DNA from: Shigella phage vB_SdyM_006
Length of the DNA: 64,000 bases
Direction: 5' to 3' (one strand)
Sequence record: MK295204
Shown here: positions 1 to 64,000 of the stretch, piece after piece
Layout of the letters: each line of letters opens with the position of its first letter
How positions within the stretch are numbered: the stretch's first letter is position 1
Position numbers and translations under genes: made by a program
Notes under the pieces: generated by a model
Seen by the model: only the letters and a program-made list of their open reading frames with translations
Databases searched by the model: none
Told to the model about the DNA's origin: nothing

Positions 1-580
1 CAGCCATCAGTAACTTCATGTTATTCATGTTGATAACAAATTTAAATGTTTCTGAAGATTCCCATTCACCTACTTCGATGGAAAATAAAACTTTTTCTAA
101 ACTAGAATCCACAGCTTTATTATAACCGTTAATCACAATTTTATTGTCTAATGATTCAATAGCAATAGTATCAGCACCAACAGCACGAGTCATTTTAGTG
201 ATTTGCTGGAGATCTTCAGCTTTTAATTCAAAAATAACGTCAGCAACAGGAAAACCAATCGGATTTTTCGGAACAACAATCGTACTTAAATCTGCTGTAG
301 CAAAAAATACTTCAGTTCGATCATTTTTAATGACAGCCACACGTTCGCGTTCATTATGGGTAATTGTCGCATCTTCACCAACAAGACTCAAAATAGATAA
401 AAATCCAGGTAAATCATAAATAGGCATTTCTGAATCGATTTCATCAGCAATAGTTGCATCAGCATAAATTGTCTTGTTAATAGCTCGGGTCATGATAAAA
501 TTGCCTGGTTTTAAAACAATACCAGGATTAATAGAACTAAAGTTTTTAAGAACAGTTAAAGTGTCTTTACTAAATTTCAT
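1..580 (-). CDS. 45: Sliding clamp gp45, N-terminal part (C-terminus lies beyond window start)
   Basis: Minus-strand translation from ATG near 580 reads MKFSKDTLTVLKNFSSINPGIVLKPGNFIMTRA..., closely matching T4 gp45 N-terminus; synteny 47-46-45.2-rpbA-45. Confidence 0.85.
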   Translation of the reverse strand, partial: MKFSKDTLTVLKNFSSINPGIVLKPGNFIMTRAINKTIYADATIADEIDSEMPIYDLPGFLSILSLVGEDATITHNERERVAVIKNDRTEVFFATADLSTIVVPKNPIGFPVADVIFELKAEDLQQITKMTRAVGADTIAIESLDNKIVINGYNKAVDSSLEKVLFSIEVGEWESSETFKFVINMNNMKLLMA

Positions 581-589
581 TATATTACC

Positions 590-916
590 TTATTTCAAAT
601 TTTTAATTACTATTGAGGCTGCTTTTAATAATACATCAGAAGTATCGATTTGATATTTCTCTTCAAGAATATCAGTTCCTGGAATTAACTTTGCGCCGTT
701 AGCAATGGCTGTTGTTTTATAATCTTTTAACCATTGAACATATTCTTTAGATACTTTTGAATCAAGGTCTTTATATAAAGAAAACCGTTGTTCTTTTGGT
801 AAAGAGAGGAATTTTGTTTTATGTTTTTCCGGTAATTGTGATACCCATGCTTGACGAATTGCATTTTTAAAATCTTTATCTTTGAGTTTAGTTTCTTTAA
901 TCATATACATCCTCAA
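590..916 (-). CDS. rpbA: RNA polymerase-binding protein RpbA-like (by position)
   Basis: 108-aa ORF between 45 and 46 as in T4; assignment by synteny only. Confidence 0.5.
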   Translation of the reverse strand: MRMYMIKETKLKDKDFKNAIRQAWVSQLPEKHKTKFLSLPKEQRFSLYKDLDSKVSKEYVQWLKDYKTTAIANGAKLIPGTDILEEKYQIDTSDVLLKAASIVIKNLK

Positions 917-1079
917 CAGTCCAGTAATTGTGTCTGTTATTCATAATTTTAGGAAGTTCGTCTCCGAACTTCTCTTCAAGTTGTTGTTTTGTAACCAGTA
1001 TTATATCATCTGAGTATCTATTGCAAAGATAATATTTTTTTATTTCTGGATAAGTTTCTAAATCTGTAAATAATCTCAT
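897..1079 (-). CDS. Small hypothetical protein (45.2 position)
   Basis: 60-aa ORF between 46 and rpbA, overlapping start/stop with neighbours. Confidence 0.4.
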   Translation of the reverse strand: MRLFTDLETYPEIKKYYLCNRYSDDIILVTKQQLEEKFGDELPKIMNNRHNYWTVEDVYD

Positions 1080-2761
1080 TGTTCTTCTTTAACTGTAAAT
1101 CGGCCAACTTTATTCATTATAATATGTCTATCATAATCTTGTGGATTATGGTCACTATGAGAAATAATAAACACGTTATGATCTTCCATTGAATTAAGAA
1201 TTGACATGATTCCTTTAGAAGCCTCAGAATCCATACTACCATCAAAAACTTCATCTAAAAACAACGTTTTTATATTAACACCAGATATCATCGATGCAAT
1301 ATCATGCCATGTAAATAAAATTGCCGAATCAATTCTTGCCTTTTCACCTTCACTAAACGAAAAATAAGAAAATGTTTCTCGTCCACGAGAATTAATAGTT
1401 TCTACAAATTCTTCGTTTAAAGTGACTTGATAATCAGCACCTAATTTAGATAAATGTTTATTCAGTTGTTTATTAAACAAAGGAATATATTTAGAAATTA
1501 TGGCGCCTTTAATACCAGAATCTTTTAACATCTCTGTTAAAATACCTCTATGATATTTTTCCATAACCATATCGGTTTTAAGTTTAACAATTTTATCAAG
1601 ATCTTTTAGTAAAGCTTCGATTTTATCTGTGTTATCGATTTTTTCTTTTGATGCTTGCTCTATTGCTGAATTTAATTTATCAACATTGCTTGACGCCTTT
1701 AATATTGATTCTGTAATAGACCGGATTTCCATGTTCAGTTCAGAAACTTTTCGTTCTTGCTGTCTAAACATATCAAGTTTGTGTTCAACGTCTTTAGACA
1801 TATCAGAAAGCTTATTTAAGGCATTATCACACTTAGTAATAGATTCTTTAATGACTGGGACTTTAGACGTTCCTTGAAGTTCCTGCATACATGTAGGACA
1901 TGCACCACCTTTATCATATAATGATACAACTCGTGTGTAATTATCCTTTTCAGCCTTGACTTTAGAAATAGCTTGAACAATTTTAGTCATAGATAATTGT
2001 GGATTATCGCCTAAAACTATTTCTGATAATTGTTTTTGCAATTCTTCTATTTTAGCTTTACCTTCTTGTATTTCAGAAAGTTGTTTATCTTTTAATTCTT
2101 GGTACCGTTCAATATTAGCAGAAGACATTTTTTCTTGAGATTCTGCAAATTCTTTTTGGACCTTTAATTGGGCATCAATAGAATCTTTTTTAGTATCAAC
2201 AATAGCAAGCTTTTGATTTAATTCTCTGATGTAAGTTTTATTAAGTTTATCCATCACCCCTAATGTGTTTACATTTAAAAGGTCTTCTACTAACCTACGT
2301 CTTTCCGGGGTCTTTTGTTGCATAAAAGGAATAAAGCCTGCAGTACCAAGGACAATTGTATTTTTAAACGTTTCCATATTCATTCCAATCATTTGTTCAA
2401 ACTTTTCTTGGAAATCTTTTACAGAAGCATCTTCGTCTAAAGGTTGTCCATTAACTTGGATTTCAAATACAGTTGGCTTTTGTCCTCGTTTAACATAATA
2501 TTCATCAGAGCCGTATTTAAACCACAAGTCAACTAATAATTCTTTTTTATTAAATGTGTTAACTAATAAACCCTTTTTAATAGGTCTAAATGGTTTTCCG
2601 AATAATGCAAAACATACTGCTTCTAGCATAGTACTTTTACCAGCACCATTTTTACCTGTAATAAGTGTTTTATGGTGTTGGTCTAATGAAATATCAATAG
2701 GAGATTGTCCTACTGATAATATGTTTTTGTATTTTACTCTAATTAATTTAAATTCTTTCAT
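1076..2761 (-). CDS. 46: Recombination endonuclease subunit gp46 (SbcC/Rad50-like ATPase)
   Basis: 561 aa; N-terminal Walker A GKNGAGKST, long coiled-coil middle, C-terminal signature/D-loop region; adjacent to gp47. Confidence 0.9.
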   Translation of the reverse strand: MKEFKLIRVKYKNILSVGQSPIDISLDQHHKTLITGKNGAGKSTMLEAVCFALFGKPFRPIKKGLLVNTFNKKELLVDLWFKYGSDEYYVKRGQKPTVFEIQVNGQPLDEDASVKDFQEKFEQMIGMNMETFKNTIVLGTAGFIPFMQQKTPERRRLVEDLLNVNTLGVMDKLNKTYIRELNQKLAIVDTKKDSIDAQLKVQKEFAESQEKMSSANIERYQELKDKQLSEIQEGKAKIEELQKQLSEIVLGDNPQLSMTKIVQAISKVKAEKDNYTRVVSLYDKGGACPTCMQELQGTSKVPVIKESITKCDNALNKLSDMSKDVEHKLDMFRQQERKVSELNMEIRSITESILKASSNVDKLNSAIEQASKEKIDNTDKIEALLKDLDKIVKLKTDMVMEKYHRGILTEMLKDSGIKGAIISKYIPLFNKQLNKHLSKLGADYQVTLNEEFVETINSRGRETFSYFSFSEGEKARIDSAILFTWHDIASMISGVNIKTLFLDEVFDGSMDSEASKGIMSILNSMEDHNVFIISHSDHNPQDYDRHIIMNKVGRFTVKEEQ

Positions 2762-3810
2762 TATGAGTTAACCGATTCAACATGTAGGCTTAAGGCATAT
2801 TTAAATAATATTTCTTTTTCGTCTTCAGACAAGCCTTCTAATGCATTGATATATTCTCGAATGATAGTTTCTAAACTTTCAACAACAATATCATCAGAGT
2901 CATCAACTTCAGGTCCATCTGTAGCTACTTTAGAAACAACCTTTAATGAATGGACTACGGATTCTAATTTAGATTCAAATTCTGTAAATTTATCATCCAT
3001 TTTATTAACAATAACACGAACAGCGATATCTTTATAATCTTCAGGGTTAATATCTGAAGGATATTGAACACGTTGGTGCCACATTGTTTTATTTTGAACA
3101 AACTCTACACTAGAATCTTTAGGGTTAAATATCCATACACCTCTAGGGTCATCCTCATCGCCAGCAGTAATTGAATATGGAGTTCCAATATATAATACAT
3201 TACCAGCTTCAGAAATCGTATGGAAGTGGCCTGAATAGACTTTATCATATTTTTTAAGAAAGTCTGGTTCTAGTCCATGGGATTTCATTCCTTTATAAAA
3301 ATAAAATCCGTTTAATTCCCAATGTCCAATACATATTTTAGCATTAGACTTTTTAATATGGTCTAAAATCTCTTTAGTGTTTTCATCGCACATCCAAGGA
3401 ATTAAATCAATTAATGTTCCTTCTATTTCGACTGTTGTTGGTTTATCATAAATTGTTATATTATCATGTTTTGATAATAATTCCGAAACCGAGTTAGGAT
3501 GGATTTTATTTTTGAAATGTAAATCATGATTACCAATAATAACATGCAAGTTAATACCAGCTTCTTTAAGTAAATCCACATTTTCTCTACTAAATTCCAT
3601 TGTGACATGTGTAATGGCTTTACGTACATCGAACCAATCACCAAATTGAATAACTTCTGTGATTTTGTTTTGTTTACAAATTTCGATAATTTGTTTTATT
3701 GAATCTCTTTGGATATTTTGAATCCAAGGGTCGTCTTTAGCGACCCCATAATGTAAATCACCTACAAATAAAATCATCATAATATCCTTGTCAATTAAAA
3801 TTGATACCAC
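2761..3810 (-). CDS. 47: Recombination endonuclease subunit gp47 (SbcD/Mre11-like phosphoesterase)
   Basis: Calcineurin-like phosphoesterase motifs (GDLHYG, GDWFD, GNHD); true start probably internal Met (MILFVGDLHYG, near 3777). Confidence 0.9.
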   Translation of the reverse strand: MVSILIDKDIMMILFVGDLHYGVAKDDPWIQNIQRDSIKQIIEICKQNKITEVIQFGDWFDVRKAITHVTMEFSRENVDLLKEAGINLHVIIGNHDLHFKNKIHPNSVSELLSKHDNITIYDKPTTVEIEGTLIDLIPWMCDENTKEILDHIKKSNAKICIGHWELNGFYFYKGMKSHGLEPDFLKKYDKVYSGHFHTISEAGNVLYIGTPYSITAGDEDDPRGVWIFNPKDSSVEFVQNKTMWHQRVQYPSDINPEDYKDIAVRVIVNKMDDKFTEFESKLESVVHSLKVVSKVATDGPEVDDSDDIVVESLETIIREYINALEGLSEDEKEILFKYALSLHVESVNS

Positions 3811-3995
3811 TTTTTAATTCGTGCATTATCAGCAATAACTTCTTCTTTACCAGAGAAATTATAAGGAACCTGTGTAGATATCATCTTTGCACTTTTTTTA
3901 TTAAGCTTTACAAAATAATCATTGCCAAATTCAAATAAAGAATCAGGCTTAAGTTTTTTAAATGTCGTCTTTAGTATCATTTTTAGCATCTTCAA
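3795..3995 (-). CDS. Hypothetical protein
   Basis: 66-aa ORF in early-gene orientation between 55 and 47. Confidence 0.4.
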   Translation of the reverse strand: MKMLKMILKTTFKKLKPDSLFEFGNDYFVKLNKKSAKMISTQVPYNFSGKEEVIADNARIKKWYQF

Positions 3996-4308
3996 TTATT
4001 TTAAATAAGGCTTTTCTTGATGTTTCATAACAATAGTCAAGAACTGCTTTATCTGTTGATTGTTTATAAATTTTACGAAGTTTACCTAAAGCATAAACAA
4101 ATTGTTCTTTATTACCTTTAAGTAAAGAATCTTCATAAAGTCCTTTTAAACGTTTAATTTCTCGTCGTTCTTTACGAAGAATAACGTCGGCCCGTTTTTT
4201 AGCTTCTTCAAAAAGTTTTTCTTCATAGTCTTTAACTTCAGGGTCTAATTGAGATAAAGAATCAATTTTTATTTCTTGATTAGTCATTATATTTCCATTC
4301 AAAATCAA
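3958..4308 (-). CDS. Hypothetical protein
   Basis: 116-aa charged/helical ORF; no recognised motif. Confidence 0.45.
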   Translation of the reverse strand: MILNGNIMTNQEIKIDSLSQLDPEVKDYEEKLFEEAKKRADVILRKERREIKRLKGLYEDSLLKGNKEQFVYALGKLRKIYKQSTDKAVLDYCYETSRKALFKIIEDAKNDTKDDI

Positions 4309-4483
4309 AATAAATATTAAAATCCTCTATAGTATAGAAATAAGAAAACTCTCCCTGTTCAACAGAGATTGTCTCATCATATACATTAGTCGGATCAATT
4401 AAAACTGGTATATTGTACTTCTCTTTTAATAGAAGCTTAATAAGATATGGTAATGCATTTATATCGTTATATTCTTCAATCAT
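4280..4483 (-). CDS. Hypothetical protein (start trimmed to internal Met)
   Basis: ORF track gives 4280-4588, overlapping gp55 by 113 nt; internal Met gives a short overlap typical of this genome. Confidence 0.35.
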
Positions 4484-5027
4484 CGGGGTTAGATTGAGTT
4501 TCTGCTTTAAGTAATTCATAAAAATCATCCAATGTCGGTCCTGTATCATCAGCCTTTTTTGACCCGCTAGATTTAACAGAACTTTCATAAGAGTTTAATT
4601 TATCATATATGTCTTGTATAAACGTTTCGTCTGCAATTTGAGATAAATCTGTATCAAATTCATCATAAACGTTATGGACAAAGTAGCTATATTTTATTGC
4701 CATTTCTTTTCGTTCTTTTTTAATACGCTGAACAAATGCATTAAAACAAGCCTTAGTGATGTAAGCATGTGGATTATTATATTTCTTCTCATCAAAGCCA
4801 TATAAACCTTTTATAGTAGCTTCAATACCGTCCCAATACATTTCTTGTTTCCAATCAGGTGTATATCCAGAAAAGTTATAACGATAGGAAAGGCCTTCAG
4901 CTATAAGCATAATAGCGCGTCCAATAGAATCAGGGATTTTTACCTGATAACCAGCATCATAACAGTCTTGTTTCCACTTACAAATTTCTTTATATAATTC
5001 TTTATTGTTAATATAATTATTCATCAA
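4476..5027 (-). CDS. 55: Late-transcription sigma factor gp55
   Basis: 183 aa (T4 gp55 is 185 aa); sequence resembles T4 gp55; T4-like position. Confidence 0.85.
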
Positions 5028-5040
5028 GAACCTCCAAGTT

Positions 5041-5235
5041 AATTATATACAAAAATAATATTTTGCATTTGCAATCAAGGAGCTGCGCTCCTTGATATTT
5101 TTATTATTTTATTAAGTTCTTTATATATTATATATAACTATTAAGTAATAAATTAGTAACTCTAGTAAATTAATTTATTAAAAGTCTAGTATATTCTATA
5201 TAACTATTAAGTAATAAATTAATAACTCTATGTTA
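5041..5235. repeat. Intergenic repeat module copy A: GC-clamp stem-loop (GGAGC-TGC-GCTCC) plus two copies of an AT-rich promoter-like unit
   Basis: Core unit tatataactattaagtaataaatta occurs twice here and twice at 40474-40664; the stem-loop plus T-run is shared by both loci. Confidence 0.7.
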
Positions 5236-6657
5236 CTATTTTCTGGTATGTTCTATCCAGTCTTTTACTATTTTTTGATCTTCTATATTATCAGGGTCTA
5301 ATTTTCTACCTAGTTTTCTTAGAAGATACATATAACGATATTTTTCTTTAGTAGTCATTTCGTATTGTTTTTGAAATGATAATCGCTTTCTTGTTTGTTT
5401 TGCTTTAGGAACTTCTAACATGTAATCAGTACAGATAGTAGCATTTTTAAAATACTTATCTTTTATATACTTTGCTAATCTCATATCAGGAACAAATAAA
5501 TTAACTTTTTTATTGCTTTTATTGACCCGGATATTAGTTCTTGCACATAATTGAAAAGCCGGTTCAAGATATTTTGATACTATATAAGCGTTAACTAATT
5601 CATCTTCTTCTAACCCTGCTGATATAGCAAGTTCTTTTAGTATAGGAATTTGCCATGGTAATGGGTTAAAGCTAAACATGACTACAACGTTCCTATAATC
5701 CGTATAGGAGTTTAATCCATGTGGGTTATATGGAACTTCAAGTCCTTTATTAAAACGCGCCCTGTATGAATTCCTGGTGTATATAAATGGCTCATCTCCA
5801 ATTAACCCGTCAAGAATATTTTTGATTCTGGAATAATTGGTTAAACCATCAATTTCTTTATCAGCATTATGTTTAGACCAAGAATTTTCAAACATAACGT
5901 TTATTTGGATTCTTGAAGTATTAGAATATTCTTTAAATACGAGTTTATCTTCTAGAGGTGATTTAACAAAATCCCATTTGTTAAAATATTTTAGAATTTT
6001 ACCAGTAAAAGTGTCTTCTATATTTGCTGCAGAAATAGTTACTTTATCAAAAACTTCCCAATCTTTACTAGACACGTCATTAATAAAATAGCATGTTGCG
6101 CCAGATTCCGTTTTAGATATTTTTGTTGGAATACCTTGTAATAAAGCTTTGTATAAAGGGAGTAAACTCACACAGATATCATCTAATTGGTTAATACCCT
6201 GTAATGCAAGTTCTTCTATTTCTTCTTTATATTTTTCATCTAAAATAAGATCTGATAATCCATCACTTATAGGAAGACAATATTTAAGGATTTCTTCTAA
6301 ATTATGAGAAAACGTAAATTTATTAAATGACACTAATTCTGGGACTTCATCAATATATAGACTAAATCCTTTGAACTTACTAAAATCCGTAATTGATAAC
6401 AATGCAGAATGAGTTATAAACAAAACATCTGCTTGTGTTTCTTCAATAGCTTTATTAACAGACTTTGAGCCAAGTTTATTGTCAGAATCAATTAATACCC
6501 CTTGTCCGCCCAACGAGCAAAAATAATCAAAGGATTGCTTAGACAAAAGCCTCGATATCGAGGCTATAATTGATTTTTCTTTTTTATTGACAATATTTTC
6601 TACAATGGCTTTAGTCTTTCCAGCAGCTGGAATTGCTTTTAAGACTTCAATTTTCAT
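5236..6657 (-). CDS. P-loop NTPase of unknown function
   Basis: 473 aa; Walker A-like AIPAAGKTKA near N-terminus and Walker B-like LYIDEV about 90 aa later; large C-terminal region with no recognised motif. Confidence 0.6.
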   Translation of the reverse strand: MKIEVLKAIPAAGKTKAIVENIVNKKEKSIIASISRLLSKQSFDYFCSLGGQGVLIDSDNKLGSKSVNKAIEETQADVLFITHSALLSITDFSKFKGFSLYIDEVPELVSFNKFTFSHNLEEILKYCLPISDGLSDLILDEKYKEEIEELALQGINQLDDICVSLLPLYKALLQGIPTKISKTESGATCYFINDVSSKDWEVFDKVTISAANIEDTFTGKILKYFNKWDFVKSPLEDKLVFKEYSNTSRIQINVMFENSWSKHNADKEIDGLTNYSRIKNILDGLIGDEPFIYTRNSYRARFNKGLEVPYNPHGLNSYTDYRNVVVMFSFNPLPWQIPILKELAISAGLEEDELVNAYIVSKYLEPAFQLCARTNIRVNKSNKKVNLFVPDMRLAKYIKDKYFKNATICTDYMLEVPKAKQTRKRLSFQKQYEMTTKEKYRYMYLLRKLGRKLDPDNIEDQKIVKDWIEHTRK

Positions 6658-6974
6658 TATTTAAATCCATTTGCACGTAATTTTTTATATTTACGAATAC
6701 CTTTTGTAGTAATTTCTGTAGGACCTTGGATATTAGGCTCGACACCAAATGCCTGAATACCAAAGTTATTTAGAATAGACTCTACCATAATTTCTCTAAT
6801 ACCTGTTTTAGAAATTTGGTGATGGTCTTTGTTAAGAGAGGAATGAAGCTTTTGTTCATGTATATCTAAAAATCTTGGAGTTACAATTTTATCTTCACTT
6901 AATAATTCTTCAGCGATAGGAAAAATATAATTTTTAATTTCATTGCGAAGTAACTTACTCATAATCATCTCCAA
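6657..6974 (-). CDS. Hypothetical protein
   Basis: 105-aa ORF translationally coupled to neighbours. Confidence 0.45.
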   Translation of the reverse strand: MEMIMSKLLRNEIKNYIFPIAEELLSEDKIVTPRFLDIHEQKLHSSLNKDHHQISKTGIREIMVESILNNFGIQAFGVEPNIQGPTEITTKGIRKYKKLRANGFK

Positions 6975-7233
6975 TATATTTTTTTAATCCAGATAAACCA
7001 CCAACTGATTTATCATTAATGAATATTTGTGGGTATATAATACTAAGGTTTTGTTTATTAAGCATTTTTGCTAGAGAAATAATTGTTTCTCTGTGATAAT
7101 CAAATCCTTCTGGTGTATTATATAGAACCGGGATAAAAGTGTACTCTAATTTATGTTCTTCACATAATCTAACAGCTTCTTTACATGAATAACAACGACC
7201 AACTTCTTCAGGAATGCCATAAATTATTATCAT
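6955..7233 (-). CDS. nrdH: Glutaredoxin-like protein (NrdH-type)
   Basis: 92 aa with CYSC active-site motif near N-terminus and glutaredoxin-fold pattern; adjacent to nrdG/nrdD. Confidence 0.75.
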   Translation of the reverse strand: MIIIYGIPEEVGRCYSCKEAVRLCEEHKLEYTFIPVLYNTPEGFDYHRETIISLAKMLNKQNLSIIYPQIFINDKSVGGLSGLKKYIGDDYE

Positions 7234-7466
7234 AAAAATTTAGTAAGGCCAACATTCATATAAAATCTATGTTTGATATTAGGACCTTTAACTTCAATTG
7301 CCATTTTGTCATAAATTATCCAAATATACTGATAATCTACATCAGAAGGGAGATTGAACATATTATTGTCTTCTAATTTAGCATTTAAAAATTTAATGCT
7401 TAAAAAGCCTAATCCAAAGTCACATTCTTCCCAACTTCGGATTCCTAGTTGTTCTTCAATTGTCAT
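7230..7466 (-). CDS. Hypothetical protein, paralog of the 7468-7710 ORF
   Basis: 78 aa; shares N-terminal G-I-x-S-W-E motif with the adjacent ORF. Confidence 0.45.
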   Translation of the reverse strand: MTIEEQLGIRSWEECDFGLGFLSIKFLNAKLEDNNMFNLPSDVDYQYIWIIYDKMAIEVKGPNIKHRFYMNVGLTKFL

Positions 7467-7467
7467 A

Positions 7468-7710
7468 TTATTCTCTTTCTAAAATAAATTTTTTAATATT
7501 GTAATCTATACCATCAGATTCTTCAACGTCTTTAACATTGAAGCCATCGCCATAATAAGTTATAGAATAATAATTAGGCAAATTTTCTGGTTTAGGAGGC
7601 AATCCAAATATGTTATTTTCTTTTAGGACAACACCACAAAAACATTCTTGTTCTCTATCAAACCAATCAGATTCCCAGCTTTCAATACCATAAGCATCAT
7701 CTAAAATCAT
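7468..7710 (-). CDS. Hypothetical protein, paralog of the 7230-7466 ORF
   Basis: 80 aa; YGIESWESDWF motif. Confidence 0.45.
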   Translation of the reverse strand: MILDDAYGIESWESDWFDREQECFCGVVLKENNIFGLPPKPENLPNYYSITYYGDGFNVKDVEESDGIDYNIKKFILERE

Positions 7711-7718
7711 AATAACCC

Positions 7719-8195
7719 CTAGTTATAGTTAACCCATTTATTATTAATTTTTCTATACATTTTTTGATTATCTGAACCACGATAAGGCTTATCAGTTGGT
7801 TTAGTATAGTCATACTTTCCATCTATAATAACATCAACATACTCTAAAAGCTCTAAGGCTTCTTCTGGGATATCATTAAATTCATATCCGGTCCAAAGCC
7901 ATACATCTTTCCCTGTTTGTTCTTTAACTTTTTTACAGATATCAATAACGGATTTAATGTTAGAACGATACAAAGGGTCGCCGCCTGTGATTGTTAAACC
8001 TTTAATATATGATTTATTAACCATAGAGATTAAATCGTCTAGAGTTGATTCTGTGAACTCCTGTCCATTACGCTGGTTCCAAGTAGACTTGTTATAGCAT
8101 TGTTCACATTTATGAGAACATCCAGTAACAAAAAGGACCGTTCTAAATCCTTCGCCGTTTAAAGAATCACATGGGACAAGTGATGCATAATTCAT
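7719..8195 (-). CDS. nrdG: Anaerobic ribonucleotide reductase activating protein NrdG (radical SAM)
   Basis: GCSHKCEQCYNKSTW cluster typical of NrdG; start trimmed to MNYASLVPCDS so the 8216-8230 hairpin lies upstream. Confidence 0.85.
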   Translation of the reverse strand: MNYASLVPCDSLNGEGFRTVLFVTGCSHKCEQCYNKSTWNQRNGQEFTESTLDDLISMVNKSYIKGLTITGGDPLYRSNIKSVIDICKKVKEQTGKDVWLWTGYEFNDIPEEALELLEYVDVIIDGKYDYTKPTDKPYRGSDNQKMYRKINNKWVNYN

Positions 8196-8210
8196 TTTAT
8201 TCTCCATACC

Positions 8211-8232
8211 AAAAAGGACCCGAAGGTCCTTA
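8211..8232 (-). terminator. GC-clamp tetraloop hairpin (GGACC-CGAA-GGTCC) followed by U-run on minus strand
   Basis: Read directly; sits between the 8234-8566 ORF and nrdG. Confidence 0.45.
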
Positions 8233-8233
8233 A

Positions 8234-8566
8234 TTAACAATAAGCGTAGCATTCATTAGATTTTTTCTTATATACAGAATCACTATTTGTCCAGTCAACA
8301 TCTTCGGGGTCAAAATAACATTCTGCATCTTCATATGAACTTTCTAATCTAAGAGCTTTATGGGCAATTAGACGTTTGTCAGAACGAGATATTTTAGCTT
8401 GAACATTTTTAACTTCGGAAGAGATTCCTTTCCAACGTTTAGGTTTATCAGAGTGAAAAATATTATTTGATACTTCTGTTTGACAGATATTACCACGTGG
8501 TTTTCTTGAAGTAACATCATAATAACCATTATTTTTAACAGTTTTTCTTCTAATAGTTTTACCCAT
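8234..8566 (-). CDS. Hypothetical basic protein
   Basis: 110 aa, lysine/arginine-rich N-terminus; inserted between nrdD and nrdG. Confidence 0.45.
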   Translation of the reverse strand: MGKTIRRKTVKNNGYYDVTSRKPRGNICQTEVSNNIFHSDKPKRWKGISSEVKNVQAKISRSDKRLIAHKALRLESSYEDAECYFDPEDVDWTNSDSVYKKKSNECYAYC

Positions 8567-8575
8567 ATTAATTCC

Positions 8576-8839
8576 TTATGCTAAATGTCTACTCAAATGC
8601 GAAAACCCATTATCTTCTAACTTTTTAATATTTCTTTCTAAAGAATCTTTGTCGTATACAAAATACCCATCATCGGCTTTTATAATAGTACTTTGGCCAG
8701 TTTCAGGGTCTCTTGCAATAGCCAAACCAATATGATGAAGGACTGTTGTATTAATAAAATACAAAAGACCTAAATCCGACATATCATTCCAGTCTAATTC
8801 TGGTTTTTCTGGAATAATATTAATTCCTCTTTGTTGCAT
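8576..8839 (-). CDS. Hypothetical protein
   Basis: 87-aa ORF between nrdD and nrdG. Confidence 0.45.
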   Translation of the reverse strand: MQQRGINIIPEKPELDWNDMSDLGLLYFINTTVLHHIGLAIARDPETGQSTIIKADDGYFVYDKDSLERNIKKLEDNGFSHLSRHLA

Positions 8840-8849
8840 ATATTAATCC

Positions 8850-9041
8850 TTAAAACAATTGGATTCGTTCTTCTAAAATATTTTCATATTCTATCATAGT
8901 GTTTAATTGAACTGTTAATAAAGCTTGTTCTTTTTCACTTAAAGAGTTAAACATGTCGGTCGTTCTAAAAGATGATAATTTATAAATTTTATCACTTAAT
9001 TCGGTCTTTTCATCAATTACTCGTTGTTGATGTGGTTGCAT
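8850..9041 (-). CDS. Hypothetical protein
   Basis: 63-aa ORF immediately after nrdD. Confidence 0.4.
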   Translation of the reverse strand: MQPHQQRVIDEKTELSDKIYKLSSFRTTDMFNSLSEKEQALLTVQLNTMIEYENILEERIQLF

Positions 9042-9084
9042 ATATTAATCCTTTATCAAATCCAGTGGCAGGATGCCATGGTAA

Positions 9085-10956
9085 TTAGTCTAATTTATCA
9101 TTTAATATTGGTTTAGCAATATGTTTTGTTCTATGGATAACTTCTTTTTGTTTACCTTCGTTAAACCCACGAGAAGCAGGATTTCCAAGATATCCACAGG
9201 TACGACGGACAACAGACATTTTCTTTACATCCATTTCACCACATTTTGGACATTTAAACCCATTTTCTGTAGGAATAAATTCTCCATGGAATTCACATGT
9301 AAAGCATTGGTCAACAGGAGTATTTGTTCCAAAATAATCTAGATTTTCTACAGCATAATCCCAGACCTGTTCTAATGCATCAAGATTATCCTTCATATTA
9401 GGGAGCTCAACATAAGAAATATGACCACCAGATGCAATACGGTGATAATCCTTTTCAAATTCAATTTTCTCAAATGGATTAACTTTACGTTCAACATCAA
9501 GATGGAAACTATTTGTGTACCAACCTTTATCTGTAATTCCTTTAACAGAACCAAATTCTGCTTTATCTAATTTGCAGAATCTGTGACATAAACTTTCTGC
9601 GGGAGTAGAATAAAGACTAAATGCATATCCAGTTTCTTCTTTCCATTTAGAAAGATAATAATTTATTTCTTTAAGAATATGTTTACCAAATTCTTGGGCT
9701 TCTTTATTATCAAATGGTTCATCATTAAAAATCAGTTTTAATGTTTCGTGTAAACCAATATATCCTAGCGAAATAGAACTTCGTCCATTTTTAAATAATG
9801 ATAATATTTCGTCATTAGGGTTCATACGAACACCAAAAGCGCCACCACAATATAAAATTGGAGCTACAGAAGCTTTTGCACCACGTAAAGAATCAATTCT
9901 AGTCATAAGAGCAGTATAACAGAGGCCAAGACGATCTCTCAATGATTGGATATATGATTCTTTAGATAAATTGTCACTACCTAATTCCAGGGCTATTCTA
10001 GGAAGATTTAATGTGACTACACCTAGATTATTGCGTCCATCTAAAATTTCTTTGCCATTTTCTTTATAGACACTTAAAAAAGATCTACACCCCATAGGAG
10101 AAACTGGGACCGAACTACCGGTTATTTCTTTATTAATTTTAGACGAAATAATATCTGGGTACATTCTTTTAGCTGAACATTCTAATGCTAATTTTTTAAT
10201 AAAATAATTAGGGTCTTCAGGTTTAAGATTAATTCCTTCTTCAATAAAGAAGACTAATTTAGGAAATATCGCAGTTACTTCATCTTTGCCTAAGCCTTTA
10301 ATTCTATTTTTAAGAATAGCTTCTTGGATAACTGTGCCGGCCCATGAAGTAGAAGTTCCAAAAGAAATAGTCACAAATGGCGTTTGTCCATTAGAGCTAA
10401 AAAGCGTATTTATTTCATATTCATACGCTTGGAAAGCGTCATAAACATCTTTTTCTGTCTTCTTCATAGCATAATCTTCCCAATCAGGAATACGCCATTC
10501 AAAAGCTTCATTAAGATGTTTTTGGTATGTAGCTTCTACGTAAGGCTCAAGAACAACATCAACATTTGCAAATGTTGTTCCACCATATTGATGAGAAGCA
10601 ACTTGGGCTGTGACTTGGGCCATAATTGCACAAGCTACACCAATTGATTTAGGTGTTTCTATTTCCGCGTTACCAAGCTTAAATCCATTTTCAAACATGC
10701 CTTTTAAATCAACTAAACAACAATTTGTAAAAGGCAGTGATACACTATAATCTAAGTCATGATAATGAATAATACCTTTGTCGTGTGCTTCTACGACATT
10801 AGAAGGCAATCTACTACGAGCCACGTACTTGGAAGCAATTCCGGCCAGTAAGTCACGTTGAGTAGGAAAGACACCATAGGGCTTGTTTGCATTTTCTGTA
10901 GAAAGTTCATTTGATTCACGATTACATACCTCATTAATTTGAGAAATTAAGTTCAT
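9085..10956 (-). CDS. nrdD: Anaerobic ribonucleoside-triphosphate reductase NrdD (glycyl radical enzyme)
   Basis: 623 aa; C-terminal glycyl radical motif RTCGYLG and Zn-ribbon CxxC pairs; continuous ORF with no intron interruption. Confidence 0.95.
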   Translation of the reverse strand: MNLISQINEVCNRESNELSTENANKPYGVFPTQRDLLAGIASKYVARSRLPSNVVEAHDKGIIHYHDLDYSVSLPFTNCCLVDLKGMFENGFKLGNAEIETPKSIGVACAIMAQVTAQVASHQYGGTTFANVDVVLEPYVEATYQKHLNEAFEWRIPDWEDYAMKKTEKDVYDAFQAYEYEINTLFSSNGQTPFVTISFGTSTSWAGTVIQEAILKNRIKGLGKDEVTAIFPKLVFFIEEGINLKPEDPNYFIKKLALECSAKRMYPDIISSKINKEITGSSVPVSPMGCRSFLSVYKENGKEILDGRNNLGVVTLNLPRIALELGSDNLSKESYIQSLRDRLGLCYTALMTRIDSLRGAKASVAPILYCGGAFGVRMNPNDEILSLFKNGRSSISLGYIGLHETLKLIFNDEPFDNKEAQEFGKHILKEINYYLSKWKEETGYAFSLYSTPAESLCHRFCKLDKAEFGSVKGITDKGWYTNSFHLDVERKVNPFEKIEFEKDYHRIASGGHISYVELPNMKDNLDALEQVWDYAVENLDYFGTNTPVDQCFTCEFHGEFIPTENGFKCPKCGEMDVKKMSVVRRTCGYLGNPASRGFNEGKQKEVIHRTKHIAKPILNDKLD

Positions 10957-11423
10957 TTTAAAGATTTCCTTAAAGCTTTTTTGTATCTTTTAGTTAACTC
11001 GGTTTTTGTATCTGTTTCTAGATATTCAAATCCGTGTAATACCATTTCTTCTATCATTTCTTCTTTAGACAACCGAGAAAACTCTTTAGATTTGTCTATT
11101 ATATACTGTGGATGGATAGGATTTTCACTGCTGTCTTTTTTTAAGTAAAATAAAAGGTTCTCCATCCAATTAATATATTCTACTTTAGATTTTAGTCCTG
11201 AACGATTAAATTTATGCTTCAACTGTCCTTCTGCTGCATTACATAAAGGGCATAATAATCCACGAACTCTTCCAGCTTCAGGACCAGATAACGCATGGTC
11301 ATGGTCCAAATGATTTTTTTGAACATCTTTATCTAATTCTAAACGACAAATACAACAAAGGCCCTTTTGGGCCTTATATAATTTTTCTTTTTCTTGTTTA
11401 AATGATTTTCCGGATAATAACAT
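10953..11423 (-). CDS. 49: Endonuclease VII (Holliday junction resolvase) gp49
   Basis: 156 aa, near-colinear with T4 endo VII (CCICRLELDKDVQKNHLDHDH..GLLCPLCNAAEGQ). Confidence 0.9.
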   Translation of the reverse strand: MLLSGKSFKQEKEKLYKAQKGLCCICRLELDKDVQKNHLDHDHALSGPEAGRVRGLLCPLCNAAEGQLKHKFNRSGLKSKVEYINWMENLLFYLKKDSSENPIHPQYIIDKSKEFSRLSKEEMIEEMVLHGFEYLETDTKTELTKRYKKALRKSLK

Positions 11424-11462
11424 TATAACCCCTATAATTTATCATATAGAGGTATTTATTAA

Positions 11463-11717
11463 TCACCAAACCAAATATTGTGGAGTCAGCTTTTTAGTAT
11501 ACTTAATAAGATTTCTTATTTGTTTTCTTGTAGGTTTAACATCAAAAACATTTAAAGCCACACGTTCATGTGGATATTCACCCACTTTAACTTTTAATGT
11601 CCATCCTAAAACTATATGTGGAGCCATTTTACAATAAGAAATTTGTACCTTTACCGGATTTTTAGCATCATTACTTGAATACTGTATAATTGATGGTGTA
11701 TTAATTTCATAGCTCAT
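11463..11717 (-). CDS. Hypothetical protein
   Basis: 84-aa ORF between nrdC and 49. Confidence 0.45.
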   Translation of the reverse strand: MSYEINTPSIIQYSSNDAKNPVKVQISYCKMAPHIVLGWTLKVKVGEYPHERVALNVFDVKPTRKQIRNLIKYTKKLTPQYLVW

Positions 11718-11865
11718 AGCTCATAGTTCACCTGTCTCATACCATTTTTGTTCTTGCTCATCTGTATCAAAGAAACCTTCAAGTCCAGTAGGAAGAGCAC
11801 CCGAAATTCTACTTAGAAGGCTATATAATTTTTCGTTTTGGTCTTCTAAATAAGCAATACGATCT

Positions 11866-12138
11866 TTATCGTTCATTAATATATTCCTTAAATTTATCAA
11901 ATCCACCAATAGATTTATCATCAATAAAAATCTGTGGCATTGTTAATCCAACTTCTGAGCGTCGGTTTAAACGTTGTACTAATTCATCAATAACTTGTTT
12001 ATTAAGAACAGGTCCTTCAGATTCTGAAACAGGAATAAAAGTATATTCGAGTTTTTTAACATCTGCTAATCGTTTAGCGTTAATACATGGAACACATTTA
12101 AAGTGTTTAGGGTCAAATCCGTAAATTTCTATTTTCAT
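11866..12138 (-). CDS. nrdC: Thioredoxin/glutaredoxin NrdC
   Basis: 90 aa with CVPC active site; resembles T4 NrdC. Confidence 0.8.
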   Translation of the reverse strand: MKIEIYGFDPKHFKCVPCINAKRLADVKKLEYTFIPVSESEGPVLNKQVIDELVQRLNRRSEVGLTMPQIFIDDKSIGGFDKFKEYINER

Positions 12139-12404
12139 TTAGATACTGCCATTCTTGTTAATACTGCAGGTAAAGTGAATAATGTAATACTTGGGTGGTC
12201 GACCCAATCGATTTCTTCTACTTCGCCATCATCATCTACAATAGTTTCTTTAAAGAAATCGGCTTCACGAAAATATTGACCTGCAACAGAAGAAAATTGT
12301 TCGCGATTAAGGCCATATTTAGCTAGGGTTTCATCAGAAACTTCTTCATTAGTTAAAACATCAATAGAATGAAAATATTTAGATTTTGTTCTTGTTACTT
12401 GCAT
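12135..12404 (-). CDS. Hypothetical acidic protein
   Basis: 89-aa ORF coupled to nrdC. Confidence 0.45.
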   Translation of the reverse strand: MQVTRTKSKYFHSIDVLTNEEVSDETLAKYGLNREQFSSVAGQYFREADFFKETIVDDDGEVEEIDWVDHPSITLFTLPAVLTRMAVSK

Positions 12405-12414
12405 ATAAATGACC

Positions 12415-12639
12415 TTATTTAATTAAAAAATTGACATAACGTTTACACACGGTATGGATAAAAATAAACACATTTGAAATGATAGTGAGAGTAAAAATTA
12501 ATGGCCACAACAATAAAAGTATAACAAAAGCCTGTACAGGGCTCTCGATATCCATTGTTTTTAATCTAGAATCAAATTTAAAACAAGCAGAAGCTATAAC
12601 GAAAGATACTACAATATAACTAATAATATACAATAGCAT
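12415..12639 (-). CDS. Small membrane protein
   Basis: 74 aa with two hydrophobic segments. Confidence 0.45.
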   Translation of the reverse strand: MLLYIISYIVVSFVIASACFKFDSRLKTMDIESPVQAFVILLLLWPLIFTLTIISNVFIFIHTVCKRYVNFLIK

Positions 12640-12652
12640 TTTATTTCCTCAA

Positions 12653-12832
12653 TTAAAAAGTCATTTTGCAATGTCGACATTTATATTTTAAGTCTTTATA
12701 TTGCCATGATACTAATTGCACCTGGTTTGTCCCACACCCCGGACAGTGCGGAATATTTTTAGAAGCATCTTCACGACGCTTCACCATTTCTTCTACTTTT
12801 TCCCAATTAATAATATCTTTATGAAGAACCAT
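12653..12832 (-). CDS. Small zinc-ribbon protein (below ORF-track size cut-off)
   Basis: My own translation: about 59 aa with CPGC ... CRHC; fills the gap between flanking ORFs. Confidence 0.4.
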   Translation of the reverse strand: MVLHKDIINWEKVEEMVKRREDASKNIPHCPGCGTNQVQLVSWQYKDLKYKCRHCKMTF

Positions 12833-12834
12833 TA

Positions 12835-13830
12835 TTATTCCTTAAAATTGTAGTAGCTTTTTACTTCTTGTAAATAAACATCATGGATAAACTTATTCCA
12901 AAATTCTGTATCAACCTGTTTAGGCATACCATTTTTAGCAGCAATTATTGCTTTCTTTTCAACATCATCTACAATTGCTTCTAAATTCTGTTGAACGAGT
13001 TTAAAATCGATTTTACCTTGTTTGATATCTAATATTTGTCCTGACATTTTTAATGGCATAACTAAATCGCCAGTATCATAGATTTCGGCTAATTGTACAC
13101 CTGCTCTATATGCATGGCTTAAAGCTTTCCAATCAATACCTTCATTAGCTTCTGCTTTACGAGCTCGTTCGCCATAATTTTGTTCTAGTTTAACAAGAAC
13201 TTTGTTGAATTCAGCATTAGTGAGTGTATCTTGGAATTTTCGGTCTAATAGGCTATAAAATGTTTGTTTACCCGTTTTTTCATTTTCTGTGCTTGTCCAG
13301 AATGCAACACTTGATTTAGGAAGAGCACCTTTCATATGTTCTAAACGAATTGGTGCTCCATTATCAAACACAGGACCCCAGTCATTTGAAACTTTTAACG
13401 CAGCTCTTAACGCAGCTAATCTTGAACCTTTTACACCGTATTTCGATGCCTGTTTACGAACATATCCTAAATAGGCCTTCATATTAGTTGTATAAAATCT
13501 CGAACGATTATCTCTAATAAACCGCCATACTTCTGGTAAATCAGAATGAATGACCATTTGGTCTGGTGCATGGATTAAATCAAGCGCTACGGTTTCACCA
13601 GATGCCGCTAGGTTTAAAAAGTATTTTAACGAATATAATTCATGATCAACATCATCTGAAGTGTTCTTAGATGACCCAGGATTGGTATTCATGTTAAAAT
13701 GCTCTTTAACACGACATGAAATAATACTTTTGGCATCTGGAATATAAATTTCTTTATAATCTAAATCCGATTCTGGAGTACTAGTTCCATATAAATGAGA
13801 ACCAAATAAAATTTTTGCTACAGATTTCAT
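12835..13830 (-). CDS. Pol-beta-superfamily nucleotidyltransferase-like protein
   Basis: 331 aa; N-terminal FGSHLYGTSTPESDLDY fits the GS-x(9-13)-DxD NTase motif, with a later ALDLIH acidic motif. Confidence 0.65.
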   Translation of the reverse strand: MKSVAKILFGSHLYGTSTPESDLDYKEIYIPDAKSIISCRVKEHFNMNTNPGSSKNTSDDVDHELYSLKYFLNLAASGETVALDLIHAPDQMVIHSDLPEVWRFIRDNRSRFYTTNMKAYLGYVRKQASKYGVKGSRLAALRAALKVSNDWGPVFDNGAPIRLEHMKGALPKSSVAFWTSTENEKTGKQTFYSLLDRKFQDTLTNAEFNKVLVKLEQNYGERARKAEANEGIDWKALSHAYRAGVQLAEIYDTGDLVMPLKMSGQILDIKQGKIDFKLVQQNLEAIVDDVEKKAIIAAKNGMPKQVDTEFWNKFIHDVYLQEVKSYYNFKE

Positions 13831-13832
13831 TA

Positions 13833-14306
13833 TTATTCCTGTTCTTGTAAAGAATTAATAGTATCATTATAAATTCGTTTAGCTTTTTCTTTGTCCGAAA
13901 CGTATCCAAAAAGATAATCTAAAGCTTCTTTCGAAATATCTTGATACTTCACTTTCCACTCTTTGTAGTATTCGGTCAATTGCTGGTCTTTTTTAAACAA
14001 TTCATCTAATAAAGGAATGACTTTTTTATAATGGAAAATACAGGTTCCAATAACTTCCGAAATGTATTCATCTTTAACAGGAGTGCCAGACGTAATTAAA
14101 TTATCTGTGATTTGTAAATTAAAGAACGCTGTTTTGCAATCTGATAACACTGGATTGTTAAAAGCATACAAGTCTTCACATAATTCAGTTATTCGTTTTT
14201 CTGCTTTCTTTTGTTTTGCTGACGGGTTAACAAGCCCACCGAATAATTGGATTGGAGGATATTTTGCAATATTAGAAATAAAAGTTCTTTGTAATTGTAA
14301 AGACAT
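13833..14306 (-). CDS. Hypothetical protein
   Basis: 157-aa ORF coupled to the upstream NTase gene. Confidence 0.5.
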   Translation of the reverse strand: MSLQLQRTFISNIAKYPPIQLFGGLVNPSAKQKKAEKRITELCEDLYAFNNPVLSDCKTAFFNLQITDNLITSGTPVKDEYISEVIGTCIFHYKKVIPLLDELFKKDQQLTEYYKEWKVKYQDISKEALDYLFGYVSDKEKAKRIYNDTINSLQEQE

Positions 14307-14315
14307 ACTTTATCC

Positions 14316-14534
14316 TTATAATAAAACCCATTTGCCATTGTAGTTATTATCATCATTATCTGTAGACACAATAAGATGATCACCGTCAGTCCAAAGTTTA
14401 ATTTTGTAAAGATCATCGCATATACGCCTAGCGTAGTAAATTCTGTTTTCTTCAATGCCATTAACTAAGTTATTATGGTCATCTTTATTACTAATACAGC
14501 CTAATTTAACTAATTGTGTCATTCTTTCATCCAT
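14316..14534 (-). CDS. Hypothetical protein
   Basis: 72-aa ORF. Confidence 0.4.
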   Translation of the reverse strand: MDERMTQLVKLGCISNKDDHNNLVNGIEENRIYYARRICDDLYKIKLWTDGDHLIVSTDNDDNNYNGKWVLL

Positions 14535-14752
14535 CCATACACAGAATATTTAATTTTAAAATCCATTTCTTCAGAATATGTATATGACTGTGTCATTCTA
14601 TTATACTCAACAACTATATCTTTAGCGTTTGGATTTGAAAAAATAGCTACAGGATTTAATCCCATAGCAGAATAAACAACATCACTTTTAAATTTATAAT
14701 CTAAGCCATTAACTTTGTATACTTTATTTTCTTTTAACATTGTGGTTCCCAT
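14519..14752 (-). CDS. Hypothetical protein
   Basis: 77-aa ORF. Confidence 0.4.
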   Translation of the reverse strand: MGTTMLKENKVYKVNGLDYKFKSDVVYSAMGLNPVAIFSNPNAKDIVVEYNRMTQSYTYSEEMDFKIKYSVYGWMKE

Positions 14753-15312
14753 TTTAAATTAAAGGCGTCCATTGCTGTGTTATCGGAGCTGCGAATAAGA
14801 ATTGGTTCTTTATCGTCTTCTTGTATTAATACAGTCTTATCTGTTAAATACAAAACTTTAAATTGTTTGCCTTTATTCGAAGTGATAACATCATCTTCTT
14901 TAAGTTGTACCCAAGAATAGCCTTTAGTTTCTTTTGACCAGGTCATATCGGATAAATTAATCGGATTATTATTTTTATAAACTGTCAAAATCATATTTGC
15001 AGGAATTATAATAGACCCTGAAGAAATAAACTCATATAAATTGACACCTTTAAAAGATGACATGATGTTCCCAAGAACAGCACCAGAGCTAAATTGTTTA
15101 GAAATCACGCTTATTGTATCTCTTAAAGGACTTACATAAATTACTTTGGCCTTAAGACGAAATGGAAGAGCAGTGTTTTGATATAAAGGGGCCCACATAT
15201 CTATAGGGTCTTTAATTGGCTTTTCTGATAAAATAATTTCAATTTGATCATCTTCTTTTAAATGAACCGCTGTTTTAGTTGTAGTTCCGTATTTACTTTG
15301 TAAAATAGCCAT
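14734..15312 (-). CDS. Hypothetical protein
   Basis: 192-aa ORF. Confidence 0.5.
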   Translation of the reverse strand: MAILQSKYGTTTKTAVHLKEDDQIEIILSEKPIKDPIDMWAPLYQNTALPFRLKAKVIYVSPLRDTISVISKQFSSGAVLGNIMSSFKGVNLYEFISSGSIIIPANMILTVYKNNNPINLSDMTWSKETKGYSWVQLKEDDVITSNKGKQFKVLYLTDKTVLIQEDDKEPILIRSSDNTAMDAFNLKWEPQC

Positions 15313-15482
15313 TATGCACCTTGATATACTTGTTCAATAATTAATTTAAGTTTTAATGCATCTTCTTTAGATAAAACAACAAGGTCATCATCTTGTTCAA
15401 TAATAAAATTATCGGTTTTATCTGAAATGCCTGCTTTAAAATCATCACTAATAAATTTATTTCCAATCCACATAATTTCTCC

Positions 15483-15500
15483 AAAAAAGGCCTTTCGGCC
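15483..15500 (-). terminator. Hairpin GGCC-TTTC-GGCC plus U-run on minus strand
   Basis: Read directly; just after the stop of the 15506-16228 gene. Confidence 0.45.
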
Positions 15501-15505
15501 TTGTA

Positions 15506-16228
15506 TTATTTAAATTCGATAAAGTTACAATGTTTGCCTTTAAAAGATTCATGGATTTCTTCAGTTAAAGATTTCTCACGTAATTCAATATCTTTTTTGA
15601 TATTAGTATGTTCTAAACGAGCTTTAAGTTTTCTTTGTGCAATCTTTTTAGGGATATAATCACAGAATAGCCAAACACCGCCAACAATAATGACAAACAC
15701 AAGACAACATACAACTGCAAATAGAATAGCACCTAGAATATAAGCACCGATTGTTAATCCAGTTCCAAGAGTAATACCATAATAAGTAAGAATATTAATT
15801 AATGCTGTTCCACCTAAAGAACCAAAAGCACCACATAAAGCAGCAATAAGGAATGTAAAGAACAAACTTCGACCTAATAAATTCCAGAAATACCCACAGA
15901 TGCTTTTTGGCATACTAGCTTTAGGTGTAATTAATTTAGTTAATTTATAGTGCCAAGTATCTTTTTTAATTTCAATTTTCGGTGCAACAGAAGATAATCT
16001 GATGTCAACAATATCATTACCCCAGATATGATACTCATTATCAATAACTTTAAAATCTGTATTAACAATATAGCCATTTGAAAATACAAAGATATCGTGT
16101 TTATTAGATTTAGCGAGTTCAATTAAATTATTTGCAATTATAGATGCTTCTTCTTTAGTGGCCCATTCAGAATTAATACGGTGCCATTTAGGAGTTTCGG
16201 TATTAATTAAAAGTTCAATAGTATACAT
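15506..16228 (-). CDS. Membrane protein (soluble N-domain plus two TM helices plus charged C-tail)
   Basis: 240 aa; long hydrophobic stretches LFFTFLIAALCGAFGSLGG and GAILFAVVCCLVFVIIVGGVWLF. Confidence 0.55.
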   Translation of the reverse strand: MYTIELLINTETPKWHRINSEWATKEEASIIANNLIELAKSNKHDIFVFSNGYIVNTDFKVIDNEYHIWGNDIVDIRLSSVAPKIEIKKDTWHYKLTKLITPKASMPKSICGYFWNLLGRSLFFTFLIAALCGAFGSLGGTALINILTYYGITLGTGLTIGAYILGAILFAVVCCLVFVIIVGGVWLFCDYIPKKIAQRKLKARLEHTNIKKDIELREKSLTEEIHESFKGKHCNFIEFK

Positions 16229-16446
16229 TATATTTCCTTAAAAGAGTTTAGTAAAGCTTTAAATCTACGAAGTTCATCAATATCTGCACCAGAAGTTATA
16301 ACACCACTAAATTCAAAAGCATAGTCAAATTCGTCTTTATATTTGTGTTGAATTAAAACTGTTTGACGACGATTTAACGGTCCATAATTAATAATGCGTT
16401 TTGTTCTAACAGGAACACCTTCGGTAATTTCAGTTTTTATTTCCAT
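16228..16446 (-). CDS. Hypothetical protein
   Basis: 72-aa ORF. Confidence 0.4.
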   Translation of the reverse strand: MEIKTEITEGVPVRTKRIINYGPLNRRQTVLIQHKYKDEFDYAFEFSGVITSGADIDELRRFKALLNSFKEI

Positions 16447-16708
16447 CTCGGTTCTCTAGCTCTGTCTCTGGTAAACAAGAAATGCCAGAAGAAGCGTTTT
16501 GATATGAGGCCATGACCCAACATGTCACTTTATACTCAGAATCTTTAATTTTAAAAATAGTTGGCTCATACTCAAACTTGTACCAGCCGGATTTAGATTT
16601 AAGGCTGATTGATGTTGTCTTTACATCTAAGACATCTAATGTTTTTTGTTTATCTTCGGCATAAGCACTAACAGATAAAGCAACTAACAAAGCAATTAAG
16701 TACTTCAT
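16430..16708 (-). CDS. Secreted/periplasmic small protein
   Basis: 92 aa with N-terminal signal peptide MKYLIALLVALSVSAYA. Confidence 0.5.
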   Translation of the reverse strand: MKYLIALLVALSVSAYAEDKQKTLDVLDVKTTSISLKSKSGWYKFEYEPTIFKIKDSEYKVTCWVMASYQNASSGISCLPETELENRDGNKN

Positions 16709-16915
16709 TTAAAGCCCTTTATTCTTAATAAAATGAGTATTCCATGTATTTGAATTGAATGCCCAGATTAAAATAGCAAGCCATCCAAAAACAGTCCATC
16801 CAAAAACAAAGTTAGCAATAAAAATAGAAGTCTTTGCACAATGATCTCTGTACCATGCCACAAAGAATGGTAAAAAATAAACAACAACTAAAGCTATCAG
16901 AGTTAAAAGTTCCAT
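16709..16915 (-). CDS. Small membrane protein (two TM)
   Basis: 68 aa, two hydrophobic helices. Confidence 0.45.
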   Translation of the reverse strand: MELLTLIALVVVYFLPFFVAWYRDHCAKTSIFIANFVFGWTVFGWLAILIWAFNSNTWNTHFIKNKGL

Positions 16916-17109
16916 TACTGTTCCTTTTTAATTAAACGAGATGCATAAGGAATTTCGTCATTAAATTTAATAAAACGTTCTTTTTCAATGAGAAGTCCAA
17001 GACCATAAACAACTATACCAGTTAAACCAGTATACATAACAATATACTCCATAGATTCAACAATAATTGTATCACCTATGTTAATAAGACCTAATTCTGA
17101 TAGCTTCAT
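16915..17109 (-). CDS. Small membrane protein
   Basis: 64 aa with one hydrophobic segment. Confidence 0.4.
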   Translation of the reverse strand: MKLSELGLINIGDTIIVESMEYIVMYTGLTGIVVYGLGLLIEKERFIKFNDEIPYASRLIKKEQ

Positions 17110-17110
17110 T

Positions 17111-17296
17111 TTAACCTCTATCTTTTAAAGATTGACGACGTTGGTCGTATTGATATTCTTGAACAAGACGTTCTATTTGTGACTGTGACAGAACTACACA
17201 ATCATGACCTTGGTCTAGCATATACGAACCAGATTCGGTAGATGTTACTCTTACATCTAAGTTTCTGTTTTTATTATCAACCAAATAAAAATGCAT
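17111..17296 (-). CDS. Hypothetical protein
   Basis: 61-aa ORF. Confidence 0.35.
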   Translation of the reverse strand: MHFYLVDNKNRNLDVRVTSTESGSYMLDQGHDCVVLSQSQIERLVQEYQYDQRRQSLKDRG

Positions 17297-17422
17297 TAAT
17301 CCTCCAGAAACTGCTTTTTATGTTTTTGTTTACGATTTGAATCTTGTTCACATTTCTTTTTATCTTTGTGAACTGAAGCACGATTAAAGTCGTGTTTAGC
17401 TACAAAATTATTTTGTTTCATA

Positions 17423-17686
17423 TTACCTCAACTGTGAGTCTTTAGAACCACGTCTGTTGTAATAAGATGTGGTTATAATATCATGACTTTCTTGACAAGT
17501 ACAACAATAATTACAATTTTTTATTATTTGTCTACGACGTTCAGGGATCTCTTCACCACAATCAAGACAGTATATATCATTATTTGAAGAAGAATTGAGC
17601 AGGCTTAACCTGGCCCACTCAATAGCATCTTTTATGATAGCTTCTTTAGTTGCAAAACTATCATCTGAAGGACCCCATCCGTTCAT
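17423..17686 (-). CDS. TraR/DksA-family C4 zinc-finger protein
   Basis: 87 aa; CLDCGEEIPERRRQIIKNCNYCCTC matches the CxxC-x17-CxxC DksA/TraR finger. Confidence 0.55.
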   Translation of the reverse strand: MNGWGPSDDSFATKEAIIKDAIEWARLSLLNSSSNNDIYCLDCGEEIPERRRQIIKNCNYCCTCQESHDIITTSYYNRRGSKDSQLR

Positions 17687-18001
17687 TTAAGCACCTATAA
17701 AAACCATCATTGCAGCAATAAGAACATTTTCATGAGAAGCCGATAAATCAAAAGTAAATGTAGTAGGGCCTACATGTTTAAGATTTTTATACGCAGCTGG
17801 GTTAAGATGTTCTTCAAAATTAATAGAAATATTGTGTTTGCTCATAATAGGTAAAGCTTGTTCAACGTTAAAACACGGATTAAAAATAATCCAAGAATCA
17901 CGAAGACGGATTTCAAAATTGTGCTTAAAGCAAACCACTTCCAGGCCTAATTTTTCTGCTACTTTTTTATTAAGATAAAATACATTTTCTGCACTAATCA
18001 T
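17687..18001 (-). CDS. Hypothetical protein
   Basis: 104-aa ORF. Confidence 0.45.
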   Translation of the reverse strand: MISAENVFYLNKKVAEKLGLEVVCFKHNFEIRLRDSWIIFNPCFNVEQALPIMSKHNISINFEEHLNPAAYKNLKHVGPTTFTFDLSASHENVLIAAMMVFIGA

Positions 18002-18570
18002 TTCTGCACCATAAAATTGTAAATAAATCGATAAACATCATCAGGGTTTTTCTGTTCCCAGATATCTAATTTTGGCTCATGGGAGACAATCTTCTGATAA
18101 TGATTGTGCACATTTAAATGATTTTGATGAAGCCAATTAACAAATGCTTGGCCAATTCGCTGAGTACCCTTATCAGCTTCTTTATCCCAATACATGTACC
18201 AATCATGCATGTCACAGTAATTTAAAAGTTTAGGGATGTCTTTTTGAAGAGAATCAATAAATTTTTGTTTTTCATGCGCAGATAATGCTTCGTAATCATC
18301 AAGAGTCATTGTGGGCTCACATTTTGTATTGCTGAATTTTAAAGCATCTACATACATATTAAAGGCTTTAACATTTTTATTTCCATTAAAACCTAAATCA
18401 TCAATGCAGACGGTTTTGACTTGTAGGTTATTAGTCAGAACAGAAATACTTCTGTTAGATGGATTCCAATGACTAACAACTTCATATTCAATAACATTTT
18501 TATTTTGGCCTGAAACACCAACATAAAACTTTTTACCGATATTTAAATCAGTCAGTTTAATACTAGACAT
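17998..18570 (-). CDS. Hypothetical protein (N-terminus resembles the 19228-19839 ORF)
   Basis: 190 aa; N-terminal K-L-x-DL-x-G-x-x-FYVG motif shared with the 19228-19839 product. Confidence 0.5.
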   Translation of the reverse strand: MSSIKLTDLNIGKKFYVGVSGQNKNVIEYEVVSHWNPSNRSISVLTNNLQVKTVCIDDLGFNGNKNVKAFNMYVDALKFSNTKCEPTMTLDDYEALSAHEKQKFIDSLQKDIPKLLNYCDMHDWYMYWDKEADKGTQRIGQAFVNWLHQNHLNVHNHYQKIVSHEPKLDIWEQKNPDDVYRFIYNFMVQK

Positions 18571-18803
18571 AAATCACCGTTTAAAGTTTTTAGAATGATA
18601 AGATTTATCTTGAGCAACTGGTAAGTCAAGAACGTCAGAAATACCAATTTTAGCTGGGCGAGCTGTCAGCCTATCTTGGACATCAACTTTCTTTTCAAAC
18701 TGACCAGCTAACAGGTAATATAAACGATCATTAGACATAATTCTCTCCATTTGTTTTAATGAGGCTATACTATTACAAAATATAGCCTTTGTACACTTAT
18801 TTT

Positions 18804-19226
18804 TTAGATTTTTTCAAAACCTGATTCGTCGCAATCATTTTCATCATAAAACACGGTGTACCCAAGTTTTATCATAGCTTGTAGAGTAGCATTCATGATA
18901 TCAATATTTTCTTCAGAATGGTTCATATTTAAATAAACATAAGCAGAATCACCTGTATGCTCTTTATACTCGTCTTCATTAATTGTCACAACAAAAATAG
19001 ATTTTGGTGATTTGTTTCGTGTAAAATACAGTCGAAAGCACTCTAAATTGTAAGCAATAAGTTCACAAATGGAATTAGTTTTATTTCTCACATTTAAAGA
19101 TTCAAATGAATCTTTAAAAATAGATGAATTTAATTCTTTAGATTCTAAATTGATGCAATCAATAATATCGTTTACTGCTTTGATTTTATCATCACAAAGA
19201 ATCAAAGCTCTAGAACACATTCCCAT
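18804..19226 (-). CDS. Hypothetical protein
   Basis: 140-aa ORF. Confidence 0.5.
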   Translation of the reverse strand: MGMCSRALILCDDKIKAVNDIIDCINLESKELNSSIFKDSFESLNVRNKTNSICELIAYNLECFRLYFTRNKSPKSIFVVTINEDEYKEHTGDSAYVYLNMNHSEENIDIMNATLQAMIKLGYTVFYDENDCDESGFEKI

Positions 19227-19227
19227 T

Positions 19228-19839
19228 TTATTGTCCCTCTACTTTTTTAGTCATGGAATCAAAAACTAAACCAACACTTTCATTCAAAACAGATTTTAAA
19301 GAATTAAACATCTGTCCATCATTCATATGACTCAACCGATCATAAGCGACCCAACCTGCATCATTAGTAAATGTACCCCATTCAGATTCAAAAAATGCAC
19401 GAACTTTCTCGATTTCTTCTTTAGTTGGCACTTTTAATCCAACAAAAGTGTCTTCTAATTTTTGTTCCAAGTTACGAGACGTTTCTCTGTATACTGCTTC
19501 TAAAGAACCAATAAGAATTGACGGATCACGAGTATACGCTAAAGCTTCTTCATAAGTATAAAATGAAAAGTGATTATTGTAACGAGAACGATCAGGATTA
19601 GGCATAATGATGTTCATATCTTGTAAAGAACGCTTAACAATTTGGTCTGGGTCATAAGGCGATTTACAATCTACCCACCAGGCCCATGCCTCAGTATATC
19701 TGAATTTTTCATTGTATGGCAAAGAAACAACGGTCAATTTAACTGCATTATTAATATTAGAACCACTAATAGTTTGACCATACCCAACATAAAAAGTAAA
19801 TCCAGGAACAAGGTCTTCAAACTTAACATTCTTAATCAT
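19228..19839 (-). CDS. Hypothetical protein (N-terminus resembles the 17998-18570 ORF)
   Basis: 203 aa; FTFYVGYGQ N-terminal motif. Confidence 0.5.
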   Translation of the reverse strand: MIKNVKFEDLVPGFTFYVGYGQTISGSNINNAVKLTVVSLPYNEKFRYTEAWAWWVDCKSPYDPDQIVKRSLQDMNIIMPNPDRSRYNNHFSFYTYEEALAYTRDPSILIGSLEAVYRETSRNLEQKLEDTFVGLKVPTKEEIEKVRAFFESEWGTFTNDAGWVAYDRLSHMNDGQMFNSLKSVLNESVGLVFDSMTKKVEGQ

Positions 19840-19868
19840 GATAATTCTCCTTTGATTTGATAAAGCTT

Positions 19869-19897
19869 ATAATATCATAGACCAAGGCAAAGTAAAC
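19869..19897 (-). promoter_or_regulatory. T4-type early promoter (minus strand): -35 GTTTAC, 17-nt spacer, -10 TATTAT, A-rich upstream
   Basis: Minus-strand reading GTTTACtttgccttggtctatgaTATTAT, about 30 nt upstream of the 19839 start codon and just after a terminator hairpin. Confidence 0.5.
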
Positions 19898-19914
19898 AAT
19901 TATTTTCATTTAAA

Positions 19915-19940
19915 ACCAAAAAAGGAACCTTTTGGTTCCT
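19915..19940 (-). terminator. Hairpin GGAACC-AAAA-GGTTCC followed by U6 on minus strand
   Basis: Read directly; after the stop of the 19940-20314 gene. Confidence 0.5.
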
Positions 19941-20314
19941 TATGATAACGATAACAAATACTTAGTCTTTTTACAAAGTGTCATAATTTCATCTAATGCA
20001 GATTGTCCTGCACTACAAGTCGAGTCGTAGATTTCTTCTCCTAAAGAAATTATTTTATCTAATATTTCTGTAGATGATTCTATTTTTGTTGGGAAATTTC
20101 TAGTGTAAGCACCACCACTCCCTAGATATATCTCAACAAATGTGTCTATTAATTCTGGCATATCTTCATAGAAATCTTCATATACTTTATGATGCGCATA
20201 GCTTTTTGTTTCGAAGTGATATGAGTGCATGTAAGAAGAACTTATTAAACATAATCCAATAAATTCACTATGCCTTGTAGACTTGGGTTTTACAAACGTA
20301 GAAAAATCATTCAT
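19940..20314 (-). CDS. Hypothetical protein
   Basis: 124-aa ORF. Confidence 0.5.
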   Translation of the reverse strand: MNDFSTFVKPKSTRHSEFIGLCLISSSYMHSYHFETKSYAHHKVYEDFYEDMPELIDTFVEIYLGSGGAYTRNFPTKIESSTEILDKIISLGEEIYDSTCSAGQSALDEIMTLCKKTKYLLSLS

Positions 20315-20609
20315 CGTGTACTAATTCCTTTTTAAGATTGTATACGTATTCTTGTGCTGCTGTTTTGCCATCTTCACTACATTTGTTATTTTGACAGTTT
20401 GTTTCTTCCCATTTGGTTCTAATGAAAGCATAAAACTGCTCAGATTCTTCTTTAGAAGGTTCTTTCAATTTACTGTACACAGACATGGCACCTTCAGCGT
20501 ATACATTAAAATATTTATCGTCTGATGCATACGCGCTAGAAAACCCAATGCATAGTGTTAAAACACATGCAATTATGCCAGGTGAAAAGTAATTTTTGAA
20601 CTCGGCCAT
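20307..20609 (-). CDS. Secreted/periplasmic small protein
   Basis: 100 aa; hydrophobic N-terminal segment ending AYASD (signal-peptide-like). Confidence 0.45.
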   Translation of the reverse strand: MAEFKNYFSPGIIACVLTLCIGFSSAYASDDKYFNVYAEGAMSVYSKLKEPSKEESEQFYAFIRTKWEETNCQNNKCSEDGKTAAQEYVYNLKKELVHDE

Positions 20610-20636
20610 AAGGCCTCCATTATTCTAGTAAATCAT

Positions 20637-20849
20637 TTAATGACTTATAATCTTAAATTTATAAATCATCTTGACTTCAGAGAAATAGTTGAGTAGCTTT
20701 TTATACTGCAAATAATCAGCATGACTTTGGGTTTTATCAAACTCAAGCTCTGCCATTTTTAAACACGGCTTAAATTCTCTTATATGAATACCTAGTTCTA
20801 ATGCTGACATATTTCTTAAAGTTTTTTTAGAAAGCATATCAATAGTCAT
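20637..20849 (-). CDS. Hypothetical protein
   Basis: 70-aa ORF after tk. Confidence 0.4.
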   Translation of the reverse strand: MTIDMLSKKTLRNMSALELGIHIREFKPCLKMAELEFDKTQSHADYLQYKKLLNYFSEVKMIYKFKIISH

Positions 20850-20870
20850 AAAATCTCCAGTCAGTTTATA

Positions 20871-21437
20871 TTATTTATTAAATTCAAAATAATGCTTACG
20901 ACAAAATGATTTGTACTTATCATCACCTCCTATTTCAATTGTGTCTCCTTCTTTAACTGCTTTTCCTGAAGGGCTACACTTTGCTGTATGGGTTGCTTTT
21001 CTTCCACACCAACAAACTGCTTTTAGTTCTTCTAATTTATCAGCCCAGGCTAATAAAGCAGCTGAGCCTTCAAACAATTCACCTTTAAAATCAGTTTTTA
21101 ACCCAAAGCACATAACTGGGATCTGATGATTGTCGACAATTTTTGTCAATTGAAGAACCTGAGCCTTTGTTAAAAATTGACATTCATCAATAAGAATAGC
21201 TGCATTGTTTGTACCAATACTTAAATAAAGATTATACAAATCAGTTTCTTTAGAAAATAAAATACACTGTTCTTTTATCCCAACCCTACTAGAAATAACA
21301 CCTTTATCACGAGTATCAATATCGGGTTTAAGAAGTAAACAACTCATTTTTTGCTCTTTATAATTATTATTAACGGATAACAATTTTAAAGATTTACCAG
21401 CTGCCATAGAACCATATACAAAATACAATTGAGCCAT
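20871..21437 (-). CDS. tk: Thymidine kinase
   Basis: P-loop YGSMAAGKS and C-terminal Zn cluster CWCGRKA...CRKH; start trimmed to MAQLYFVYGSM by alignment to the T4 Tk N-terminus. Confidence 0.9.
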   Translation of the reverse strand: MAQLYFVYGSMAAGKSLKLLSVNNNYKEQKMSCLLLKPDIDTRDKGVISSRVGIKEQCILFSKETDLYNLYLSIGTNNAAILIDECQFLTKAQVLQLTKIVDNHQIPVMCFGLKTDFKGELFEGSAALLAWADKLEELKAVCWCGRKATHTAKCSPSGKAVKEGDTIEIGGDDKYKSFCRKHYFEFNK

Positions 21438-21438
21438 A

Positions 21439-21651
21439 TTATTCCTTAATCCATTTAACCCAAAGAACACATTCTGCTTCTTTAGGTTTACCTGTTTTTG
21501 TTTTATAAGTATATACTACTTTGTGTTCTAAAAATTTAATAGGGTCTGTTAAGCCTACCCATGTCTTAGTTTCTCTAATAGATTCATGATGACTCAGAGA
21601 AATAAGGCGTCCTTCTTTTTCCATTTTAAATGGATGCGGTAAATGTGTCAT
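21439..21651 (-). CDS. Hypothetical protein
   Basis: 70-aa ORF immediately upstream of tk. Confidence 0.45.
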   Translation of the reverse strand: MTHLPHPFKMEKEGRLISLSHHESIRETKTWVGLTDPIKFLEHKVVYTYKTKTGKPKEAECVLWVKWIKE

Positions 21652-21767
21652 TCAAATGTACCTCTAAAAGCAAAAAATATACAAATAGCCAAAACTGGAA
21701 AAAGAATAACAGAAACTAAGGTATTAATAAACAATTCGCTAAGTAAAAATTCCATATTTGTTCCAAA

Positions 21768-22208
21768 TTATTTTAATTCTTTAAATCTCATTTTATCATG
21801 ACCATCTATTCGATAAGTCCCGTATTGTCCAACATTATCCACTATATTAACAACAATTTCACCATTGCAAACTCTAAATAGTCTAGCAAGTTTAGTCACT
21901 TCATACTTATTGATAATAAACTGGGGACCAAGAATGTCCCCATGAACTGCTCGATTACACCCAGAAACAAAAAATTTACCATTAGGAATAGATATAGAAT
22001 CAGAATGGTCAATTAAAGAATAAAATGTTGCTCCAAAGACACGTTTTTTAGGTTGCCAAACAATTTCTATATTTGACTTTTTGAGACCTGCATTTTCTAT
22101 CAAAGACCCAGATATTCCGTATAATTTAGGATTTACATATCCTGGGACTTCATACCATGAGAAAGTGCAAGAACTAAAAAATATAAGACATGCTAATAAG
22201 TATTTCAT
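21768..22208 (-). CDS. Secreted protein/lipoprotein of unknown function
   Basis: 146 aa; signal peptide MKYLLACLIFFSSC. Confidence 0.5.
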   Translation of the reverse strand: MKYLLACLIFFSSCTFSWYEVPGYVNPKLYGISGSLIENAGLKKSNIEIVWQPKKRVFGATFYSLIDHSDSISIPNGKFFVSGCNRAVHGDILGPQFIINKYEVTKLARLFRVCNGEIVVNIVDNVGQYGTYRIDGHDKMRFKELK

Positions 22209-22519
22209 TGATTTATCCCTGCAATGTATTTGTCCATTAATGCTCCTCTATATGTTTCACATATTTCGCTATTAGGCGCCTTTTCGCATAAAGAAGATAG
22301 TGAATTTGCTTTATTTTTTAAAGCAGATATTTTGTACTCCGCATCTTTTTTTGATTGTAAAAATCCTTCATGAAAAGAAGTGCTCAATTCAACAGATAAA
22401 ATATTGATACATTCTATATCATCACCACAAAAGTATTTTGCTACATCTATAGATTCTGACATATTATTAGATGCAATCACCGGAAATGTTACTAAAAATA
22501 ACAATAAAAGTTTTTTCAT
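22205..22519 (-). CDS. Secreted cysteine-containing small protein
   Basis: 104 aa; signal peptide MKKLLLLFLVTFPVIAS. Confidence 0.5.
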   Translation of the reverse strand: MKKLLLLFLVTFPVIASNNMSESIDVAKYFCGDDIECINILSVELSTSFHEGFLQSKKDAEYKISALKNKANSLSSLCEKAPNSEICETYRGALMDKYIAGINQ

Positions 22520-22522
22520 AAC

Positions 22523-23083
22523 TTACTCCATTGTGTTTCCTACAATAGAATTAGATTTAAGATATTCTGCAATTGTTCGAACTTCATAAGAATATGTTTG
22601 TCCAGGTTTATATTTCCAATTATAGCCGGCATTGTAGCTTGCCAAAGCTTTATTGATATCTCCTTTATGGACTTTTAACCAACTTTTAAGTTCTACATGG
22701 CTCCAATATGCAGAATTTCCTCTATCTAATAGTTCTTTAATTATATCAGAATCTGGCTTAGGAGTTCCGGCTAATTTAAGACGGTTCCTAACAGTTTTAA
22801 TATAATTTTGGAACATACCATAAGCATGGTGGTTTTTCCGGTAAACTACCAAATTTGGGTTCTCGTACCCAGAACTTTCTTTAAATGCTATAGCAGCAAA
22901 TATATACCCAAGATGCTCTTCATCTTTTTCAAAGTCTCTTGGTTCTCCGTTTTTGTTAAATTGTTGTCCAAAATGGTATGCATAATTTAGATTATCATAT
23001 TGTTCGTATGATAAATTATTAGGCAAATAAACTGCACTACAAGAAACCGAGACAAATAATAAAGCGATTAATAAATATTTCAA
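22523..23083 (-). CDS. Secreted lytic transglycosylase-like protein (SLT domain)
   Basis: 186 aa; signal peptide, then E-S ... GMFQ ... SYNAG motifs resembling the SLT catalytic signature. Confidence 0.6.
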   Translation of the reverse strand: MKYLLIALLFVSVSCSAVYLPNNLSYEQYDNLNYAYHFGQQFNKNGEPRDFEKDEEHLGYIFAAIAFKESSGYENPNLVVYRKNHHAYGMFQNYIKTVRNRLKLAGTPKPDSDIIKELLDRGNSAYWSHVELKSWLKVHKGDINKALASYNAGYNWKYKPGQTYSYEVRTIAEYLKSNSIVGNTME

Positions 23084-23499
23084 AATTTAATTACCTTTGT
23101 TGAAATTTTAGATGATAAACGTGTTGGATTAACTATAGCCATACGACATGTTAATCCATATGTTCCCTGTGTTCCTTCAGATGAAGTGAATCCAATCCAT
23201 AGTTTCCCATCTGTAATTTCTAACCTAGTAGGTCTATATTCGATATTAGGGTCTGGATTTTCTATAGGCATATCAGGCAATTTACAGTAGTCTAAAATAG
23301 ATTCCTTTGCCTGATATAATTTATTTAATAGACTAAAAATATCACTTAACGGAATTCCACGTTCTAAAGTCCTGTCAATAATATGACTTTGGAATTTAAT
23401 ATGGAACCCAGCGTTTTCTTGATTTAATTTTGAGTTAATTTCTGAGAAAGCATCAGCGAACTTCCTACGTGCTTTGGCTCGTTCTACATGAATGTTCAT
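23080..23499 (-). CDS. regB: Endoribonuclease RegB
   Basis: 139 aa; YRPTRLEITDGKLWIGFT ... CRMAIVNPTRL matches T4 RegB. Confidence 0.85.
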   Translation of the reverse strand: MNIHVERAKARRKFADAFSEINSKLNQENAGFHIKFQSHIIDRTLERGIPLSDIFSLLNKLYQAKESILDYCKLPDMPIENPDPNIEYRPTRLEITDGKLWIGFTSSEGTQGTYGLTCRMAIVNPTRLSSKISTKVIKF

Positions 23500-23897
23500 T
23501 AAATAGTCTCCAATTTTTTACCATAAAACTTATACCAATCAGGTTTTTGAGCGATTTTTTCATCTAATCTTGATTTAGATAAAGATATATCGTCTTCAGA
23601 CGGTGTATAATCATTATACCATTCTTTAGGAAAAATGAAATCAATTTTTTCAAAAGAAATGTTAAAGCCACGTTTTTTACATTCTTGGACTATCTGTTGT
23701 TGGCGAATTTCTAAAAATTTGAGTTTGTTATAAAAGAATTTGACATGACCTGTACCAAGGACGTAGTTGGCAGGAATTTTGACTGGTTTACCAAAAGCTT
23801 TTAAAGCCAAAGTAAACACACGTGGAAGTTCGCGATATTCAGCGATGAGATGTTGATCGGTAAGAAGTGCTGGGTCTAAAAGATTAATACGTGTCAT
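23499..23897 (-). CDS. denV: Endonuclease V (pyrimidine-dimer DNA glycosylase) DenV
   Basis: 132 aa; MTRINL..DQHL.AEYRELPRVF ... RLDEKIAQ.P.WYK.YGK near-colinear with T4 endo V. Confidence 0.9.
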   Translation of the reverse strand: MTRINLLDPALLTDQHLIAEYRELPRVFTLALKAFGKPVKIPANYVLGTGHVKFFYNKLKFLEIRQQQIVQECKKRGFNISFEKIDFIFPKEWYNDYTPSEDDISLSKSRLDEKIAQKPDWYKFYGKKLETI

Positions 23898-23949
23898 ATA
23901 TCCTCCATTAATTTAAGAATATACTAACACGTATTTTTATTAAAGTAAA

Positions 23950-24318
23950 CTAAATTGTATCAGTAAATGTTCTGTTAATTACATCTTCTTTCTGTTCATC
24001 AGTTAAAGAATTAAATCTAACAGCGTATCCAGAAACTCGGATAGTTAACTGTGGGTATTTTTCTGGATTTTCTCTTGCGTCTAATAACATTTCTTTGTTC
24101 AATACATTAACATTTAGATGCTGGCCACCTTCGATTCGTGGAGCAAATTCTAAAGCTAAATCTTTTTGAGTAGAATTACCAAATGAAGTCATTGGAACAA
24201 CTTCATCTTCTTTAAAATATTTTGATGCTAAAATTCTACAATTATTTGTTTCTGTATCTACTAAAAAGATTGTTCCATAAAAAGGACCAGAAACAAGTTG
24301 TCTTGCTTGAATTGACAT
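23950..24318 (-). CDS. Autonomous glycyl radical cofactor (GrcA/YfiD-like)
   Basis: 122 aa; [11 protein letters not shown] ... [31 protein letters not shown] closely matches E. coli GrcA including the RVSGY glycyl-radical motif. Confidence 0.85.
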
Positions 24319-24484
24319 TATTTTACCTCGTACATGTATGGATTAGTATCGTTAATATCTTTAACAAATCCATAGAATTTTTTATTGACATATAATGCAA
24401 TAGCATTTTTATGTTGGACCCATGCTAAATTATATAACTTATCAGAATTACCAAACGCACCTTTAGCTTCATTTAAAATCATAA

Positions 24485-24973
24485 TCAACACCCAATAAAA
24501 TATATAATAGGATAATAGCCAGTAAAAGCTATTGTACTTGTTAAAGCATCAATAAAATCAAAAGTGTTAAGTCCCATAGGTTCTTCAATAATAAAAATTG
24601 GAGAATTTAAACAACGGCCTCTAAAACGATTATGCCAACTTGGATTGGATAATGCTCTTCTGGAAGCTTTAATAAACTCTACACTTTTAATAGGTTTAAT
24701 GCCTGTCTTTTCAACATGGCCATTATATTTTAGTTTTGTGTCTAAAGCAGTATGCCCGATAATAAAAATATCTCTATGTGGATTTCTTAGTTTTTGTTCT
24801 AAAGCAAATTCTGATATTTGAGTAGATTTGTAAGTTTGACGTCCAAAATCAAGTTTGCATTGACGATATTCATAAACTACACTAAATATTGAACGTGTTA
24901 CCGTCCTCATTTTATTAGTATCATTTGCTTCACATTTATCTAAAAATTGTGTCATTAAATCATAGTAGTTCAT
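24485..24973 (-). CDS. Hypothetical protein
   Basis: 162-aa ORF; no recognised motif. Confidence 0.5.
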   Translation of the reverse strand: MNYYDLMTQFLDKCEANDTNKMRTVTRSIFSVVYEYRQCKLDFGRQTYKSTQISEFALEQKLRNPHRDIFIIGHTALDTKLKYNGHVEKTGIKPIKSVEFIKASRRALSNPSWHNRFRGRCLNSPIFIIEEPMGLNTFDFIDALTSTIAFTGYYPIIYFIGC

Positions 24974-25164
24974 TTGTTTCTCCTAATGGCCTTACTAGAT
25001 GAAATAGTAAGGCGTAGTGATAATTTAAGTTAAAATAGCCTTTTCTAATATTTCTGCTTTGGTCCAAGTAATGCCAAAACATTCCATTGGCGTTTTATCG
25101 TTAGTAAATAAATTGTTTACTAGTTGTTTGCACTCAATTTCTATGAGTTTTAAATCGGTTTCTG

Positions 25165-25347
25165 TCATAGATTTACTTCTTTAATTACAATTTTTTCGCT
25201 ATACCCAGGATAATCACATTTAATATAACTATCTTGGGATAATTTACTTTCAAACATCCAATCTTCTAATTGTTGTTCACCAGAACATGACATAAAGGCC
25301 ATAAACGATTCGGCTAAATGGTCATCAATCTCTATAGTAATTTGCAT
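25165..25347 (-). CDS. Hypothetical acidic small protein
   Basis: 60-aa ORF coupled to the M15 peptidase gene. Confidence 0.35.
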   Translation of the reverse strand: MQITIEIDDHLAESFMAFMSCSGEQQLEDWMFESKLSQDSYIKCDYPGYSEKIVIKEVNL

Positions 25348-25348
25348 A

Positions 25349-25720
25349 TTATCTCTTTAATTGGAAATGAGGACCATCTTTAAATGTTTTCCAATCACCA
25401 CCCCATTCTATAGCAATACCAAGTTCATTTGCTGCTTGTTTCATTGCTTTGGCAACGAGTTCAAATTTAGACCAATCTTGCCATGGGATAGCTTTATTAA
25501 CTAATGGTCCTAAGTCTACGGCTTCACCTGTCAAATGATAAGAATTCATAGTTTTAGAAACGCCTTTTCGGACATTTTCTTTTTGCTGTTCTACCGAACG
25601 TAGGCCTTCAATAACCATAAAATCTATCTCGGTTATTTGAATTGCTCGCTCTACAACTTTAACAAGCTCAGGTTTAACGCCTTTTAATCTATCTTTTGAT
25701 CTTTGTGATAATACGTACAT
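25349..25720 (-). CDS. M15-family L-alanyl-D-glutamate peptidase (T5-type endolysin)
   Basis: 123 aa; VKPEL.KV..RA...DF.V.EG.R ... SxHLTGEAVD ... WGGDW ... DGPHFQL aligns with the T5 endolysin / M15 zinc-peptidase signature. Confidence 0.75.
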   Translation of the reverse strand: MYVLSQRSKDRLKGVKPELVKVVERAIQITEIDFMVIEGLRSVEQQKENVRKGVSKTMNSYHLTGEAVDLGPLVNKAIPWQDWSKFELVAKAMKQAANELGIAIEWGGDWKTFKDGPHFQLKR

Positions 25721-25759
25721 AAGTTTCTCCTTTGTTTGCTTATGTACGTATTTATTAAA

Positions 25760-26209
25760 TTAGAAATCCTTATATCCTGGTGATAATTCACTAAGCATGT
25801 CTAAAAAGTGTTTAGAATCTGCAGCTAGCTCATCTTTGTTAACAGCCAATAGAATTGGTTCATTAAGTAGATTATACTTTTTAACCATTGCTTTAAAATA
25901 TGCTAAAAGATGATTATCAGTTTTTACTGATACATGGATATCGTCATCATAAGAATCAAACCCGTCATCATAAGTAGTATATCCATAAATGGTAAATACA
26001 ACATTTTTTAATTCTTCTAAAGGATTTTCTACATCAGGGAAATGCTTAGTTAATAAAGGTTTTAGACTTTCGCCATAAGAAGCAAGCACTTTATCTGTTA
26101 GTTCTAAAGTAATCTCACATTCAACCATGTCGTGTTTAATTCGTCCACCTTCTTCAAAATCACCAACTTCAGCAATTAAATCAAATAGTTCTTTATCGTT
26201 AATAATCAT
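25760..26209 (-). CDS. Hypothetical highly acidic protein
   Basis: 149 aa, roughly a quarter Asp/Glu. Confidence 0.5.
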   Translation of the reverse strand: MIINDKELFDLIAEVGDFEEGGRIKHDMVECEITLELTDKVLASYGESLKPLLTKHFPDVENPLEELKNVVFTIYGYTTYDDGFDSYDDDIHVSVKTDNHLLAYFKAMVKKYNLLNEPILLAVNKDELAADSKHFLDMLSELSPGYKDF

Positions 26210-26450
26210 TTTGTTTCCTTAAAATAGATGTACCATAATTAATATAATAAACATCATCTTTGTCTAAGCAACAGGTTCCAATAAAAATCTTATGGGTACA
26301 AGATTGCAATGAAGCTAATGCTTCTTTAAATGTTATTGCATTAACTACAGCAAGTTCATTTGTTAAGATGGTATGATTGCCTACATAAGCAAAATCATAT
26401 TCACTATTATTGATGACCCTAATAATAGTTGTTGGATGTATTTCGGTCAT
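26199..26450 (-). CDS. Hypothetical protein
   Basis: 83-aa ORF. Confidence 0.4.
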   Translation of the reverse strand: MTEIHPTTIIRVINNSEYDFAYVGNHTILTNELAVVNAITFKEALASLQSCTHKIFIGTCCLDKDDVYYINYGTSILRKQNDY

Positions 26451-26740
26451 TGAATTTTATCCTTAAACCGTTCTTGTGTCCATTCGTCAAGTCGTATAAT
26501 AAAGTCGTTATCAGTAGGGCCTATATATTTTTCTACTGCTAAAATATGAAGTTCTACTACAGAAGACGTATCATTATAAACAGCTTGGGCCAATTCTTCT
26601 AGAGACCCTTTAAATGCTCTAGAATAACATTGACCTAAAACACCTGAACTAATAAAAACTGGCTCAGTTTGTCGTTTTACAGATAAATTAGGATAAAAAT
26701 ATTTTACAAGATTAATAAACTCTTCAGTTAAGTCTGTCAT
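26447..26740 (-). CDS. Hypothetical protein
   Basis: 97-aa ORF coupled to nudE. Confidence 0.45.
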   Translation of the reverse strand: MTDLTEEFINLVKYFYPNLSVKRQTEPVFISSGVLGQCYSRAFKGSLEELAQAVYNDTSSVVELHILAVEKYIGPTDNDFIIRLDEWTQERFKDKIQ

Positions 26741-27147
26741 AAATCTAGTACCTTAATTAACAATTTAGCCTGGGATTTTGAGCAATATTTAGAGATATCA
26801 TTCAAATCAACCCATTTAAATTGGTCGTTTTCTGGGAATGTTTTACCATATTTAGTATACATACTAGTACATACACAGGTCTCAGCATCAGGAAAGTGTT
26901 CACTATCATATAAAAACAAATGCATGTTTTTGCCTTTATAATAAAAGTGTTCGCCCAAATCAATTAGTTCTTCAGGGTCTTTAACATCAAAATTTGTTTC
27001 TTCTTTAACTTCTCTTAAAGCGGCTTCTAATGCTGTTTCACCTTCATCAATATGGCCTTTAGGAATACCCCAATAAGGAGTATTTGTTGCATGGCATAAA
27101 AGGATTTGTTCGTTTTTTATAAAAATAATTCCAGATGAGATTTCCAT
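26737..27147 (-). CDS. nudE: Nudix hydrolase (NudE/e.1-like)
   Basis: 136 aa; Nudix box GHIDEGETALEAALREVKEETN. Confidence 0.85.
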   Translation of the reverse strand: MEISSGIIFIKNEQILLCHATNTPYWGIPKGHIDEGETALEAALREVKEETNFDVKDPEELIDLGEHFYYKGKNMHLFLYDSEHFPDAETCVCTSMYTKYGKTFPENDQFKWVDLNDISKYCSKSQAKLLIKVLDL

Positions 27148-27155
27148 TTTTATCC

Positions 27156-27377
27156 TTAATATTCAGCGTTATATAATCGAGACATAAGGTCTCTTAACAT
27201 TTTTGCTTCTTCATTAGATAGACTTAATGATTCGCGATAATTAATGTCACTTGGGATATCTGAATTATTTTTTAAAGTGTCAAATAAAACATCCATGCCA
27301 TGTTCTGTAAATTCTACATCCTCACAGAACAAATAATGATCACTAGATTCGCTAGTGATATGAAAAGCTATATACAT
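27156..27377 (-). CDS. Hypothetical acidic protein
   Basis: 73-aa ORF. Confidence 0.4.
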   Translation of the reverse strand: MYIAFHITSESSDHYLFCEDVEFTEHGMDVLFDTLKNNSDIPSDINYRESLSLSNEEAKMLRDLMSRLYNAEY

Positions 27378-27637
27378 TTTATATCCTCTATAATTGAAAG
27401 AGTGTAATTAAGACTATATTTAAATTGTGTGGATTCACTCCATGAGACATCTCCTCGATATCCATACATAGTATCATAAACTATAAGAACACGGTCAGCA
27501 CCATTATCTAATAAAAAGCCATAATAAATTGTAAATTGACGGTCTTTAACACTATTATAGATATAGCAGTCTTTATATCCTAAAGTGGTTTTTATTTTTA
27601 AGGTGCTTCCAATTTCAATTACTAAATTAGGGTTCAT
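27368..27637 (-). CDS. Hypothetical protein
   Basis: 89-aa ORF. Confidence 0.4.
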   Translation of the reverse strand: MNPNLVIEIGSTLKIKTTLGYKDCYIYNSVKDRQFTIYYGFLLDNGADRVLIVYDTMYGYRGDVSWSESTQFKYSLNYTLSIIEDIKCI

Positions 27638-27897
27638 TTTCTTTTGGCCTTTATATAATCGTTTATATTTTCTATGCGTTCTAATTCTTTTTCTTTTTTA
27701 ATAGACCTGTAATTAAACACATATTTTATGCCTTCATAAATGAAAATCATAATAGGTATAACTACCATTACAGAACTACATAGTAAAAATATTTGTCCTT
27801 TATTAAAATCTTCTGATAAAGTCTCGTCAATTAGTCCGGATATTAAAACTGCTATGCATGACCACATAAGCCAGATTACTAAAATTGTCTCAACCAT
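27634..27897 (-). CDS. Small membrane protein (two TM)
   Basis: 87 aa, two hydrophobic helices plus a charged tail. Confidence 0.45.
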   Translation of the reverse strand: MVETILVIWLMWSCIAVLISGLIDETLSEDFNKGQIFLLCSSVMVVIPIMIFIYEGIKYVFNYRSIKKEKELERIENINDYIKAKRK

Positions 27898-28163
27898 TAT
27901 AAATGTCCTCGCTTAGAGTTAATGTATGTCTCGACTTCTCTTTTTGTACGGTCAAAAGCTTCTTTTTGCTCATATACTTCTTGAGATTTTTTATATTGCT
28001 TATTAGCATTGATTTCTTTATAATTAGCAGCATATACGTAAATATAAAAGGCCCAGACCATAGGACAAATCATGGATGTAAATTTAGTATAAAACGGTTT
28101 GTTTACAATAGGATATAAACACCAAAAGAAGAACGTAAATATAATATAATTAGCCCAAATCAT
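27897..28163 (-). CDS. Small membrane protein (two TM)
   Basis: 88 aa, aromatic-rich hydrophobic helices. Confidence 0.45.
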   Translation of the reverse strand: MIWANYIIFTFFFWCLYPIVNKPFYTKFTSMICPMVWAFYIYVYAANYKEINANKQYKKSQEVYEQKEAFDRTKREVETYINSKRGHL

Positions 28164-28639
28164 TTTGTGTCTCCTTTAATTTCATCAAGAAAGTCAAAAT
28201 AAGCGTTAGGATAAAACAATAGAATAAATGGTGTCATTGCTAGCCCAATAGAATACAATATCATACTCAATAAATCTGTAGAATAATGTATAAAGAAAGG
28301 CCAAACTATTAAAATATACATCATTATCATAAAAATAGTGTTCATCATATAAATATTGGACAATTTATGCGGTACACTGTAATACCCGTTTTGGTATCTA
28401 TTGTTATTATTACTTAATGAAATTACAATATCACCTACCGTCTCTTTATCGAAACCTAAATTTATTGTTTCAAACATGACAAAGAGTCCTAAAACTATAC
28501 AACTTATTAAAAATAATAATGAATATGCAAACCCTGCTCCTGTGTTTGCCCACATATCAAATGAGAACAATGTATTTCCAGATAACACAAGTAAAAATAT
28601 AAAGACAACTTTGTTGATTTGAGATAATAAATAATTCAT
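28160..28639 (-). CDS. Polytopic membrane protein (about four TM)
   Basis: 159 aa with four hydrophobic segments. Confidence 0.5.
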   Translation of the reverse strand: MNYLLSQINKVVFIFLLVLSGNTLFSFDMWANTGAGFAYSLLFLISCIVLGLFVMFETINLGFDKETVGDIVISLSNNNNRYQNGYYSVPHKLSNIYMMNTIFMIMMYILIVWPFFIHYSTDLLSMILYSIGLAMTPFILLFYPNAYFDFLDEIKGDTK

Positions 28640-29127
28640 AATTTTTTCCTACATTGCATAATATATTCTTCAAGAAAAGTTAATTTATTTTCCAGAACGT
28701 CTAAATATTCTTTTTCAAAATTAAAAACAAATTCAATAAGGTCAACATTAGTATTAAAGCATTTTCTATAAGATTCAAAAGATGAAAAATAATGTGCATT
28801 ATCTACGCCAACAAAAAAAGTAATGGCTATATCATCCTTTTTAAAACCAAATAACACATTTGATGATTTTAATGTATCTTCAATTTGGTCAAACTGTATA
28901 ATTGTTTTATTTTTGTCGTCTTTATAAGAAGTAGAATAACACCATATGGATTTAAATGGGTACACTATATCATTTAAAGAACAGTGATTCAACAAGATAT
29001 TTTTTATAGCATTAGCTTTAGCTTCAGGCATATTAAATAGTGGAATCACATAAGAAGTATCGCTTAGTTTTGAATATTTAGAAATAGGGTCTACTAATCT
29101 TAGTACTTCATTAAGCCATTGTTGCAT
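28636..29127 (-). CDS. Hypothetical protein
   Basis: 163-aa ORF. Confidence 0.5.
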   Translation of the reverse strand: MQQWLNEVLRLVDPISKYSKLSDTSYVIPLFNMPEAKANAIKNILLNHCSLNDIVYPFKSIWCYSTSYKDDKNKTIIQFDQIEDTLKSSNVLFGFKKDDIAITFFVGVDNAHYFSSFESYRKCFNTNVDLIEFVFNFEKEYLDVLENKLTFLEEYIMQCRKKL

Positions 29128-29177
29128 TATAACCTCCTAGTAAAATGGGCCTTTCGGCCCATTAATCAGTTTACTGA

Positions 29178-29774
29178 TTATTTGTTAAAAGTATCAACAT
29201 ATAATTCGAGTTCAGACATATTAACCGAAACATTAGAGCTTTCTGTAAATGTGTCAACTTCTGTAATAATAGTATCAACATCTACTAATACATGGTCTGT
29301 AGAAGCCATTACATCTTCAGGTAATTTGATACCTAATGCATCAGTTTCTTTGTTCAATTTAATAACTTCTAAATTAGCTTTAATTTCTTCTAATTTATCA
29401 GCAAGTTCAACAACTTTTTCTGCGATCGTAATAATAGATTTTTTACGATTTTCAACTTCGGTTTCTAAAGCTTCACCCAATTTTTTATATTGCAAAGCAG
29501 CGATAAAATATGCTTTTGGCACGGCTTGTTCTTTGCTTTTTAAGAGACGAATATGGTCTTCTTTTAGTTTACTGTTTTTAAAGTGGTCTTGAGCCTTGGC
29601 TTTTAAGTGCTCAATGCTTTGAGTTGCAGTAATTTCAGCATGACGTAAACTGTCAATTTTATTGATGATTAACGTCGCAGCTTGGGTATAACGTTCTTCA
29701 GCAGATAAATTGCTTTTGAAGAAAGAAGTTAATTTAGTAGATACGAAGTTTTTAGCAGTTTTTAATAAGCTCAT
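29178..29774 (-). CDS. Coiled-coil protein
   Basis: 198 aa, heptad-rich helical N-terminal two-thirds and acidic C-terminus; the plus-strand 29119-29592 ORF is its low-complexity antisense. Confidence 0.5.
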   Translation of the reverse strand: MSLLKTAKNFVSTKLTSFFKSNLSAEERYTQAATLIINKIDSLRHAEITATQSIEHLKAKAQDHFKNSKLKEDHIRLLKSKEQAVPKAYFIAALQYKKLGEALETEVENRKKSIITIAEKVVELADKLEEIKANLEVIKLNKETDALGIKLPEDVMASTDHVLVDVDTIITEVDTFTESSNVSVNMSELELYVDTFNK

Positions 29775-30025
29775 TTTATTTCCTTACATGTATTAGTTTC
29801 AAAATCAACAATAATATTTTTACGTTCAATGCCAAGATTAATTAATTTAGAAATACATTGACCTTGGATTTTTTGGTCTTCTAAACCTTTAGAAACACTT
29901 TTAGATAATGCACTCCATGAAAAACAAATAACTATTAAAATAACACATCCAATTAAATATTTCATGATATACTCCATTTGTTTTGATGTGTCTATAGTAT
30001 TATAGATTTTTTGTGTTGTAAACAT
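29771..30025 (-). CDS. Small secreted protein
   Basis: 84 aa; internal Met followed by signal-peptide-like MKYLIGCVILIVICFSWSALS. Confidence 0.4.
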   Translation of the reverse strand: MFTTQKIYNTIDTSKQMEYIMKYLIGCVILIVICFSWSALSKSVSKGLEDQKIQGQCISKLINLGIERKNIIVDFETNTCKEIK

Positions 30026-30031
30026 TTATTT

Positions 30032-30487
30032 TTAATTTTTTGAAATTAATTTTCGACATTGGTTTATGTATGCTTTGCGCTGGTTGTCCTCTAATTTTTC
30101 TAGATACGCAGCTTTTTGATCTTTAAAATTAACTAATCTTTCACTTATCTTATTAAATGTATCAGATTTAAGATAAAATACAGATCTTTTAGATTTAAAT
30201 TCAAAATAAGCTATAACAGTTCTTGACACATTTTCTCCTGGCTTCACTTGTGTCCTAGTACTTAATGGAAAATTCAAGTACATTGCAGCTGTGTATTCAG
30301 CCAAGAAGAAAGTCACTTTATCGACGTTATATAAGAGCCAGGACAATATATCATCTTCATTGATATATCTAAATTCAGATTCAATTAAAAGCCTATACCG
30401 AAGATCTGAGACTTGACATTTGCCAGCTTCATAAGAAGGCTCAAAACTTTCTGTGATGACAGAAAGTTCATCTAAATTATAATTCAT
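30032..30487 (-). CDS. Paralog family member 3 of 3
   Basis: 151 aa; shares the Y-x-A-x-Y-L-NFPL core, F-Y-L-x-x-D and a C-terminal Y-I-x-x-C-R-K/N-x-I motif with the two upstream ORFs. Confidence 0.5.
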   Translation of the reverse strand: MNYNLDELSVITESFEPSYEAGKCQVSDLRYRLLIESEFRYINEDDILSWLLYNVDKVTFFLAEYTAAMYLNFPLSTRTQVKPGENVSRTVIAYFEFKSKRSVFYLKSDTFNKISERLVNFKDQKAAYLEKLEDNQRKAYINQCRKLISKN

Positions 30488-30950
30488 TTAGAGATTCCTT
30501 TATTTTATTTCTACATGATTCAATATAAGCTAAACGTTCAGAAGTTTTGATGGCTTCAATAAATTTGGTTCTTTTATTTTTAAAATCGTCAAACTCAGAA
30601 TATACACTATTGAAAAAATCAGCATCTAAATATACTACGTATTTTTTGTCGTCAAGCATAAATTCAGCTATAACCATACTAGTATATTTTGGGGCTTTTG
30701 AGCCAAGATATATTTTATTTAAACCTTTTAATGGAAAATTCCCGTATGTAGCATACTCGTAGTCAGCGCAATAAAATCTAACAGAACTTACATTATGGTA
30801 CATCCAATTGACAAAGTACTTAGTATACTGTTTATTTTTTCTACGTAAATCAGCAACTAAATATCCTGCTTCTTCTTCATCAAATAATGCAATAAAGTCA
30901 AAATTATTTTTCATGGGTATGACCTTTAATTTTACGACGACATTTTTCAA
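30477..30950 (-). CDS. Paralog family member 2 of 3
   Basis: 157 aa; same motifs (NFPL, YVVYLDAD, YIESCRNKIK). Confidence 0.5.
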   Translation of the reverse strand: MKNVVVKLKVIPMKNNFDFIALFDEEEAGYLVADLRRKNKQYTKYFVNWMYHNVSSVRFYCADYEYATYGNFPLKGLNKIYLGSKAPKYTSMVIAEFMLDDKKYVVYLDADFFNSVYSEFDDFKNKRTKFIEAIKTSERLAYIESCRNKIKESLNEL

Positions 30951-31374
30951 TATAGAAGTCTAATTCATTGGTATACTTAGAATTTACATAAATTTGTTTA
31001 TTTTTACTAAAACCTGAAATACCTTTTAAAACACCTTTGGCTTGATTATAGTCTATAAAGAACACATGTTCTTTATTATCGTACATAAATCTTAAAGCAA
31101 AAGTATCTTTATAGATATTAGATTCTTTTGTAACGATAGAATTAGTAGATTTATCAAGTGGCAAATTACATGCAAGAGCACAAGTATACTCACACTCATA
31201 TAATGTCACATAATTTGTATTAGTATACAAAAAATCTAGAATCTCATCAGAGGTCCAAGCTTTCTCAATATCATTTCCTAGAACACGTAGTTTCCAAAAA
31301 GTGGATTGACGTATATCAGCCCAGATAACATTATTATCTTTGCCTGCTTCAGGTCCTTTAAAAATATCAATCAT
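30904..31374 (-). CDS. Paralog family member 1 of 3
   Basis: 156 aa; same family (CNLPL, VFFIDYN, YIEKCRRKIK). Confidence 0.5.
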   Translation of the reverse strand: MIDIFKGPEAGKDNNVIWADIRQSTFWKLRVLGNDIEKAWTSDEILDFLYTNTNYVTLYECEYTCALACNLPLDKSTNSIVTKESNIYKDTFALRFMYDNKEHVFFIDYNQAKGVLKGISGFSKNKQIYVNSKYTNELDFYIEKCRRKIKGHTHEK

Positions 31375-31664
31375 TATATCCTCTCACAAAAAGCCCAATT
31401 AGCATGATAAACTGAAGCGCCTTTAGTATCATTCATGCACACTAAGTCTACAGGAGACACCACTCTATATAAAACAGGTTCTCCACCTAATGAACGCGCA
31501 GCTCTTCCGGCATAAATTTTAGCCAAACCTAAATCTTCAGTAAAGAAAACTCGGTCTAAATTTTTCTTACGTCCTTTTTCAGAAATAGTCTCAGTTGTTT
31601 CTGGTGGAAGTAACATATGTTCAATACCACATACAGAAGAAGAACCATGATAAAAAGTTTTCAT
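31374..31664 (-). CDS. Possible Arr/Tpt1-like mini ADP-ribosyltransferase
   Basis: 96 aa; N-terminal FYHGSS and downstream R-V-F-F-T ... YRVV-P resemble the rifampin ADP-ribosyltransferase (Arr) core as I remember it; not verified. Confidence 0.4.
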   Translation of the reverse strand: MKTFYHGSSSVCGIEHMLLPPETTETISEKGRKKNLDRVFFTEDLGLAKIYAGRAARSLGGEPVLYRVVSPVDLVCMNDTKGASVYHANWAFCERI

Positions 31665-31732
31665 TATAGACTCCGTTTTTAAATTATGTAGCTATTATAC
31701 ACACAATTTTTAATTTGTACATACTATAAACG

Positions 31733-31754
31733 AAAAAAGGAACCAAAAGGTTCC
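31733..31754 (-). terminator. Hairpin GGAACC-UUUU-GGUUCC plus U6 on minus strand
   Basis: Read directly; after the stop of the 31762-32178 ORF. Confidence 0.45.
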
Positions 31755-31761
31755 TTTAATT

Positions 31762-32178
31762 TTAGATACATCCACCACAAGAACTATGTCGCCAATCTTC
31801 TTCGTTAATATGTGGATAAAGAGCATATAAGATTTTTTCGATATCTTTAAATCCATGTCTTTTTAAAGACGAAACTAATGAGTTAGTATCGTGTTTCAAC
31901 ATTAATTGGACCCAACTTTCTGGACTTAACCCTGCTGTATAAGAATCCCATTCTTCAGACCAATTATCGTCAAAACGCCAGGTGTCATAAGATTTACGTG
32001 TATCAAATTCTTCATTACCTAAACCAGTTAGGCTAATTCCATCGATACTAATATTCCATTGTCCAAAGCATAGCGTTGGATAAGACCCAGTCCACTCTAC
32101 AAAAATTTTCATGTAATTCCTTATAAACATACCACAATTGCAGTTAAAAATATAAAAACCATAACAGGAACATACCAA
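31762..32178 (-). CDS. Hypothetical cysteine-rich protein
   Basis: 138-aa ORF (real start may be the internal MKIFVEW); Trp/acidic-rich with C-terminal SSCGGCI. Confidence 0.4.
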   Translation of the reverse strand: MVCSCYGFYIFNCNCGMFIRNYMKIFVEWTGSYPTLCFGQWNISIDGISLTGLGNEEFDTRKSYDTWRFDDNWSEEWDSYTAGLSPESWVQLMLKHDTNSLVSSLKRHGFKDIEKILYALYPHINEEDWRHSSCGGCI

Positions 32179-32230
32179 ATGGTTTTTATAGCATCATTAG
32201 GTTTTTCTGAGTCAAACATGATAATCTCGA

Positions 32231-32584
32231 TTAATAATAAATAGTATTCCCAACATAAATTTTGTTTGGATTTGTAATATTATTTAAAATTTGTAAATAT
32301 TCAACAGACACGCCAAGGTTCATAGCAATTTCGCTCAGTGTGTCATTAAATCGTACTGTATATGAAAATAAATTTGAATCACGATTAATTGACGCAGTTA
32401 AAAAATCAACAGAATTCAGAACTTCAAAAGTCATCGCTTTGTCGTTGCCACTATTAAAGCCAATACCACGCTTAAGAATAGAAACGATAGTTGTACCTTC
32501 ACCTGTTTCAGAAGCACCGATGATGTTACGTGTATCAACCATAAAACGTGATAAATCATCTGCAGAAGTTAAAATAATTTTCAT
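32231..32584 (-). CDS. LysM-domain protein
   Basis: 117 aa; C-terminal YTVRFNDTLSEIAMNLGVSVEYLQILNNITNPNKIYVGNTIYY fits the LysM consensus. Confidence 0.55.
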   Translation of the reverse strand: MKIILTSADDLSRFMVDTRNIIGASETGEGTTIVSILKRGIGFNSGNDKAMTFEVLNSVDFLTASINRDSNLFSYTVRFNDTLSEIAMNLGVSVEYLQILNNITNPNKIYVGNTIYY

Positions 32585-32593
32585 AGTATTTCC

Positions 32594-32986
32594 TTACCAA
32601 GAATAAGCAAAACCTGCACCAAGAGTAGAATTAGATTTGTTATCAAATGCACCAGACATTTTTAATGTTACATTTGTGTTTTCTGGATGAGCACCAAAAG
32701 CGACAGCTACAGCTGAACCAGATTTATAACCACCAACACCTAAGCCTAAAGAAATGGTTTTAGAAAAATCTAATGGAACATTATTCATAGCAGAAGCAGA
32801 AGCAAATCCAGCTTTTACTTGGTCCATTTTTCCGTCAACATCTTTAATATATCTATTCCAGGATTCATTTACAGTTCCTTCGTGAAAAGTATGATTAAGA
32901 TTTGGACTAATCCAATTATTATCTGATGCAATTGAACCAGAACTCAAAACTAATAATGAAGCCATAAAAATAAATTTTAAATTCAT
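32594..32986 (-). CDS. Small outer-membrane protein with YadA-like (trimeric autotransporter) C-terminal anchor
   Basis: 130 aa; signal peptide MNLKFIFMASLLVLSSGSIA, then GLGVGGYKSGSAVAVAFG ... NVTLKMSGAF ... GAGFAYSW ending in a C-terminal aromatic, resembling the YadA anchor beta-strand pattern. Confidence 0.55.
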   Translation of the reverse strand: MNLKFIFMASLLVLSSGSIASDNNWISPNLNHTFHEGTVNESWNRYIKDVDGKMDQVKAGFASASAMNNVPLDFSKTISLGLGVGGYKSGSAVAVAFGAHPENTNVTLKMSGAFDNKSNSTLGAGFAYSW

Positions 32987-33127
32987 AATTTTTTCCTTGT
33001 TTGTTTAAAGTAGAAACACTATATCATAGATTATATAAAAGCTAAATTTCTTTTATTTTAAAAACAAAAAAGGTCCAACATTTCTGTGGACCTTAAAAGC
33101 AACTTCTTTTATTATTTATTTTAAATT

Positions 33128-33204
33128 TGGTACACCTACGGGAATTCGAATCCCGGTTACACGCTCGAAAGGCGTGGGTCCTAGACCACTAGACGATAGG
33201 TGCA
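33128..33204 (-). tRNA. tRNA-Glu (anticodon UUC)
   Basis: Manual fold: acceptor GCACCUA/UAGGUGU, anticodon stem CACGC with loop CUUUCGA, T-loop UUCGAAU, encoded CCA. Confidence 0.7.
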
Positions 33205-33210
33205 TTAAAA

Positions 33211-33302
33211 TGGAGGAGAGTATGGGATTCGAACCCATGGAACAGCGTAACTGTCCAACGGTTTTCAAGACCGTCTCAATAATCCATCTCTGACAACTCT
33301 CC
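33211..33302 (-). tRNA. tRNA-Ser (anticodon UGA), class II
   Basis: Perfect acceptor GGAGAGU/ACUCUCC, anticodon loop CUUGAAA, long variable arm, T-loop UUCGAAU, CCA. Confidence 0.8.
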
Positions 33303-33309
33303 AATATAA

Positions 33310-33627
33310 TTAAAACAGTAGACTATAAACAGTACCTTTACAATCTATAGGTTGTGTTTTTGAATATTCTTTAAATAGATTTAAATAACCAATTTCTTCA
33401 GGTTCCCATTGTCCTTCTAAACCATAACATGAACAATGTGAGCCGTTAACTTCCCAAAATATATCATTACTATCTTTGAAGATTACAGTAGCATACCCAG
33501 AATAATCTTCATAATCGTAATATGCTAAAATGATTTCTTTGTCATTAAGTGAATCCATAGGGATTTGGAATTCATGACAGATGTCTTCTTTTGAAGTAAA
33601 CAGTTCCATAAACACATTAGTTTTCAT
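33310..33627 (-). CDS. Hypothetical protein between tRNA genes
   Basis: ORF track gives 33310-33720, but the N-terminal part overlaps tRNA-Asp; trimmed to internal Met (about 105 aa). Confidence 0.4.
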   Translation of the reverse strand: MKTNVFMELFTSKEDICHEFQIPMDSLNDKEIILAYYDYEDYSGYATVIFKDSNDIFWEVNGSHCSCYGLEGQWEPEEIGYLNLFKEYSKTQPIDCKGTVYSLLF

Positions 33628-33650
33628 ATCAATATCCTCAAAATTAATTT

Positions 33651-33726
33651 TGGCGGTCTTACCGAGAATCGAACTCGGTGCTGTTCCGTGACAGGGAACT
33701 ATGTTAACCAGGTACACCATAAGACC
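33651..33726 (-). tRNA. tRNA-Asp (anticodon GUC)
   Basis: Acceptor GGUCUUA/UAAGACC, anticodon stem GUUCC with loop CUGUCAC, T-loop UUCGAUU, CCA. Confidence 0.8.
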
Positions 33727-33756
33727 TTAAAAATGTACCCATCCGGCTTTCCAGTC

Positions 33757-33857
33757 TGGTGAAGGGTTGTCACCTCTAGTTTAAACCTGCTAGTCAAGTA
33801 ATAATTGCATATCGTCCAATTATCAAAACCGTCTAGGTTATATTACACCACTTCCTA
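33757..33857 (-). ncRNA. Possible small stable RNA in the tRNA cluster (not foldable as a canonical tRNA)
   Basis: About 100 nt between tRNA-Asp and tRNA-Gly, begins with tgg (CCA-like 3' end on minus) and contains local hairpins; T4 carries small stable RNAs in the equivalent position. Confidence 0.2.
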
Positions 33858-33919
33858 GAATACCGTCTAAGCGGACTTGATCGACGTAGATTACACCATA
33901 TACGTCTGATTGTGGAATT

Positions 33920-33993
33920 TGGAGCGATCTACGGGTATCGAACCCGTATCTTCTGGGTGGAAACCAGAAATAATAGCCATTATACTAAGATCG
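33920..33993 (-). tRNA. tRNA-Gly (anticodon UCC)
   Basis: Perfect acceptor GCGAUCU/AGAUCGC, anticodon stem UCUGG with loop UUUCCAC, T-loop UUCGAUA, CCA. Confidence 0.8.
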
Positions 33994-34615
33994 CATATTT
34001 ATTAATAAATCTTCTTGCTTGGGTATGACTTAATCCTATATGTTTAGCAAATTTATTTAAGTTACCTCTTATTGAAATATCAAATGATTTTAATATTTCT
34101 AATCTATAATTAATTTCGTCTTTTGACAATGTAGAGGCATTATTAATAGAAATTTTGTTTTTAGATATATCCGAATGTCTCTTATTTTTAAAACCAAACG
34201 AATTTTTCTTTTTGCTAAAATCATATAATCCGAGTCTAAGTCTTTTCTTAAATGTATTAACTTGTTTACTTATAGTTAATTTAGATTTTGGCAATGAATT
34301 TATATAATCCCAACCACCTTCACCACCAACTTTTAAATTATATGTATTTTTGCTTTTAACAAATTTTTCTGTAACTATTTTGGCTTCATGTATAAACATG
34401 TCATACTTATTTTTATGAAATTTTAAAATAGTTTTTTCAAAATTTTCTTTGCCATATTTTTCTATGGCTTTTTTCAAAATCTTACCTGAACCAAAATATC
34501 CATCTTCTAAATCTTTGGTTTTATGAACACCTATATAAATTTTATTATTTATTTTATTTTTAATTTTGTATGTATAATAAAACATTATAGCCTTATTTAT
34601 CTTTTGGTACTCCAT
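33980..34615 (-). CDS. GIY-YIG homing endonuclease (seg-like) inside the tRNA cluster
   Basis: 211 aa; N-terminal YTYKIKNKINNKIYIGVHKT ... GYFGSG is a GIY-YIG motif; lysine-rich C-terminal DNA-binding region. Confidence 0.75.
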   Translation of the reverse strand: MEYQKINKAIMFYYTYKIKNKINNKIYIGVHKTKDLEDGYFGSGKILKKAIEKYGKENFEKTILKFHKNKYDMFIHEAKIVTEKFVKSKNTYNLKVGGEGGWDYINSLPKSKLTISKQVNTFKKRLRLGLYDFSKKKNSFGFKNKRHSDISKNKISINNASTLSKDEINYRLEILKSFDISIRGNLNKFAKHIGLSHTQARRFINKYAILV

Positions 34616-34779
34616 TCTTTATTAGTTGCTTTATTAACAGCAGTAGAATAAGAATTTTTAATATCTTCTGTAACAGAATAGCCAGTTAACATAGTAGAAA
34701 TTAAAATAACATATCCAAGCATTAATAAAATACAAGATAAAAATCCTGCAATAATAAGAATTGTACCTAAAGTAGTCAT
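34597..34779 (-). CDS. Small membrane protein (trimmed from the 34597-34890 ORF, which overlaps a tRNA)
   Basis: Internal Met yields about 60 aa with one long hydrophobic helix. Confidence 0.35.
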   Translation of the reverse strand: MTTLGTILIIAGFLSCILLMLGYVILISTMLTGYSVTEDIKNSYSTAVNKATNKEWSTKR

Positions 34780-34798
34780 ATTGTTCTCACAAATTATT

Positions 34799-34875
34799 TG
34801 GTGACCCACCATGGAATCGAACCATGCTCCAACGCTTATGAGGCGTTCGCTTTCAACCAGTAAGCTAGAGGGCCT
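34799..34875 (-). tRNA. tRNA with anticodon CAU (Met or Ile2-type)
   Basis: Anticodon stem AACGC/GCGUU with loop CUCAUAA, T-arm CAUGG-UUCGAUU-CCAUG, CCA; acceptor has one mismatch. Confidence 0.65.
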
Positions 34876-34882
34876 TGCAATT

Positions 34883-34966
34883 GGTGGCACCGGGTAGACT
34901 CGAACTACCGAAGGCCGAAGCCTGGAGATTTACAGTCTCCTGTCATTGCCGCTAGACTACGATGCC
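34883..34966 (-). tRNA. tRNA-Tyr (anticodon GUA), class II
   Basis: Anticodon stem GGAGA/UCUCC with loop CUGUAAA, long variable arm, acceptor GGCAUCG/CGGUGCC, CCA. Confidence 0.7.
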
Positions 34967-35011
34967 TTTTCTTATCAATAACGACTAAAAATAATCGTTA
35001 TTAATCAGAAT

Positions 35012-35088
35012 TGGTACACACTACTGGATTCGAACCAGTGACCTACGGTTTAGAAGACCGTTGCTCTATCCATCTGAGCTAAGCATGC
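35012..35088 (-). tRNA. tRNA-Arg (anticodon UCU)
   Basis: Anticodon stem ACGGU/ACCGU with loop CUUCUAA, T-loop UUCGAAU, CCA; acceptor stem has three G-U pairs. Confidence 0.6.
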
Positions 35089-35089
35089 A

Positions 35090-35380
35090 TTATAAGTACT
35101 GTTTAATCAGTTCTTCGTTATTTTTAAAAAGAATAAAAATATTATCACGAACTTCAGTATCTGAGATATGCCATTTCATAGCATCAATTAAAATGTCTTT
35201 TGGGATCATATTATATAAATTATTTAGTAAAGCAATATTATTTATATCAATATCAACTTCAAATAATTCAAAAATACAACACGAAATAGAATCATAAAAA
35301 TCTTTAATGTCTATTTCATACTTAGACAAATTATTTATAAATTCTGTTTTAGCTTGTTCTGGATTATGTGCTTTAAACAT
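35090..35380 (-). CDS. Hypothetical protein
   Basis: 96-aa ORF between tRNA-Arg and tRNA-Trp. Confidence 0.45.
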   Translation of the reverse strand: MFKAHNPEQAKTEFINNLSKYEIDIKDFYDSISCCIFELFEVDIDINNIALLNNLYNMIPKDILIDAMKWHISDTEVRDNIFILFKNNEELIKQYL

Positions 35381-35402
35381 TTTTATTCCTATTATTCTAA
35401 AA

Positions 35403-35477
35403 TGGCAGGCTCTGTAGGAATCGAACCCACGTCTTCGGATTTGGAATCCGGTATTCTACCGACTGAACTAAGAACCT
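35403..35477 (-). tRNA. tRNA-Trp (anticodon CCA)
   Basis: Anticodon loop UUCCAAA, D-arm UAGUUCAGUCGGUAGAAU, T-loop UUCGAUU, CCA. Confidence 0.7.
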
Positions 35478-35478
35478 T

Positions 35479-35562
35479 TGGCGGGCAGTGTAGGATTCGA
35501 ACCTACGTCGTCAAATGACACGGATTAACAGTCCGCTGCTTAATCCACTCAGCCAACTACCC
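35479..35562 (-). tRNA. tRNA-Asn-like (anticodon GUU) with an unusually long variable arm
   Basis: Anticodon arm CGGACUGUUAAUCCG is nearly identical to E. coli tRNA-Asn, but the variable region is about 13 nt (GUCAUUUGACGAC), giving 84 nt. Confidence 0.55.
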
Positions 35563-35859
35563 AATAATTTTTGCATCTTCTGAATAACTAGAAATACTAC
35601 CCCATTCTGAAGTATTAAATGAAACTTTATTTCCGTTTTTGAACTCTATAACTATATTTATATTGTCAACAGAAATCTCATTATCAGATGATTCTCTTTC
35701 TGAGGTTTTTAAATATGTATCCATAGTTTCAATAGTCACTTCTTCTGTTTGAAGAAGAGGTGAATAGTACTCAGCTAAATAAACTTTATTTACAATATCA
35801 CCAAAAATAGTTTTAGCAATATCAGTTAATTTAGTTGTTTCTTTTAATAAATGTTTCAT
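35557..35859 (-). CDS. Hypothetical protein (start trimmed to internal Met)
   Basis: ORF track gives 35557-35898; about 100 aa from MKHLLKETT. Confidence 0.4.
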   Translation of the reverse strand: MKHLLKETTKLTDIAKTIFGDIVNKVYLAEYYSPLLQTEEVTIETMDTYLKTSERESSDNEISVDNINIVIEFKNGNKVSFNTSEWGSISSYSEDAKIIG

Positions 35860-35922
35860 AATATGTCCTTCACATGGAGTAGAAATTAATAATAACACAA
35901 ATAATATGAAAGCATTTCTGTT

Positions 35923-36276
35923 TTAATATTTGTGTTTTGTTTTTCTAACTAATGTAACCTGAAAAGGTGTTTCCATACAATATGTATGGACAACAGAATC
36001 TTTGTCACGATTATGATAATATGGATAATAAGCTACACGATAACCTTCACGCGTAAATCCTAATAGAACGCCAACACTTAGTCCTTTACCGCCACCTATA
36101 GATGAGTAAGAGACAATATCACCAGGACTAATATGATTACCGATCATATCGTGTTTAGGTGTCCCTTGCGTCAACTTGTGGTGCATTTCGTATAGTTCAG
36201 GGTCTGTCTTTAAAATTTCAGAAAAACCTAATTGGTTCTCTGCCTTAAACAGAGAAAAAGCTTCTTGAATTGTCAT
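35923..36276 (-). CDS. Hypothetical protein
   Basis: About 117 aa; the ORF-track start is a GTG one codon upstream. Confidence 0.45.
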   Translation of the reverse strand: MTIQEAFSLFKAENQLGFSEILKTDPELYEMHHKLTQGTPKHDMIGNHISPGDIVSYSSIGGGKGLSVGVLLGFTREGYRVAYYPYYHNRDKDSVVHTYCMETPFQVTLVRKTKHKY

Positions 36277-36416
36277 CACCAGCCCTCGTCTTCGCGTTCT
36301 TGATAATTATAATAAGTATCACGTTCTTCGCCGTTAGATTCTTTTTTGGATTGATTTTCAAAAAAACGTTGTAGTTCTCTTGCTTCTCGGATTTCTTTTT
36401 CTGTCATAGTATATCC

Positions 36417-36791
36417 TTACTCTATCTCTTTATGATCGCCCACTTTATATTTTTCTAAAGCTTCATCTTTAGATTTAGCTTCAATTTCGTATAAAATAGG
36501 AGTGTACCATTCGCCACAAAAAACCGAATCGTTTGAGTCTATTAAATCAGCATGTTTATCAATATACTCTTTGATATCGTCTGGGCTATCTAAAAATTCT
36601 AGACACTCTTCTTCGTATCCAACCAATTCAATAAAATGTTCTAATACTGCAATATAGTATTTTTTATTAAGGTGACTAGTATTTAATCTAAATACTCTTC
36701 CTGTTGGAGGAACAACAGGTCGTATTTCCATAAGACCTTTATCAATCATTTCTTTAATGATTGGAAGATCTTGGATTTCTGGCCGTTGCAT
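36417..36791 (-). CDS. Hypothetical protein
   Basis: 124-aa ORF. Confidence 0.5.
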   Translation of the reverse strand: MQRPEIQDLPIIKEMIDKGLMEIRPVVPPTGRVFRLNTSHLNKKYYIAVLEHFIELVGYEEECLEFLDSPDDIKEYIDKHADLIDSNDSVFCGEWYTPILYEIEAKSKDEALEKYKVGDHKEIE

Positions 36792-36809
36792 AATATTCCT
36801 TAAATTTAA

Positions 36810-37097
36810 TCACGAAATTGATTTTACAAAATTCGGAAAAAGATTTTTAATAATAAAAATATGGATTATTGCAGAAATACCTGCACCCATAATTAGCACT
36901 ACAAATCCTAAAATAAGCCCAGCCATCATAGCATATTGCATATCTTCAGGAACACTCATAGCCCGTTCGTATTCAGAAAAGAATTTCTTTTGGACTAACC
37001 AATCATAAATAAACCAAAAATATAACCCGCATGAGCTTCCTACTAAAGTCAGCCAATAAATAAACCCAACAAAATTTTTAGTGCTCTCATTTTTCAT
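36810..37097 (-). CDS. Membrane protein (two TM)
   Basis: 95 aa with two hydrophobic helices. Confidence 0.45.
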   Translation of the reverse strand: MKNESTKNFVGFIYWLTLVGSSCGLYFWFIYDWLVQKKFFSEYERAMSVPEDMQYAMMAGLILGFVVLIMGAGISAIIHIFIIKNLFPNFVKSIS

Positions 37098-37129
37098 AAT
37101 CTATTTCTCACAATTTTTGTTAACGAAAC

Positions 37130-37342
37130 TTAATAACCAAGTTCTTCAATAAAACCATCTAAGGACCAATTGTATTTCATTTCTGATTTACTGTAAACAA
37201 ATATTTTAGAGTTTTCAATTTTATCATAATCTTCTGGATTAACGTTGTTTGATAATGGGCACACTAATTTTAAGCATTCAATATTAGATGCAAATCCAAC
37301 AAATAAAAAATCAAGGTCTTTTAAAGAATAGATTTTAATCAT
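37130..37342 (-). CDS. Hypothetical protein
   Basis: 70-aa ORF. Confidence 0.4.
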   Translation of the reverse strand: MIKIYSLKDLDFLFVGFASNIECLKLVCPLSNNVNPEDYDKIENSKIFVYSKSEMKYNWSLDGFIEELGY

Positions 37343-37774
37343 TTAACTAATCTGCTTCAAAGGTTGAGTGATAATAGGTTTATCAACAAAATACACTTTC
37401 ATTTCATCGAAAACACGAATAAAATCATAATCATATTGTACAGGCTCACCAAGAATAGTTTGTAAAGCTTTTAATAAATTACTACTTGGAAAATATTTGT
37501 CTACAAATTCTTGAGAAATTTTTGATTCTGAAAGTAATTTATCTAAATTTGTTCTAATACCATCTTCAATGTCATAAAAATCTTCATTACAAAGATCTTC
37601 GCCACCATGATAACTTGGCTTAAAGATCATAAGAACATTTGAGAACATAGTCACTTCTTCTAGAGTGAGGCCATCAAAATACTGGGTAGAAAAATCATCT
37701 GCGTCATTTTCCCAAGTAGTAACAGAAATTAAATATCCTGATTTAACATTTAAGCCATTAATTAATTCTTTCAT
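37343..37774 (-). CDS. Hypothetical acidic protein
   Basis: 143-aa ORF. Confidence 0.5.
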   Translation of the reverse strand: MKELINGLNVKSGYLISVTTWENDADDFSTQYFDGLTLEEVTMFSNVLMIFKPSYHGGEDLCNEDFYDIEDGIRTNLDKLLSESKISQEFVDKYFPSSNLLKALQTILGEPVQYDYDFIRVFDEMKVYFVDKPIITQPLKQIS

Positions 37775-37846
37775 TTTATATACCGTGTTGTTTAAAAGAA
37801 TTTAATCATATACAAGAATATTTTTATGCGATTAAAAACCAAAAAA

Positions 37847-37865
37847 GAGACCGAAGTCTCTTTTT
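37847..37865 (-). terminator. Hairpin GAGAC-CGAA-GUCUC flanked by A/T runs (terminator-like in both orientations)
   Basis: Read directly; between the 37883-38161 and 37343-37774 ORFs. Confidence 0.4.
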
Positions 37866-37882
37866 AATTAGTTAGTATGGTT

Positions 37883-38161
37883 TTATAAAGTGCTCTTTAA
37901 AGCCTTTTCTATATCTTTTGAATTAAGATTAACTTCTGTTTTGGCCACTATAGCTTTAGAAATATTAAATTTCTTAAATTTTGAAGAATTTAAAATAGTT
38001 TTTAAATCTTTAGCTTCTATGACATCTACAACGTCATTTTCGTTTTTACTTCCAATAATTACAGCACGATAGCCTTCAATTTCATCATATTTAGAAAATC
38101 TATATTGGAATTCTACACTAAAATCTTTAGATTCATTCAAAAATTCATCAAATGTTTTCAT
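37883..38161 (-). CDS. Internal-protein-like (capsid-targeted) protein
   Basis: 92 aa; N-terminus MKTFDEFLNE matches the T4 internal-protein capsid-targeting sequence MKTYQEFIAE. Confidence 0.55.
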   Translation of the reverse strand: MKTFDEFLNESKDFSVEFQYRFSKYDEIEGYRAVIIGSKNENDVVDVIEAKDLKTILNSSKFKKFNISKAIVAKTEVNLNSKDIEKALKSTL

Positions 38162-38222
38162 TTTTAATCTCTGGTGTTTAAATTTATAAGTATTATATCA
38201 CAATTTTTATGATTGTAAACTG

Positions 38223-38495
38223 TTATTTTAAATATTGGACCATTTTATCTACCATATCATCATCTCTGACATTAAACAAATAATCTACTTCTTTGCTATT
38301 TTTCAGTATTTGCCATTCACCTGCACGATGTCGAACAAAAGTATATGCTCCTGATTTGAATGAATCACTACTAATTTTTTTGACATGTTTTATCTTAAGG
38401 CCTTCAACCTCGGCCCATGCCACAATTTGTTGGGCTGGGGTTAATCCATAATTTTTACGCTTAACTTCTGTTATGAATTCATTAAATGTTTTCAT
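38223..38495 (-). CDS. Internal-protein-like (capsid-targeted) protein, IPI position next to 57B
   Basis: 90 aa; N-terminus MKTFNEFITE matches the capsid-targeting sequence; same position as T4 ipI. Confidence 0.6.
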   Translation of the reverse strand: MKTFNEFITEVKRKNYGLTPAQQIVAWAEVEGLKIKHVKKISSDSFKSGAYTFVRHRAGEWQILKNSKEVDYLFNVRDDDMVDKMVQYLK

Positions 38496-38555
38496 TTTTC
38501 AATTATTCCTCTTTAGTGGTTTAAACATACTATCGTCTTAAATTACGTATGTAAA

Positions 38556-39232
<677 letters not shown>

Positions 39233-39252
<20 letters not shown>

Positions 39253-39892
39253 GTTTTACCTTTTTTTGAAAAATTTCTAAAGAATCATTATTTTCAATAA
39301 CAATATCACCTTCTAAAATAGGGAGGTCTTGTTCAGTGATATGGTCATCATTTGTAATTGTATTTTTTTTAATATGGATAATTTTACCTTTATTGTTTCG
39401 AACAGTATCAATTTCATGTACTTGTCGACAATCAGTAATAATAACAACATGACTTCTAGGGATTAATTTATCAATGTAATTGAAAACCATATCTACCCAG
39501 TACATTTTATCCATGCTTACAACAATATCAGTTCCAAGGGTCTGTAGGAACTTTCGAATTGTAAATTCATTATTATTTATAATAGGGATTTCTGGTATAT
39601 CACCTTTAAGACCATGACTTTTTAAATATCGAATACAGCGAATCATATAATCTTCGAATTGTTCTTGTGTCATATTTAATTTATATTCGCGATCAATGCC
39701 ATGTCCGTCAAAGTCATCATAGGTCAATTCAAACCCATTATAGTTTTGCCAATTTATAGACAAAGTGAATTTTAGATAATCGGCAAAAGCCATAGTGTGT
39801 GAAGTAATATTATTTTCTTCACAAATATCTTCAATAAATTTAGCACATGTATCTTTTCCGGAACGTTTTTTACCGGTCAAACCAATAATCAT
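39233..39892 (-). CDS. 1: Deoxynucleoside monophosphate kinase gp1
   Basis: 219 aa; P-loop GLTGKKRSGKDT and overall resemblance to T4 gp1. Confidence 0.85.
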
Positions 39893-39894
39893 AA

Positions 39895-40473
39895 TTACCT
39901 CATAGAAGGATGTAAGTTTCTACCTATTGAAATAGCGGAGTCTTGAATAGACGGACGAGATACTATAATTTTATTATTTTTCTCTATTTCGAAATATTTA
40001 AAGTTAAATACAACAGTCATATAAACCGCTGGGTCACCTTCGTTATCATAACCATATTCTATATCAGATATAGAAGAAGGCCAAGCGCCATAATAGTTAA
40101 ATGATATTAAGGATTCTTTTTTATCATTATCTAATATATGTAATATCAGTCCTTCAGGTTGTCCAGATGGGTCCCAGGCGGTATTATTATGGGTGATATA
40201 GTTATTAATTGATAACATCCATTTGTATATCTCTACGTAAGAGAGGAGTTCCTCGTCTAATAAAACTTTAGCTACTAATTCTCCATGTTCAAGTGTAGAA
40301 CCTGGTAAATTAGATCTACCAAGTCCTTTTGTTCCTAAAGGAACTTCAGTAATAGGTATTCTAACATCAGGAAGTGTAAAGCTTTGGACATTTAATGTAA
40401 ACGCTTCAGTTAATTTACTATCTGGTATATCAATTCTAAAATTTGTAGAATTTGTTTGATTAAAAAAACTCAT
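39895..40473 (-). CDS. 3: Tail completion / tube terminator protein gp3
   Basis: 192 aa; assigned by synteny (1-3-2-4). Confidence 0.65.
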   Translation of the reverse strand: MSFFNQTNSTNFRIDIPDSKLTEAFTLNVQSFTLPDVRIPITEVPLGTKGLGRSNLPGSTLEHGELVAKVLLDEELLSYVEIYKWMLSINNYITHNNTAWDPSGQPEGLILHILDNDKKESLISFNYYGAWPSSISDIEYGYDNEGDPAVYMTVVFNFKYFEIEKNNKIIVSRPSIQDSAISIGRNLHPSMR

Positions 40474-40664
40474 ATTAGTTTCCTTGTTTTATTAATTTAT
40501 TAAAAGTATAGTATATTCTATATAACTATTAAGTAATAAATTAATAACTATATGTTACTATTTCTAAAGAAATCTGGAGCTGCGCTCCAGAATTTTTATT
40601 ATTTTATTAAGTTCTTTATATATTATATATAACTATTAAGTAATAAATTAATAACTGTACGTTA
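40474..40664. repeat. Intergenic repeat module copy B: promoter-like unit, stem-loop (GGAGC-TGC-GCTCC) plus T-run, second promoter-like unit
   Basis: Same building blocks as 5041-5235 but in a different order. Confidence 0.7.
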
Positions 40665-41483
40665 TTATCTTTTCCAAACTTTAGAAGCTGCAAATCTTGA
40701 ACCTTGAGACATAAATTGCTGAGTAGGCATAAAAATAATATTAGACCAATCTTGTGGTTTAACTTCTATTATAGGGCCTTTAATATGTCCAGGTAAATAA
40801 GCTTTTATCATCTGATCAGAACCATGCATTCCTCTAACACTACTCCAATTAATTTTTAATTTAGTTTTAGAAGAAATGTTACTTGTAGAAGAAAATCTTT
40901 TTAATAGTTCTTCTAAAAATGCTTGTCTGGCTTTAGGTGGTATATAATGAAGATTTAATCCATATAATAATTGATTTCCGTTTCCAGCAGTTTTAGCACC
41001 TAAGAAAATGATCAATGGAAACTTATCCCAATACGGGAGAGTATCTTTATTTTTGGCATCATAAACATAAGTATAAATTTTACCGATTTCTGGTACTTTA
41101 GTTGTTTTTGTTCTTACACCAGTTTTTATAGTTTCTTTAAACCATTTTATAGATTTATTATTAACAGCTGCGCCTTCATTTCTTATTTTTTTCTTTAAAG
41201 TACTTCTAAAGTCATTTACAATTGCAAGTTCACGTTCTCTACGTGATAATTTATGTTTAGATTTACCTTTAATAGCTTCGACTTCTAATGCTTCTTTTAT
41301 TTTATCAGAATACCGACTCATTGCTGATGTGAATGTGCTATATTTTATTCCTTTATATTCAGCAAACTTTTTAGAAGACACAGTTCTTCTAACTTTAGCA
41401 AATTCAACACCTAATTTAATCCAATCTTGTGCTGTTTTAGGTAAAGACATTTCTTCTTCAATTTCAAATATCATCCTTTCCAC
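40665..41483 (-). CDS. 2: DNA end-protector protein gp2
   Basis: 272 aa (T4 gp2 is 274 aa); synteny. Confidence 0.7.
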   Translation of the reverse strand: MERMIFEIEEEMSLPKTAQDWIKLGVEFAKVRRTVSSKKFAEYKGIKYSTFTSAMSRYSDKIKEALEVEAIKGKSKHKLSRRERELAIVNDFRSTLKKKIRNEGAAVNNKSIKWFKETIKTGVRTKTTKVPEIGKIYTYVYDAKNKDTLPYWDKFPLIIFLGAKTAGNGNQLLYGLNLHYIPPKARQAFLEELLKRFSSTSNISSKTKLKINWSSVRGMHGSDQMIKAYLPGHIKGPIIEVKPQDWSNIIFMPTQQFMSQGSRFAASKVWKR

Positions 41484-41920
41484 CCCATGGTCTTTAAAGA
41501 CCTTTCTGTCACTATTTTAAATTTGATATTCATTTTATCCGCTAATTTTTGGGCCGCTTTCCATTTATCACTATTAACCTGGAATGTGTATATTTCTTCC
41601 ATAAATCTTTTTTTAGCCTTAACAGTAATATTAGCAGGTGGTCTAGGTTGTTGGGTTTCTTTAAATGGTTTTACTTCAAATAGAAATTCTTGTCCACTTT
41701 TGAATTTAGCCCAAAAATCCATAAAATATCTTCTTTTTTTGCCATCTGCATTACTAAAGTATGGAATTACGACTTCTTCAGAATTCCACCTAATACAATC
41801 TGGGTTATTATCAAGCCACTTCATAAAAAAGTGTTCCCAAGATGACCTATATGTAATTTTTCTCCAATCACCTTTATATTTGTCTTTATGAACTGGCAAG
41901 TATTTTCCTTTATAAGCCAT
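41471..41920 (-). CDS. 4: Head completion protein gp4
   Basis: 149 aa (T4 gp4 is 150 aa); divergent from gene 53 as in T4. Confidence 0.7.
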   Translation of the reverse strand: MAYKGKYLPVHKDKYKGDWRKITYRSSWEHFFMKWLDNNPDCIRWNSEEVVIPYFSNADGKKRRYFMDFWAKFKSGQEFLFEVKPFKETQQPRPPANITVKAKKRFMEEIYTFQVNSDKWKAAQKLADKMNIKFKIVTERSLKTMGWKG

Positions 41921-41933
41921 AAGTCCACTCCTT

Positions 41934-41941
41934 TATAAATA
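41934..41941 (+). promoter_or_regulatory. Late promoter TATAAATA for gene 53
   Basis: Exact TATAAATA about 30 nt upstream of the gene 53 ATG. Confidence 0.6.
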
Positions 41942-41951
41942 CATATAATAA

Positions 41952-41959
41952 TATTTATA
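41952..41959 (-). promoter_or_regulatory. Late promoter TATAAATA (minus strand) for gene 4
   Basis: Plus-strand tatttata is TATAAATA on minus, about 30 nt upstream of the gene 4 start. Confidence 0.5.
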
Positions 41960-41971
41960 ATAGGGGGTTTT

Positions 41972-42523
41972 ATGATTTTTTCCTTTTTTGATCCTGTAGA
42001 ATATAGAGGAAAACTAACAACCAATATATTCAGAAACTATAAAGTTTATATAAAAAGAGTTTTATCTAATTATAAACTTAAAACATACTATATTTCTGGC
42101 TCACCGAGACCAGAAGAACTTGCTAATGCATTATATGGTAATCCACAACTATATTGGGTCTTATTAATGATCAATGACAATTATGACCCATTCCATGGCT
42201 GGATTAAAGGACAAGAAGCCTCATATCAGAGCGCTATACAACGCTATGAGAACGCAGGAGGACAACAAGTACTATACCATATAGATAATAATGGTGAACG
42301 TTATTATAACCTAGTAGAAGATCCTGATAACCCAGGCCTTTGGTACGATAAAGGCGATAAAGATATGGAACACTTGCAATATAATGGGCCTTTAGCTGCT
42401 ATAGATATTCTTGAAGATTCAATTCTTAAAAACGAAGAACGACGAGAAATAAAAATAATTGACCCTAAAGAAATTCAATCTTTTATTAGTGCAATTATTA
42501 GAGAGATGGAAAAAACACTATGA
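41972..42523 (+). CDS. 53: Baseplate wedge protein gp53
   Basis: 183 aa; MIFSFFDPVEY ... YYISGSPRPEELANALYGNPQLYWVLLMINDNYDP near-colinear with T4 gp53. Confidence 0.85.
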   Translation: MIFSFFDPVEYRGKLTTNIFRNYKVYIKRVLSNYKLKTYYISGSPRPEELANALYGNPQLYWVLLMINDNYDPFHGWIKGQEASYQSAIQRYENAGGQQVLYHIDNNGERYYNLVEDPDNPGLWYDKGDKDMEHLQYNGPLAAIDILEDSILKNEERREIKIIDPKEIQSFISAIIREMEKTL

Positions 42524-44250
42524 ATATCCAAAATTCTTATATCCAACCATTTTTTGGTGTTGTTGAAGATCGAATGGACCCTAAGAAATTAGGACGTGTC
42601 AGAGTTAGAATATATGGAGATCACCCTTTTTCTAAAACTAAAGGTGACGTGGCTGGTTTAGAAACTGAAGATTTATTATGGTTCCAAGTATTATTACCAG
42701 CAACATCTGCTACTGAATCCGGTGTTGGTAATTCTCCAACTGGTATATTAGAAGGCTCTTCAGTTTTTGGCCTATATTTAGACAAATATAAAACTTCAGG
42801 AATTGTTTTAGGGACTTGGGCTGGGATAAGAACAGAAATGCCTAACTACACAGAAGGTTTTTCCGACCCAAATCAACAGTACCCTACTAAACTTGGGAAT
42901 GATTTAAATGATTTATCTCTAGGTGGAAGAATAGGTAAAGAATCTATTGTTAACGTAATTCAAAATGATAATAGAGAAACTGCACCGAACCCATCAAATA
43001 TACCTGCAGGCGAAGAACCTGAAAATAACAGCCCAGAATTGACAATAGAAAAAATGTTACAACGTGACGAAGGCTTACGTTTACGTTGGTACCCAGATAA
43101 TGGATATGCATCTATTGGTATAGGACATTTAATTAAAGCCCAGAAAACATCAGACCCAGATTTAATTAATAAATGGATTTCAGAACTTGTCGGAAGAAAA
43201 GTAACAAACGGAACCATAACAATGGATGAATGTATGTCCATTTTTAAATCTGATATTAAAAAAGTTAAAGATGGAATAGTTAAGCACCCTACTATTGGTC
43301 CGATCTACAAAAAATGTAATGCTTCTAGGAAAATGGCTTTAGAGAACATGGCATATCAAATGGGACTAGGTGGATTAGCTAAATTTAAAAAAACTTTGAG
43401 ATACATGGAAGAAGAAAAATGGGAAGACGCTTATATAAATCTCCAACAATCACTTTGGTTTAGACAAACTAAAGGACGAGCATCAAGGGTTTCTTTGATT
43501 ATTCGTAATGGTAATTTAGAATCATACGGCGAAAAGACCCCTAGTGCCGCTAGGGCGTTCTCTTTACAAAAGAATATAAACATAGAACCTGAAGATCCTT
43601 TTGTCCCTAGCGACTCTAGGGTTATGTTTGAAGAACCTAAAACAGATTATAATAGCCAATACCCATATAATAAAACCTTTGGAACAGAATCAGGTATGAT
43701 TCAAGAATTTGACGATACACCTGGTGCCGAACGTTATAGACTAACACATACTTCAGGAACATACCAAGAAATTTCTCCAGATGGAAGAAATGTACAAAAA
43801 ATAATTGGGGACAATTATAAAATAGTCCAACAAGACGACCATATATTAGTCCAAGGCGATGTTAAACTTGTTATTGGCGGTAATTCTAATGTTTACATTA
43901 TGGGGTCATTAAACCAAACAATTGATGGAAGTATAAATCAAACTGTTAGAGGAAATGTTGTTCAACATGTAGAAGGTAATGTTAAAGCGACAATAGACCA
44001 AACGGCCGATATTCTTGTTAAAGAAGAAGCTATGATAACAGTTGAAAAAGATTTAACAGTTAATGCAAATCAAAATGCGGAAATTAATGTTAAAGAAAAA
44101 GCCACGGTTAATGCAGAAAATATTTCTGTTAACGCAGAGAAGACTATGAAGTTTAAAGCTGAAGATGTTGATTTTAGTGCAGTTAAAACATTTTCTGTTG
44201 ATTCTGGTGTTCTTACTAAAATTACAGGTGCTAATGTACAGGTGGGATAA
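42520..44250 (+). CDS. 5: Baseplate hub / cell-puncturing device with lysozyme domain gp5
   Basis: 576 aa; N-terminal OB domain (FFGVVEDRMDPKKLGRVRVRIYG), lysozyme domain (LQRDEGLRLRWYPDNGYASIGIGHLI) and C-terminal beta-helix repeats. Confidence 0.9.
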   Translation: MNIQNSYIQPFFGVVEDRMDPKKLGRVRVRIYGDHPFSKTKGDVAGLETEDLLWFQVLLPATSATESGVGNSPTGILEGSSVFGLYLDKYKTSGIVLGTWAGIRTEMPNYTEGFSDPNQQYPTKLGNDLNDLSLGGRIGKESIVNVIQNDNRETAPNPSNIPAGEEPENNSPELTIEKMLQRDEGLRLRWYPDNGYASIGIGHLIKAQKTSDPDLINKWISELVGRKVTNGTITMDECMSIFKSDIKKVKDGIVKHPTIGPIYKKCNASRKMALENMAYQMGLGGLAKFKKTLRYMEEEKWEDAYINLQQSLWFRQTKGRASRVSLIIRNGNLESYGEKTPSAARAFSLQKNINIEPEDPFVPSDSRVMFEEPKTDYNSQYPYNKTFGTESGMIQEFDDTPGAERYRLTHTSGTYQEISPDGRNVQKIIGDNYKIVQQDDHILVQGDVKLVIGGNSNVYIMGSLNQTIDGSINQTVRGNVVQHVEGNVKATIDQTADILVKEEAMITVEKDLTVNANQNAEINVKEKATVNAENISVNAEKTMKFKAEDVDFSAVKTFSVDSGVLTKITGANVQVG

Positions 44251-46313
44251 TGAATTATTACGATAAAATAGATGAAGTTGTCTCAAACTTCGCCCATCCA
44301 TGTGAAGGTGAAGTGCCAGATGGGTTCTATAGACGTGTTAAGTGGGAACTGTATAATCCATCAAAAGAAAATAAAGGCCCAGGAAATGGCGAAGAGTGGG
44401 ACACAGAGATAATTAAAATAGGGACTAGATTATACGATCAAAACCCTTTTGGGCATAAATCTGAAGAATTTCCAGAACCGCCAGTAGAAGGTGAAGGAGA
44501 AAAATGTAAATTCTGGTCTAAAAAAATAGGTGTTTGTTTTACAACTCAAAAAGAATTATCTGATTATGTAGAATCTATTGGGTCCAAACTTTTACCTGGT
44601 AATGATTGGTATGGTGCGGATTTATCAAAATCACATTTATTTAAAACAGCAAATGAATATAACATGTATCGTATAGAAAATGCCGGCGGGACTTGGACTA
44701 AATTAGGTCCTTCTATAGATAAACGAACTATGTTAATGGTTGATAAAGATTATAATATTTTAATTAATTATGATGGGGTTGAAGGGTCTAGGTCTGCTTA
44801 CTTAAAACACTATGAAGATAAACCTTGTACTTATGTTGGTATTCGCTTAAATCTTGATATTGATTTAAGTGTCCCGGGTATACCAGAATCAGAACCACCT
44901 ACAATAGGAAGTTTACCACCAGAATTACCAGCATTAATATTTGCTGCTAGAAGTTTACCCGCAATAGGTTGTATTCCATTTAAGGCTAAATTTCCTTATA
45001 ATGGGTTATCACAAGCAATAGTTGAAGCATGGAATGAATCAAGGCGTTCATTTAAATTAATGTGGGCCAATATTCCAGGACTACCTGAAGGTGAAGGTTC
45101 AATTTGGAGTACAATGTATTCTGGCGTGTCTATTGCTATGGAAGAACTTGGTAATGCGGCTTTAAGTATGTGCCAATACGTGCAACAAATGGCATGGAAC
45201 GCATTTAAAGAAATTATTTCGCAGGCTCTTAATATAGTTGGTGCTGGTTGGGATTTATTAAAATCATTTATCCCTAAAGTTACTATTCTTGGAATAACTT
45301 TTGATATTGAAGATATTTGTACTTCTGGTGATGGTTTACAAAAATTAAAAGATGCTTTTTCTAATTTTGATACAGAAAAAATAATAGAAAGTATATATGC
45401 ATTTATTGGAAGTGCTTACGAATATTCTGTAGAATATGTAAAAGTATTTTCTCGTGACTTAATAGATGCGTTAACAGATTTATATGATTATTTGTGGTAT
45501 GTGTTGATGACAGCAGGTGTTGCTTTATGTAAGACCCTTGTTAATTTAGCAGAAATCTGGTCTATCCCACCATGGATTCCAAACCCTTTATGGAATGTAG
45601 TTATTGCTGTAAAAGAGTTAATGAAACAAATAGAACCTTTAGATATGATTCTTAAAGGTGGATTTCCTGGTTTTACGGCATCAGATTTGTATTATATGGT
45701 TGAACGAGAAGTTAAAAAAGTTATAGACGAAACTTATGCAAAAATAGAATCATTTAAAAACCAAGCCATAGCTTTATGGGAACAAGTAAAAGAAGCTAAA
45801 GATAATTGGCAGCGAGAATCAATAGGATTTAAACAATATCTTAAAGGCATGTATGGTGCTGTAACTGAAGAGCTCACAAAACAAAAAGAAGCCTTAGTTA
45901 AACAGGCTAAAGATATATACGAATCATTATTGGCAAAATATGAAGCATTAAATATAAATATAGATACACTCAAAGCTTCTGTTTCTAATGTCTTAGAACT
46001 TGCATTAAATGAATTAAGACAGCTTCCTTTAGTGGCTCAAATAGAACAACTTTTATCATTAATAGGTTCATCTCTAGATGAAATGATAACAACTATTAAA
46101 AATGGTATAACTGGCGCACAAACGTTATACAAAAATTTTACAGATGGAAGCAGATCATTAAAAGATATATGTAAGTACATATTCAGCCAAATATCTACAT
46201 TATCATTGAGTAAAGTAACACAATGGATTAATAAATTATTGAGCATATTTGGATTAGAAATAAAGTTTCCTGAACTAGAATTGTGTATACCATACGTAAA
46301 ATACGAGGAATAA
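44250..46313 (+). CDS. Large protein of unknown function between gene 5 and gene 6
   Basis: 687-aa uninterrupted ORF, start overlaps gp5 stop (TAATG); cysteine-containing N-terminal region, hydrophobic central segments, coiled-coil C-terminus; no PAAR-like motif seen. Confidence 0.7.
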   Translation: MNYYDKIDEVVSNFAHPCEGEVPDGFYRRVKWELYNPSKENKGPGNGEEWDTEIIKIGTRLYDQNPFGHKSEEFPEPPVEGEGEKCKFWSKKIGVCFTTQKELSDYVESIGSKLLPGNDWYGADLSKSHLFKTANEYNMYRIENAGGTWTKLGPSIDKRTMLMVDKDYNILINYDGVEGSRSAYLKHYEDKPCTYVGIRLNLDIDLSVPGIPESEPPTIGSLPPELPALIFAARSLPAIGCIPFKAKFPYNGLSQAIVEAWNESRRSFKLMWANIPGLPEGEGSIWSTMYSGVSIAMEELGNAALSMCQYVQQMAWNAFKEIISQALNIVGAGWDLLKSFIPKVTILGITFDIEDICTSGDGLQKLKDAFSNFDTEKIIESIYAFIGSAYEYSVEYVKVFSRDLIDALTDLYDYLWYVLMTAGVALCKTLVNLAEIWSIPPWIPNPLWNVVIAVKELMKQIEPLDMILKGGFPGFTASDLYYMVEREVKKVIDETYAKIESFKNQAIALWEQVKEAKDNWQRESIGFKQYLKGMYGAVTEELTKQKEALVKQAKDIYESLLAKYEALNINIDTLKASVSNVLELALNELRQLPLVAQIEQLLSLIGSSLDEMITTIKNGITGAQTLYKNFTDGSRSLKDICKYIFSQISTLSLSKVTQWINKLLSIFGLEIKFPELELCIPYVKYEE

Positions 46314-46314
46314 A

Positions 46315-48234
46315 ATGGATTTAATTAAGAAACAAATAAACAGTATTCCTGAAGTATACACTTCAGCTACTTTTGACGAAATAAAAAATGATTGGATTAA
46401 CTGGTTAAGAGGGCAAGATGAATTTAAAGACTATGATTTTAAAGGTTCTAGATTAAATGTTCTTTTAGATTTATTATCTTATAATGTCCTTTATATCCAA
46501 CAATTTAGTAATTCTGCTTTATATGAATCGTTTATAAGAACAGCTTCTTTAAGGTCTTCAGTTGTTCAGGCTGCACAAGACATGGGATATTTTCCATCTT
46601 CTATGACTGCCGCTGAATGTTCTATAATGTTAGAATGTACGCATAAATTAAAACCACAAAGTATTAAAATCCCAAGAGGTACTAAATTTTTAGCTTCATC
46701 TAAAGATGGCCCAACTCAGCCTTATAACTTTGTGGTAAAAGAAGACGTTAACGTTGTAAAAAGTAAAGACGACAAATATTACCCTATAATTAACTTAGTC
46801 CAAGGGCGTGTTGTTAGAACTGAATTAGAATACGACCCAAATCAACAGATTTTGATTCGTGATAAATTTATGGATAGACACACAGTTAGGGTTATGGTTA
46901 ATGGTGTTAAATGGGAAGACTGGACAGAAAAATCAATTGTTAATATCTCCGGAACAAGCCATGTGTTTTATATGAGAGAAACAATTGACGAATACACCGA
47001 ACTATTTTTTGGTGAAGGCCAAGCAGATTATTCTATTGTTGATGGAAGTTTACAAAGTAATTATATTGGTGGGTTAAAACCTGTTGCTGGAAGTAATATT
47101 GTAATTGAATATATTAGAACAGATGGCGGCAAAGCTAATGGGTCTATTAACTTTAGCTATGCTGATACATTGCAATACGTTTCTGTTGTTAATATAATAG
47201 AAAATTATGATGAAACAGAAGATTATATTGGCGCTTTTGGTGGCGGTGATCCTGAAGATATCGAAAGAATTCGTGAACTTGGCCCTATAAAACGAGAATC
47301 TCAACGCCGTTGTGTAACAGCAACAGATTATGAGTCATTCGTTTCAGAAAGATTTGGGCCTATTGTCCAGGCTGTTCAATGTTTTACAGATAGAGATAAA
47401 CCTGGTTATGCATTTATTGCTATAAAGCCAAAAGAAGGTTTAAGATTATCATCTGTGCAAAGAGAAGATATTCAGAATTACCTTAAAGAATACAATATTT
47501 CTACCATAACACCTAGTATTATGTCTCCTAATTATATGTTCTTAAAACATAAAGTTAAAGTTACATATTCTATGAACAAACTTTCTGAATCTGAGCAATG
47601 GTTAAAAGGTAAAATCATTGACCAAATTGACACATATTATAAAGATGAAGTAGAAATATTTAACAAAAGTTTTCATAAATCTAAAATGTTAACTTATGTT
47701 GATGATGCTGATATTTCTATATTAGGTTCTTCTGCCGAAATAACAATGGTTAGAGAACTAGAAAATTTCTTTAAAACTCCTATGTCTGGTGTAAAATATA
47801 ATAATAAAATATTACCACGTGGTCTTATTAGTAATGTATTTGAATACACAGTTAATGATGAGCTATCGTATGGTGTTAGATTAGCTTCAACTGAGCCTAA
47901 AGGCGATTTAAAAGAAGGTAAAATTGTTATAGGTCCATTTAGACAAGGAGATATTAAAATAAGTCCTTATTTGGGAACTGATTTTGAAAAATTAAAAACA
48001 ACAGATACAAGAAATAGTTATTTTGTTGTTGGTAAAATAATCCATGAAGAGGATTATATCTATTGGGACCTTGGACAATTAAATGTGACAAGTGATAAAT
48101 TTTTAGTCCCGAGTATAGAATTATACGGAACTCCAGGAGATTCTAATATCTTTACAAAAGATGGGTCATTAATTGTATTTGAAAATAATTTAAGACCCGA
48201 ATACACAGAAATTATTATGGAGCCTATAGCTTAA
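46315..48234 (+). CDS. 6: Baseplate wedge protein gp6
   Basis: 639 aa (T4 gp6 is 660 aa); synteny. Confidence 0.8.
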   Translation: MDLIKKQINSIPEVYTSATFDEIKNDWINWLRGQDEFKDYDFKGSRLNVLLDLLSYNVLYIQQFSNSALYESFIRTASLRSSVVQAAQDMGYFPSSMTAAECSIMLECTHKLKPQSIKIPRGTKFLASSKDGPTQPYNFVVKEDVNVVKSKDDKYYPIINLVQGRVVRTELEYDPNQQILIRDKFMDRHTVRVMVNGVKWEDWTEKSIVNISGTSHVFYMRETIDEYTELFFGEGQADYSIVDGSLQSNYIGGLKPVAGSNIVIEYIRTDGGKANGSINFSYADTLQYVSVVNIIENYDETEDYIGAFGGGDPEDIERIRELGPIKRESQRRCVTATDYESFVSERFGPIVQAVQCFTDRDKPGYAFIAIKPKEGLRLSSVQREDIQNYLKEYNISTITPSIMSPNYMFLKHKVKVTYSMNKLSESEQWLKGKIIDQIDTYYKDEVEIFNKSFHKSKMLTYVDDADISILGSSAEITMVRELENFFKTPMSGVKYNNKILPRGLISNVFEYTVNDELSYGVRLASTEPKGDLKEGKIVIGPFRQGDIKISPYLGTDFEKLKTTDTRNSYFVVGKIIHEEDYIYWDLGQLNVTSDKFLVPSIELYGTPGDSNIFTKDGSLIVFENNLRPEYTEIIMEPIA

Positions 48235-51200
48235 TGAAAGCACCTAAAGTTACTAGTCTAAGAATAATAAAATTATCAGCAAACCAGGTTCATGTTAAAT
48301 GGGACCCAGTAGGAAGTAATTTTTATTATTTTGTCGAACTAGCAGAAACAAGAAATAACGGAACTCAGGTTCCGTTAGACAAATTACAATGGCAAAGCCT
48401 GAATTATAGCTCAGATAATGACCGATTTATTAGTATTGGAATAACTCCTAATACCCATTATATGATTAGAGTTTCAGTAAGGGCTAAAGGGTTTGAACAA
48501 TCTGACTGGGCTTATACAGAAGAATTTTTAACATTTAAAACTAATGCGTATTCTTTTGATCATATGAAGGAGTTTACACTATCTGAGAAATTTATTAGTG
48601 AAAAGTTTATTAATAACAACGTGAATTATGTGAATTTTAATACAGATCAGTTATTGGCTTCATTGATGTCTGAAGATTTCCAGTTTACAGCAAAATATAG
48701 CGATGTGTCTCAGGTTTCTAATAAAATTTTAAAAGAAGCTAATTTCCATGAAATACAAGGAACACCTGAAGGCATAACAAGGGTATGTTCTGATATAAAC
48801 CGGGTTATGCCTGCTGAAATGGATGGCGTTTTATATCTGTTTGAGAGATTCCAAAATGTTGTTAAGGTGTCTAATGATAAAGGCCAAACATGGAAGTATT
48901 ATAAAGCTTTAGATGACCGTGTAGGCAATCCAGTTTCTAAGACATGTATTTACCAATCAGATACAACATCGTACGTACTAGGATATGATAGAGTGTTTTA
49001 TGGACGTAGAAGTTCTGATGTTAGATGGTCTGATGACCAACACAGATTCTCAGAAACTGATTTAACATTTGCTAAAATCGGTGATACTTTAAATTTAGGA
49101 TTTGATGTTGAAGTATTCGGAACATTATCGTTTTTGCCTGGTAACGTAACAAGGTTTGCAGAAGCTATTGCAGCAAGCAATGGTTTTTTATACATCGCAG
49201 GTAAAAACAATCTTAGATTTTTAGATTTACAAAATGCTAAAGTTGATATGGACGAAGGGTCTATATCATACGGTAAAAAAATGTTTGATGAGAAAACCAT
49301 TAAAATAACAAGTAATGAAAATATTGTTGTTAAAAAGATGGATATCCTTAATGGCGAATTATATGTTTTGGTGACAGGCGAAGTTAAAAAATATTTTGAT
49401 GACCCTACTAATCCTAAAAATGTTATAGATTCTAAAGACAAAGGTGTCTACAAATTAGTTGATGGTTCATTTGTTAGAGTTTTTGGCAATAATAAAGAAG
49501 AACTTAGAAAAATAGAACATGAATATACTAATATGTCTACAGATGGTAAAGAACTCTTTATTAGTTATGCCAATTTTAAATACACTGAATACACTAAAGA
49601 CGATAATCTAGAAAATGGTATAAAGTATATAAAAACTGAAAGTGGATTATCTGATAAACACTATCATATGGGTTCTATTAGAACATCTGACGGCGATAAT
49701 TGGAAAGCATATTATATGAGTTATTATGCAGAACCTTGGTTTACATGGATGAATAGAACTAAAACCAGGGTGTGGATTAATAATGATAATAGACCTGTTG
49801 TTATATACCCATCAAAAACATACACAAAAATAATCGATACCGTTGGTCCAACAGGTGAAGACCGGGTTGTCAAAGAAGTTTGGGATAAAGGCCATGGCAC
49901 ATTTTATTGCAAGAATGTATTCTTTGAAGGGTTTAAACAATATTCTGGTGGGGTTTTAATTCATAAAAGTTCTGGCGAAATAGTTGGTTATTATGAATAC
50001 AATTATCGTGTTCGTGATAACGCTCAGATTATATGGATACCTAAACTTATTTGTCTAGAAGCAACTTTGCAAAATCAAGTTCACCCAGAAATATGGGAAC
50101 CAAAACATAATGAAGGTGAAAAAGACCCAGATTTAAGGCCTTTATTAAACACAATGATTCCAGATAGTTATCTATTACAAAATAGTAATTTTGAAAAATT
50201 CTGTGAGTATTATCTCCAATTTTTATCAGATGGTAAAAATACACATTACAATAAATTACTAAATTTAATACGTAATAAGTACCCAAGAGAAACTGATTCT
50301 GTTGAATACTTGTGGTCTGAAATAAATAAGCGAAACATTTATTTAGACAAAGAAAAAAGAGATCAAGTTATTAGATTTTTTGAATCAAGAAAATCAGACT
50401 TCTATAGTACAAAAGGGACTGAGGCAAGTTATAAATTCCTGTTTAAATTATTATATAATGAAGACGTTGAAATAGAAATAGAATCTAATTCTGGGTTAGA
50501 ATACGACATCGTTGTTTATTCCGATAATATTAACGAAGACATAGTTGGAAGAACAATATACACCCCAACTGGTCGATGTAATGTTACATATATCGAAAGA
50601 GAATACTCTGAAGGTAAATTACAATGGCGTATGACGATTCATAATATGATAGGACGCTTTTTGGTTGGCCAGAATGTTTTAGGCGAACGTAGTGATTTTA
50701 AAGGTCAAATAATCCAAGGTATAAAAGGAAAGGAAATATTATCTAATAAAGAAGACCTAGCTAATAGATCAAGAAGCTATTATGTTATGAAAATAAAATC
50801 TAAACTACCAACTTCTAGATATTCTTCTGATGTTTTGAGATTTGTTCATCCTGTTGGATTTGGATTTATTGGAATAACTCTATTAACAATGTTTATTAAT
50901 TCTGGGTTATCATTAAAACATTCTGAAACTATAATTAATAAATTAATAACATATAGATATGATTCTGGATATCCTTTAGTTTGGCCTGATAGAGTAGCAA
51001 TATTAAAAAATGATATCATAGAGCGAGACCCTGTAACAGGTGATGCATTATATACTTTGCATCCTAAAGCTGGTGAAGATTTTGATATCCCGGATGATTA
51101 TGATAAAAATGAAGGATTCATTGGTCCAGAAAAACCGTATACAAATATGGCTGAGTATTTAAAAAATGTTCCTCCTTCTAAAAGGAGAAATCATTATAGT

Positions 51201-51341
51201 CCTTTATTTGACCAATCTGGATTAACTTATTCTATATTCAGAGATATGACTACGTTGCTTATTCAAAGAGATAAATATAGATATAAAGATAATATTAATA
51301 ATCCAAGAGACCCTGAAAATCCTACACAGGAGAAAGTATAA
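48234..51341 (+). CDS. 7: Baseplate wedge protein gp7
   Basis: 1035 aa (T4 gp7 is 1032 aa); synteny. Confidence 0.85.
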   Translation: MKAPKVTSLRIIKLSANQVHVKWDPVGSNFYYFVELAETRNNGTQVPLDKLQWQSLNYSSDNDRFISIGITPNTHYMIRVSVRAKGFEQSDWAYTEEFLTFKTNAYSFDHMKEFTLSEKFISEKFINNNVNYVNFNTDQLLASLMSEDFQFTAKYSDVSQVSNKILKEANFHEIQGTPEGITRVCSDINRVMPAEMDGVLYLFERFQNVVKVSNDKGQTWKYYKALDDRVGNPVSKTCIYQSDTTSYVLGYDRVFYGRRSSDVRWSDDQHRFSETDLTFAKIGDTLNLGFDVEVFGTLSFLPGNVTRFAEAIAASNGFLYIAGKNNLRFLDLQNAKVDMDEGSISYGKKMFDEKTIKITSNENIVVKKMDILNGELYVLVTGEVKKYFDDPTNPKNVIDSKDKGVYKLVDGSFVRVFGNNKEELRKIEHEYTNMSTDGKELFISYANFKYTEYTKDDNLENGIKYIKTESGLSDKHYHMGSIRTSDGDNWKAYYMSYYAEPWFTWMNRTKTRVWINNDNRPVVIYPSKTYTKIIDTVGPTGEDRVVKEVWDKGHGTFYCKNVFFEGFKQYSGGVLIHKSSGEIVGYYEYNYRVRDNAQIIWIPKLICLEATLQNQVHPEIWEPKHNEGEKDPDLRPLLNTMIPDSYLLQNSNFEKFCEYYLQFLSDGKNTHYNKLLNLIRNKYPRETDSVEYLWSEINKRNIYLDKEKRDQVIRFFESRKSDFYSTKGTEASYKFLFKLLYNEDVEIEIESNSGLEYDIVVYSDNINEDIVGRTIYTPTGRCNVTYIEREYSEGKLQWRMTIHNMIGRFLVGQNVLGERSDFKGQIIQGIKGKEILSNKEDLANRSRSYYVMKIKSKLPTSRYSSDVLRFVHPVGFGFIGITLLTMFINSGLSLKHSETIINKLITYRYDSGYPLVWPDRVAILKNDIIERDPVTGDALYTLHPKAGEDFDIPDDYDKNEGFIGPEKPYTNMAEYLKNVPPSKRRNHYSPLFDQSGLTYSIFRDMTTLLIQRDKYRYKDNINNPRDPENPTQEKV

Positions 51342-52348
51342 TGGATTCAGTAGAATTATATAGATCGGTTGTTACATCAAAGTTTAGAACCGGTAAATTA
51401 TTAAGTTTTTATGATGCAATAGGTGATTCAGAGGCCAAAACTACAATTTATGTTGGTTTTGGCCGACAGGAACCTTGGGCTGATAACGAAAAAGATATTG
51501 GATTCGCTCCACCTTATCCAATAGATGATGTATCAGGTGTTTCTGATATGTGGACACATATGATAGGTTTAATGAAGGTTGATAAAAGTTTAGTTGACGC
51601 TTTAATTCCTAGACGTGATTGGGGAGATTCAAGATATCCTAACCCAAGAACATTTAATATTGGTGATATTGTAGTTACAAATAGTGCGCCATATAATCAG
51701 ACTGATATAGGCGATGGGTGGAAAGTTTACCGAGTTATTGATATCCCAAAAACTGGTGTGTGTTCGATAAGCAATATTAAAGATAAAGAAGAATGCATTA
51801 AATTAGGTGGAACTTGGACACCATCTTACGAATCTGTGTTTCCACCAAAAGGACGTGGTGATGCTGAAAAAGGTGGATTAGTGGATATGGAAGATGGATA
51901 TCTATGGGAATATCTTTATACTATTCCACCTGATGTATCTATTAATAGATGTACAAACGAATATATTGTTGTTCCAACTCCAGATGAATTAGGACAAGAC
52001 CTAGAGCGCTGGGGATATGAAGACAATTTATCGTGGCAACAAAACGATAATAATCTTGTTTACAGACTTAAAGTTGTCACATTACGTTTTAGAGCGTTTA
52101 TGGATTCTGTATATTTTCCAGAAGCTTCATGGCCAGGGAATAATGGGTTCAGACAAATATGTGTTGTTATTAATCCATTAGAAAAGAAACAATTTCCAAA
52201 TGATAAAAATGTTAAAGCAACTAAAAACTATTATCGAGTATCTCAAGTAGAACGACACTCAGGTGAAATGATTTATTTAGAAAACAGGCCTCCTATAACA
52301 AGGTCAATAGATCAAACAGAACTTATTGATTTAGTTTTCAGTTTTTAA
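51341..52348 (+). CDS. 8: Baseplate wedge protein gp8
   Basis: 335 aa (T4 gp8 is 334 aa); synteny. Confidence 0.85.
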   Translation: MDSVELYRSVVTSKFRTGKLLSFYDAIGDSEAKTTIYVGFGRQEPWADNEKDIGFAPPYPIDDVSGVSDMWTHMIGLMKVDKSLVDALIPRRDWGDSRYPNPRTFNIGDIVVTNSAPYNQTDIGDGWKVYRVIDIPKTGVCSISNIKDKEECIKLGGTWTPSYESVFPPKGRGDAEKGGLVDMEDGYLWEYLYTIPPDVSINRCTNEYIVVPTPDELGQDLERWGYEDNLSWQQNDNNLVYRLKVVTLRFRAFMDSVYFPEASWPGNNGFRQICVVINPLEKKQFPNDKNVKATKNYYRVSQVERHSGEMIYLENRPPITRSIDQTELIDLVFSF

Positions 52349-52352
52349 ATTA

Positions 52353-52374
52353 GGAGACTTCGGTCTCCTTTTTT
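52353..52374 (+). terminator. Rho-independent terminator: GGAGAC-UUCG-GUCUCC plus U6
   Basis: Read directly, immediately after the gp8 stop and before the gene 9 late promoter. Confidence 0.6.
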
Positions 52375-52375
52375 G

Positions 52376-52383
52376 TATAAATA
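52376..52383 (+). promoter_or_regulatory. Late promoter TATAAATA for gene 9
   Basis: Exact TATAAATA about 24 nt upstream of the gene 9 ATG. Confidence 0.6.
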
Positions 52384-52406
52384 AGGATATATAACGAGGA
52401 CTCAAT

Positions 52407-53258
52407 ATGCAAGAATTCAAAACACTTATTGACACCGGTATTAAAGGAAATTCTTCAACTGGGGATATTTTATACGACGGTGGCGAAAAACTAAATATCA
52501 ATATGAACAATATCTATAATACTTTTGGTGATTATAGATTATTTGATGAAACACTTCAAGGCCAAGGAAAACAGAAACTTCATGCCACTGGGTATTACCA
52601 AAAACATACAAGAATGTATTATTTAGATACTCCTGAAGGCATAGAAATGGGTTCACTTCATGATGTTGATACAAGTTCAGGTAAATTAGATATTAAACTT
52701 CCAGCTGCTAAATTGGGCGAAGGAATTGTCATTATCAATAGTAATGGGTCTTTAAGTAAAGACACCCCTGTAATATTATCTGCTTTTGGTTCTGATACTA
52801 TTTTAGGTCATGGTGCAAGATTATCACTTGAAATGCCTAAAACAAAAACTACACTATGGTGCACACGTCAAGACCAAGGTATTGGTGTATGGGAATACAG
52901 AATAGAATCTATGTTTGGCAATCATCAACTTGCTGTAGATTCTGACTTATTACTAGATACATCCGAAAAAACCATAGAACTTGGAAACGTTGACCACTAC
53001 AATACAATAAAACTACTTCTACATGGTGTATCTCAAAACCAAAAGTCGTTTAAAAGCTCAGAAATGTTGATATCTATTTTACATTCTTCAGGCGAAGTTT
53101 ATAAAACAGAATACGCAGTTTTAAAAAATAATGGAGATTTGTTTTCAATAGATTTTGTTATAGATTCTGGAATTTTAAAGGCTAAAGTAAAATCATTATC
53201 AGGAAACGTAGCTTTTTCTATTAAATCTATTGGAACTATTAAGGTAGGAGCCGTATGA
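52407..53258 (+). CDS. 9: Baseplate protein gp9 (long tail fibre socket)
   Basis: 283 aa (T4 gp9 is 288 aa); synteny. Confidence 0.8.
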   Translation: MQEFKTLIDTGIKGNSSTGDILYDGGEKLNINMNNIYNTFGDYRLFDETLQGQGKQKLHATGYYQKHTRMYYLDTPEGIEMGSLHDVDTSSGKLDIKLPAAKLGEGIVIINSNGSLSKDTPVILSAFGSDTILGHGARLSLEMPKTKTTLWCTRQDQGIGVWEYRIESMFGNHQLAVDSDLLLDTSEKTIELGNVDHYNTIKLLLHGVSQNQKSFKSSEMLISILHSSGEVYKTEYAVLKNNGDLFSIDFVIDSGILKAKVKSLSGNVAFSIKSIGTIKVGAV

Positions 53259-54991
53259 TACAAGTAATTAATATTGGTAATACTGTCGATGACGGGACTG
53301 GCGACTATTTACGTAAAGGTGGCCAAAAAACAAACGCAAACTTTAAAGAAATATATCATGAATTAGGCGATGATAAAATCCTACATTCTGCCGGAGCATG
53401 GAAAACATTTACTGCCAAATCTGGTGCTTTAACACCGTCTTTTGGACAATCTTTGGCTCTAAATACATTAGAAGGCCCAATAAACATAACTTTACCTAAA
53501 GGAACTGCATCTGATTATAATAAAGTTATTAGAATTAGAGATGTGTGGAATTCTTGGGAAAAGTCTCCTGTTAACGTGATTGCATCTAAAGGCGATACAA
53601 TAAAAGGTTCTTCGGGTTCTAAGAAATTTGACAAGAACTTAATGGACTTAGAATTAGTATATTGTGCTCCTGGGCGTTGGGAATATGTAGAAAATAAACG
53701 TGTTGATAGATTAACAAATCCTAATATGTCAACTGTTATTAAAAGAAGTATTATTGCTAAGCAAGGTCAAAAAGATTTTTTAGATATTTTCAATGGCAAT
53801 TTATATAATACACGTAATTTTGATGTTTATCGTCGTGGTAACATTTTGTACTATGGTGATAATTCATTTGATAAAGCAAATGCTGATTACGGATCTCCAG
53901 ACGGAGCTTCTAATATTAAAGCACTTGATGGCAAAAATGTTAGATTAAAAGATGCGTGTGAAGCAGGTGACGTAATTACTTTTATTTCGTTTTTAGACGG
54001 AATTGATTCCTGGAAAAGTTCTTATAATAGAAAAATTGTGGCTTTAGTTGATAAGGCTTTAAGTTCAGAAAAAACAATCCCAGGTCGATTAATATCGGTC
54101 GATTTTACAAAATGGCCACTTGAGATATCAATGAATGATTTTGGGTTCTTTGACGGTGAATCTGCGAATCCATATGCATTAGAAGTTCTTGTGAATGGTG
54201 TTCAGTATACTCAATTAAACGATGCAAACACTGCGACAATGACCGGTGATTATGAATTTAAAATGGTTAACGGTAAAATAGAATCTATTGTCTTCCATAC
54301 AAGATTGGCTCATAATGATAATATTGTTCTACGCTGGTTCAATAATGACATAGGAACAACTCTTCCTATTGAAGAAATAACAGCTATAACAGACCAAATG
54401 TACGTTGCTTCAGAAACTGTAAGGGTTTCAAATAGAATAGCGTATACTGATACTGATAATCCTTCTCAGAAAACTAAAATTTCTATTGATGACGATGGCG
54501 ATTATAAAGTAAATAATGTGTCTAAAATGTTTGACTTATTTTATCCTATTGGGACAATTTATGAAAATGCTCATAATGCAGCGAATCCGGCTACATATAT
54601 GGGTATAGGAACATGGGTAAGATATGCAGAAGGTATGACAACGGTTGGTTGGAACTCTGATTCAAATGATAAAAATTTCCATTATAATAATTCGGATTTA
54701 AATGCCCAAGGTATTCCATCTAAAACAGCTGGTGGTAAAGTTGGTAAAGCATTTATTGCTTTAGAAAAAGCAAATCTTCCTGGAACCGAAACTAATGAAG
54801 AAGTTCTTATTAAAGACAAGAATGGGACTATTATTATTGGTGGGTGTCAATTTGACCCTGATGATGAAGGTCCTGGATATGATAAGTATAGAGAAGATAA
54901 AGCAACAATTGGGGTTAAATCAGATTATGGACGAGAATTTAGTTTAATTCAACCGTCTATTACTACGTATAAATGGATAAGGGTAGCATAA
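53255..54991 (+). CDS. 10: Baseplate wedge protein gp10
   Basis: 578 aa (T4 gp10 is 602 aa); synteny. Confidence 0.8.
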   Translation: MIQVINIGNTVDDGTGDYLRKGGQKTNANFKEIYHELGDDKILHSAGAWKTFTAKSGALTPSFGQSLALNTLEGPINITLPKGTASDYNKVIRIRDVWNSWEKSPVNVIASKGDTIKGSSGSKKFDKNLMDLELVYCAPGRWEYVENKRVDRLTNPNMSTVIKRSIIAKQGQKDFLDIFNGNLYNTRNFDVYRRGNILYYGDNSFDKANADYGSPDGASNIKALDGKNVRLKDACEAGDVITFISFLDGIDSWKSSYNRKIVALVDKALSSEKTIPGRLISVDFTKWPLEISMNDFGFFDGESANPYALEVLVNGVQYTQLNDANTATMTGDYEFKMVNGKIESIVFHTRLAHNDNIVLRWFNNDIGTTLPIEEITAITDQMYVASETVRVSNRIAYTDTDNPSQKTKISIDDDGDYKVNNVSKMFDLFYPIGTIYENAHNAANPATYMGIGTWVRYAEGMTTVGWNSDSNDKNFHYNNSDLNAQGIPSKTAGGKVGKAFIALEKANLPGTETNEEVLIKDKNGTIIIGGCQFDPDDEGPGYDKYREDKATIGVKSDYGREFSLIQPSITTYKWIRVA

Positions 54992-55611
54992 TGAAGAACA
55001 ATAACGTATCACATTCGTCTCCTAATTCTAGTGAAATATATTATGAAGTTCATAATGATACATTAGCAGGTAATAGGGTTCCACTAGGAACCCAAGATAC
55101 AAGACAGTCAAGTTTAAACACATACCAACCTAATGTGCAGGCTGCTATAGACGATCTTAAGGGATCGTTTTTACCTTTAAACACATTAATCTATAACTCT
55201 GATGGAGAAAACCCACAGGGAGCTTCTCAAGTGGATTTTATAGATTTTAGTGGGACCGTTGAAGGAACTGGACCTACTATTGTCCAAGTTTTTGGCCTGC
55301 CCGTAACAGTTAATGGTGGTGATACCGCATCTGAAGTTACAGCAGCGTTCGAAAAACTTGCACAAGACTTGGTTTCTAAAAATCAGTATTTTTCTTTTGT
55401 ACAAAAAGAAACTGAGACTAGACTGACAATCAAATATATCGATTATAGAGACCATGATGCTATAAATATGTATAGTAATGGTATTAATGTATCAACAGAA
55501 CTTCAATCTCCAGCTAAATATGGATATGGGACTTGGGTTAAATTAGGTGTTAAAAATGAAACCTTAGGAGATACAGAATTACCAGTCCATATATTCAAAA
55601 GGATAGCATGA
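54973..55611 (+). CDS. 11: Baseplate wedge protein gp11 (short-tail-fibre attachment)
   Basis: 212 aa; VFGLPV ... GYGTW motifs shared with T4 gp11; an alternative start at 54991 overlaps the gp10 stop. Confidence 0.85.
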   Translation: MDKGSIMKNNNVSHSSPNSSEIYYEVHNDTLAGNRVPLGTQDTRQSSLNTYQPNVQAAIDDLKGSFLPLNTLIYNSDGENPQGASQVDFIDFSGTVEGTGPTIVQVFGLPVTVNGGDTASEVTAAFEKLAQDLVSKNQYFSFVQKETETRLTIKYIDYRDHDAINMYSNGINVSTELQSPAKYGYGTWVKLGVKNETLGDTELPVHIFKRIA

Positions 55612-56954
55612 TGCAAAATACATATAAACATATAAGTGACAGTTCGTCTTTTGTCACTTTTAATCCAGCCAATACACAGTGGGACCAATCTATTAAAGAT
55701 GTCCAGACTGCTTTATCAAAAATTGGTTCATGGGCTATGATAGGTAAAGGATTACCTATCTCAACAGAAACATTAAACGGGATAATTAGAACTGCAACTC
55801 GTGATGAAGTTCTAAAAGGTTTAGGTTCAGGAGCGGTGACACCTAAATATTTAGAAGAACGTCTAGCTCATCCTCAAGCAACAGAATCCGTTTTAGGATT
55901 AACTAAATATGCTAATAATTCTGAAACACTAGCTGGGTCCATTAATAATAAGGCTGTTGTTCCTACTGGATTAAAACATACATTAGATTCTAGAACTTCT
56001 ACTGAAGGAAGAACTGGGTTAATTAAGATATCTTCTTTAGCCGCAGCGGCACAAGGTATTGATGACACAACGGCTATGACTCCTAAAAAAGTCAAACATG
56101 CTATAAACCAATTATCCCCGTCTTATGGTGTTGCAACAGAAAAAAATAGTGGGACCGTTAATATTGCGTCTATAGGGCAAGTTGCCCAAGGTCAAGCACA
56201 TGACGGTATTGCAGTTTCTCCTAAAGGTTTTATTTCAACTAGGGCCACAGAAACACAAGTTGGTACAACTAAAATAGCTAATGTTGCTCAAACTAAAGCC
56301 ATGACTGATGGGACTGTTGTTATTTCCCCTAAAAATTTGGCTCAACTTAAAGCATCAGATTCTGAATTTGGATTAGTTAAAACCACAACAACTATAGGCA
56401 ATTCTGGTGCCAATCTTGCACTAAGTCCTATGGCTCCAGTTGTCCCTAATACAAGAACCGTAAACAATAAGCCTTTAACAGGCAATATTGTTTTAAGCGC
56501 TGATGACGTAGGTGCATACTCTAAATCACAAGTATGGACTAAAACAGAATCCGATGCAAGGTATATGCCTAAAACAGATATTCCAAAACAGTCATTTTAT
56601 ACTTATTTTGATGCATGGGATTTAGGTGGTAAATATCCGATTGGGCGTGGCGGTTATTGGGCAGATATAGGCCAAACTAGATTACCATTTGGTGAATATA
56701 CACGACTACAATTTAATCTGACATTAAAAAATACATCAGATCTTAGACCGTTTGTGTTAAGAATATGGCAAAATGGAACATTAATAAAAGAACATTCTAG
56801 ATTTATAGGTTACCCAAACAATTATGATTTTACAGATAGATTATTAATTAATGGCAAATTTAAAGCTGGGGATATTATTAGGGCAGAAGCCACAGCCAAT
56901 GGTGGTCCTAATTACAGATATAATTTAAGTACATGGTACCTATTATTCACATAA
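55608..56954 (+). CDS. 12: Short tail fibre protein gp12 with divergent C-terminal domain
   Basis: 448 aa; N-terminus MMQNTYKHISD ... KISSL ... DDTTAMTP matches T4 gp12; C-terminal 130 aa or so do not resemble the T4 receptor-binding tip. Confidence 0.85.
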   Translation: MMQNTYKHISDSSSFVTFNPANTQWDQSIKDVQTALSKIGSWAMIGKGLPISTETLNGIIRTATRDEVLKGLGSGAVTPKYLEERLAHPQATESVLGLTKYANNSETLAGSINNKAVVPTGLKHTLDSRTSTEGRTGLIKISSLAAAAQGIDDTTAMTPKKVKHAINQLSPSYGVATEKNSGTVNIASIGQVAQGQAHDGIAVSPKGFISTRATETQVGTTKIANVAQTKAMTDGTVVISPKNLAQLKASDSEFGLVKTTTTIGNSGANLALSPMAPVVPNTRTVNNKPLTGNIVLSADDVGAYSKSQVWTKTESDARYMPKTDIPKQSFYTYFDAWDLGGKYPIGRGGYWADIGQTRLPFGEYTRLQFNLTLKNTSDLRPFVLRIWQNGTLIKEHSRFIGYPNNYDFTDRLLINGKFKAGDIIRAEATANGGPNYRYNLSTWYLLFT

Positions 56955-56963
56955 GGAAATATA

Positions 56964-58700
56964 ATGGATAAAATAGAATTACTTCCACTGCCATTTGTTG
57001 ATGGCCCAATTAAAGACCAAACACAGATAGAATGGATTTTAAATAAAAAAGAATGTTTAACCGGAGCATCTAAATACGGTAAATCGGACGGGGTCCTTAA
57101 TAGGGTCCCAGCACAATTATATGAAAATATCAAAACGCTTGAAGAAAATGACTCATTATTACATGGGCAAGTAAATGAATTGATTGATTCTGTAGATACT
57201 ATTAATGAATCATTAGAAATTGGTAACAATAAAGATTTAATAAAAACAATTATTGAAACCAAAGAACGAGCTGATATATTTGAAAGCGTTATACAAAGCA
57301 ATTCTGATGACATTTTTAGCTTAGACGAAGATATTGTAGATCTGAAGGGAGAAGTTGGTATTCATAATCCTATTGATACTGTAAAAAGAACACTTCGTGA
57401 TGACACATTATGGATTAAACGTGAAATGGGTTCTTATCCAGGCCAAGACATTAATGGACAGTCTTCTCAAGAATCTTTAGGAAGCGGTATGAAAAGACGT
57501 ATTATCGATACTGCAACACAAACAGTTGATAATACTAAAAGAATATCTGCGTTAGAAAAAACATGGAGCGATTCTGATGTTGGTAGTTTAACTATTGAAG
57601 TTGGTAAATTAAGAACTGAACTTGGTAATTCTTCTGATCAAGAATATTTGTCTGTATATAAACGACTTTCTGTTATTGAAGATAACGTAGATAAAGGTAG
57701 TGAAGTCATTAGTGATATTATGACTAAAATAGGTTCTGGTAACATTTCTGAAGCTGTTAATGAAAATAGTTCAGAAATAACTAAACTTAATGAGGAAGTT
57801 CTAGGCACGTCTGGAGTAAAAACTAGAGTATCACGTATAGAAACTAAAATTGGAAATGACACTACACCGTTTACTATTCTTTATGATATAAGTAAAAACA
57901 CAGAAGGATTAAAAGATTTAAATACGACAGTCGGTGCTGACACAAGTTCAGGTCTTCGTGGACAAGTTGCATGGATTCAAACACAAGTTGGCCTTGGAGA
58001 CGAACCACCTGCTCCAGGAACGGTTTTGTCTAAAATAGACTTGTTAACAAATAGCACTAATGAACTTAGTATAGATGTCCAAAATCTCCAATCTGAAGTA
58101 GGTAATAATAAAACTGGTATTAAGGGAACCGTTATTCAATTAGTTAAGGCTATTGAAGGAACTGATCCTGAAGGCACAACGGTTAAAGAAATAGGAATTC
58201 AAAAAGCTACTGAAGATATGTATGAAGTTTATGACAAAGGCATGCCTTTACCTCCAGAAGATGGTAAAGCTTATATATGCCGTTATAAAACTTGGTATGC
58301 TATTCCTACTTCTCTTGGTGTGTTTACAGCAAATTATAATAAAACTGTTGAAGAAGGTCTTAATGATGTTGCAATAACTGATACAGTGATAACTAAGCTA
58401 TGTGAACTCACTGATGGCAAAATCTCTATATTTGATACAGGATATTATGAGATAGATTTTGAATCACTTATCCCTAAAGAGTTTTCCGAAAGAAAAATTA
58501 AATTTAGTTTATTTAAAAATGAAGAAGCTTTTTTTGAAACAAGCGATTTAATTTCTACTAATAATTCTAATGTGTTTAAAGAATCAACTATAGTAGAAAT
58601 AGCGGAAAACGATAATATTTCTATTAAAGTAGAATCACTTGATTCAGATTTTTCTGAAATAACGTTTGGAATTAAAATACAAGTAAAACCACTTATATAA
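56964..58700 (+). CDS. wac: Fibritin (whisker antigen control, Wac) with extra C-terminal domain
   Basis: 578 aa; N-terminus LPLPFVDGP ... matches T4 fibritin; coiled-coil body; foldon-like motif PEDGKAYICRYKTWYAIP followed by about 125 extra residues. Confidence 0.85.
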   Translation: MDKIELLPLPFVDGPIKDQTQIEWILNKKECLTGASKYGKSDGVLNRVPAQLYENIKTLEENDSLLHGQVNELIDSVDTINESLEIGNNKDLIKTIIETKERADIFESVIQSNSDDIFSLDEDIVDLKGEVGIHNPIDTVKRTLRDDTLWIKREMGSYPGQDINGQSSQESLGSGMKRRIIDTATQTVDNTKRISALEKTWSDSDVGSLTIEVGKLRTELGNSSDQEYLSVYKRLSVIEDNVDKGSEVISDIMTKIGSGNISEAVNENSSEITKLNEEVLGTSGVKTRVSRIETKIGNDTTPFTILYDISKNTEGLKDLNTTVGADTSSGLRGQVAWIQTQVGLGDEPPAPGTVLSKIDLLTNSTNELSIDVQNLQSEVGNNKTGIKGTVIQLVKAIEGTDPEGTTVKEIGIQKATEDMYEVYDKGMPLPPEDGKAYICRYKTWYAIPTSLGVFTANYNKTVEEGLNDVAITDTVITKLCELTDGKISIFDTGYYEIDFESLIPKEFSERKIKFSLFKNEEAFFETSDLISTNNSNVFKESTIVEIAENDNISIKVESLDSDFSEITFGIKIQVKPLI

Positions 58701-58705
58701 TTTAA

Positions 58706-58727
58706 GGACCTTCGGGTCCTTTTTTTG
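58706..58727 (+). terminator. Rho-independent terminator: GGACC-UUCG-GGUCC plus U7
   Basis: Read directly, immediately after the wac stop. Confidence 0.6.
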
Positions 58728-58736
58728 GAGTAAATT

Positions 58737-59663
58737 ATGGCTGGATATAACGCATATAATCCTAAAGAATTAAAAGATGTTATCTTAAGACGTTTAGGAG
58801 CACCAATTATTAACGTAGAAGTAACAGAAGATCAAATCTATGACTGTATTCAAAGGGCTTTAGAACTATACGGAGAATACCACTTTGATGGGCTTAATAA
58901 AACATACCAAACATTTTACGTTGGAGAAGACGAAACCTATACAAAAGGAGTTTTTGATTTACACCCATCGGTTTTTGCTGTTACACAAATAGTTCGAACT
59001 AATGTTGGTTCTATAACATCAATGGATGGCAATGCAACTTATCCCTGGTTTACAGATTTTTTAATGGGTATGGCTGGCATAAATGGTGGGATGGGTTCTT
59101 CTTGTAATAAATTTTATGGTCCTAATGCCTTTGGAGCAGACCTTGGATATTTTACACAGTTAATGCAATACAGAAGTATGATGCAAGACATGTTATCTCC
59201 ACTTCCAGATTATTGGCAAAACTCTGATACAAACCAATTAAAAGTCATGGGTAATTTTAAACCAGGCGATATTATTATATGTGAAGTTTATGTTAAATCG
59301 TATATCGATGTTCCTGATAATATGGGTGCAACATCTGGGTACGCTTGGGCTGGCGGTTGTGAAGATGAAGGAAGTGCTTCGGATATATATGATAATCCAT
59401 ATAAGAAGTTGACAGGATATACTGCTGGCGACGATTCACAAGTCCATCAAGGTTCATATAACAATAGATGGGTCAAAGATTATTCGACAACATTAGTTAA
59501 AGAATTAAATGGACAAATCTTAGCTAAACATCAAGGCATGCAATTAGCTGGTGGTGTTACCGTTGATGGTATTCGTTTAATAGAAGAAGCTAGAGAAGAA
59601 AAAAGACTTCTAAGAGAAGAACTAGAATTATTAGACGGGCCAGTTGGAATACTAATAGGATAA
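58737..59663 (+). CDS. 13: Neck protein gp13
   Basis: 308 aa (T4 gp13 is 309 aa); synteny. Confidence 0.8.
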
Positions 59664-59666
59664 ATT

Positions 59667-60410
59667 ATGTATGATAGTAGCTTATTTGCAAAATTAGAAA
59701 ATGATTCTGGTTATCATAAAACAAATGAGAGTCAGATACTGAACCCTTATGTCAATTTTATGAAGCACGGAAACACACAAGAATTAGCTGATGTTTTAGT
59801 TCAAGAAACAATACAAATGAGAGGTTTAGAATTATATTATATTCCTAGAGAATACGCTAATTTAGACCTTTTATTTGGAGAAGATCCAAATTCTAAATTT
59901 ACTAAAGCTTGGAAATTTGCAGCATATTTAGATTCATATGAAGGGTATTCCGGTGACAACTCTTTTATTTCGTCTTTTGGGTATCAAGTTAATGACCAAG
60001 TTAAATTCATTATAAATCCATCTTTGTTCAAGCATCAAGTTAATGGTAAAGAACCTATTGAAGGCGATTTAATTTATTTTCCTATGGACAATTCATTATT
60101 CGAAATAAATTGGGTCGAACCGTATACACCGTTTTATCAAGTTGGAAAAAATGCACAACGCCAAATCGTAGCAGAGAAATTCATTTATTCTGGTGAAGAA
60201 CTGAATCCTGAATTACAAAGAAATGAAGGAATAGAAATAGATGAGTTTAGTGTTTTAGACTTAGAACCAGTTAAAAACTTAGATGGCTTAGCTGACATTA
60301 CATCAGACGAATACTCAGAAGTTAAGCAGATTAATAGTGAAGCCAAAGAATTCGTTCAACCATATTATGTTGGGACTGGGCGAGGAACGCCGTTTGATGA
60401 CTTTGAATAA
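59667..60410 (+). CDS. 14: Neck protein gp14
   Basis: 247 aa (T4 gp14 is 256 aa); synteny. Confidence 0.8.
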
Positions 60411-60495
60411 ATAAGTATATAAACAAATTAAATGATGGGGGTGGGTTATTTTTGGACACTGGTACAATAGCTCGTTAAGAAGGTACATAGTATTA

Positions 60496-61281
60496 ATGGG
60501 AGATTTATTCTCTCATGTTTCTGTTGCCAGGATACGAGATGATAAAATAAAATATATAAGAGTTCCTATTACATATAAATCTAAAGAAAGATTTGTTCAA
60601 GTATTAAATAAATATACAAACCCTTCTAGTCAAGAAAATATTGCTAAAGTCGAAACAGTTTTACCACGAATGAATTTAAACCTTGTTGATATGATGTATA
60701 ATTCTGGGTATAAAACTTCTCAAGCTAATAGAACCATGTCTAGAGAAAATGGGTTAAGAACATATTCTCAATACGCGCCAACGGCTTTTAAGATGATATT
60801 TGAATTAGGAATATACACTAGAAATCAGGACGATATGTTTCAAATTGTTGAGCAGATTCTTCCTTATTTCCAGCCACATTTTAATACAACAATTACAGAA
60901 ATGCATACAAATCCTATTAAAAAATTTGATAGAGATATAAGAATAGCGTTCCAAAGTGTTGCTATTGATGAAACACCAGATGGTGATGTTAATACAAGAA
61001 GACATATAGAATGGTCTATTATGTTTGAAGTTAATGGATGGATTTATCCACCTGTTGCTGACATTAAAGGCGAAATTAAAACAGTATATGTTAATTTCTT
61101 TAATGAGAAAGTAGAACTTACTCCTGAAGGAGAATTTGAAGAATTCGAAGAATTTGAATCAGTAGATCACCAGGTAGTCCCAGATGACGTTCAGGAAGCG
61201 GATTGGGATGGAGAAAGTGTTACTACATATTCTAGAAATAAGCCTATTCCTGTTGATCCTGATAAGCCTAAACCGAGGTAA
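60496..61281 (+). CDS. 15: Tail sheath stabiliser / tail terminator gp15
   Basis: 261 aa (T4 gp15 is 272 aa); synteny. Confidence 0.8.
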
Positions 61282-61283
61282 TT

Positions 61284-63534
<2,251 letters not shown>

Positions 63535-63564
63535 TAAATACTATAAACAAATGAGGATAAATCA

Positions 63565-64000
63565 ATGGCATCGACATTACTTTCACCTGGAGTTGAATCT
63601 AGGGAAACTAGCGTACAATCTACGATTGTCAGAAACGCTACAGGAAGAGCGGCTCTTGCAGGTAAATTTGCATGGGGTCCAGCGTTCCAAGTTGTACAAA
63701 TTACAAATGAAGTAGAATTAGTTGACACTTTTGGTGGCCCTAATAATGATACAGCAGATTATTTTATTAGTGCTATGAACTTTTTACAGTACGGTAATGA
63801 TTTACGTGTTGTAAGGGCTGTTGACACAAAAAATGCTAAAAATGCTTCACCATTATTTGGACAAATTAAATCTAAAATCGTTTCAGGTGGTTCTAACTAC
63901 ACTGTAGGCGATAAAGTTGTTGTAAAATACAATAATAAAACTATTGAAGAAGACGGTATTGTTACACAAGTTGCTAGTGATACTAAAAAAATTGAGAAGA
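63565..64000 (+). CDS. 18: Tail sheath protein gp18, N-terminal part (continues beyond window end)
   Basis: My translation MASTLLSPGVESRETSVQSTIVRNATGRAALAGKFAWGPAFQ ... AMNFLQYGNDLRVVRAVD matches the T4 gp18 N-terminus; GAGGA RBS upstream. Confidence 0.9.
   Translation, partial: MASTLLSPGVESRETSVQSTIVRNATGRAALAGKFAWGPAFQVVQITNEVELVDTFGGPNNDTADYFISAMNFLQYGNDLRVVRAVDTKNAKNASPLFGQIKSKIVSGGSNYTVGDKVVVKYNNKTIEEDGIVTQVASDTKKIEK

Follow-up and report, generated by a model that had tools for sequence, protein, structure and literature searches.

Repeated regulatory DNA of several kinds has been described in T4-like phages. Promoter-early stem-loop elements (PeSLs) were reported in RB49 and phi1, in T4 and PST, and in KVP40 and nt-1 (Arbiol 2010, PMC2839356; Comeau 2014, PMC4122927); their promoters are near-consensus sigma-70 sites (TTGACA/TTTACW-N17-TATAAT/TAYWAT), and the elements are numerous, crowd hyperplastic regions and adjoin indels (PMC2839356; PMC4122927). 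In MotA-type middle promoters, the MotA box has the consensus (a/t)(a/t)TGCTT(t/c)a centred near -30, with an excellent -10, TAnnnT, located 12 ± 1 bp further on; at P46 of T4 the box has an ACTT centre and is poorly bound. The T4 replication origins oriF (at uvsY) and oriG (at gene 34) each combine a promoter with an easily unwound AT-rich segment, and share no motif (Kreuzer & Brister 2010, PMC3016281); no sequence-defined origin family is known in T4.

The elements analysed here lie in a stretch of 64,000 nucleotides of the Shigella phage vB_SdyM_006 (sequence record MK295204), hereafter called the window. Sequence comparison places this phage among the T4-like phages, in the genus Bragavirus, with Proteus phages as its relatives; positions 4400-7000 are 96.8% identical to phage phiP4-3. 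Two intergenic modules, A and B, and the genes around them, all on the minus strand and named after the annotation of relatives, are listed below.

4476-5027, minus strand: gene 55 (late sigma factor), downstream of module A
5028-5235, minus strand: module A, the entire intergenic gap from the orf473 stop to the gene 55 start
5074-5096, no strand assigned: hairpin A, ATCAAGGAGC-TGC-GCTCCTTGAT, 10-bp stem, then ATTTTTATT
5097-5164, minus strand: X unit of module A, 25-mer core at 5131-5155
5169-5241, minus strand: Y unit of module A, core at 5197-5221, carrying ATTACTTAA-13 nt-TATACT
5236-6657, minus strand: orf473, upstream of module A, conserved, phrog_2467 (function unassigned)
39233-39892, minus strand: gene 1 (dNMP kinase), 2 nt after gene 3
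39895-40473, minus strand: gene 3 (tail completion/sheath stabiliser), downstream of module B
40474-40664, minus strand: module B, the entire gap from the gene 2 stop to the gene 3 ATG
40491-40563, minus strand: Y unit of module B, core at 40519-40543
40573-40591, no strand assigned: hairpin B, TCTGGAGC-TGC-GCTCCAGA, 8-bp stem
40592-40659, minus strand: X unit of module B, core at 40626-40650
40665-41483, minus strand: gene 2 (DNA end protector), upstream of module B, annotated as 810 nt in relatives

Gene 55 is 549 nt long in relatives, which would place its start at 5024. The neighbouring orf473 encodes a Walker-A-like AAGKTKA near the N-terminus and gives a sub-threshold match to DEAD helicases (E = 5e-4); it stands next to gene 55 throughout the clade and is conserved in Aeromonas phages too.

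An earlier sequence-only reading had described a GC hairpin, a T-run and two AT-rich units upstream of gene 55, together with a rearranged second copy at 40474-40664, and every one of these elements was found where it had been placed. The 25-mer TATATAACTATTAAGTAATAAATTA has exactly four perfect matches in the 64-kb window, all on the plus strand (5131, 5197, 40519 and 40626), and no further window site was detected at up to three mismatches. Its expected number by chance was zero in 100 shuffles. Given this expectation, the perfection of the copies and the retention of the core across genera (see below), an origin by chance or low complexity was rejected, and the cassette repeat is confirmed as real and highly non-random. 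Alignment divides the modules into two blocks. The X-block, consisting of hairpin, T-run and unit, is identical at 85 of 92 positions between 5073-5164 and 40571-40659, while the Y-block (5169-5241 and 40491-40563) is identical at 71 of 73, its homology extending 6 nt into the end of orf473. On the plus strand the order is hairpin-X-Y in module A (5073-5241) and Y-hairpin-X in module B (40491-40659), a circular permutation. Read in the direction of the genes, module A thus consists of the Y unit, the X unit (AGTTACTAATTTATTACTTAATAGTTATATATAATATATAAAG followed by an A-rich part leading into hairpin A), the hairpin, and about 50 nt containing TTTGTATATAAT and the SD sequence GGAGG before the ATG. 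In module B the X unit and the hairpin come first, and the Y unit is the sole element between hairpin B and the SD (AAGGAAA) and ATG of gene 3.

Both hairpins are stable as RNA on either strand (-12.7 to -14.9 kcal/mol, z -4.1 to -5.3, by folding); hairpin A alone gives -14.4/-14.9 kcal/mol with z of about -4.1. Hairpin B is flanked by T-rich tails on both strands and is terminator-like in both directions. The T-run of hairpin A lies on the plus strand only. As the minus strand carries the genes, the antisense strand alone has the T-run after the hairpin, the tail on the gene strand being TTGCAAATG. Consequently, the GC stem-loop plus T-run of an intrinsic terminator is present on both strands in copy B and on the plus strand only in copy A. 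Like the intercistronic intrinsic terminators of T4, which have very stable loops, the module hairpins combine a 3-nt loop on a GC stem of 7-10 bp with a T-rich tail. Unlike in T4, the stem is a perfect palindrome that could serve either strand, most hairpins keep the outer stem TCTG...CAGA, and the loops, in the window and in relatives, mostly read GNA on one strand and TNC on its complement, with a closing C-G pair (AGC-GCA/GAA/GTA-GCT); the GNA-bearing strand differs between junctions. Such loops are of the unusually stable GCGNAGC mini-hairpin type. A different type of hairpin occurs elsewhere in the window: perfect 23-nt inverted copies at 8211-8233 and 58702-58724 (GGACC-TTCG-GGTCC plus T-run) have the form of C(UUCG)G-type intrinsic terminators, one for each direction of transcription.

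Whole-genome scans of relatives extended the family. Pm5461 contains eight perfect 25-mers arranged as four pairs, at 38.5, 70.1, 114.3 and 150.3 kb, and phiP4-3 contains eight units plus one decayed copy, so that a search for the 25-nt core yields four copies in the window and eight per complete relative. In both genomes the units and the four hairpins are confined to the junctions orf473/55, 2/3, 25/uvsY and 35/36, the sequence GGAGC-N3-GCTCC occurs exactly four times and only within the modules, and at every junction the unit points in the same direction as the genes, which lie on the plus strand in two cases and on the minus strand in the other two. When scored with a weight matrix of the unit, the eight copies reach 31-38 bits and everything else remains at or below 14 bits; since no other site exceeds 14 bits, the family is discrete rather than the top end of a graded promoter class.

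The search was carried across genera by an exact-pattern scan of IMG/VR, by BLAST, and by tblastn with the flanking proteins; a related-locus search with gp3 returned close relatives only. Morganella phage MP1 and Serratia phage Muldoon carry the unit core TTATTACTTAA-N3-TTATATAKAA at each of the four junctions, and PS2 carries it at no fewer than three (55, 2/3 and uvsY), the counts for these three phages resting on all unit-pattern matches found in IMG/VR. At the junctions returned by BLAST, to which sampling of the following phages was confined, Providencia phage PSTCR6 has three units at uvsY, Morganella phage Rgz1 two at 2/3, and Serratia phage WSPA has the unit at the uvsY and 55 junctions. 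Three metagenome contigs contain it as well. The conserved part, of about 21 nt, reads TTATTACTTA(A/G)-N3-TTATATA(G/T)A(A/G) and is invariant except in one diverged PSTCR6 unit; (G/T)TAATAAA follows downstream at variable spacing. The flanking proteins are 40-77% identical to their Pm5461 counterparts (gp3 49-57%, gp36 40-49%), and by this comparison the unit core is more conserved than its protein neighbours. Among 185,579 bacterial and archaeal genomes (596 Gb), the core had five chance matches, none of them in host genera, and a host-derived motif or a site for a host regulator was rejected on this ground. The hairpin stems covary between junctions and lineages with pairing kept (GGAGC/GCTCC, GGCC/GGCC, GGGAG/CTCCC).

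At almost every junction and in almost every lineage, a GC hairpin lies 42-64 nt past a unit. At the 2/3 junction of Muldoon and PS2, as in Bragavirus and Rgz1, the unit stands alone between the hairpin and the SD and ATG of gene 3, and in Muldoon its GGAGTGTAATAAATG doubles as SD and start codon; in MP1 a unit immediately precedes gene 36. At the uvsY junction of WSPA the entire unit-hairpin cassette is inverted, and in one metagenome contig (L133) the unit is inverted. Past the hairpin, genes 55 and uvsY have promoters of their own, TTGACT-17-TATAAT in Muldoon and AGCTTTA-12-TATAAT in PSTCR6, which leaves many units with nothing to express and a hairpin ahead of them at 42-64 nt. Such features, the inversions and the separate promoters among them, indicate that the unit-hairpin pair acts as an autonomous cassette. 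We found no description of the repeats in the searchable literature on the motif and on these phage genera. The Mecenats66 packaging-site paper appears to deal with that site in another Morganella phage, and no relevance to the modules is evident.

The units were compared with the three canonical promoter classes. The early promoters of this phage are of T4 type, GTTTACA-N18-TAtwAT, and its late promoters are the canonical TATAAATA. A generic sigma-70 scan found no site in the units of module A and one 9/12 site in module B, no more than in shuffles, and with a matrix built from the phage's own early promoters the modules score -3 bits or less on either strand, the training sites scoring 13-36 bits; an ordinary early promoter was rejected by both. 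The hexamers that had suggested a T4 early promoter, GTTATT-17-TTATAT, are indeed present, but GTTATT falls outside the cross-genus core, is not conserved in Muldoon and PS2, and belongs to units that early-promoter models reject. Canonical late promoters were rejected likewise: the units lack TATAAATA, and before gene 36 a separate canonical TATAAATA comes after the hairpin. Genuine early-promoter sequences were found at other positions. Two 83-nt repeats in the window (18736-18818 and 29963-30045, 71% identical, with genes on the minus strand) each carry on that strand a typical T4-type early promoter, GT(T/G)TAC-18 nt-TA(C/G)TAT, with A-rich DNA upstream of it and with a leader, SD and ATG; these are the genuine early-promoter cassettes of the phage. 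At about 8190-8270 of Pm5461 (L002), the -35 GTTTACA of an annotated early promoter lies inside a hairpin loop with a T-run after it (GAGGT-TTACAAG-ACCTC-TTTTATTTTG-TATTATA), which makes it a real PeSL-like composite of terminator and early promoter elsewhere in the genome.

Of the promoter classes, the MotA type appears to fit the Y units best. A MotA-box-like ATTACTTAA (or a variant ending in TTAG) is present in all lineages, matching the consensus at seven of nine positions, with an ACTT centre, and in Y units it is followed after 13 bp by TATACT, in agreement with the spacing rule of 12 ± 1 bp. The geometry equals that of T4 PuvsY, ATGCTTCA-13-TATAAT; P55, P1 and PuvsY, middle promoters of T4, occupy positions equivalent to cassette junctions, and MotA and AsiA are annotated in Pm5461 and phiP4-3. 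Box and -10 of the Y units likewise resemble the PmSLs of Vibrio phage nt-1 and the T4 middle promoters (Comeau 2014, PMC4122927; Hinton 2010, PMC2988021). The units differ from MotA promoters in several respects, however. They miss the G of the GCTT centre, and the -10 at MotA distance is conserved neither across lineages nor in X units: the hexamer there is TATATA in X units and TATACC, TATCTA or TATACA in Muldoon and PS2, and about half of the MP1 units obey the -10 spacing rule. The most conserved block, TTATATAKAA, would occupy the spacer, and a discrete family of eight copies contrasts with the roughly 60 graded middle promoters of T4. A -10-like TA(G/T)AAT is kept in most units, and the Y unit also has an overlapping TAGAAT; about one third of the units across lineages have TATAAA or TAGAAA, without the T at -7. 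In the 5' part of gene 3 itself (40358-40402, minus strand) lie an early-like GTTTACA-N17/18-TACACT and a canonical MotA-type AAAGCTTTA-13-TAGAAT. These sites may be prereplicative promoters serving gene 1 (dNMP kinase).

The copies bear indirect signs of recombination, namely the permuted block order, variants shared within a genome, a copied leader and a mosaic patch at module A. Lineage-specific variants are common to the copies of one genome, as is AATCTATTACTTAATCC to all those of MP1, and the uvsY module of Pm5461 has received a copy of the gene 3 leader and SD; together these two observations indicate gene conversion between junctions. Within the window, a patch at 5051-5494, which covers module A together with the 3' end of orf473, matches SJ_PmiM at 100% identity and phiP4-3 at only 91-92%, and its flanks are about 100% identical to phiP4-3. 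A second mosaic patch, located away from the modules at 38500-38900, is 92-94% identical to Pm5461 and 68-71% to phiP4-3.

These properties permit a direct comparison with PeSLs, to which the modules had been likened as portable cassettes flanking plastic regions. The likeness holds in part. An intergenic composite is repeated within the genome (two hairpins and four units in the window, four and eight per complete relative); it joins a stem-loop terminator to an AT-rich motif of promoter type and in some cases runs into the SD and ATG of the gene that follows. The copies may act as substrates for homologous recombination. The PeSL order of hairpin, unit, SD and ATG is that of the Y unit in copy B; the hairpin of copy A comes after both units, and this unlike arrangement is frequent in the family. 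The units are unlike PeSLs also in not being near-consensus sigma-70 sites, the generic scan and the phage matrix revealing no strong early promoter. As for their siting, the modules occupy the same four core-genome junctions in Bragavirus, MP1 and Muldoon and at least three of them in PS2, outside hyperplastic regions; no indels bounded by modules were seen in alignments to phiP4-3, SJ_PmiM and Pm5461. Portability next to plastic regions is thus not supported, nor is the expectation that comparison with relatives would reveal insertions bounded by these modules. With both promoter type and siting against it, the PeSL reading is only partly supported. A recently mobile, MITE-like element was also rejected, since all lineages have the modules at orthologous positions and target-site duplications were not observed.

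From these results, a hypothesis regarding the function of the cassettes may be proposed, which we favour tentatively: each would be a transcription punctuation cassette, a dedicated promoter-like unit joined to an intrinsic terminator, and recombination would homogenise the copies. The GC stem-loop would terminate transcription, in both directions in copy B and, as its T-run lies on the antisense strand only, in one direction in copy A. The polar unit of about 65 nt, present twice per module and having the core TTATTACTTAA-N3-TTATATA(G/T)AA in the gene direction, may be a dedicated recognition sequence read by host RNA polymerase together with a phage factor, and not an ordinary early promoter. 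The Y-type unit, with its MotA-box-like ATTACTTAA 13 bp ahead of TATACT, would in copy B initiate directly before the ribosome site of gene 3, and the X-type unit, if active at all, would fire into the hairpin. Gene conversion or homologous recombination would keep the copies at the four junctions near-identical, and the same process could have permuted the block order. Initiation at the units, the nature of the reading factor and termination at the hairpins are what we infer from these features.

Several observations are consistent with such punctuation: the units are oriented with the genes and confined to four junctions, their core is conserved despite diverged proteins, a unit stands alone ahead of gene 3 in Bragavirus, Rgz1, Muldoon and PS2, and the hairpins are stable and covary. 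Others speak against it. There is no -35 at sigma-70 spacing, and promoter models, both generic and phage-specific, reject the units; about a third of them have no T at -7, the hexamer at MotA distance is variable, and TTATATAKAA falls in the spacer. Further counterarguments are the promoters that genes 55 and uvsY have of their own, the inversions in WSPA and L133, the discreteness of the family, and the possible use by gene 1 of the promoter-like sites within gene 3.

A role as origin-like elements, by analogy with T4 oriF and oriG, is possible but less probable. A short transcript of the unit would form an R-loop in the extremely AT-rich and easily unwound module and either prime leading-strand synthesis or offer a loading site for clamp and helicase, and the hairpin would limit the transcript. 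Four dispersed loci (38, 70, 114 and 150 kb in Pm5461) are comparable to the four or five origins of T4, and a promoter-like unit in an AT-rich, easily unwound segment, in few copies per genome, would resemble their make-up; the 25/uvsY junction is the oriF position. The modules rank 1-5 among the least stable 150-bp duplexes in Pm5461 and phiP4-3, and 1-2 in the window (-141 to -151, against a genome mean of -180 with a standard deviation of 7.5, i.e. some 4-5 standard deviations off), but low duplex stability is expected of any long AT-rich intergenic gap, and in Muldoon and PS2 the element amounts to one 45-bp unit whose surroundings contain little AT-rich DNA. A discrete family, more conserved than the neighbouring proteins and tolerant of inversion, would also suit an origin. 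Yet just one of the four junctions matches a mapped T4 origin: 2/3 and 35/36 lie several kilobases away from oriE and oriG, and no such origin lies close to gene 55. Moreover, T4 origins use canonical MotA promoters and have no sequence in common. It is doubtful that the four cassettes form a set of shared, sequence-defined sites of replication initiation or clamp loading, each with promoter, unwinding region and GCGNAGC-type hairpin. As to a protein acting at such sites, orf473 was considered as an initiator and rejected, given that its match to DEAD helicases is sub-threshold and its Aeromonas phage homologues showed no unit by BLAST.

Two further readings are weaker alternatives than the origin-like one. 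The unit might be a DNA site bound by some protein specific to the clade (an insulator, nucleoid-type or recombination protein, for example), with the hairpins keeping transcription off it; we consider this clearly unlikely. The exact conservation of the core of about 21 nt, the discreteness of the family and the near absence of the core from bacterial genomes (five chance matches) would all be expected of such a site. Moreover, the unit is bounded by inverted arms, TTTATTAC...GTAATAAA, at which copy-to-copy homology stops in Muldoon, and at the 55 junction of that phage it lies between two hairpins whose T-rich tails constitute the arms; the maintenance of TCTG...CAGA in most hairpins may be counted here as well. 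However, the arms show no covariation, and MP1 does not conserve them as a pair; with very few exceptions the unit keeps one orientation to the genes, its inner sequence has polarity, and no candidate protein was found.

Very unlikely, in turn, is that each unit-then-hairpin pair constitutes a tiny small-RNA gene of about 40-65 nt. The regular hairpin at 42-64 nt after the unit, found at nearly all junctions and in nearly all lineages, and the autonomy of a cassette that is inverted in WSPA would accord with it, but the stretch between is conserved only as UAAUAAA (A-rich in Bragavirus, CCUGGAGUGUAAUAAA in Muldoon), the hairpin sequence varies by junction, several hairpins have no U-tail on that strand, and the units themselves fold weakly (z -0.3 to -3.1). 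No Rfam match was obtained, by which a known RNA family was also rejected. Similarly, a structured RNA was dismissed: the Y unit (z -3.1) has a long A-U stem that is missing from X units (z -1.3) and from Muldoon (z -0.3), and covariation of the arms was not seen. A small ORF across the unit was discarded too, as one frame is open and has no start codon.

Least likely of all is that the modules are classical PeSLs, portable combinations of strong sigma-70 early promoters and terminators flanking plastic regions, for the composite repeats, the order in copy B and the recombination signatures are outweighed by early-promoter models that reject the units, by true early promoters (GTTTACA-N18-TAtwAT, some with stem-loops of their own) elsewhere in the genome, and by core-genome positions that are fixed across genera with no bounded indels.

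Taken as punctuation cassettes, the elements would best be filed under the T4-like theme of promoter plus terminator, as a clade-wide, recombination-homogenised pairing of unit and hairpin at four junctions. T4-like phages are the reference for phage transcription and replication, and their regulatory DNA outside T4 is barely mapped. Here, a short non-coding element that is more conserved than the surrounding proteins marks four core junctions in phages infecting Proteus, Morganella, Providencia, Serratia and Cronobacter, without a clean fit to any of the three canonical T4 promoter classes. Signs of PeSL-style recombination among repeated regulatory cassettes coexist here with strict positional conservation. 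Several such phages are candidates for phage therapy, so knowledge of fixed regulatory junctions aids their engineering. If the unit is a special promoter, transcription control would have a layer that has gone unrecognised; an origin-like role would make the units the first sequence-defined origin family in T4-type phages, and origin choice would become directly testable.

Follow-up and report, generated by a model that had tools for sequence, protein, structure and literature searches.

A conserved predicted SF2 helicase family with an XPD/DinG-like fold and no Fe-S domain in many T4-type phages

The 473-residue protein encoded next to gene 55 in phage vB_SdyM_006 (MK295204) belongs to a conserved, never-annotated family of SF2 helicases, which is predicted to have an XPD/DinG-like fold free of the Fe-S domain and which is found in many T4-type phages but not in T4. 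We propose, with moderate confidence, that the protein is an SF2 NTPase motor with two RecA domains and serves as an accessory DNA helicase that acts before or during replication on replication and recombination intermediates. Phage DNA replication is studied with T4-type phages as the reference system, yet the gene is still 'hypothetical' in every record. The assignment gives a function class to PHROG 2467, which until now was of unknown function, and connects it with the helicase-primase proteins of integrative elements, a large and uncharacterised set. For the RB49, RB43, Aeromonas and Proteus/Serratia phage lineages, several of them in use for phage therapy, it adds a testable part to the machinery of replication and recombination.

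The analysed window is a stretch of 64,000 nucleotides of this genome. Its 2.9 kb around the 473-residue gene are 97.1% identical to Proteus phage phiP4-3 (genus Bragavirus, Straboviridae) and 87-90% identical to the Proteus phages SJ_PmiM, PM2 and Pm5461. The window corresponds roughly to 70-134 kb of phiP4-3 in reverse orientation, and its minus strand runs from within gene 45 through genes 46, 47, 55, nrdH, nrdG, nrdD and 49. The original prediction of a P-loop ORF of 473 residues with Walker A and Walker B motifs was borne out, and the features of the locus are collected in Table 1. What had been described as a large uncharacterised C-terminal domain resolves, in the alignment and in an AlphaFold2 model, into a second RecA-like helicase domain and a basic tail of about 50 residues. 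The family appears to be under purifying selection, with 98.9% amino acid identity at 97% nucleotide identity to phiP4-3 and 92% amino acid identity at 87% nucleotide identity to Pm5461.

Table 1. Features of the helicase locus and the 47-55 interval, with positions in the window
Feature	Position	Strand	Remark
Small ORF	3795-3995		weak positional match to a-gt.3
a-gt.4 homologue	3958-4308	-	tblastn E 1e-7
a-gt.5 homologue	4280-4588	-	tblastn E 4e-10
Gene 55 (late sigma factor)	4476..5024	-	downstream neighbour; annotated in phiP4-3
10-bp GC-containing stem-loop	5074..5096	.	between repeat modules and gene 55; scored terminator-like on the + strand
Two tandem ~66-nt AT-rich promoter-like repeat modules (PeSL-like)	5097..5255	-	directly 3' of the helicase stop
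473-aa SF2 helicase-like ATPase (PHROG 2467), predicted XPD/DinG-like fold	5236..6657	-	ATG start, 54.5 kDa, pI 8.5
Basic helical C-terminal tail (residues 425-473)	5239..5385	-	pI 9.7; W467 invariant
Motif VI-like FQLCARTNIR (residues 368-377)	5527..5556	-	F368, Q369, L370, C371, R373, R377 invariant
Motif III-like TISAAN (residues 207-212)	6022..6039	-	T207 invariant, N212 nearly so
~100-aa insertion (residues 107-205) in RecA domain 1	6043..6339	-	between motifs II and III; holds invariant C127
Motif II / Walker B LYIDEVP (residues 100-106)	6340..6360	-	D103, E104, P106 invariant
Motif Ia-like ASISRLLSKQS (residues 32-42)	6532..6564	-	aligns with PTRELAAQ of RhlE (non-significant hhalign alignment)
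Motif I / Walker A AIPAAGKTK (residues 8-16)	6610..6636	-	P10, G13, K14, T15 invariant in 32 homologues
Homologue of T4 gp55.2	6657..6962	-	tblastn E 3e-18, 35% over 100 aa; stop overlaps helicase start (TAATG, 6657)
NrdH-like glutaredoxin	6955..7233	-	tblastn with T4 NrdH E 8e-16; stop overlaps 55.2 start (ATGAGTAA)
MotA-box-like middle-promoter candidate (AATGCTTAA, 12 nt, TAGTAT)	7040..7066	-	upstream of 55.2 and helicase; regex scan

Motif conservation was read from 32 aligned homologues with 40-76% identity to the window protein. The consensus blocks of this alignment are PAAGKT (I), ASISRxLSxQS (Ia), ITHxAL, LYIDEVP (II), TIxxAN (III-like), HGLNxY and FQLCxRxxIR (VI-like). Two RecA-like domains, motif I (GKT), motif II (DExx) and motif VI (QxxxR...R) are all present and place the protein in SF2. 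The match to PHROG 2467 covers the entire protein (E 3.1e-190), residues 1-473 being aligned to positions 8-496 of a 502-position profile. In Pfam, DEAD and AAA_34 were the only families returned for it at E<=10, and the DEAD match is weak and sub-threshold (E 5e-4, 20.3 bits against a cut-off of 26). DEAD is matched by 10 of the 32 family members, with a best E of 2e-8. A search of the protein against NCBIfam gave nothing meaningful, and PDB sequences searched with the protein (phmmer) and with the 32-member profile gave no helicase match.

The DEAD match is the sole sequence-family signal and counts against a DNA helicase, because that family is dominated by RNA helicases. The protein could be a DEAD-box-type RNA helicase or RNA chaperone that works on phage or host transcripts in mRNA remodelling or decay. 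The features expected of a DEAD-box RNA helicase are missing from the window protein. Its P-loop begins 10 residues from the N-terminus, which leaves no room for a Q motif, motif II reads DEVP, and Helicase_C has no match. The contexts of the distant relatives described below, typical of replication modules, are our chief argument for a DNA and against an RNA substrate. We consider an RNA helicase unlikely.

The AlphaFold2 model, computed on the 32-sequence alignment, was confident (mean pLDDT 89.4, pTM 0.78). Foldseek against the PDB ranked XPD (3crw, E 1e-9), DinG (6fws) and CasDinG first, followed by Hna and SecA, and a fold search of BFVD returned uncharacterised phage proteins only. The closest known systems by fold are the XPD/Rad3/DinG SF2 5'-3' DNA helicases (e.g. 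PDB 9kqh, 6fwr, 3crv, 2vl7 and 5fmf_Y). Motifs II and III are separated by the insertion of about 100 residues, at the site that the Arch domain takes up in XPD/DinG, and the longer structural alignment to XPD/DinG is consistent with this insertion. The 4Fe-4S domain of XPD/DinG is absent. C127 and C371 are the only invariant cysteines, no other alignment column exceeds 62% cysteine, and the stretch from motif Ia to the following core strand, about 35 residues, leaves no room for such a domain. The window protein further differs from XPD/Rad3/DinG in length (473 residues versus 550-740), in the DEVP form of motif II, in the motif VI arginines at +4/+8 and in the unique basic C-terminal tail. 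An hhalign comparison of the family profile with E. coli DinG gave a probability of 0.3%, and the comparison with RhlE was likewise non-significant. There is no significant sequence similarity to the XPD/Rad3/DinG helicases, and the kinship with XPD/DinG is thus one of fold only. We conclude that the window protein would represent a separate SF2 helicase family of XPD/DinG-like topology and should not be filed as an XPD/DinG member. Its mode of action is probably like that of the XPD/DinG enzymes, which would imply movement in the 5'-3' direction.

CasDinG, the type IV CRISPR-associated DinG (PDB 8s35_M, 8e2w, 7xf0), partners a CRISPR effector complex, whereas the window protein has no such partners. 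It is about 600 residues long with extra accessory domains and has no sequence-level relationship to the window protein. T4 UvsW (PDB 2oca, 1rif) is also an SF2 helicase, encoded by the same phage lineage.

The family extends far beyond phages of this type. A profile search of 1.84 billion representative proteins found 1372 relatives with an E of 1e-3 or lower, 800 of them at 1e-10 or lower. Two length classes stand out among 141 newly retrieved representatives, 77 of them having 450-600 residues and 55 more than 700. In the long forms, the match covers the whole helicase (query residues ~1-440) and is followed by an additional C-terminal extension of about 350 residues, in the place where the window protein has its basic tail. 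The extension contains the motifs hhhLD[FI]DxGDL ... NSFS ... NRFRVF, with an acidic DxD-type motif in 46 of the 55 long forms. It matches Pfam PriCT_2 (E 1.2e-7) and, weakly, PriCT_1 and RepB_primase_C, and PHROG 9765 'DNA primase' was matched in three of ten extension proteins (E 1e-5 to 3e-4). The extension profile gave noise only against PDB sequences. The helicase part of the primase-fused long relatives is recognisable from the PHROG side as well, since these proteins also match PHROG 2467 (1e-43 to 1e-60). In one relative, P0153, the order is inverted: the N-terminus is primase-like and a helix-turn-helix stands at the C-terminus.

The long forms occur in several genomic contexts. One lies in a series of Phage_integrase, AlpA, the long form and Dam, and another on a 7.7-kb contig with a resolvase. 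A third is directly preceded by a separate Prim-Pol gene and lies in an island that also contains resolvase, TIR, kinase and reverse-transcriptase genes. The remaining contexts are a contig with phage tail genes and a Methylobacterium island of small ORFs with an HTH_3 regulator. Such layouts are typical of the replication modules of integrative elements and phages. The primase-like fusion, together with the integrase/AlpA, resolvase, Prim-Pol and phage contexts, ties the helicase module to DNA replication, with the caveat that the primase-fused relatives are only about 25% identical and that their function is itself deduced. SF2 helicase-primase fusions are the replicative helicases of phages N15 and PY54, with a candidate in phage PAU (PMC4889955). 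[quoted passage not shown] The long relatives mostly have the helicase at the N-terminus and the primase at the C-terminus, whereas N15 RepA is reversed. The window protein, unlike all these fusions, has no primase domain.

The same relatives bear on whether the protein could instead be a dsDNA translocase, a motor that strips host or phage proteins off DNA in the manner of Swi2/Snf2 or of the motor subunits of type I/III restriction enzymes. Structural matches to Snf2 and restriction motors do exist, but they cover the core of about 250 residues only. Snf2-specific insertions were not seen, Pfam gave no SNF2-rel_dom match, and the primase-like fusions suggest single-stranded templates. We therefore give a protein-displacement motor little credence, and we prefer a helicase that acts on DNA intermediates.

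Within the T4-type phages, tblastn found homologues in 241 phage records, all from non-T-even genera. Identity to the window protein is 92-99% in Proteus phages, 62-76% in Providencia, Morganella, Serratia and Erwinia phages, about 55% in the Aeromonas phages of the 25/Aes508 group, about 47% in the RB43, Cronobacter and Enterobacter group, and about 42% in the Aeh1-like Aeromonas phages and the RB49/Phi1/JSE group. The searched phage collection is rich in T-even coliphages. Only 54 'Escherichia' records matched, all at 42-48% identity, which indicates that the abundant T-even coliphages are without the helicase gene. The protein is not a conserved T4 core protein of known function, since both T4 and RB69 are without the gene. 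In the syntenic slot of these two phages no helicase was found, and 55.1 is there instead (in RB69 also ORF072c). T4 and RB69 manage without the gene, and it is thus not required for the T4-type replication scheme. In phiP4-3, gp41, Dda and UvsW are all retained, so the window-type helicase would be an additional, fourth one.

The gene adjoins a homologue of T4 gene 55.2, which in turn adjoins an NrdH-like glutaredoxin gene, with stop and start codons overlapping at both junctions. We examined this nrdH-55.2-helicase neighbourhood in four other genera, where the helicase start overlaps the stop of the upstream gene. The order nrdH-55.2-helicase-55 is found in Phi1 (Krischvirus) and Aeh1 (Cinqassovirus). 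In RB43 (Pseudotevenvirus), 55.2 and the helicase gene are adjacent and are followed by gene 34 and not 55. In Aeromonas phage 25 (Tulanevirus), two ORFs stand between 55.2 and the helicase gene, one of them DprA-like and overlapping the helicase start. No 55.2 homologue was found near the relatives in Pseudoalteromonas phage HM1, Agrobacterium phage Atu_ph07, Salicola phage SCTP-2 and the mobile-element loci. The adjacency may thus be inherited gene order and not a functional link. T4 gene 55.1, which lies between 55.2 and 55, is the positional counterpart of the helicase gene. It reportedly affects host folate metabolism and nucleotide excision repair, as described by Mattenberger and co-workers (2011). 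We rejected 55.1, with 87 residues, as a remnant of the helicase, because it has no detectable similarity to it.

Promoter scans gave some indication of expression timing. The MotA-box-like site is the single match in 4900-11500, with about 0.14 matches expected by chance (our own estimate), and is tentative. No late promoter (TATAAATA) was found upstream of the helicase gene within 4900-9200. One MotA-like box and no late promoter make pre-replicative expression likely. A sigma-70 promoter scan of the locus gave 26 matches versus 33.5 in shuffled sequence; with fewer matches than in shuffled sequence, it supports no usable promoter call.

The preferred reading, an accessory DNA helicase, can be put as a sequence of steps. 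Expression would come from the nrd-nrdH-55.2 transcription unit, ahead of or in the course of DNA replication, and translation of the helicase would be coupled to that of the gp55.2 homologue. The protein would move along single-stranded DNA, driven by ATP, and would open or clear intermediates of replication and recombination, for example forks, D-loops or R-loops. In doing so it would be a fourth, accessory DNA helicase beside gp41, Dda and UvsW. R-loops, forks and recombination intermediates are also the structures on which T4 UvsW acts.

The function of the neighbour suggests a more specific possibility. In T4, gp55.2 is an inhibitor of E. coli topoisomerase I, and plasmids primed by R-loops reach a higher copy number under its influence (PMC4396842). 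The window protein may correspond to a primase-less version of an unrecognised mobile-element replication protein, the full form of which would consist of an N-terminal Fe-S-free XPD-like SF2 helicase, a C-terminal AEP-type primase and PriCT. It would have been kept in translational coupling to gp55.2 for joint action, in which gp55.2 favours R-loops or negative supercoiling and the helicase resolves or exploits R-loops at origins. We see a small chance that this is so. If true, a fourth helicase would control how such phages start or switch replication.

The original prediction had offered a helicase-like, a kinase-like and a defence-related ATPase as options. The SF2 motifs, the weak Pfam DEAD match and the fold support the first, and nothing supports the other two. 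PADLOC-DB searched at E<=1 contained no family for the helicase or its four small neighbours. A role in conflict with the host or with other phages nevertheless deserves weighing. The protein might serve in counter-defence, in host takeover or in defence against competing phages, with its gene placed among accessory early genes like T4 55.1 and 55.2. It stands in the slot of T4 55.1 and adjoins 55.2, whose T4 product targets a host enzyme (PMC4396842), and T-even phages do without the gene. The structural neighbours of the protein include the defence helicases Hna, DdmD and CasDinG, and TIR, RT or R-M genes share their islands with some of the long relatives. The long relatives in these islands, however, look like a replication module, with Prim-Pol, resolvase and integrase neighbours, and not like cargo. 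Apart from the missing PADLOC match, the window protein has no nuclease or other effector domain. Its position is also fixed across very divergent phage genera, unlike that of typical anti-defence genes with their fast turnover. We judge such a role improbable, if slightly less so than an RNA helicase, and retain the replication-associated DNA helicase as the preferred assignment.

The gene had been described as flanked by a repeat module. This applies to its 3' side, where two tandem repeats lie, and not to its 5' side, where the gene abuts the gp55.2 homologue. Two more copies of the repeat are located at 40485-40684, giving four in the whole 64-kb window. All four are intergenic, lie on the minus strand and have a mean identity of 85%. 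The 2.9-kb query matched 6-8 places per Proteus phage genome. In sequence layout, the repeat and stem-loop resemble the promoter-early/stem-loop (PeSL) cassettes of RB49 and phi1 (PMC2839356). The proximity of these PeSL-like elements to the 3' end of the helicase gene raises the thought that the protein is a trans-acting helper for PeSL cassettes, for example in forming or replicating PeSL mini-circles, and a domesticated remnant of a mobile-element replication protein. The authors who described the cassettes left the existence of a helper protein open, and PeSL or PeSL-like sequences are known from RB49, phi1, 44RR, 25, Aeh1 and RB43 (PMC2839356), of which phi1, 25, Aeh1 and RB43 are among the helicase matches. 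That relatives are replication proteins of integrative elements would also fit. The coincidence is purely correlative, however, as these were just the non-T-even phages with a genome available in 2010. PeSL-like sequences have also been reported in JS98 (PMC2839356), and the window has four repeat copies only. A PeSL helper is therefore very improbable in our estimation, far more so than the other alternatives.

The original prediction had also pointed to a missing glucosyltransferase between genes 47 and 55. The interval (3810-4476) indeed holds three small ORFs only, and none of them is a glycosyltransferase. Nor was a glycosyltransferase found elsewhere in the window, as tblastn with T4 a-gt, b-gt and gp42 gave best E values of 2.1, 2.7 and 0.08, and the RB69 arabinosyltransferases found no counterpart in the 64 kb. 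The recommended whole-genome check was run on phiP4-3 and revealed no a-gt or b-gt at E<=1e-3, while gp42 gave a 25%-identical match of the TS family only. In RB69, the 47-55 interval is likewise without a-gt, containing a-gt.2 to a-gt.5 only and no helicase.

The search for arabinosyltransferases in phiP4-3 was positive. An RB69-type arabinosylation cluster is present between gene 43 and uvsX, about 5-12 kb beyond the window start, and none of its genes lies inside the window. It encodes a 304-residue protein, a second thymidylate-synthase-family enzyme, a U32-family protein, a TMP-kinase-like protein, a small phosphatase-like protein, a nucleotidyltransferase-kinase fusion and a SIS-domain arabinose-5-phosphate isomerase. 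Identities to the RB69 gp45-gp55 proteins are 73% for gp48, 49-54% for gp46:47, 70% for gp55, 47-58% for gp52:53, 65% for gp51, 83% for gp50 and 40% for gp45. A 2026 study showed that RB69 DNA carries arabinosylated 5-hydroxycytosine, with gp48 as the 5-hydroxy-dCMP synthase (PMC13326640). In the same study, gp46:47 was given the role of first arabinosyltransferase, and the lineages that share the cluster were said to include Bragaviruses (PMC13326640). The RB69-type pathway comprises a TS-like 5hodCMP synthase, arabinosyltransferase 1, an arabinose-5-P isomerase, a nucleotidyltransferase-kinase, a phosphatase, and U32-like and TMP-kinase-like proteins (PMC13326640). This gene set for arabosyl-5-hydroxycytosine is found in phiP4-3, the 97%-identical relative of the window phage. 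RB69 gp3, the proposed second arabinosyltransferase, has no homologue in phiP4-3, so the modification may consist of a single arabinose, which is a guess.

The absence of a-gt is normal for such phages, is explained by published work and is unrelated to the helicase. The helicase family is found in phages both with and without the arabinosylation cluster, and coupling the absence of the glucosyltransferase to the helicase is therefore not warranted. We also considered the family as a marker of T4-type phages with unmodified cytosine (RB49, RB43 and Aeromonas phages). This was rejected because the helicase-bearing Proteus/Serratia/Erwinia lineages have the cluster and RB69 has the cluster without the helicase. 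The glucosyltransferase part of our analysis is a clarification only. Arabinosylated 5-hydroxycytosine, a modification with an effect on restriction and CRISPR sensitivity, is most likely carried by the window phage group, as already described for the genus.

The gene next to the 473-aa XPD/DinG-like helicase encodes a homologue of T4 gp55.2 (35% identity, E 3e-18), which in T4 is an inhibitor of E. coli topoisomerase I (PMC4396842). Both ends of the gp55.2 homologue share nucleotides with a neighbour: its stop codon with the start codon of the helicase gene (TAATG), its start codon with the stop codon of NrdH. In Phi1, Aeh1, and RB43, 55.2 and the helicase gene are still adjacent. Aeromonas phage 25 carries a 191-aa DprA-like ORF (GxGSRxTP...SGGAxGxD) between the two, directly upstream of the helicase gene and overlapping its start; the DprA-like gene of the Proteus phage phiP4-3, gp100, is at a different location. 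Within the nrdH-like gene lies a MotA-box-like middle-promoter match, the sole one between positions 4900 and 11500, where an estimated ~0.14 would be expected by chance. This candidate promoter would direct transcription of 55.2 and the helicase gene.

Coordinates of features in the window and in related phages
Feature	Position	Strand	Remarks
Three small ORFs	3795-4588		Counterparts of T4 a-gt.3 (weak), a-gt.4, a-gt.5
GC stem-loop	5074-5096		After module pair 5097-5255, immediately upstream of gene 55
Module pair 1	5097-5255	minus	Intergenic
gp55.2 homologue	6657-6962	minus	
MotA-box-like match	7040-7066	minus	AATGCTTAA, 12 nt, TAGTAT
Module pair 2	40485-40684	minus	Intergenic
Arabinosylation cluster	38989-46466		phiP4-3 segment L005 (100001-150000), outside window
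Homing-endonuclease-associated genes	20481-22387, 23473-27518		phiP4-3 segment L003 (1-50000), outside window
DprA-like ORF	2929-3504		Aeromonas phage 25 (L010)

The ~66-nt AT-rich promoter-like module near gene 55 occurs in four copies, arranged as two tandem pairs, and is similar to the PeSL cassettes of RB49/phi1 (PMC2839356). Related Proteus phages each contain six to eight places matching the 2.9-kb query taken around the helicase gene.

Among the retrieved helicase relatives (P0126-P0247 and P0248-P0310) are many uncharacterised proteins of ~750-890 aa that together form a large family, in which the helicase module is joined to a C-terminal primase-like domain and PriCT. At loci L008, L014, L016, and L018, their genes stand beside integrase and AlpA genes, beside a resolvase gene, beside a Prim-Pol gene in an island with TIR, kinase, and reverse-transcriptase genes, or on a phage contig. 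The probable role of these long proteins is in replicating integrative elements.

Compared with T4, the interval between genes 47 and 55 is without a-gt, mobB, a-gt.2, and 47.1, and the layout of RB69 is nearly identical in its reduction. The close relative phiP4-3 has a complete RB69-type 5-hydroxycytosine arabinosylation cluster, flanked by gene 43 on one side and uvsX on the other, whose proteins are 40-83% identical to RB69 gp45-gp55. In RB69, gp3 is the proposed second arabinosyltransferase; phiP4-3 has no homologue of it, and this absence suggests mono-arabinosylation in the phiP4-3 lineage. Elsewhere in phiP4-3, thymidylate synthase is annotated in two pieces with a homing endonuclease gene in between, and another homing endonuclease gene is flanked by nrdA and nrdB.

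Follow-up and report, generated by a model that had tools for sequence, protein, structure and literature searches.

Tandem paralogous genes for small acidic proteins between nrdG and an nrdH-like glutaredoxin gene in a T4-like phage

Arn, Dmd and AsiA are small acidic early proteins of the T-even phages that inhibit host proteins. The nrd region of T4 is pre-replicative, and T4-like genomes are familiar for plastic regions in which small accessory genes have been duplicated in tandem. In T4 the position between nrdG and nrdH is taken by gp55.8, a protein of 70 residues that is annotated as a predicted membrane protein. The two genes considered here, ORF A and ORF B, occupy the equivalent interval and belong to families that have already been deposited and clustered as unknowns, namely phrog_25232 (the proteins referred to below as A-type and C-type) and phrog_25236 (B-type), both labelled 'unknown function'. 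The literature searched contains no mention of these genes or PHROGs, and the nrd region is not discussed in the genome paper of the Morganella phage MP1.

The window that was analysed is a single stretch of DNA of 64 kb, which across bases 6600–8600 is 99.7% identical to the genome of the Proteus phage phiP4-3 (MG696114; Straboviridae, Bragavirus). The initial annotation placed two adjacent ORFs of 78–80 residues at 7230–7710, and these coordinates are exact (Table 1). The counterparts in phiP4-3 are phiP43_210 (ORF A, 100% identical at the protein level) and phiP43_211 (ORF B), both of which are recorded in GenBank as hypothetical proteins. The setting between nrdG and nrdH is likewise correct, with a Fer4_12 match upstream and an NrdH-like glutaredoxin downstream; the latter also matches the thioredoxin domain family phrog_22 (E = 1.7e-10) and the Pfam Glutaredoxin model. 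At the 3′ end of nrdD (8990–9130, with the stop at 9085) the gene in the window ends in GAC TAA whereas MG696114 reads GAA GAA, and the nrdD gene annotated in MG696114 is 24 codons longer and overlaps the next gene. There are seven substitutions in these 141 nt, compared with the 99.7% identity nearby, so that the window and phiP4-3 are close variants and not one and the same sequence.

Several neighbouring genes are worth recording in their own right. The two small conserved genes between nrdD and nrdG match DUF5499 (E = 2e-14) and DUF7415 (E = 7.5e-9), and the DUF5499 protein is itself fast-evolving (56–58% identity within Bragavirus). A 63-residue ORF just downstream of nrdD matches a Pfam family named for a crAss001 protein. 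No gene of the block is more conserved than that of the 473-residue protein, which shows 92–95% amino-acid identity within Bragavirus and 69–74% to Gualtarvirus, and adjoins gp55 in Bragavirus, Gualtarvirus and the Providencia phage PSTCR6; the stretch of T4 that was fetched has no gene of this size beside gene 55.

Table 1. Features of the nrdG–nrdH region. Coordinates are positions in the 64-kb window; the ORFs, motifs and flanking genes all lie on the minus strand.
Feature	Position	Strand	Properties and basis
473-aa protein	5236-6657	-	Walker A motif AAGKTK; sub-threshold Pfam DEAD-helicase match, E 5e-4
nrdH-like glutaredoxin, downstream flank	6955..7233	-	92 aa; 41% identity to T4 NrdH, E 6e-20
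ATGA overlap, ORF B stop/nrdH-like glutaredoxin start	7230..7233	-	Read from sequence
ORF B (B-type, second tandem copy)	7230..7466	-	78 aa, pI 4.94; ORF call
G-I-R-S-W-E motif, ORF B residues 8-13	7428..7445	-	Six-frame regex scan
A/B junction, TAA-T-ATG	7464..7470	-	Gap of 1 base from A stop to B start; read from sequence
ORF A (A-type, first tandem copy)	7468..7710	-	80 aa, pI 4.15; ORF call
G-I-E-S-W-E motif, ORF A residues 8-13	7672..7689	-	Six-frame regex scan
nrdG stop/ORF A start region	7711..7721	-	Read from sequence
nrdG (anaerobic RNR activase), upstream flank	7719..8195	-	Pfam Fer4_12 E 4.5e-45; phrog_626 E 7e-63; GenBank annotation, start taken from phiP4-3
GC-rich hairpin (AAGGACCTTCGGGTCCTT) and T-run, just upstream of nrdG, between DUF5499 gene and nrdG start	8214..8231	-	Terminator scan and sequence
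Two small conserved genes between nrdD and nrdG	8234-8566; 8576-8839	-	
63-aa ORF just downstream of nrdD	8850-9041	-	Pfam PF21825 'crAss001_48 related protein', E 6e-21

The genes nrdG, A, B and nrdH form a tightly packed block on one strand with overlapping stops and starts. The nrdG stop codon TAG (7719–7721) overlaps a Shine–Dalgarno-like AGGGG (7716–7720) that precedes the ATG start of ORF A by five bases. At the other end of the pair, the ATGA overlap suggests that ORF B and the glutaredoxin gene are translationally coupled, and the same overlapping layout is annotated in the phages SJ_PmiM, PM2, PSTRCR_127, MP1 and PSTCR6. The T4 late-promoter motif TATAAATA was not found in 5000–11500, which fits pre-replicative expression as in the nrd region of T4, and the four genes probably constitute a pre-replicative operon. 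A σ70 promoter scan was uninformative (33 sites found compared with 36 expected from shuffled sequences), and no promoter is therefore claimed. Ahead of the four genes, the hairpin upstream of nrdG could act in termination, attenuation or RNA stabilization, and possibly marks the 5′ boundary of their transcription unit or attenuates it; the records of MP1 and of the Proteus phage Pm5461 carry an annotated terminator in the matching region.

ORF A and ORF B are real protein-coding genes and genuine tandem paralogues, although the similarity between them is weak. A pairwise alignment, which the initial annotation had named as a check on the proposed duplication, is significant by several measures. 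BLASTP gave E = 1e-4 with 31% identity, limited to residues 1–39/41 and interrupted by a large gap. The Smith–Waterman score of 54 compares with a mean of 24.9 ± 4.6 for shuffled sequences (z = 6.4, with none of 5000 shuffles scoring as high), and global alignment extends the similarity to the full length at ~27% identity (z = 6.0). Comparison of the profile of the A-type orthologues with that of the B-type orthologues using hhalign gave a probability of 97.1% (E = 5.4e-11), and each protein also matches the PHROG of the other (E = 0.0017 and 0.095). These pairwise and profile statistics, together with the shared predicted fold described below, establish the homology of A and B, and phrog_25232 and phrog_25236 are accordingly treated here as homologous, whereas they are kept separate in PHROGs.

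The shared N-terminal G-I-x-S-W-E motif is present at the same residues in both proteins, and in the six-frame translation of the window the pattern GI.SWE matches only these two ORFs. The G-I-E-S-W-E of ORF A lines up with the superfamily signature LGIxSWEGWD. Both proteins contain the broader N-terminal motif GI(x)SW/Y(E/D) and a loop motif, L-x-E/K-x-N-x-F/Y-x-L-P. The invariant columns of the family are I9, L29, N33, L37 and P38, with G8 nearly invariant. A Phe-rich core had also been described, and here the enrichment is only modest: Phe makes up 6.2% of A and 7.7% of B compared with 5.0% in the long ORFs of the window, the sum of Phe, Tyr and Trp is 16% and 15% compared with 11% in the same background, and three Phe positions are aligned between the two proteins.

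Models of both proteins were predicted with AF2. The model of ORF B has a pLDDT of 87.8 and a pTM of 0.77 and comprises an N-terminal helix and six strands; the model of ORF A has a pLDDT of 65.6. The order of elements is common to the two: the chain opens with a short helix at the N-terminus and continues through a hairpin, one long strand and an extended loop to three more strands. The four highest-ranking BFVD entries were also identical for the two models, and MP1 proteins of both types were among them. A and B are thus predicted to share a fold, a short helix followed by a six-stranded β-structure, in which the conserved L-K-E-N-N-x-F-G-L-P segment forms the loop between strands 3 and 4. 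Foldseek found no match in the PDB at E <= 0.001, and the best 50 matches listed begin at E = 0.44. All members of the family are acidic (pI ~4.05–4.95) and short (73–90 residues); ORF A has 18 Asp and Glu residues compared with seven Lys and Arg residues. A and B are soluble proteins, hydrophilic to neutral with GRAVY values of −0.60 (A) and −0.11 (B), and no family member is hydrophobic. Between zero and four Cys residues are present per protein, none of which is conserved, and there are no invariant polar residues suggesting catalysis, the invariant positions being the loop Leu, Asn, Leu and Pro and the GI motif.

Two possible identities were considered and rejected. The segment V-V-L-K-E-N-N-I-F-G-L-P resembles the leucine-rich repeat consensus LxxLxLxxNxLxxLP, but it occurs only once per protein, no Pfam leucine-rich repeat model matched at E <= 1 and the AF2 models place it in a loop between two strands. 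A glutaredoxin/thioredoxin fold was suggested neither by sequence, since A and B match neither Pfam Glutaredoxin nor phrog_22 and lack a conserved Cys, nor by the predicted structures, which are mostly β-strand with only short helical segments. The duplication had initially been described as of unknown function, and this description stands: no match to ORF A or ORF B was found in Pfam, NCBIfam, PADLOC (at E <= 10) or the sequences of the PDB. PADLOC describes defence systems and not anti-defence proteins, and its silence says little about counter-defence.

ORF A aligns with the phrog_25232 HMM over residues 1–80 (profile positions 1–83 of 83; E = 5.2e-40) and ORF B with the phrog_25236 HMM over residues 1–77 (positions 3–79 of 80; E = 1e-45). 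Presence and absence in related phages, the other check proposed initially, shows that the number of copies in the slot varies from one to three. A single copy is found in PM2 and Pm5461, two in phiP4-3, SJ_PmiM and the Providencia phage PSTRCR_127, and three in MP1, the phage Rgz1 and several metagenome contigs; a scan of the window with the family HMM revealed no copy beyond A and B. A B-type orthologue is present in every phage of the Proteus/Providencia/Morganella T4-like clade that was examined. A-type orthologues are present in SJ_PmiM, PSTRCR_127, MP1 and Rgz1 and missing from PM2 and Pm5461, so that the A-type is dispensable while the B-type is always kept. Reading frames are open in all of the ~22 copies examined, which come from two genera, and frame conservation extends to several metagenome contigs.

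Near relatives are scarce. Word-indexed profile searching of 5.8e9 proteins returned only 11 and then 14 stand-alone proteins of 73–90 residues without Pfam domains, and an exhaustive hmmsearch of 1.84e9 representatives returned six true members. Two further matches from the latter search (P0013 and P0014) were rejected on reading their sequences, as they are long repeat proteins with spurious summed matches; to judge from their sequences, they are not leucine-rich repeat proteins either. A search of IMG/VR returned only two genomes that were already known. More than 2000 phage records encode nrdG, and a near relative of this one is found in only ~14 of these, from the same clade.

Three types, always arranged as nrdG-(C)-(A)-B-grx, are resolved by a neighbour-joining tree and profile comparisons. 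At the deepest node a B clade parts from an A+C clade and, because both clades contain Bragavirus and Gualtarvirus members, the A/B duplication predates the divergence of these genera. The local duplication proposed initially is upheld in a refined form: it is ancient and not recent, the size of the array varies and the family is not an orphan. C-type genes are later derivatives of an A-like copy, and the metagenome contig L014 carries two A-like copies. In PM2 the A gene is cleanly absent, with the nrdG stop overlapping the ATG of B just as the nrdG stop of SJ_PmiM overlaps the ATG of A. Family members immediately precede the nrdH-like glutaredoxin gene, with which they share a strand, and follow nrdG in all loci except that of PSTCR6. 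The metagenome contigs L016 and L018 have the same layout as the phages, with the B-type gene overlapping the glutaredoxin start.

Two loci preserve irregularities. In the Proteus phage SJ_PmiM (L002, ~2377–2421) the A/B spacer consists of ~35 bp from the 3′ end of A repeated in tandem (TTTAATATTAAAAAGTTTGAACTAGAAAGAGATA...), which is a footprint of local slippage or recombination within the array. In PSTCR6 (L022, 1122–4720; Straboviridae) there is no nrdD or nrdG between the endonuclease VII and glutaredoxin genes, and a family member of 73 residues is kept directly upstream of the block formed by the glutaredoxin, DUF7570 and 475-residue protein genes. The divergence between MP1 and PSTRCR_127 is uneven along the array. 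The A-type proteins are 92% identical and the NrdG proteins 97%, compared with 63% for the B-type and 69% for DUF7570, a pattern that indicates recombinational mosaicism with a breakpoint inside the array.

The B-type proteins also connect the family to a wider group. Gualtarvirus B-type proteins match phrog_4991 (E = 1e-10) and phrog_4551, and the B-type profile aligns with a profile of rV5-like and jumbo-phage proteins with an hhalign probability of 97.9% (E = 5e-13, 67 columns). The A-type profile reached only 29.8% against the distant profile, and neither ORF A nor ORF B matched phrog_4991 or phrog_4551 directly at E <= 1, so that membership of A and B in this superfamily is transitive through the Gualtarvirus B-type proteins. 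Since it is the B-type profile that aligns with the superfamily and the A-type alone does not, the B-type looks ancestral and the A-type looks like a more diverged copy. Within a test set of eight sequences only, the family HMM matched proteins of UPEC06 (E = 5e-9), PSTCR6 (3e-5) and RAS14 (5e-5). A tblastn search with a Gualtarvirus B-type protein matched Stenotrophomonas jumbo phages over the full length (E = 5e-4) and, with weak E-values, rV5-like coliphages and Pseudomonas, Aeromonas and GAP32-like phages; it returned 177 records at E <= 10, some of which are likely to be spurious.

The members of phrog_4991 and phrog_4551 are uncharacterized proteins of ~85–99 residues from rV5-like Escherichia phages (Vequintavirinae), the Stenotrophomonas phages RAS14 and CM1 and the Pseudomonas phage vB_PseuGesM_254, with weaker tblastn matches (E = 1–9) in Aeromonas T4-like phages and GAP32-like giants, so that the superfamily is found in many large lytic phages. 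They resemble the Morganellaceae-phage family in length, acidity, N-terminal signature and the order of hydrophobic strands. The N-terminal signature is GIExxFIESWxGWD in the distant proteins compared with LGIxSWEGWD in the Morganellaceae-phage family, and the L-K-E-N-N-x-F-G-L-P loop is confined to the latter. At the three distant loci that were fetched the gene is single-copy and has no nrd neighbours: in RAS14 it sits within a tRNA island, in Pseudomonas phage 254 an RNA ligase gene is nearby, and in UPEC06 it follows the DNA polymerase gene. One distant member has a weak match (E = 0.001) to the C-terminus of phrog_4182, a profile of 243 positions, which is the sole clue to a fusion.

Rates of change were compared between phiP4-3 and SJ_PmiM. 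Amino-acid identity is 48–51% for A (dN = 0.43) and 40–44% for B (dN = 0.47), compared with 83% for nrdG (dN = 0.10), 84% for the nrdH-like glutaredoxin (dN = 0.11), 81–82% for DUF7570 (dN = 0.12) and 95% for the 473-residue protein (dN = 0.035). A and B thus diverge in amino-acid sequence about four times faster than the flanking genes, and their dN/dS is ~0.45 for this pair of phages, with 0.05–0.32 for the flanks. Across the family dN/dS is below 1 in every pair (0.03–0.72), from which it follows that the genes are under constraint; the lowest value, 0.03, is for B between MP1 and Rgz1, and several close pairs lie at 0.33–0.72. The counts behind the raised values are small, and relaxed constraint fits them as well as an arms race does.

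The interval between nrdG and nrdH is filled by unrelated ORFs in T4, fFiEco06, KpV477, STML-198 and Lemur, and no paralogues of the family were found in the slot of these five T4-like phages. The slot is therefore plastic, with unrelated small genes filling it in different lineages. T4 gp55.8 is like A and B in its position, strand and operon and similar to them in size, but differs in its long hydrophobic stretch; homology was rejected on the basis of an hhalign probability of 0.05%, and gp55.8 is a positional analogue only.

Our preferred reading, which we hold tentatively and at somewhat less than even probability, is that A and B are early accessory proteins without enzymatic activity whose partners are host or defence proteins, and that the nrd neighbourhood is inherited synteny. 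Under such a mechanism the proteins would work stoichiometrically, by attaching to a protein of the host or of its defences, in host takeover or counter-defence; through duplication and rapid change of sequence they would keep pace with variation in that target; and the position beside the nrd genes would reflect inherited synteny in a plastic slot and not a part in ribonucleotide reduction. A binder is favoured over an enzyme because the proteins are small (73–90 residues) and acidic, lack database matches and have no catalysis-like invariant polar residues. An accessory, fast-evolving role is suggested by the high dN, the variation from one to three copies, the loss of A and the mosaicism of the array. 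That the proteins are not tied to ribonucleotide reductase is suggested by the variable slot, the distant members without nrd neighbours and the PSTCR6 member without nrdD or nrdG. The last point has to be set against the main alternative, in which A and B would be accessory subunits or adaptors of the anaerobic ribonucleotide reductase–redoxin system that bind the NrdH-like glutaredoxin, NrdG or NrdD. The genes do lie between nrdG and nrdH, on one strand and with overlapping stops and starts. All Bragavirus, Gualtarvirus and PSTCR6 loci examined, and also L016 and L018, show the B-type gene overlapping the start of the glutaredoxin gene, and the B-type gene is directly coupled to the glutaredoxin gene in nine of the nine Morganellaceae-phage or related metagenome loci in which the downstream gene is visible, PSTCR6 included. 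It is only this invariable coupling within the clade that speaks for an adaptor, and the great majority of nrdG-encoding phages have no near relative, the other five T4-like phages carry unrelated ORFs in the slot, the three distant homologues are found away from nrd genes, PM2 and Pm5461 dispense with the A-type, A and B evolve some four times faster than their supposed partners NrdG and NrdH, and there is no Cys motif or redox signature. We consider such a role unlikely.

A narrower version of the preferred reading would make A and B acidic DNA mimics or anti-restriction-type inhibitors comparable to T4 Arn and T7 Ocr. The strong acidity of all members, their small size, probable early expression and variable copy number would suit such a function, but acidity is common in small phage proteins, conservation on the surface falls on a hydrophobic, Asn-rich loop and not on an acidic stripe, and no DNA-mimic or anti-restriction protein is among the best 50 Foldseek matches to the PDB that were listed; we regard this version as improbable. 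Very little probability is likewise given to the view that the ORFs are evolutionary leftovers, weakly constrained filler, whether expressed or not, without significant present function. The raised dN/dS of several close pairs, the loss of one copy in PM2 and Pm5461 and the sloppy duplication at the A/B junction of SJ_PmiM would all be expected of filler. Against it, the frames have stayed open in two genera, dN/dS is below 1 and falls very low when B of MP1 is compared with B of Rgz1, the core motifs have been kept, a fold is predicted with confidence and the B-type is retained in every genome. A broader proposal is that the whole GIxSW(E)GWD superfamily (phrog_4991, phrog_4551, phrog_25232 and phrog_25236), which extends across T4-like, rV5-like, jumbo and Pseudomonas myoviruses, is a widespread and previously unrecognized class of counter-defence or host-takeover inhibitors with a fold not found in the PDB. 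On this view a host-specific target would have driven the expansion to arrays of one to three copies in the Morganellaceae phages through an arms race. This proposal is speculative, and we rate it as less probable than the binding of host or defence proteins by A and B themselves, yet a little more probable than the adaptor role.

Taken together, A and B form an ordinary accessory-gene cluster and not a new system. What is new is modest: the paralogy of phrog_25232 and phrog_25236, their link to phrog_4991 and phrog_4551, and the structure of the one- to three-copy array. As it stands the result has little significance beyond tidier annotation, which now unites two hypothetical proteins of phiP4-3, with their relatives, in a single family of paralogues, joins four PHROGs and presents the nrdG–nrdH interval of T4-like phages as a plastic slot. 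The result would gain in importance if the superfamily does consist of inhibitors that bind host or defence proteins, since its members occur in many phages that are candidates for therapy (rV5-like coliphages and phages of Proteus, Providencia and Morganella) and have no solved structural relative; the natural one-, two- and three-copy variants provide a ready comparison set. The likeness of A and B to Arn, Dmd and AsiA is circumstantial, with no similarity in sequence or fold detected, and consists of a common size class, acidity, location in an early region and a lineage-restricted, rapidly evolving distribution.

Follow-up and report, generated by a model that had tools for sequence, protein, structure and literature searches.

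The four short open reading frames described here are, with high probability, ordinary small protein-coding genes in the early block of a T4-like Proteus phage. They lie in a window of 64,000 nucleotides from the genome recorded as Shigella phage vB_SdyM_006 (MK295204), which is 98-99.5% identical to phage phiP4-3 and belongs to the T4-like Proteus phages of the genus Bragavirus (Straboviridae). These are known genes: ORF1, ORF2, and ORF4 are annotated in phiP4-3, the nearest published genome, and ORF3 is annotated in sister phages. The preliminary description, which proposed all four as likely real genes, is supported in that interpretation. All four are present, on the minus strand. The coordinates given earlier are exact for ORF1, ORF3, and ORF4, but ORF2 was mis-set.

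Small genes in a densely packed early block

The block is an early, leftward-transcribed region, with all four ORFs and all their neighbors on the minus strand; its T4 counterpart begins at the tRNA cluster and extends through e, denV, regB, vs, tk, and rI as far as nrdC. Tight packing is the rule. The 58 junctions of the block include 12 overlaps of 4 nt, 8 overlaps of 1 nt, and 18 spacers of 0 to 15 nt, with spacers longer than 15 nt in a minority (11/58). T4 itself has very short, closely spaced early ORFs in the corresponding block (mobD.2, 34 aa; mobD.2a, 38 aa; 49.1, 51 aa), and since genes of 34 and 38 aa are annotated there, the sizes of the ORFs reported here are normal for such genomes. 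Sequence similarity to the compared T4 region was not found for ORF2, ORF3, or ORF4. Rfam families overlap none of the four ORFs, and searches of large databases yielded nothing further than phiP4-3 and Pm5461.

Given a stop frequency of 0.11 per codon (off-frame, sense strand), open runs of 59, 54, 43, and 35 codons are expected by chance from a given start with probabilities of 0.001, 0.002, 0.007, and 0.017, respectively. The check proposed earlier, whether related phages keep these frames, gave a decisively positive answer for ORF1, ORF2, and ORF4, all three annotated in phiP4-3. For each of these, only the sense frame, out of six, stays open in both genomes compared, and its pN/pS is the lowest. 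When the observed substitutions were re-placed at random (20,000 trials), so few amino acid changes without a stop arose in <0.05% of trials, demonstrating purifying selection on these three frames. Codon-usage log-ratios are positive for all four ORFs (0.22-0.65) and fall within the range of held-out genes (0.37 ± 0.17), compared with −0.15 ± 0.26 for nested off-frame ORFs.

The list in the preliminary description was incomplete, as the same block has four more gap-filling ORFs of <60 aa. One is a 53-aa gene (15312..15473, minus strand; phiP43_193) whose product shows 53-56% aa identity in Pm5461, PM2, and SJ_PmiM. Two further minus-strand genes, also annotated in phiP4-3, encode a basic 41-aa protein (17296..17421; phiP43_187; 85% aa identity in relatives) and a 54-aa protein (24318..24482; phiP43_169; 69-76%), the latter directly upstream, in the sense of transcription, of a GrcA-like (T4 vs.6-like) gene. 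A putative 47-aa gap-filling ORF (25025..25168, minus strand; phiP43_167) was seen in phiP4-3 only and was not found in the compared stretches of Pm5461, PM2, SJ_PmiM, and T4. Alternative-frame ORFs in the gaps (24323-24406, 24960-25082, and 19832-19909), which served as internal negative controls, had no matches outside phiP4-3.

A four-cysteine protein related to T4 NrdC.2

ORF1 (12653..12832, minus strand; 59 aa) is annotated as phiP43_199 and, in relatives, as Pm5461_069 and SJ_239. Its ATG lies 7 nt 3' of a Shine-Dalgarno sequence (AAGGA) and 2 nt past the stop codon of an RlaP-type nucleotidyltransferase gene (TAAtaATG), and a 13-nt spacer follows the ORF. Its pN/pS is 0.06-0.10 (0.08 for the sense frame in the six-frame comparison), and tblastn retrieved homologues in 1115 phage records. 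The protein belongs to phrog_1474 (E = 1.2e-26), as does T4 NrdC.2 (NP_049700, 104 aa), and corresponds to the C-terminal half of the latter (T4 48649-48804, within nrdC.2). Identity reaches 65% across the last 52 residues. The two proteins share the QVQLV and KCRHC motifs as well as both CxxC pairs, and both are encoded in the early block near nrdC. In contrast, ORF1 lacks about 45 N-terminal residues of NrdC.2, covering positions 35-91 of the 99-position PHROG profile, and its upstream neighbor is the NrdC.11-like nucleotidyltransferase gene instead of nrdC.3.

The earlier label of zinc ribbon fits this protein. The two knuckles of its CPGC...CRHC arrangement are kept as far as T4, Pfam and NCBIfam zinc-ribbon matches exist only below threshold, and an AF2 model (mean pLDDT, 79) has one helix and short strands and finds zinc-ribbon proteins as its top fold matches, none of them significant (best E = 0.13). 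A redox protein of the thioredoxin or glutaredoxin type is very improbable, even though the UniRef name is "Thioredoxin," several GenBank records of relatives give the matching CDS that name, a CPGC motif is present, and a weaker match links ORF1 to phrog_9774 ("NrdC-like thioredoxin," 8.7e-12). A thioredoxin fold needs more than 59 aa, and Pfam returned eleven zinc-ribbon-type matches and none to thioredoxin or glutaredoxin. Moreover, the residues within the first CxxC differ among homologues (PG, PE, PA, and IS) while the second pair, CRHC, is invariant, and the predicted structure resembles zinc ribbons. The "thioredoxin" label most likely derives from the T4 ORF name nrdC.2, which denotes only a map position beside nrdC. 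ORF1 would be a free-standing version of the C-terminal four-cysteine module of NrdC.2, presumably zinc binding, and would most likely serve, early in infection, as a small adaptor that binds nucleic acid or protein.

A promoter-proximal gene with a probable revised start

ORF2 encodes 54 aa from its probable start (18574..18738, minus strand) and is annotated as the 54-aa phiP43_183 and, in relatives, as Pm5461_084 and SJ_224. The coordinates proposed earlier (18571-18744, 57 aa) are wrong at both ends, as 18744 falls on an AGA codon and 18571-18573 lies beyond the TGA stop. Nor does the ORF exactly fill its gap, since 3 nt separate it from the next gene downstream and a promoter-bearing spacer of 65 nt precedes it. 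The frame is under constraint (pN/pS, 0.16-0.26; 0.32 for the sense frame in the six-frame comparison) and matches phrog_15157 over its full length (residues 1-54 on positions 1-55 of a 55-position profile; E = 3.8e-32). Homologues occur in T4-like phages of Proteus, Providencia, Morganella, Cronobacter, and Yersinia. Family members such as Pm5461_084, Providencia PSTCR6 QPB12269, Morganella MP1_gp0083, and Cronobacter S13_136 are likewise about 54 aa long and begin with M(S/T)NERL, although they are only 56-70% identical to ORF2. A single-sequence structure model is of low confidence (pLDDT, 58).

The longest version of the frame (18574-18750) would give 58 aa from an ATG at 18750, close to the form first proposed, and this is the first ATG in the window, phiP4-3, PM2, and SJ_PmiM. 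We regard this longer form as unlikely. Pm5461 has TTG at the corresponding position, no Shine-Dalgarno sequence precedes 18750, and residues 2-4 of the longer form vary (ERI, EII, and EYI) around an invariant GGAG (18748-18745) that sits within its codons 1-2, 6 nt before the second ATG. The homologues from Providencia, Cronobacter, and Morganella and the PHROG profile all begin at that second methionine, in the motif M(S/T)N(D/E)RL. The ATG at 18738, served by GGAG as its Shine-Dalgarno sequence, is therefore the most likely start.

The upstream spacer carries an early-type sigma-70 promoter-like element, TGTACA-N17-TAGTAT (18767..18795, minus strand), that overlaps an inverted repeat, AGGCTATA (18788-18781) / TATAGCCT (18769-18762). 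A generic promoter consensus scan, which performed at chance level overall, did not list this element. The element is kept in Pm5461, PM2, and SJ_PmiM as (G)TTTACA-N17-TAGTAT/TAATAT, and the authors of the Pm5461 genome annotated a promoter at this site. Genes of phrog_15157 are promoter-proximal in the Bragavirus relatives and in Providencia PSTCR6, where a hairpin and T-run are followed by a GTTTAC −35-like hexamer and then the gene; the Cronobacter S13 homologue is likewise preceded by a hairpin, a T-run, and a GTTGCA hexamer.

A charged protein in a two-gene cassette

ORF4 (36276..36407, minus strand; phiP43_138) encodes a highly charged 43-aa protein. A Shine-Dalgarno sequence (AAGGA) lies 6 nt 5' of its start, and its end shares one base with the start of a downstream 117-aa gene (TGATG). 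Its codon-usage score is the highest of the four ORFs, its pN/pS is about 0.31-0.44 (0.44 for the sense frame in the six-frame comparison), and the simulation gave P = 0.0004. The only homologue outside phiP4-3 (n = 1) is WWZ74761 of Proteus phage J3S, with 60% aa identity. Immediately upstream of ORF4 is a 124-aa gene (36417..36791, minus strand) whose homologue in J3S, WWZ74760, directly precedes that of ORF4 and is its sole match outside phiP4-3 among 50,697 phage records (tblastn E = 2e-7; pairwise BLASTP, 41% across 74 aa, E = 5e-16). Order and tight abutment are the same in both phages. However, J3S is an unrelated 91-kb phage of the Grimontviridae with different flanking genes, the upstream partner has 82 aa there versus 124 aa in the window, and the small protein ends in a different C-terminal tail in each phage.

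A probable membrane microprotein

ORF3 (21648..21755, minus strand; 35 aa) is predicted to encode a single-pass membrane microprotein with a hydrophobic stretch over residues 8-30. It was left unannotated in phiP4-3 (gap at 112191-112306) but is annotated in three Bragavirus genomes (Pm5461_091A, SJ_216, and PM2 ASZ76358). It corresponds to phrog_30893 (E = 1.9e-19), a family confined to Bragavirus whose members, described as "putative membrane protein," also have 35 aa and also overlap the DUF7202 gene. This overlap (ATGA) joins the end of ORF3 to the start of the 70-aa DUF7202 gene, the Shine-Dalgarno sequence of which (AGAGG) lies within the last codons of ORF3. Relatives show 71-74% aa identity and no indels, and the other four Bragavirus genomes all keep the start codon, Shine-Dalgarno sequence, and overlap. 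Coupling by ATGA or TAATG, ascribed earlier to all four ORFs, holds for ORF3 and, as a one-base overlap, for ORF4, while ORF1 and ORF2 are set off by spacers. In Pm5461, PM2, and SJ_PmiM, an additional 69-aa membrane gene, 091B, precedes the homologue, and the Shine-Dalgarno sequence is strong (GAGGAA), whereas the window phage lacks 091B at this place and has a weak one (GGAA).

Because the antisense frame is as open as the sense frame, substitution patterns leave the coding status of ORF3 unproven. The available comparison comprises three distinct sequences, all of one genus, with 17 substitutions split 7/3/7 across codon positions; pN/pS is 0.38-0.41 for ORF3 and 0.45-0.48 for the antisense frame, random re-placement was not significant (P = 0.12-0.20), and 13% of off-frame controls beat the ORF3 codon score. 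In a rival reading, the locus would be an untranslated 116-nt spacer that carries the DUF7202 ribosome-binding site and looks hydrophobic as a by-product of T-richness. In its favor, the substitutions are indistinguishable from random placement, and the antisense frame matches ORF3 in conservation as well as in openness. An open run of 35 codons has a chance probability of about 1.7% per start, 20/1445 off-frame runs reach this length, out-of-frame ORFs come close in hydropathy (2.58-2.67 versus 2.72), and the phiP4-3 annotators did not call the ORF. Such a spacer is a rather unlikely reading. Against it, the ATG, a well-spaced Shine-Dalgarno sequence, length, indel-free state, and overlap persist across five genomes that are about 84% identical in nucleotide sequence, despite a whole-gene difference of 210 nt directly upstream. 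Replacements in the core never leave the hydrophobic or small class, hydropathy is the highest among the block's 73 ATG ORFs of 30-60 aa, and the coding strand has 52% T where the average is 33%. Spacers of such length are also the exception on this sole transcribed strand, and three independent annotations and PHROGs call the gene.

The open antisense frame raises the alternative that the gene at this locus is a plus-strand ORF of 52 aa (21643-21801), which is open over 38-39 codons in relatives with 69-76% identity. This is highly improbable, as it would be the single convergent gene in some 30 kb where transcription runs wholly in the other direction. It has no convincing Shine-Dalgarno sequence, its length is not conserved where it would enter the antisense of 091B in relatives, and an open antisense frame is to be expected opposite a sense frame that is T-rich and hydrophobic. 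The strand, the ribosome-binding site, the ATGA overlap, and the composition argue that ORF3 is likely a real coding gene, and "likely real," the wording of the preliminary description, is the right strength for a conserved, signal-bearing frame annotated in relatives with nonsignificant substitution statistics.

Implications for early gene expression and exchange

From these frames, signals, and homologies, we infer that the four ORFs are translated, along with every function proposed for them. Each ORF has its own Shine-Dalgarno sequence and lies a few bases from its neighbors, so that ribosomes would move from gene to gene along the block. A transcript from a conserved early-type sigma-70 promoter would have ORF2 as its first cistron. 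The GGAG of ORF2 is also the sequence at which the phage's own RegB-type endoribonuclease cleaves, so translation of ORF2 probably ceases once the early phase ends. The ORF3 microprotein would span the membrane once, with its C terminus probably cytoplasmic. Since its translation would stop on the ATGA that starts the DUF7202 gene after crossing the ribosome-binding site of that gene, translational coupling between the two is probable. Lastly, ORF4 and the 124-aa gene upstream appear to be inherited jointly as a two-gene cassette, which has probably been exchanged between unrelated Proteus phages.

Short ORFs in the early gene block

From ~12 to 42 kb, every gene of the window lies on the minus strand, and the annotation of relatives and of T4 identifies this region as a classic T4 early block, with the transcription order tRNAs, e, denV, regB, vs, tk, rI, and on to nrdC. 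Over positions 12000-22000, the window is 99.5% identical to phiP4-3 (MG696114 / NC_055737; Straboviridae, Bragavirus), its nearest published relative, and ~80% identical to the sister Proteus phages Pm5461, PM2, and SJ_PmiM. Collinearity with phiP4-3 holds at 98% from 11958 to 33726, is lost in the tRNA cluster (33726-36032), and gives way to 92% identity around ORF4, the last of the four short minus-strand ORFs considered here. An Rfam search over 12000-37500 returned nine tRNAs only and no family on any of the four ORFs. The window has tRNA-Trp and tRNA-Asn and is devoid of the tRNA-Pro of phiP4-3. Its tRNA cluster harbors, at 33980-34615 (-), a 211-aa GIY-YIG Seg-type homing endonuclease (Pfam SegE_GIY-YIG, 26.5 bits; cut-off, 25), which sits at the exact site where collinearity ends. 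T4 segB is likewise placed within the tRNA cluster.

The preliminary description delimited ORF1 (12653-12832), ORF3 (21648-21755), and ORF4 (36276-36407) exactly, and translation confirmed their frames. The interval proposed for ORF2 (18571-18744) is in frame, but its first codon is AGA and its end runs past the stop; the open frame spans 18574-18750. All four ORFs were thought to fill gaps exactly and to share ATGA or TAATG coupling with their neighbors. Junction sequences restrict such overlaps to two of the four, i.e., ORF3 (ATGA downstream, 12-nt spacer upstream) and ORF4 (TGATG downstream, 9-nt spacer upstream). ORF1 and ORF2 instead have spacers, namely TAAtaATG upstream and 13 nt downstream of ORF1, and 65 nt upstream of the 18738 start and TGAtttATG downstream of ORF2, whose gap is therefore not filled. 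Across the 58 junctions of the block, 4-nt overlaps (12/58), 1-nt overlaps (8/58), and spacers of 0 to 15 nt (18/58) are common, so the small ORFs match the local packing style. Off-frame stops were measured at 0.11 per codon, which gives a probability of 0.001-0.017 per start for an open run as long as any of the four.

The view that these ORFs are likely real genes was right, with strong evidence for three of them and a probable status for ORF3. Comparison with related genomes revealed a uniquely open sense frame and an excess of synonymous changes in ORF1, ORF2, and ORF4, a signature of purifying selection; for ORF3, the pattern was less clear-cut. Our literature search on T4-like Proteus phages found no Ribo-seq or small-protein proteomics. 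The four genes are already known, being catalogued in GenBank/RefSeq annotations and PHROGs, and their sequence and arrangement are routine for T4-like early regions; T4 itself has listed genes of comparable size (34 and 38 aa). At most, a predicted fold class can be assigned to ORF1 and a predicted membrane location to ORF3.

ORF1 is a stand-alone C-terminal module of the NrdC.2 family

ORF1 (59 aa) is annotated in phiP4-3 (phiP43_199) as well as in Pm5461, PM2, and SJ_PmiM, and tblastn matches came from 1115 phage records, with query coverage of at least 80% in 1020. In T4, the match falls at 48649-48804, inside the 104-aa ORF nrdC.2, with 65% identity across the last 52 residues, so that ORF1 corresponds to the C-terminal part of a longer protein. 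Its hmmscan alignment to phrog_1474 (E 1.2e-26) is confined to profile positions 35-91 of 99, and the frame is closed 9 nt 5' of the ATG. Thus, ORF1 is a family member consisting of the C-terminal module alone; the full-length ~100-aa NrdC.2 architecture, including the N-terminal region, is absent. Comparisons with Pm5461 and SJ_PmiM yielded pN/pS values of 0.06-0.10, with differences distributed 7/2/23 by codon position, and the sense frame was the only one open in both compared genomes.

The preliminary description viewed this protein as a zinc ribbon. Two CxxC pairs (C30, C33, C52, and C55) are indeed retained without exception across the range from Proteus phages to T4, and a metagenomic homologue with 52% identity shares them, but no curated zinc-ribbon family was matched above threshold: Pfam Zn_ribbon_SprT scored best at 18 bits (cut-off, 28.1), and NCBIfam returned only zinc-ribbon matches, the best at 17.5 bits (cut-off, 31.3). 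An AlphaFold (AF2) model built from four sequences (mean pLDDT, 79) predicted one helix followed by short strands. Its top Foldseek matches were all zinc-ribbon proteins (ribosomal L37Ae/eL43, eIF2-beta, Rpb9, NrdR, and Dof), none of them significant (E >= 0.13, TM ~0.5). A thioredoxin or glutaredoxin identity was rejected on the basis of its 59-aa length, a Pfam search with no such match, and a predicted structure devoid of the thioredoxin fold; the "thioredoxin" label in some database entries is probably a legacy of the name nrdC.2, which is positional. Two weak matches (18.4 and 16.3 bits) to the PADLOC candidate defense family PDC-S64 were not accepted as membership because they span ~40-50 positions of a 305-339-position profile. 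Sub-threshold Tau-repeat matches in a PDB sequence search, with no passing stretch, were treated as noise. The literature names nrdC.2 only as a map landmark.

The neighborhood of ORF1 offers two further observations. In GenBank relatives, "thioredoxin" is often the name given not only to ORF1 homologues but also to the RlaP-type nucleotidyltransferase homologous to T4 NrdC.11 (12835-13830, -), apparently through an error propagated from the positional T4 names nrdC.N. Directly downstream of ORF1, at 12415-12639 (-), lies a 74-aa ORF predicted to encode a two-helix membrane protein. It is 100% conserved in phiP4-3, where it falls within an unannotated gap (121306-121553), and is annotated in Pm5461 (068), PM2, and SJ_PmiM (45-46% identity).

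ORF2 is a promoter-proximal early gene with a probable internal start

A 54-aa protein is annotated at the ORF2 locus in all four Bragavirus genomes (phiP4-3, Pm5461, PM2, and SJ_PmiM). The longest open frame would encode 58 aa, a start that we rejected: its first ATG is TTG in Pm5461, the GGAG that follows it (18748-18745) is invariant and lies 6 nt 5' of the second ATG, and homologues in Providencia, Cronobacter, and Morganella phages begin at the second methionine. Since the 54-aa form also matches phrog_15157 over its full length (E 3.8e-32; residues 1-54 on profile positions 1-55 of 55), we place the start at 18738. The gene is under evident constraint, with pN/pS of 0.16-0.26; when its substitutions were randomly re-placed, none of 20,000 trials produced so few amino acid changes and no stop. 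A single-sequence structure model was uninformative (pLDDT, 58).

The spacer upstream of ORF2 contains, at 18795-18767, TGTACA-N17-TAGTAT, which reads TTTACA-N17-TAGTAT or TAATAT in relatives, and the authors of the Pm5461 genome annotated a promoter at this position. A terminator-like hairpin precedes the homologues in Providencia PSTCR6 and Cronobacter S13, accompanied by a GTTTAC-type promoter in the former and by a GTTGCA hexamer in the latter. Together, these contexts point to ORF2 as a promoter-proximal early gene. This comparison was made by comparative alignment instead of a generic promoter/terminator scan, which performed at chance level (64 elements found; 55.8 expected) and missed the ORF2 promoter. 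Overlapping the spacer and the -10 region of the promoter-like element, at 18762-18788 (-), is an inverted repeat, AGGCTATA...TATAGCCT, which is kept in all four Bragavirus genomes, the change in Pm5461 being G-U-compatible; it may fold into a hairpin in read-through RNA or be coincidental. T4 RegB cuts GGAG in ribosome-binding sites of early mRNAs (summary: PMC3014915). With a RegB homologue encoded in this phage as well, it is reasonable to infer that ORF2 may be regulated by RegB.

ORF3 is a predicted membrane microprotein

ORF3 is 100% identical in phiP4-3, yet lies within an unannotated gap there; Pm5461 (091A) and SJ_PmiM list the 35-aa product as a putative membrane protein, and PM2 lists it as hypothetical. 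It matches phrog_30893 nearly end to end (E 1.9e-19; residues 1-34 on profile positions 1-34 of 35). Alignment with relatives revealed zero indels and conservation of the ATG, the SD, and the ATGA overlap with the downstream DUF7202 gene, which starts at 21651. The hydrophobic character initially noted for this peptide was verified: a single stretch (residues 8-30) reaches a maximum 19-residue Kyte-Doolittle mean of 2.72, and its hydropathy is the highest among the 73 ATG-initiated ORFs of this size class (30-60 aa) in the block. Its coding strand has 52% T (33% overall). ORF3 is thus a predicted single-pass membrane microprotein. The three sister genomes carry an extra 210-nt gene for a 69-aa membrane protein (Pm5461_091B; 9641-9850 of the compared relative stretch) between the 146-aa gene and ORF3; in the window and phiP4-3, a spacer of just 12 nt (21756-21767) separates these two.

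Substitution patterns are less telling at this locus. The placement of its 16-17 substitutions is compatible with neutrality (simulation, p = 0.12-0.20), the antisense frame in matching phase is no less open and has similar pN/pS, and the codon-usage score, though positive (0.22), is lower than that of 13% of off-frame controls. A plus-strand gene was considered and rejected, all genes between ~12 and 42 kb being on the minus strand. No relatives outside the genus were found in any search (phage records, IMG/VR, metagenome contigs, and exhaustive HMMER). The HMMER search recovered ORF3 itself and one repetitive 834-aa protein, which was judged a compositional match. In searches for further relatives of ORF3 and ORF4, a word-indexed protein search yielded self matches only, IMG/VR returned phiP4-3 and Pm5461 only, and metagenome and genome contigs gave no match; PADLOC had no match for ORF2, ORF3, or ORF4. 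Mainly on the strength of its context, we regard ORF3 as quite likely to be a translated gene.

ORF4 and its upstream neighbor travel as a pair

phiP4-3 carries ORF4 as an annotated gene (phiP43_138); Pm5461, PM2, and SJ_PmiM lack it. The ORF4 frame is the sole one open in both genomes compared (simulation, p = 0.0004), and its single independent homologue is a 44-aa CDS of Proteus phage J3S (Grimontviridae, 91 kb), with 60% identity. The upstream neighbor, a 124-aa gene (36417-36791, -), has only one homologue other than that in phiP4-3, the J3S gene directly upstream of the ORF4 homologue. From this matching gene pair, we conclude that ORF4 and the 124-aa gene travel together. Among 50,697 phage records, the pair occurs only in phiP4-3-like Bragavirus phages and the unrelated J3S, both infecting Proteus. 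Furthermore, ~510 bp at ~36199-36712, spanning ORF4 together with most of the 124-aa gene on one side and ~77 nt at the start of the downstream 117-aa gene on the other, differ from phiP4-3 by a single base within flanks that are 75-90% identical (75% for the 117-aa protein overall). Near identity within diverged flanks is a sign of recent recombination, and one breakpoint of this recombination mosaic falls within a gene.

In a broader reading, ORF4 and the 124-aa gene would constitute a small mobile, host-specific takeover or counter-defense cassette passed horizontally between phages of one host, as its distribution would fit, while, in parallel, translation of the genus-restricted ORF3 membrane microprotein would gate that of the downstream DUF7202 gene. 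We deem this combined scenario unlikely.

Implications for annotation and phage biology

Mechanical gap analysis of the block uncovered four additional gap-filling ORFs below 60 aa that the preliminary description had not listed, all on the minus strand and annotated in phiP4-3: 15312-15473 (53 aa), 17296-17421 (41 aa), and 24318-24482 (54 aa), which are conserved in Bragavirus relatives, and 25025-25168 (47 aa). As a negative control, alternative-frame ORFs in the same gaps had no match beyond phiP4-3. Two longer ORFs from the mechanical list overlap tRNA genes, i.e., 33116-33304 (-; 62 aa), which overlaps tRNA-Glu and tRNA-Ser, and 34597-34890 (-; 97 aa), whose upstream part overlaps tRNA-Met. 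Therefore, the 60-aa cut-off yields false or over-extended calls besides misses.

The chief value of these results concerns annotation quality: the 60-aa cut-off missed at least eight genes in a 25-kb early block, and the phiP4-3 annotation omits the 35-aa and 74-aa membrane ORFs, both annotated in sister genomes. For the biology of these phages, it is mildly informative that the four-cysteine C-terminal module of NrdC.2 is able to stand alone, as is the movement of ORF4 with its upstream neighbor between unrelated Proteus phages.
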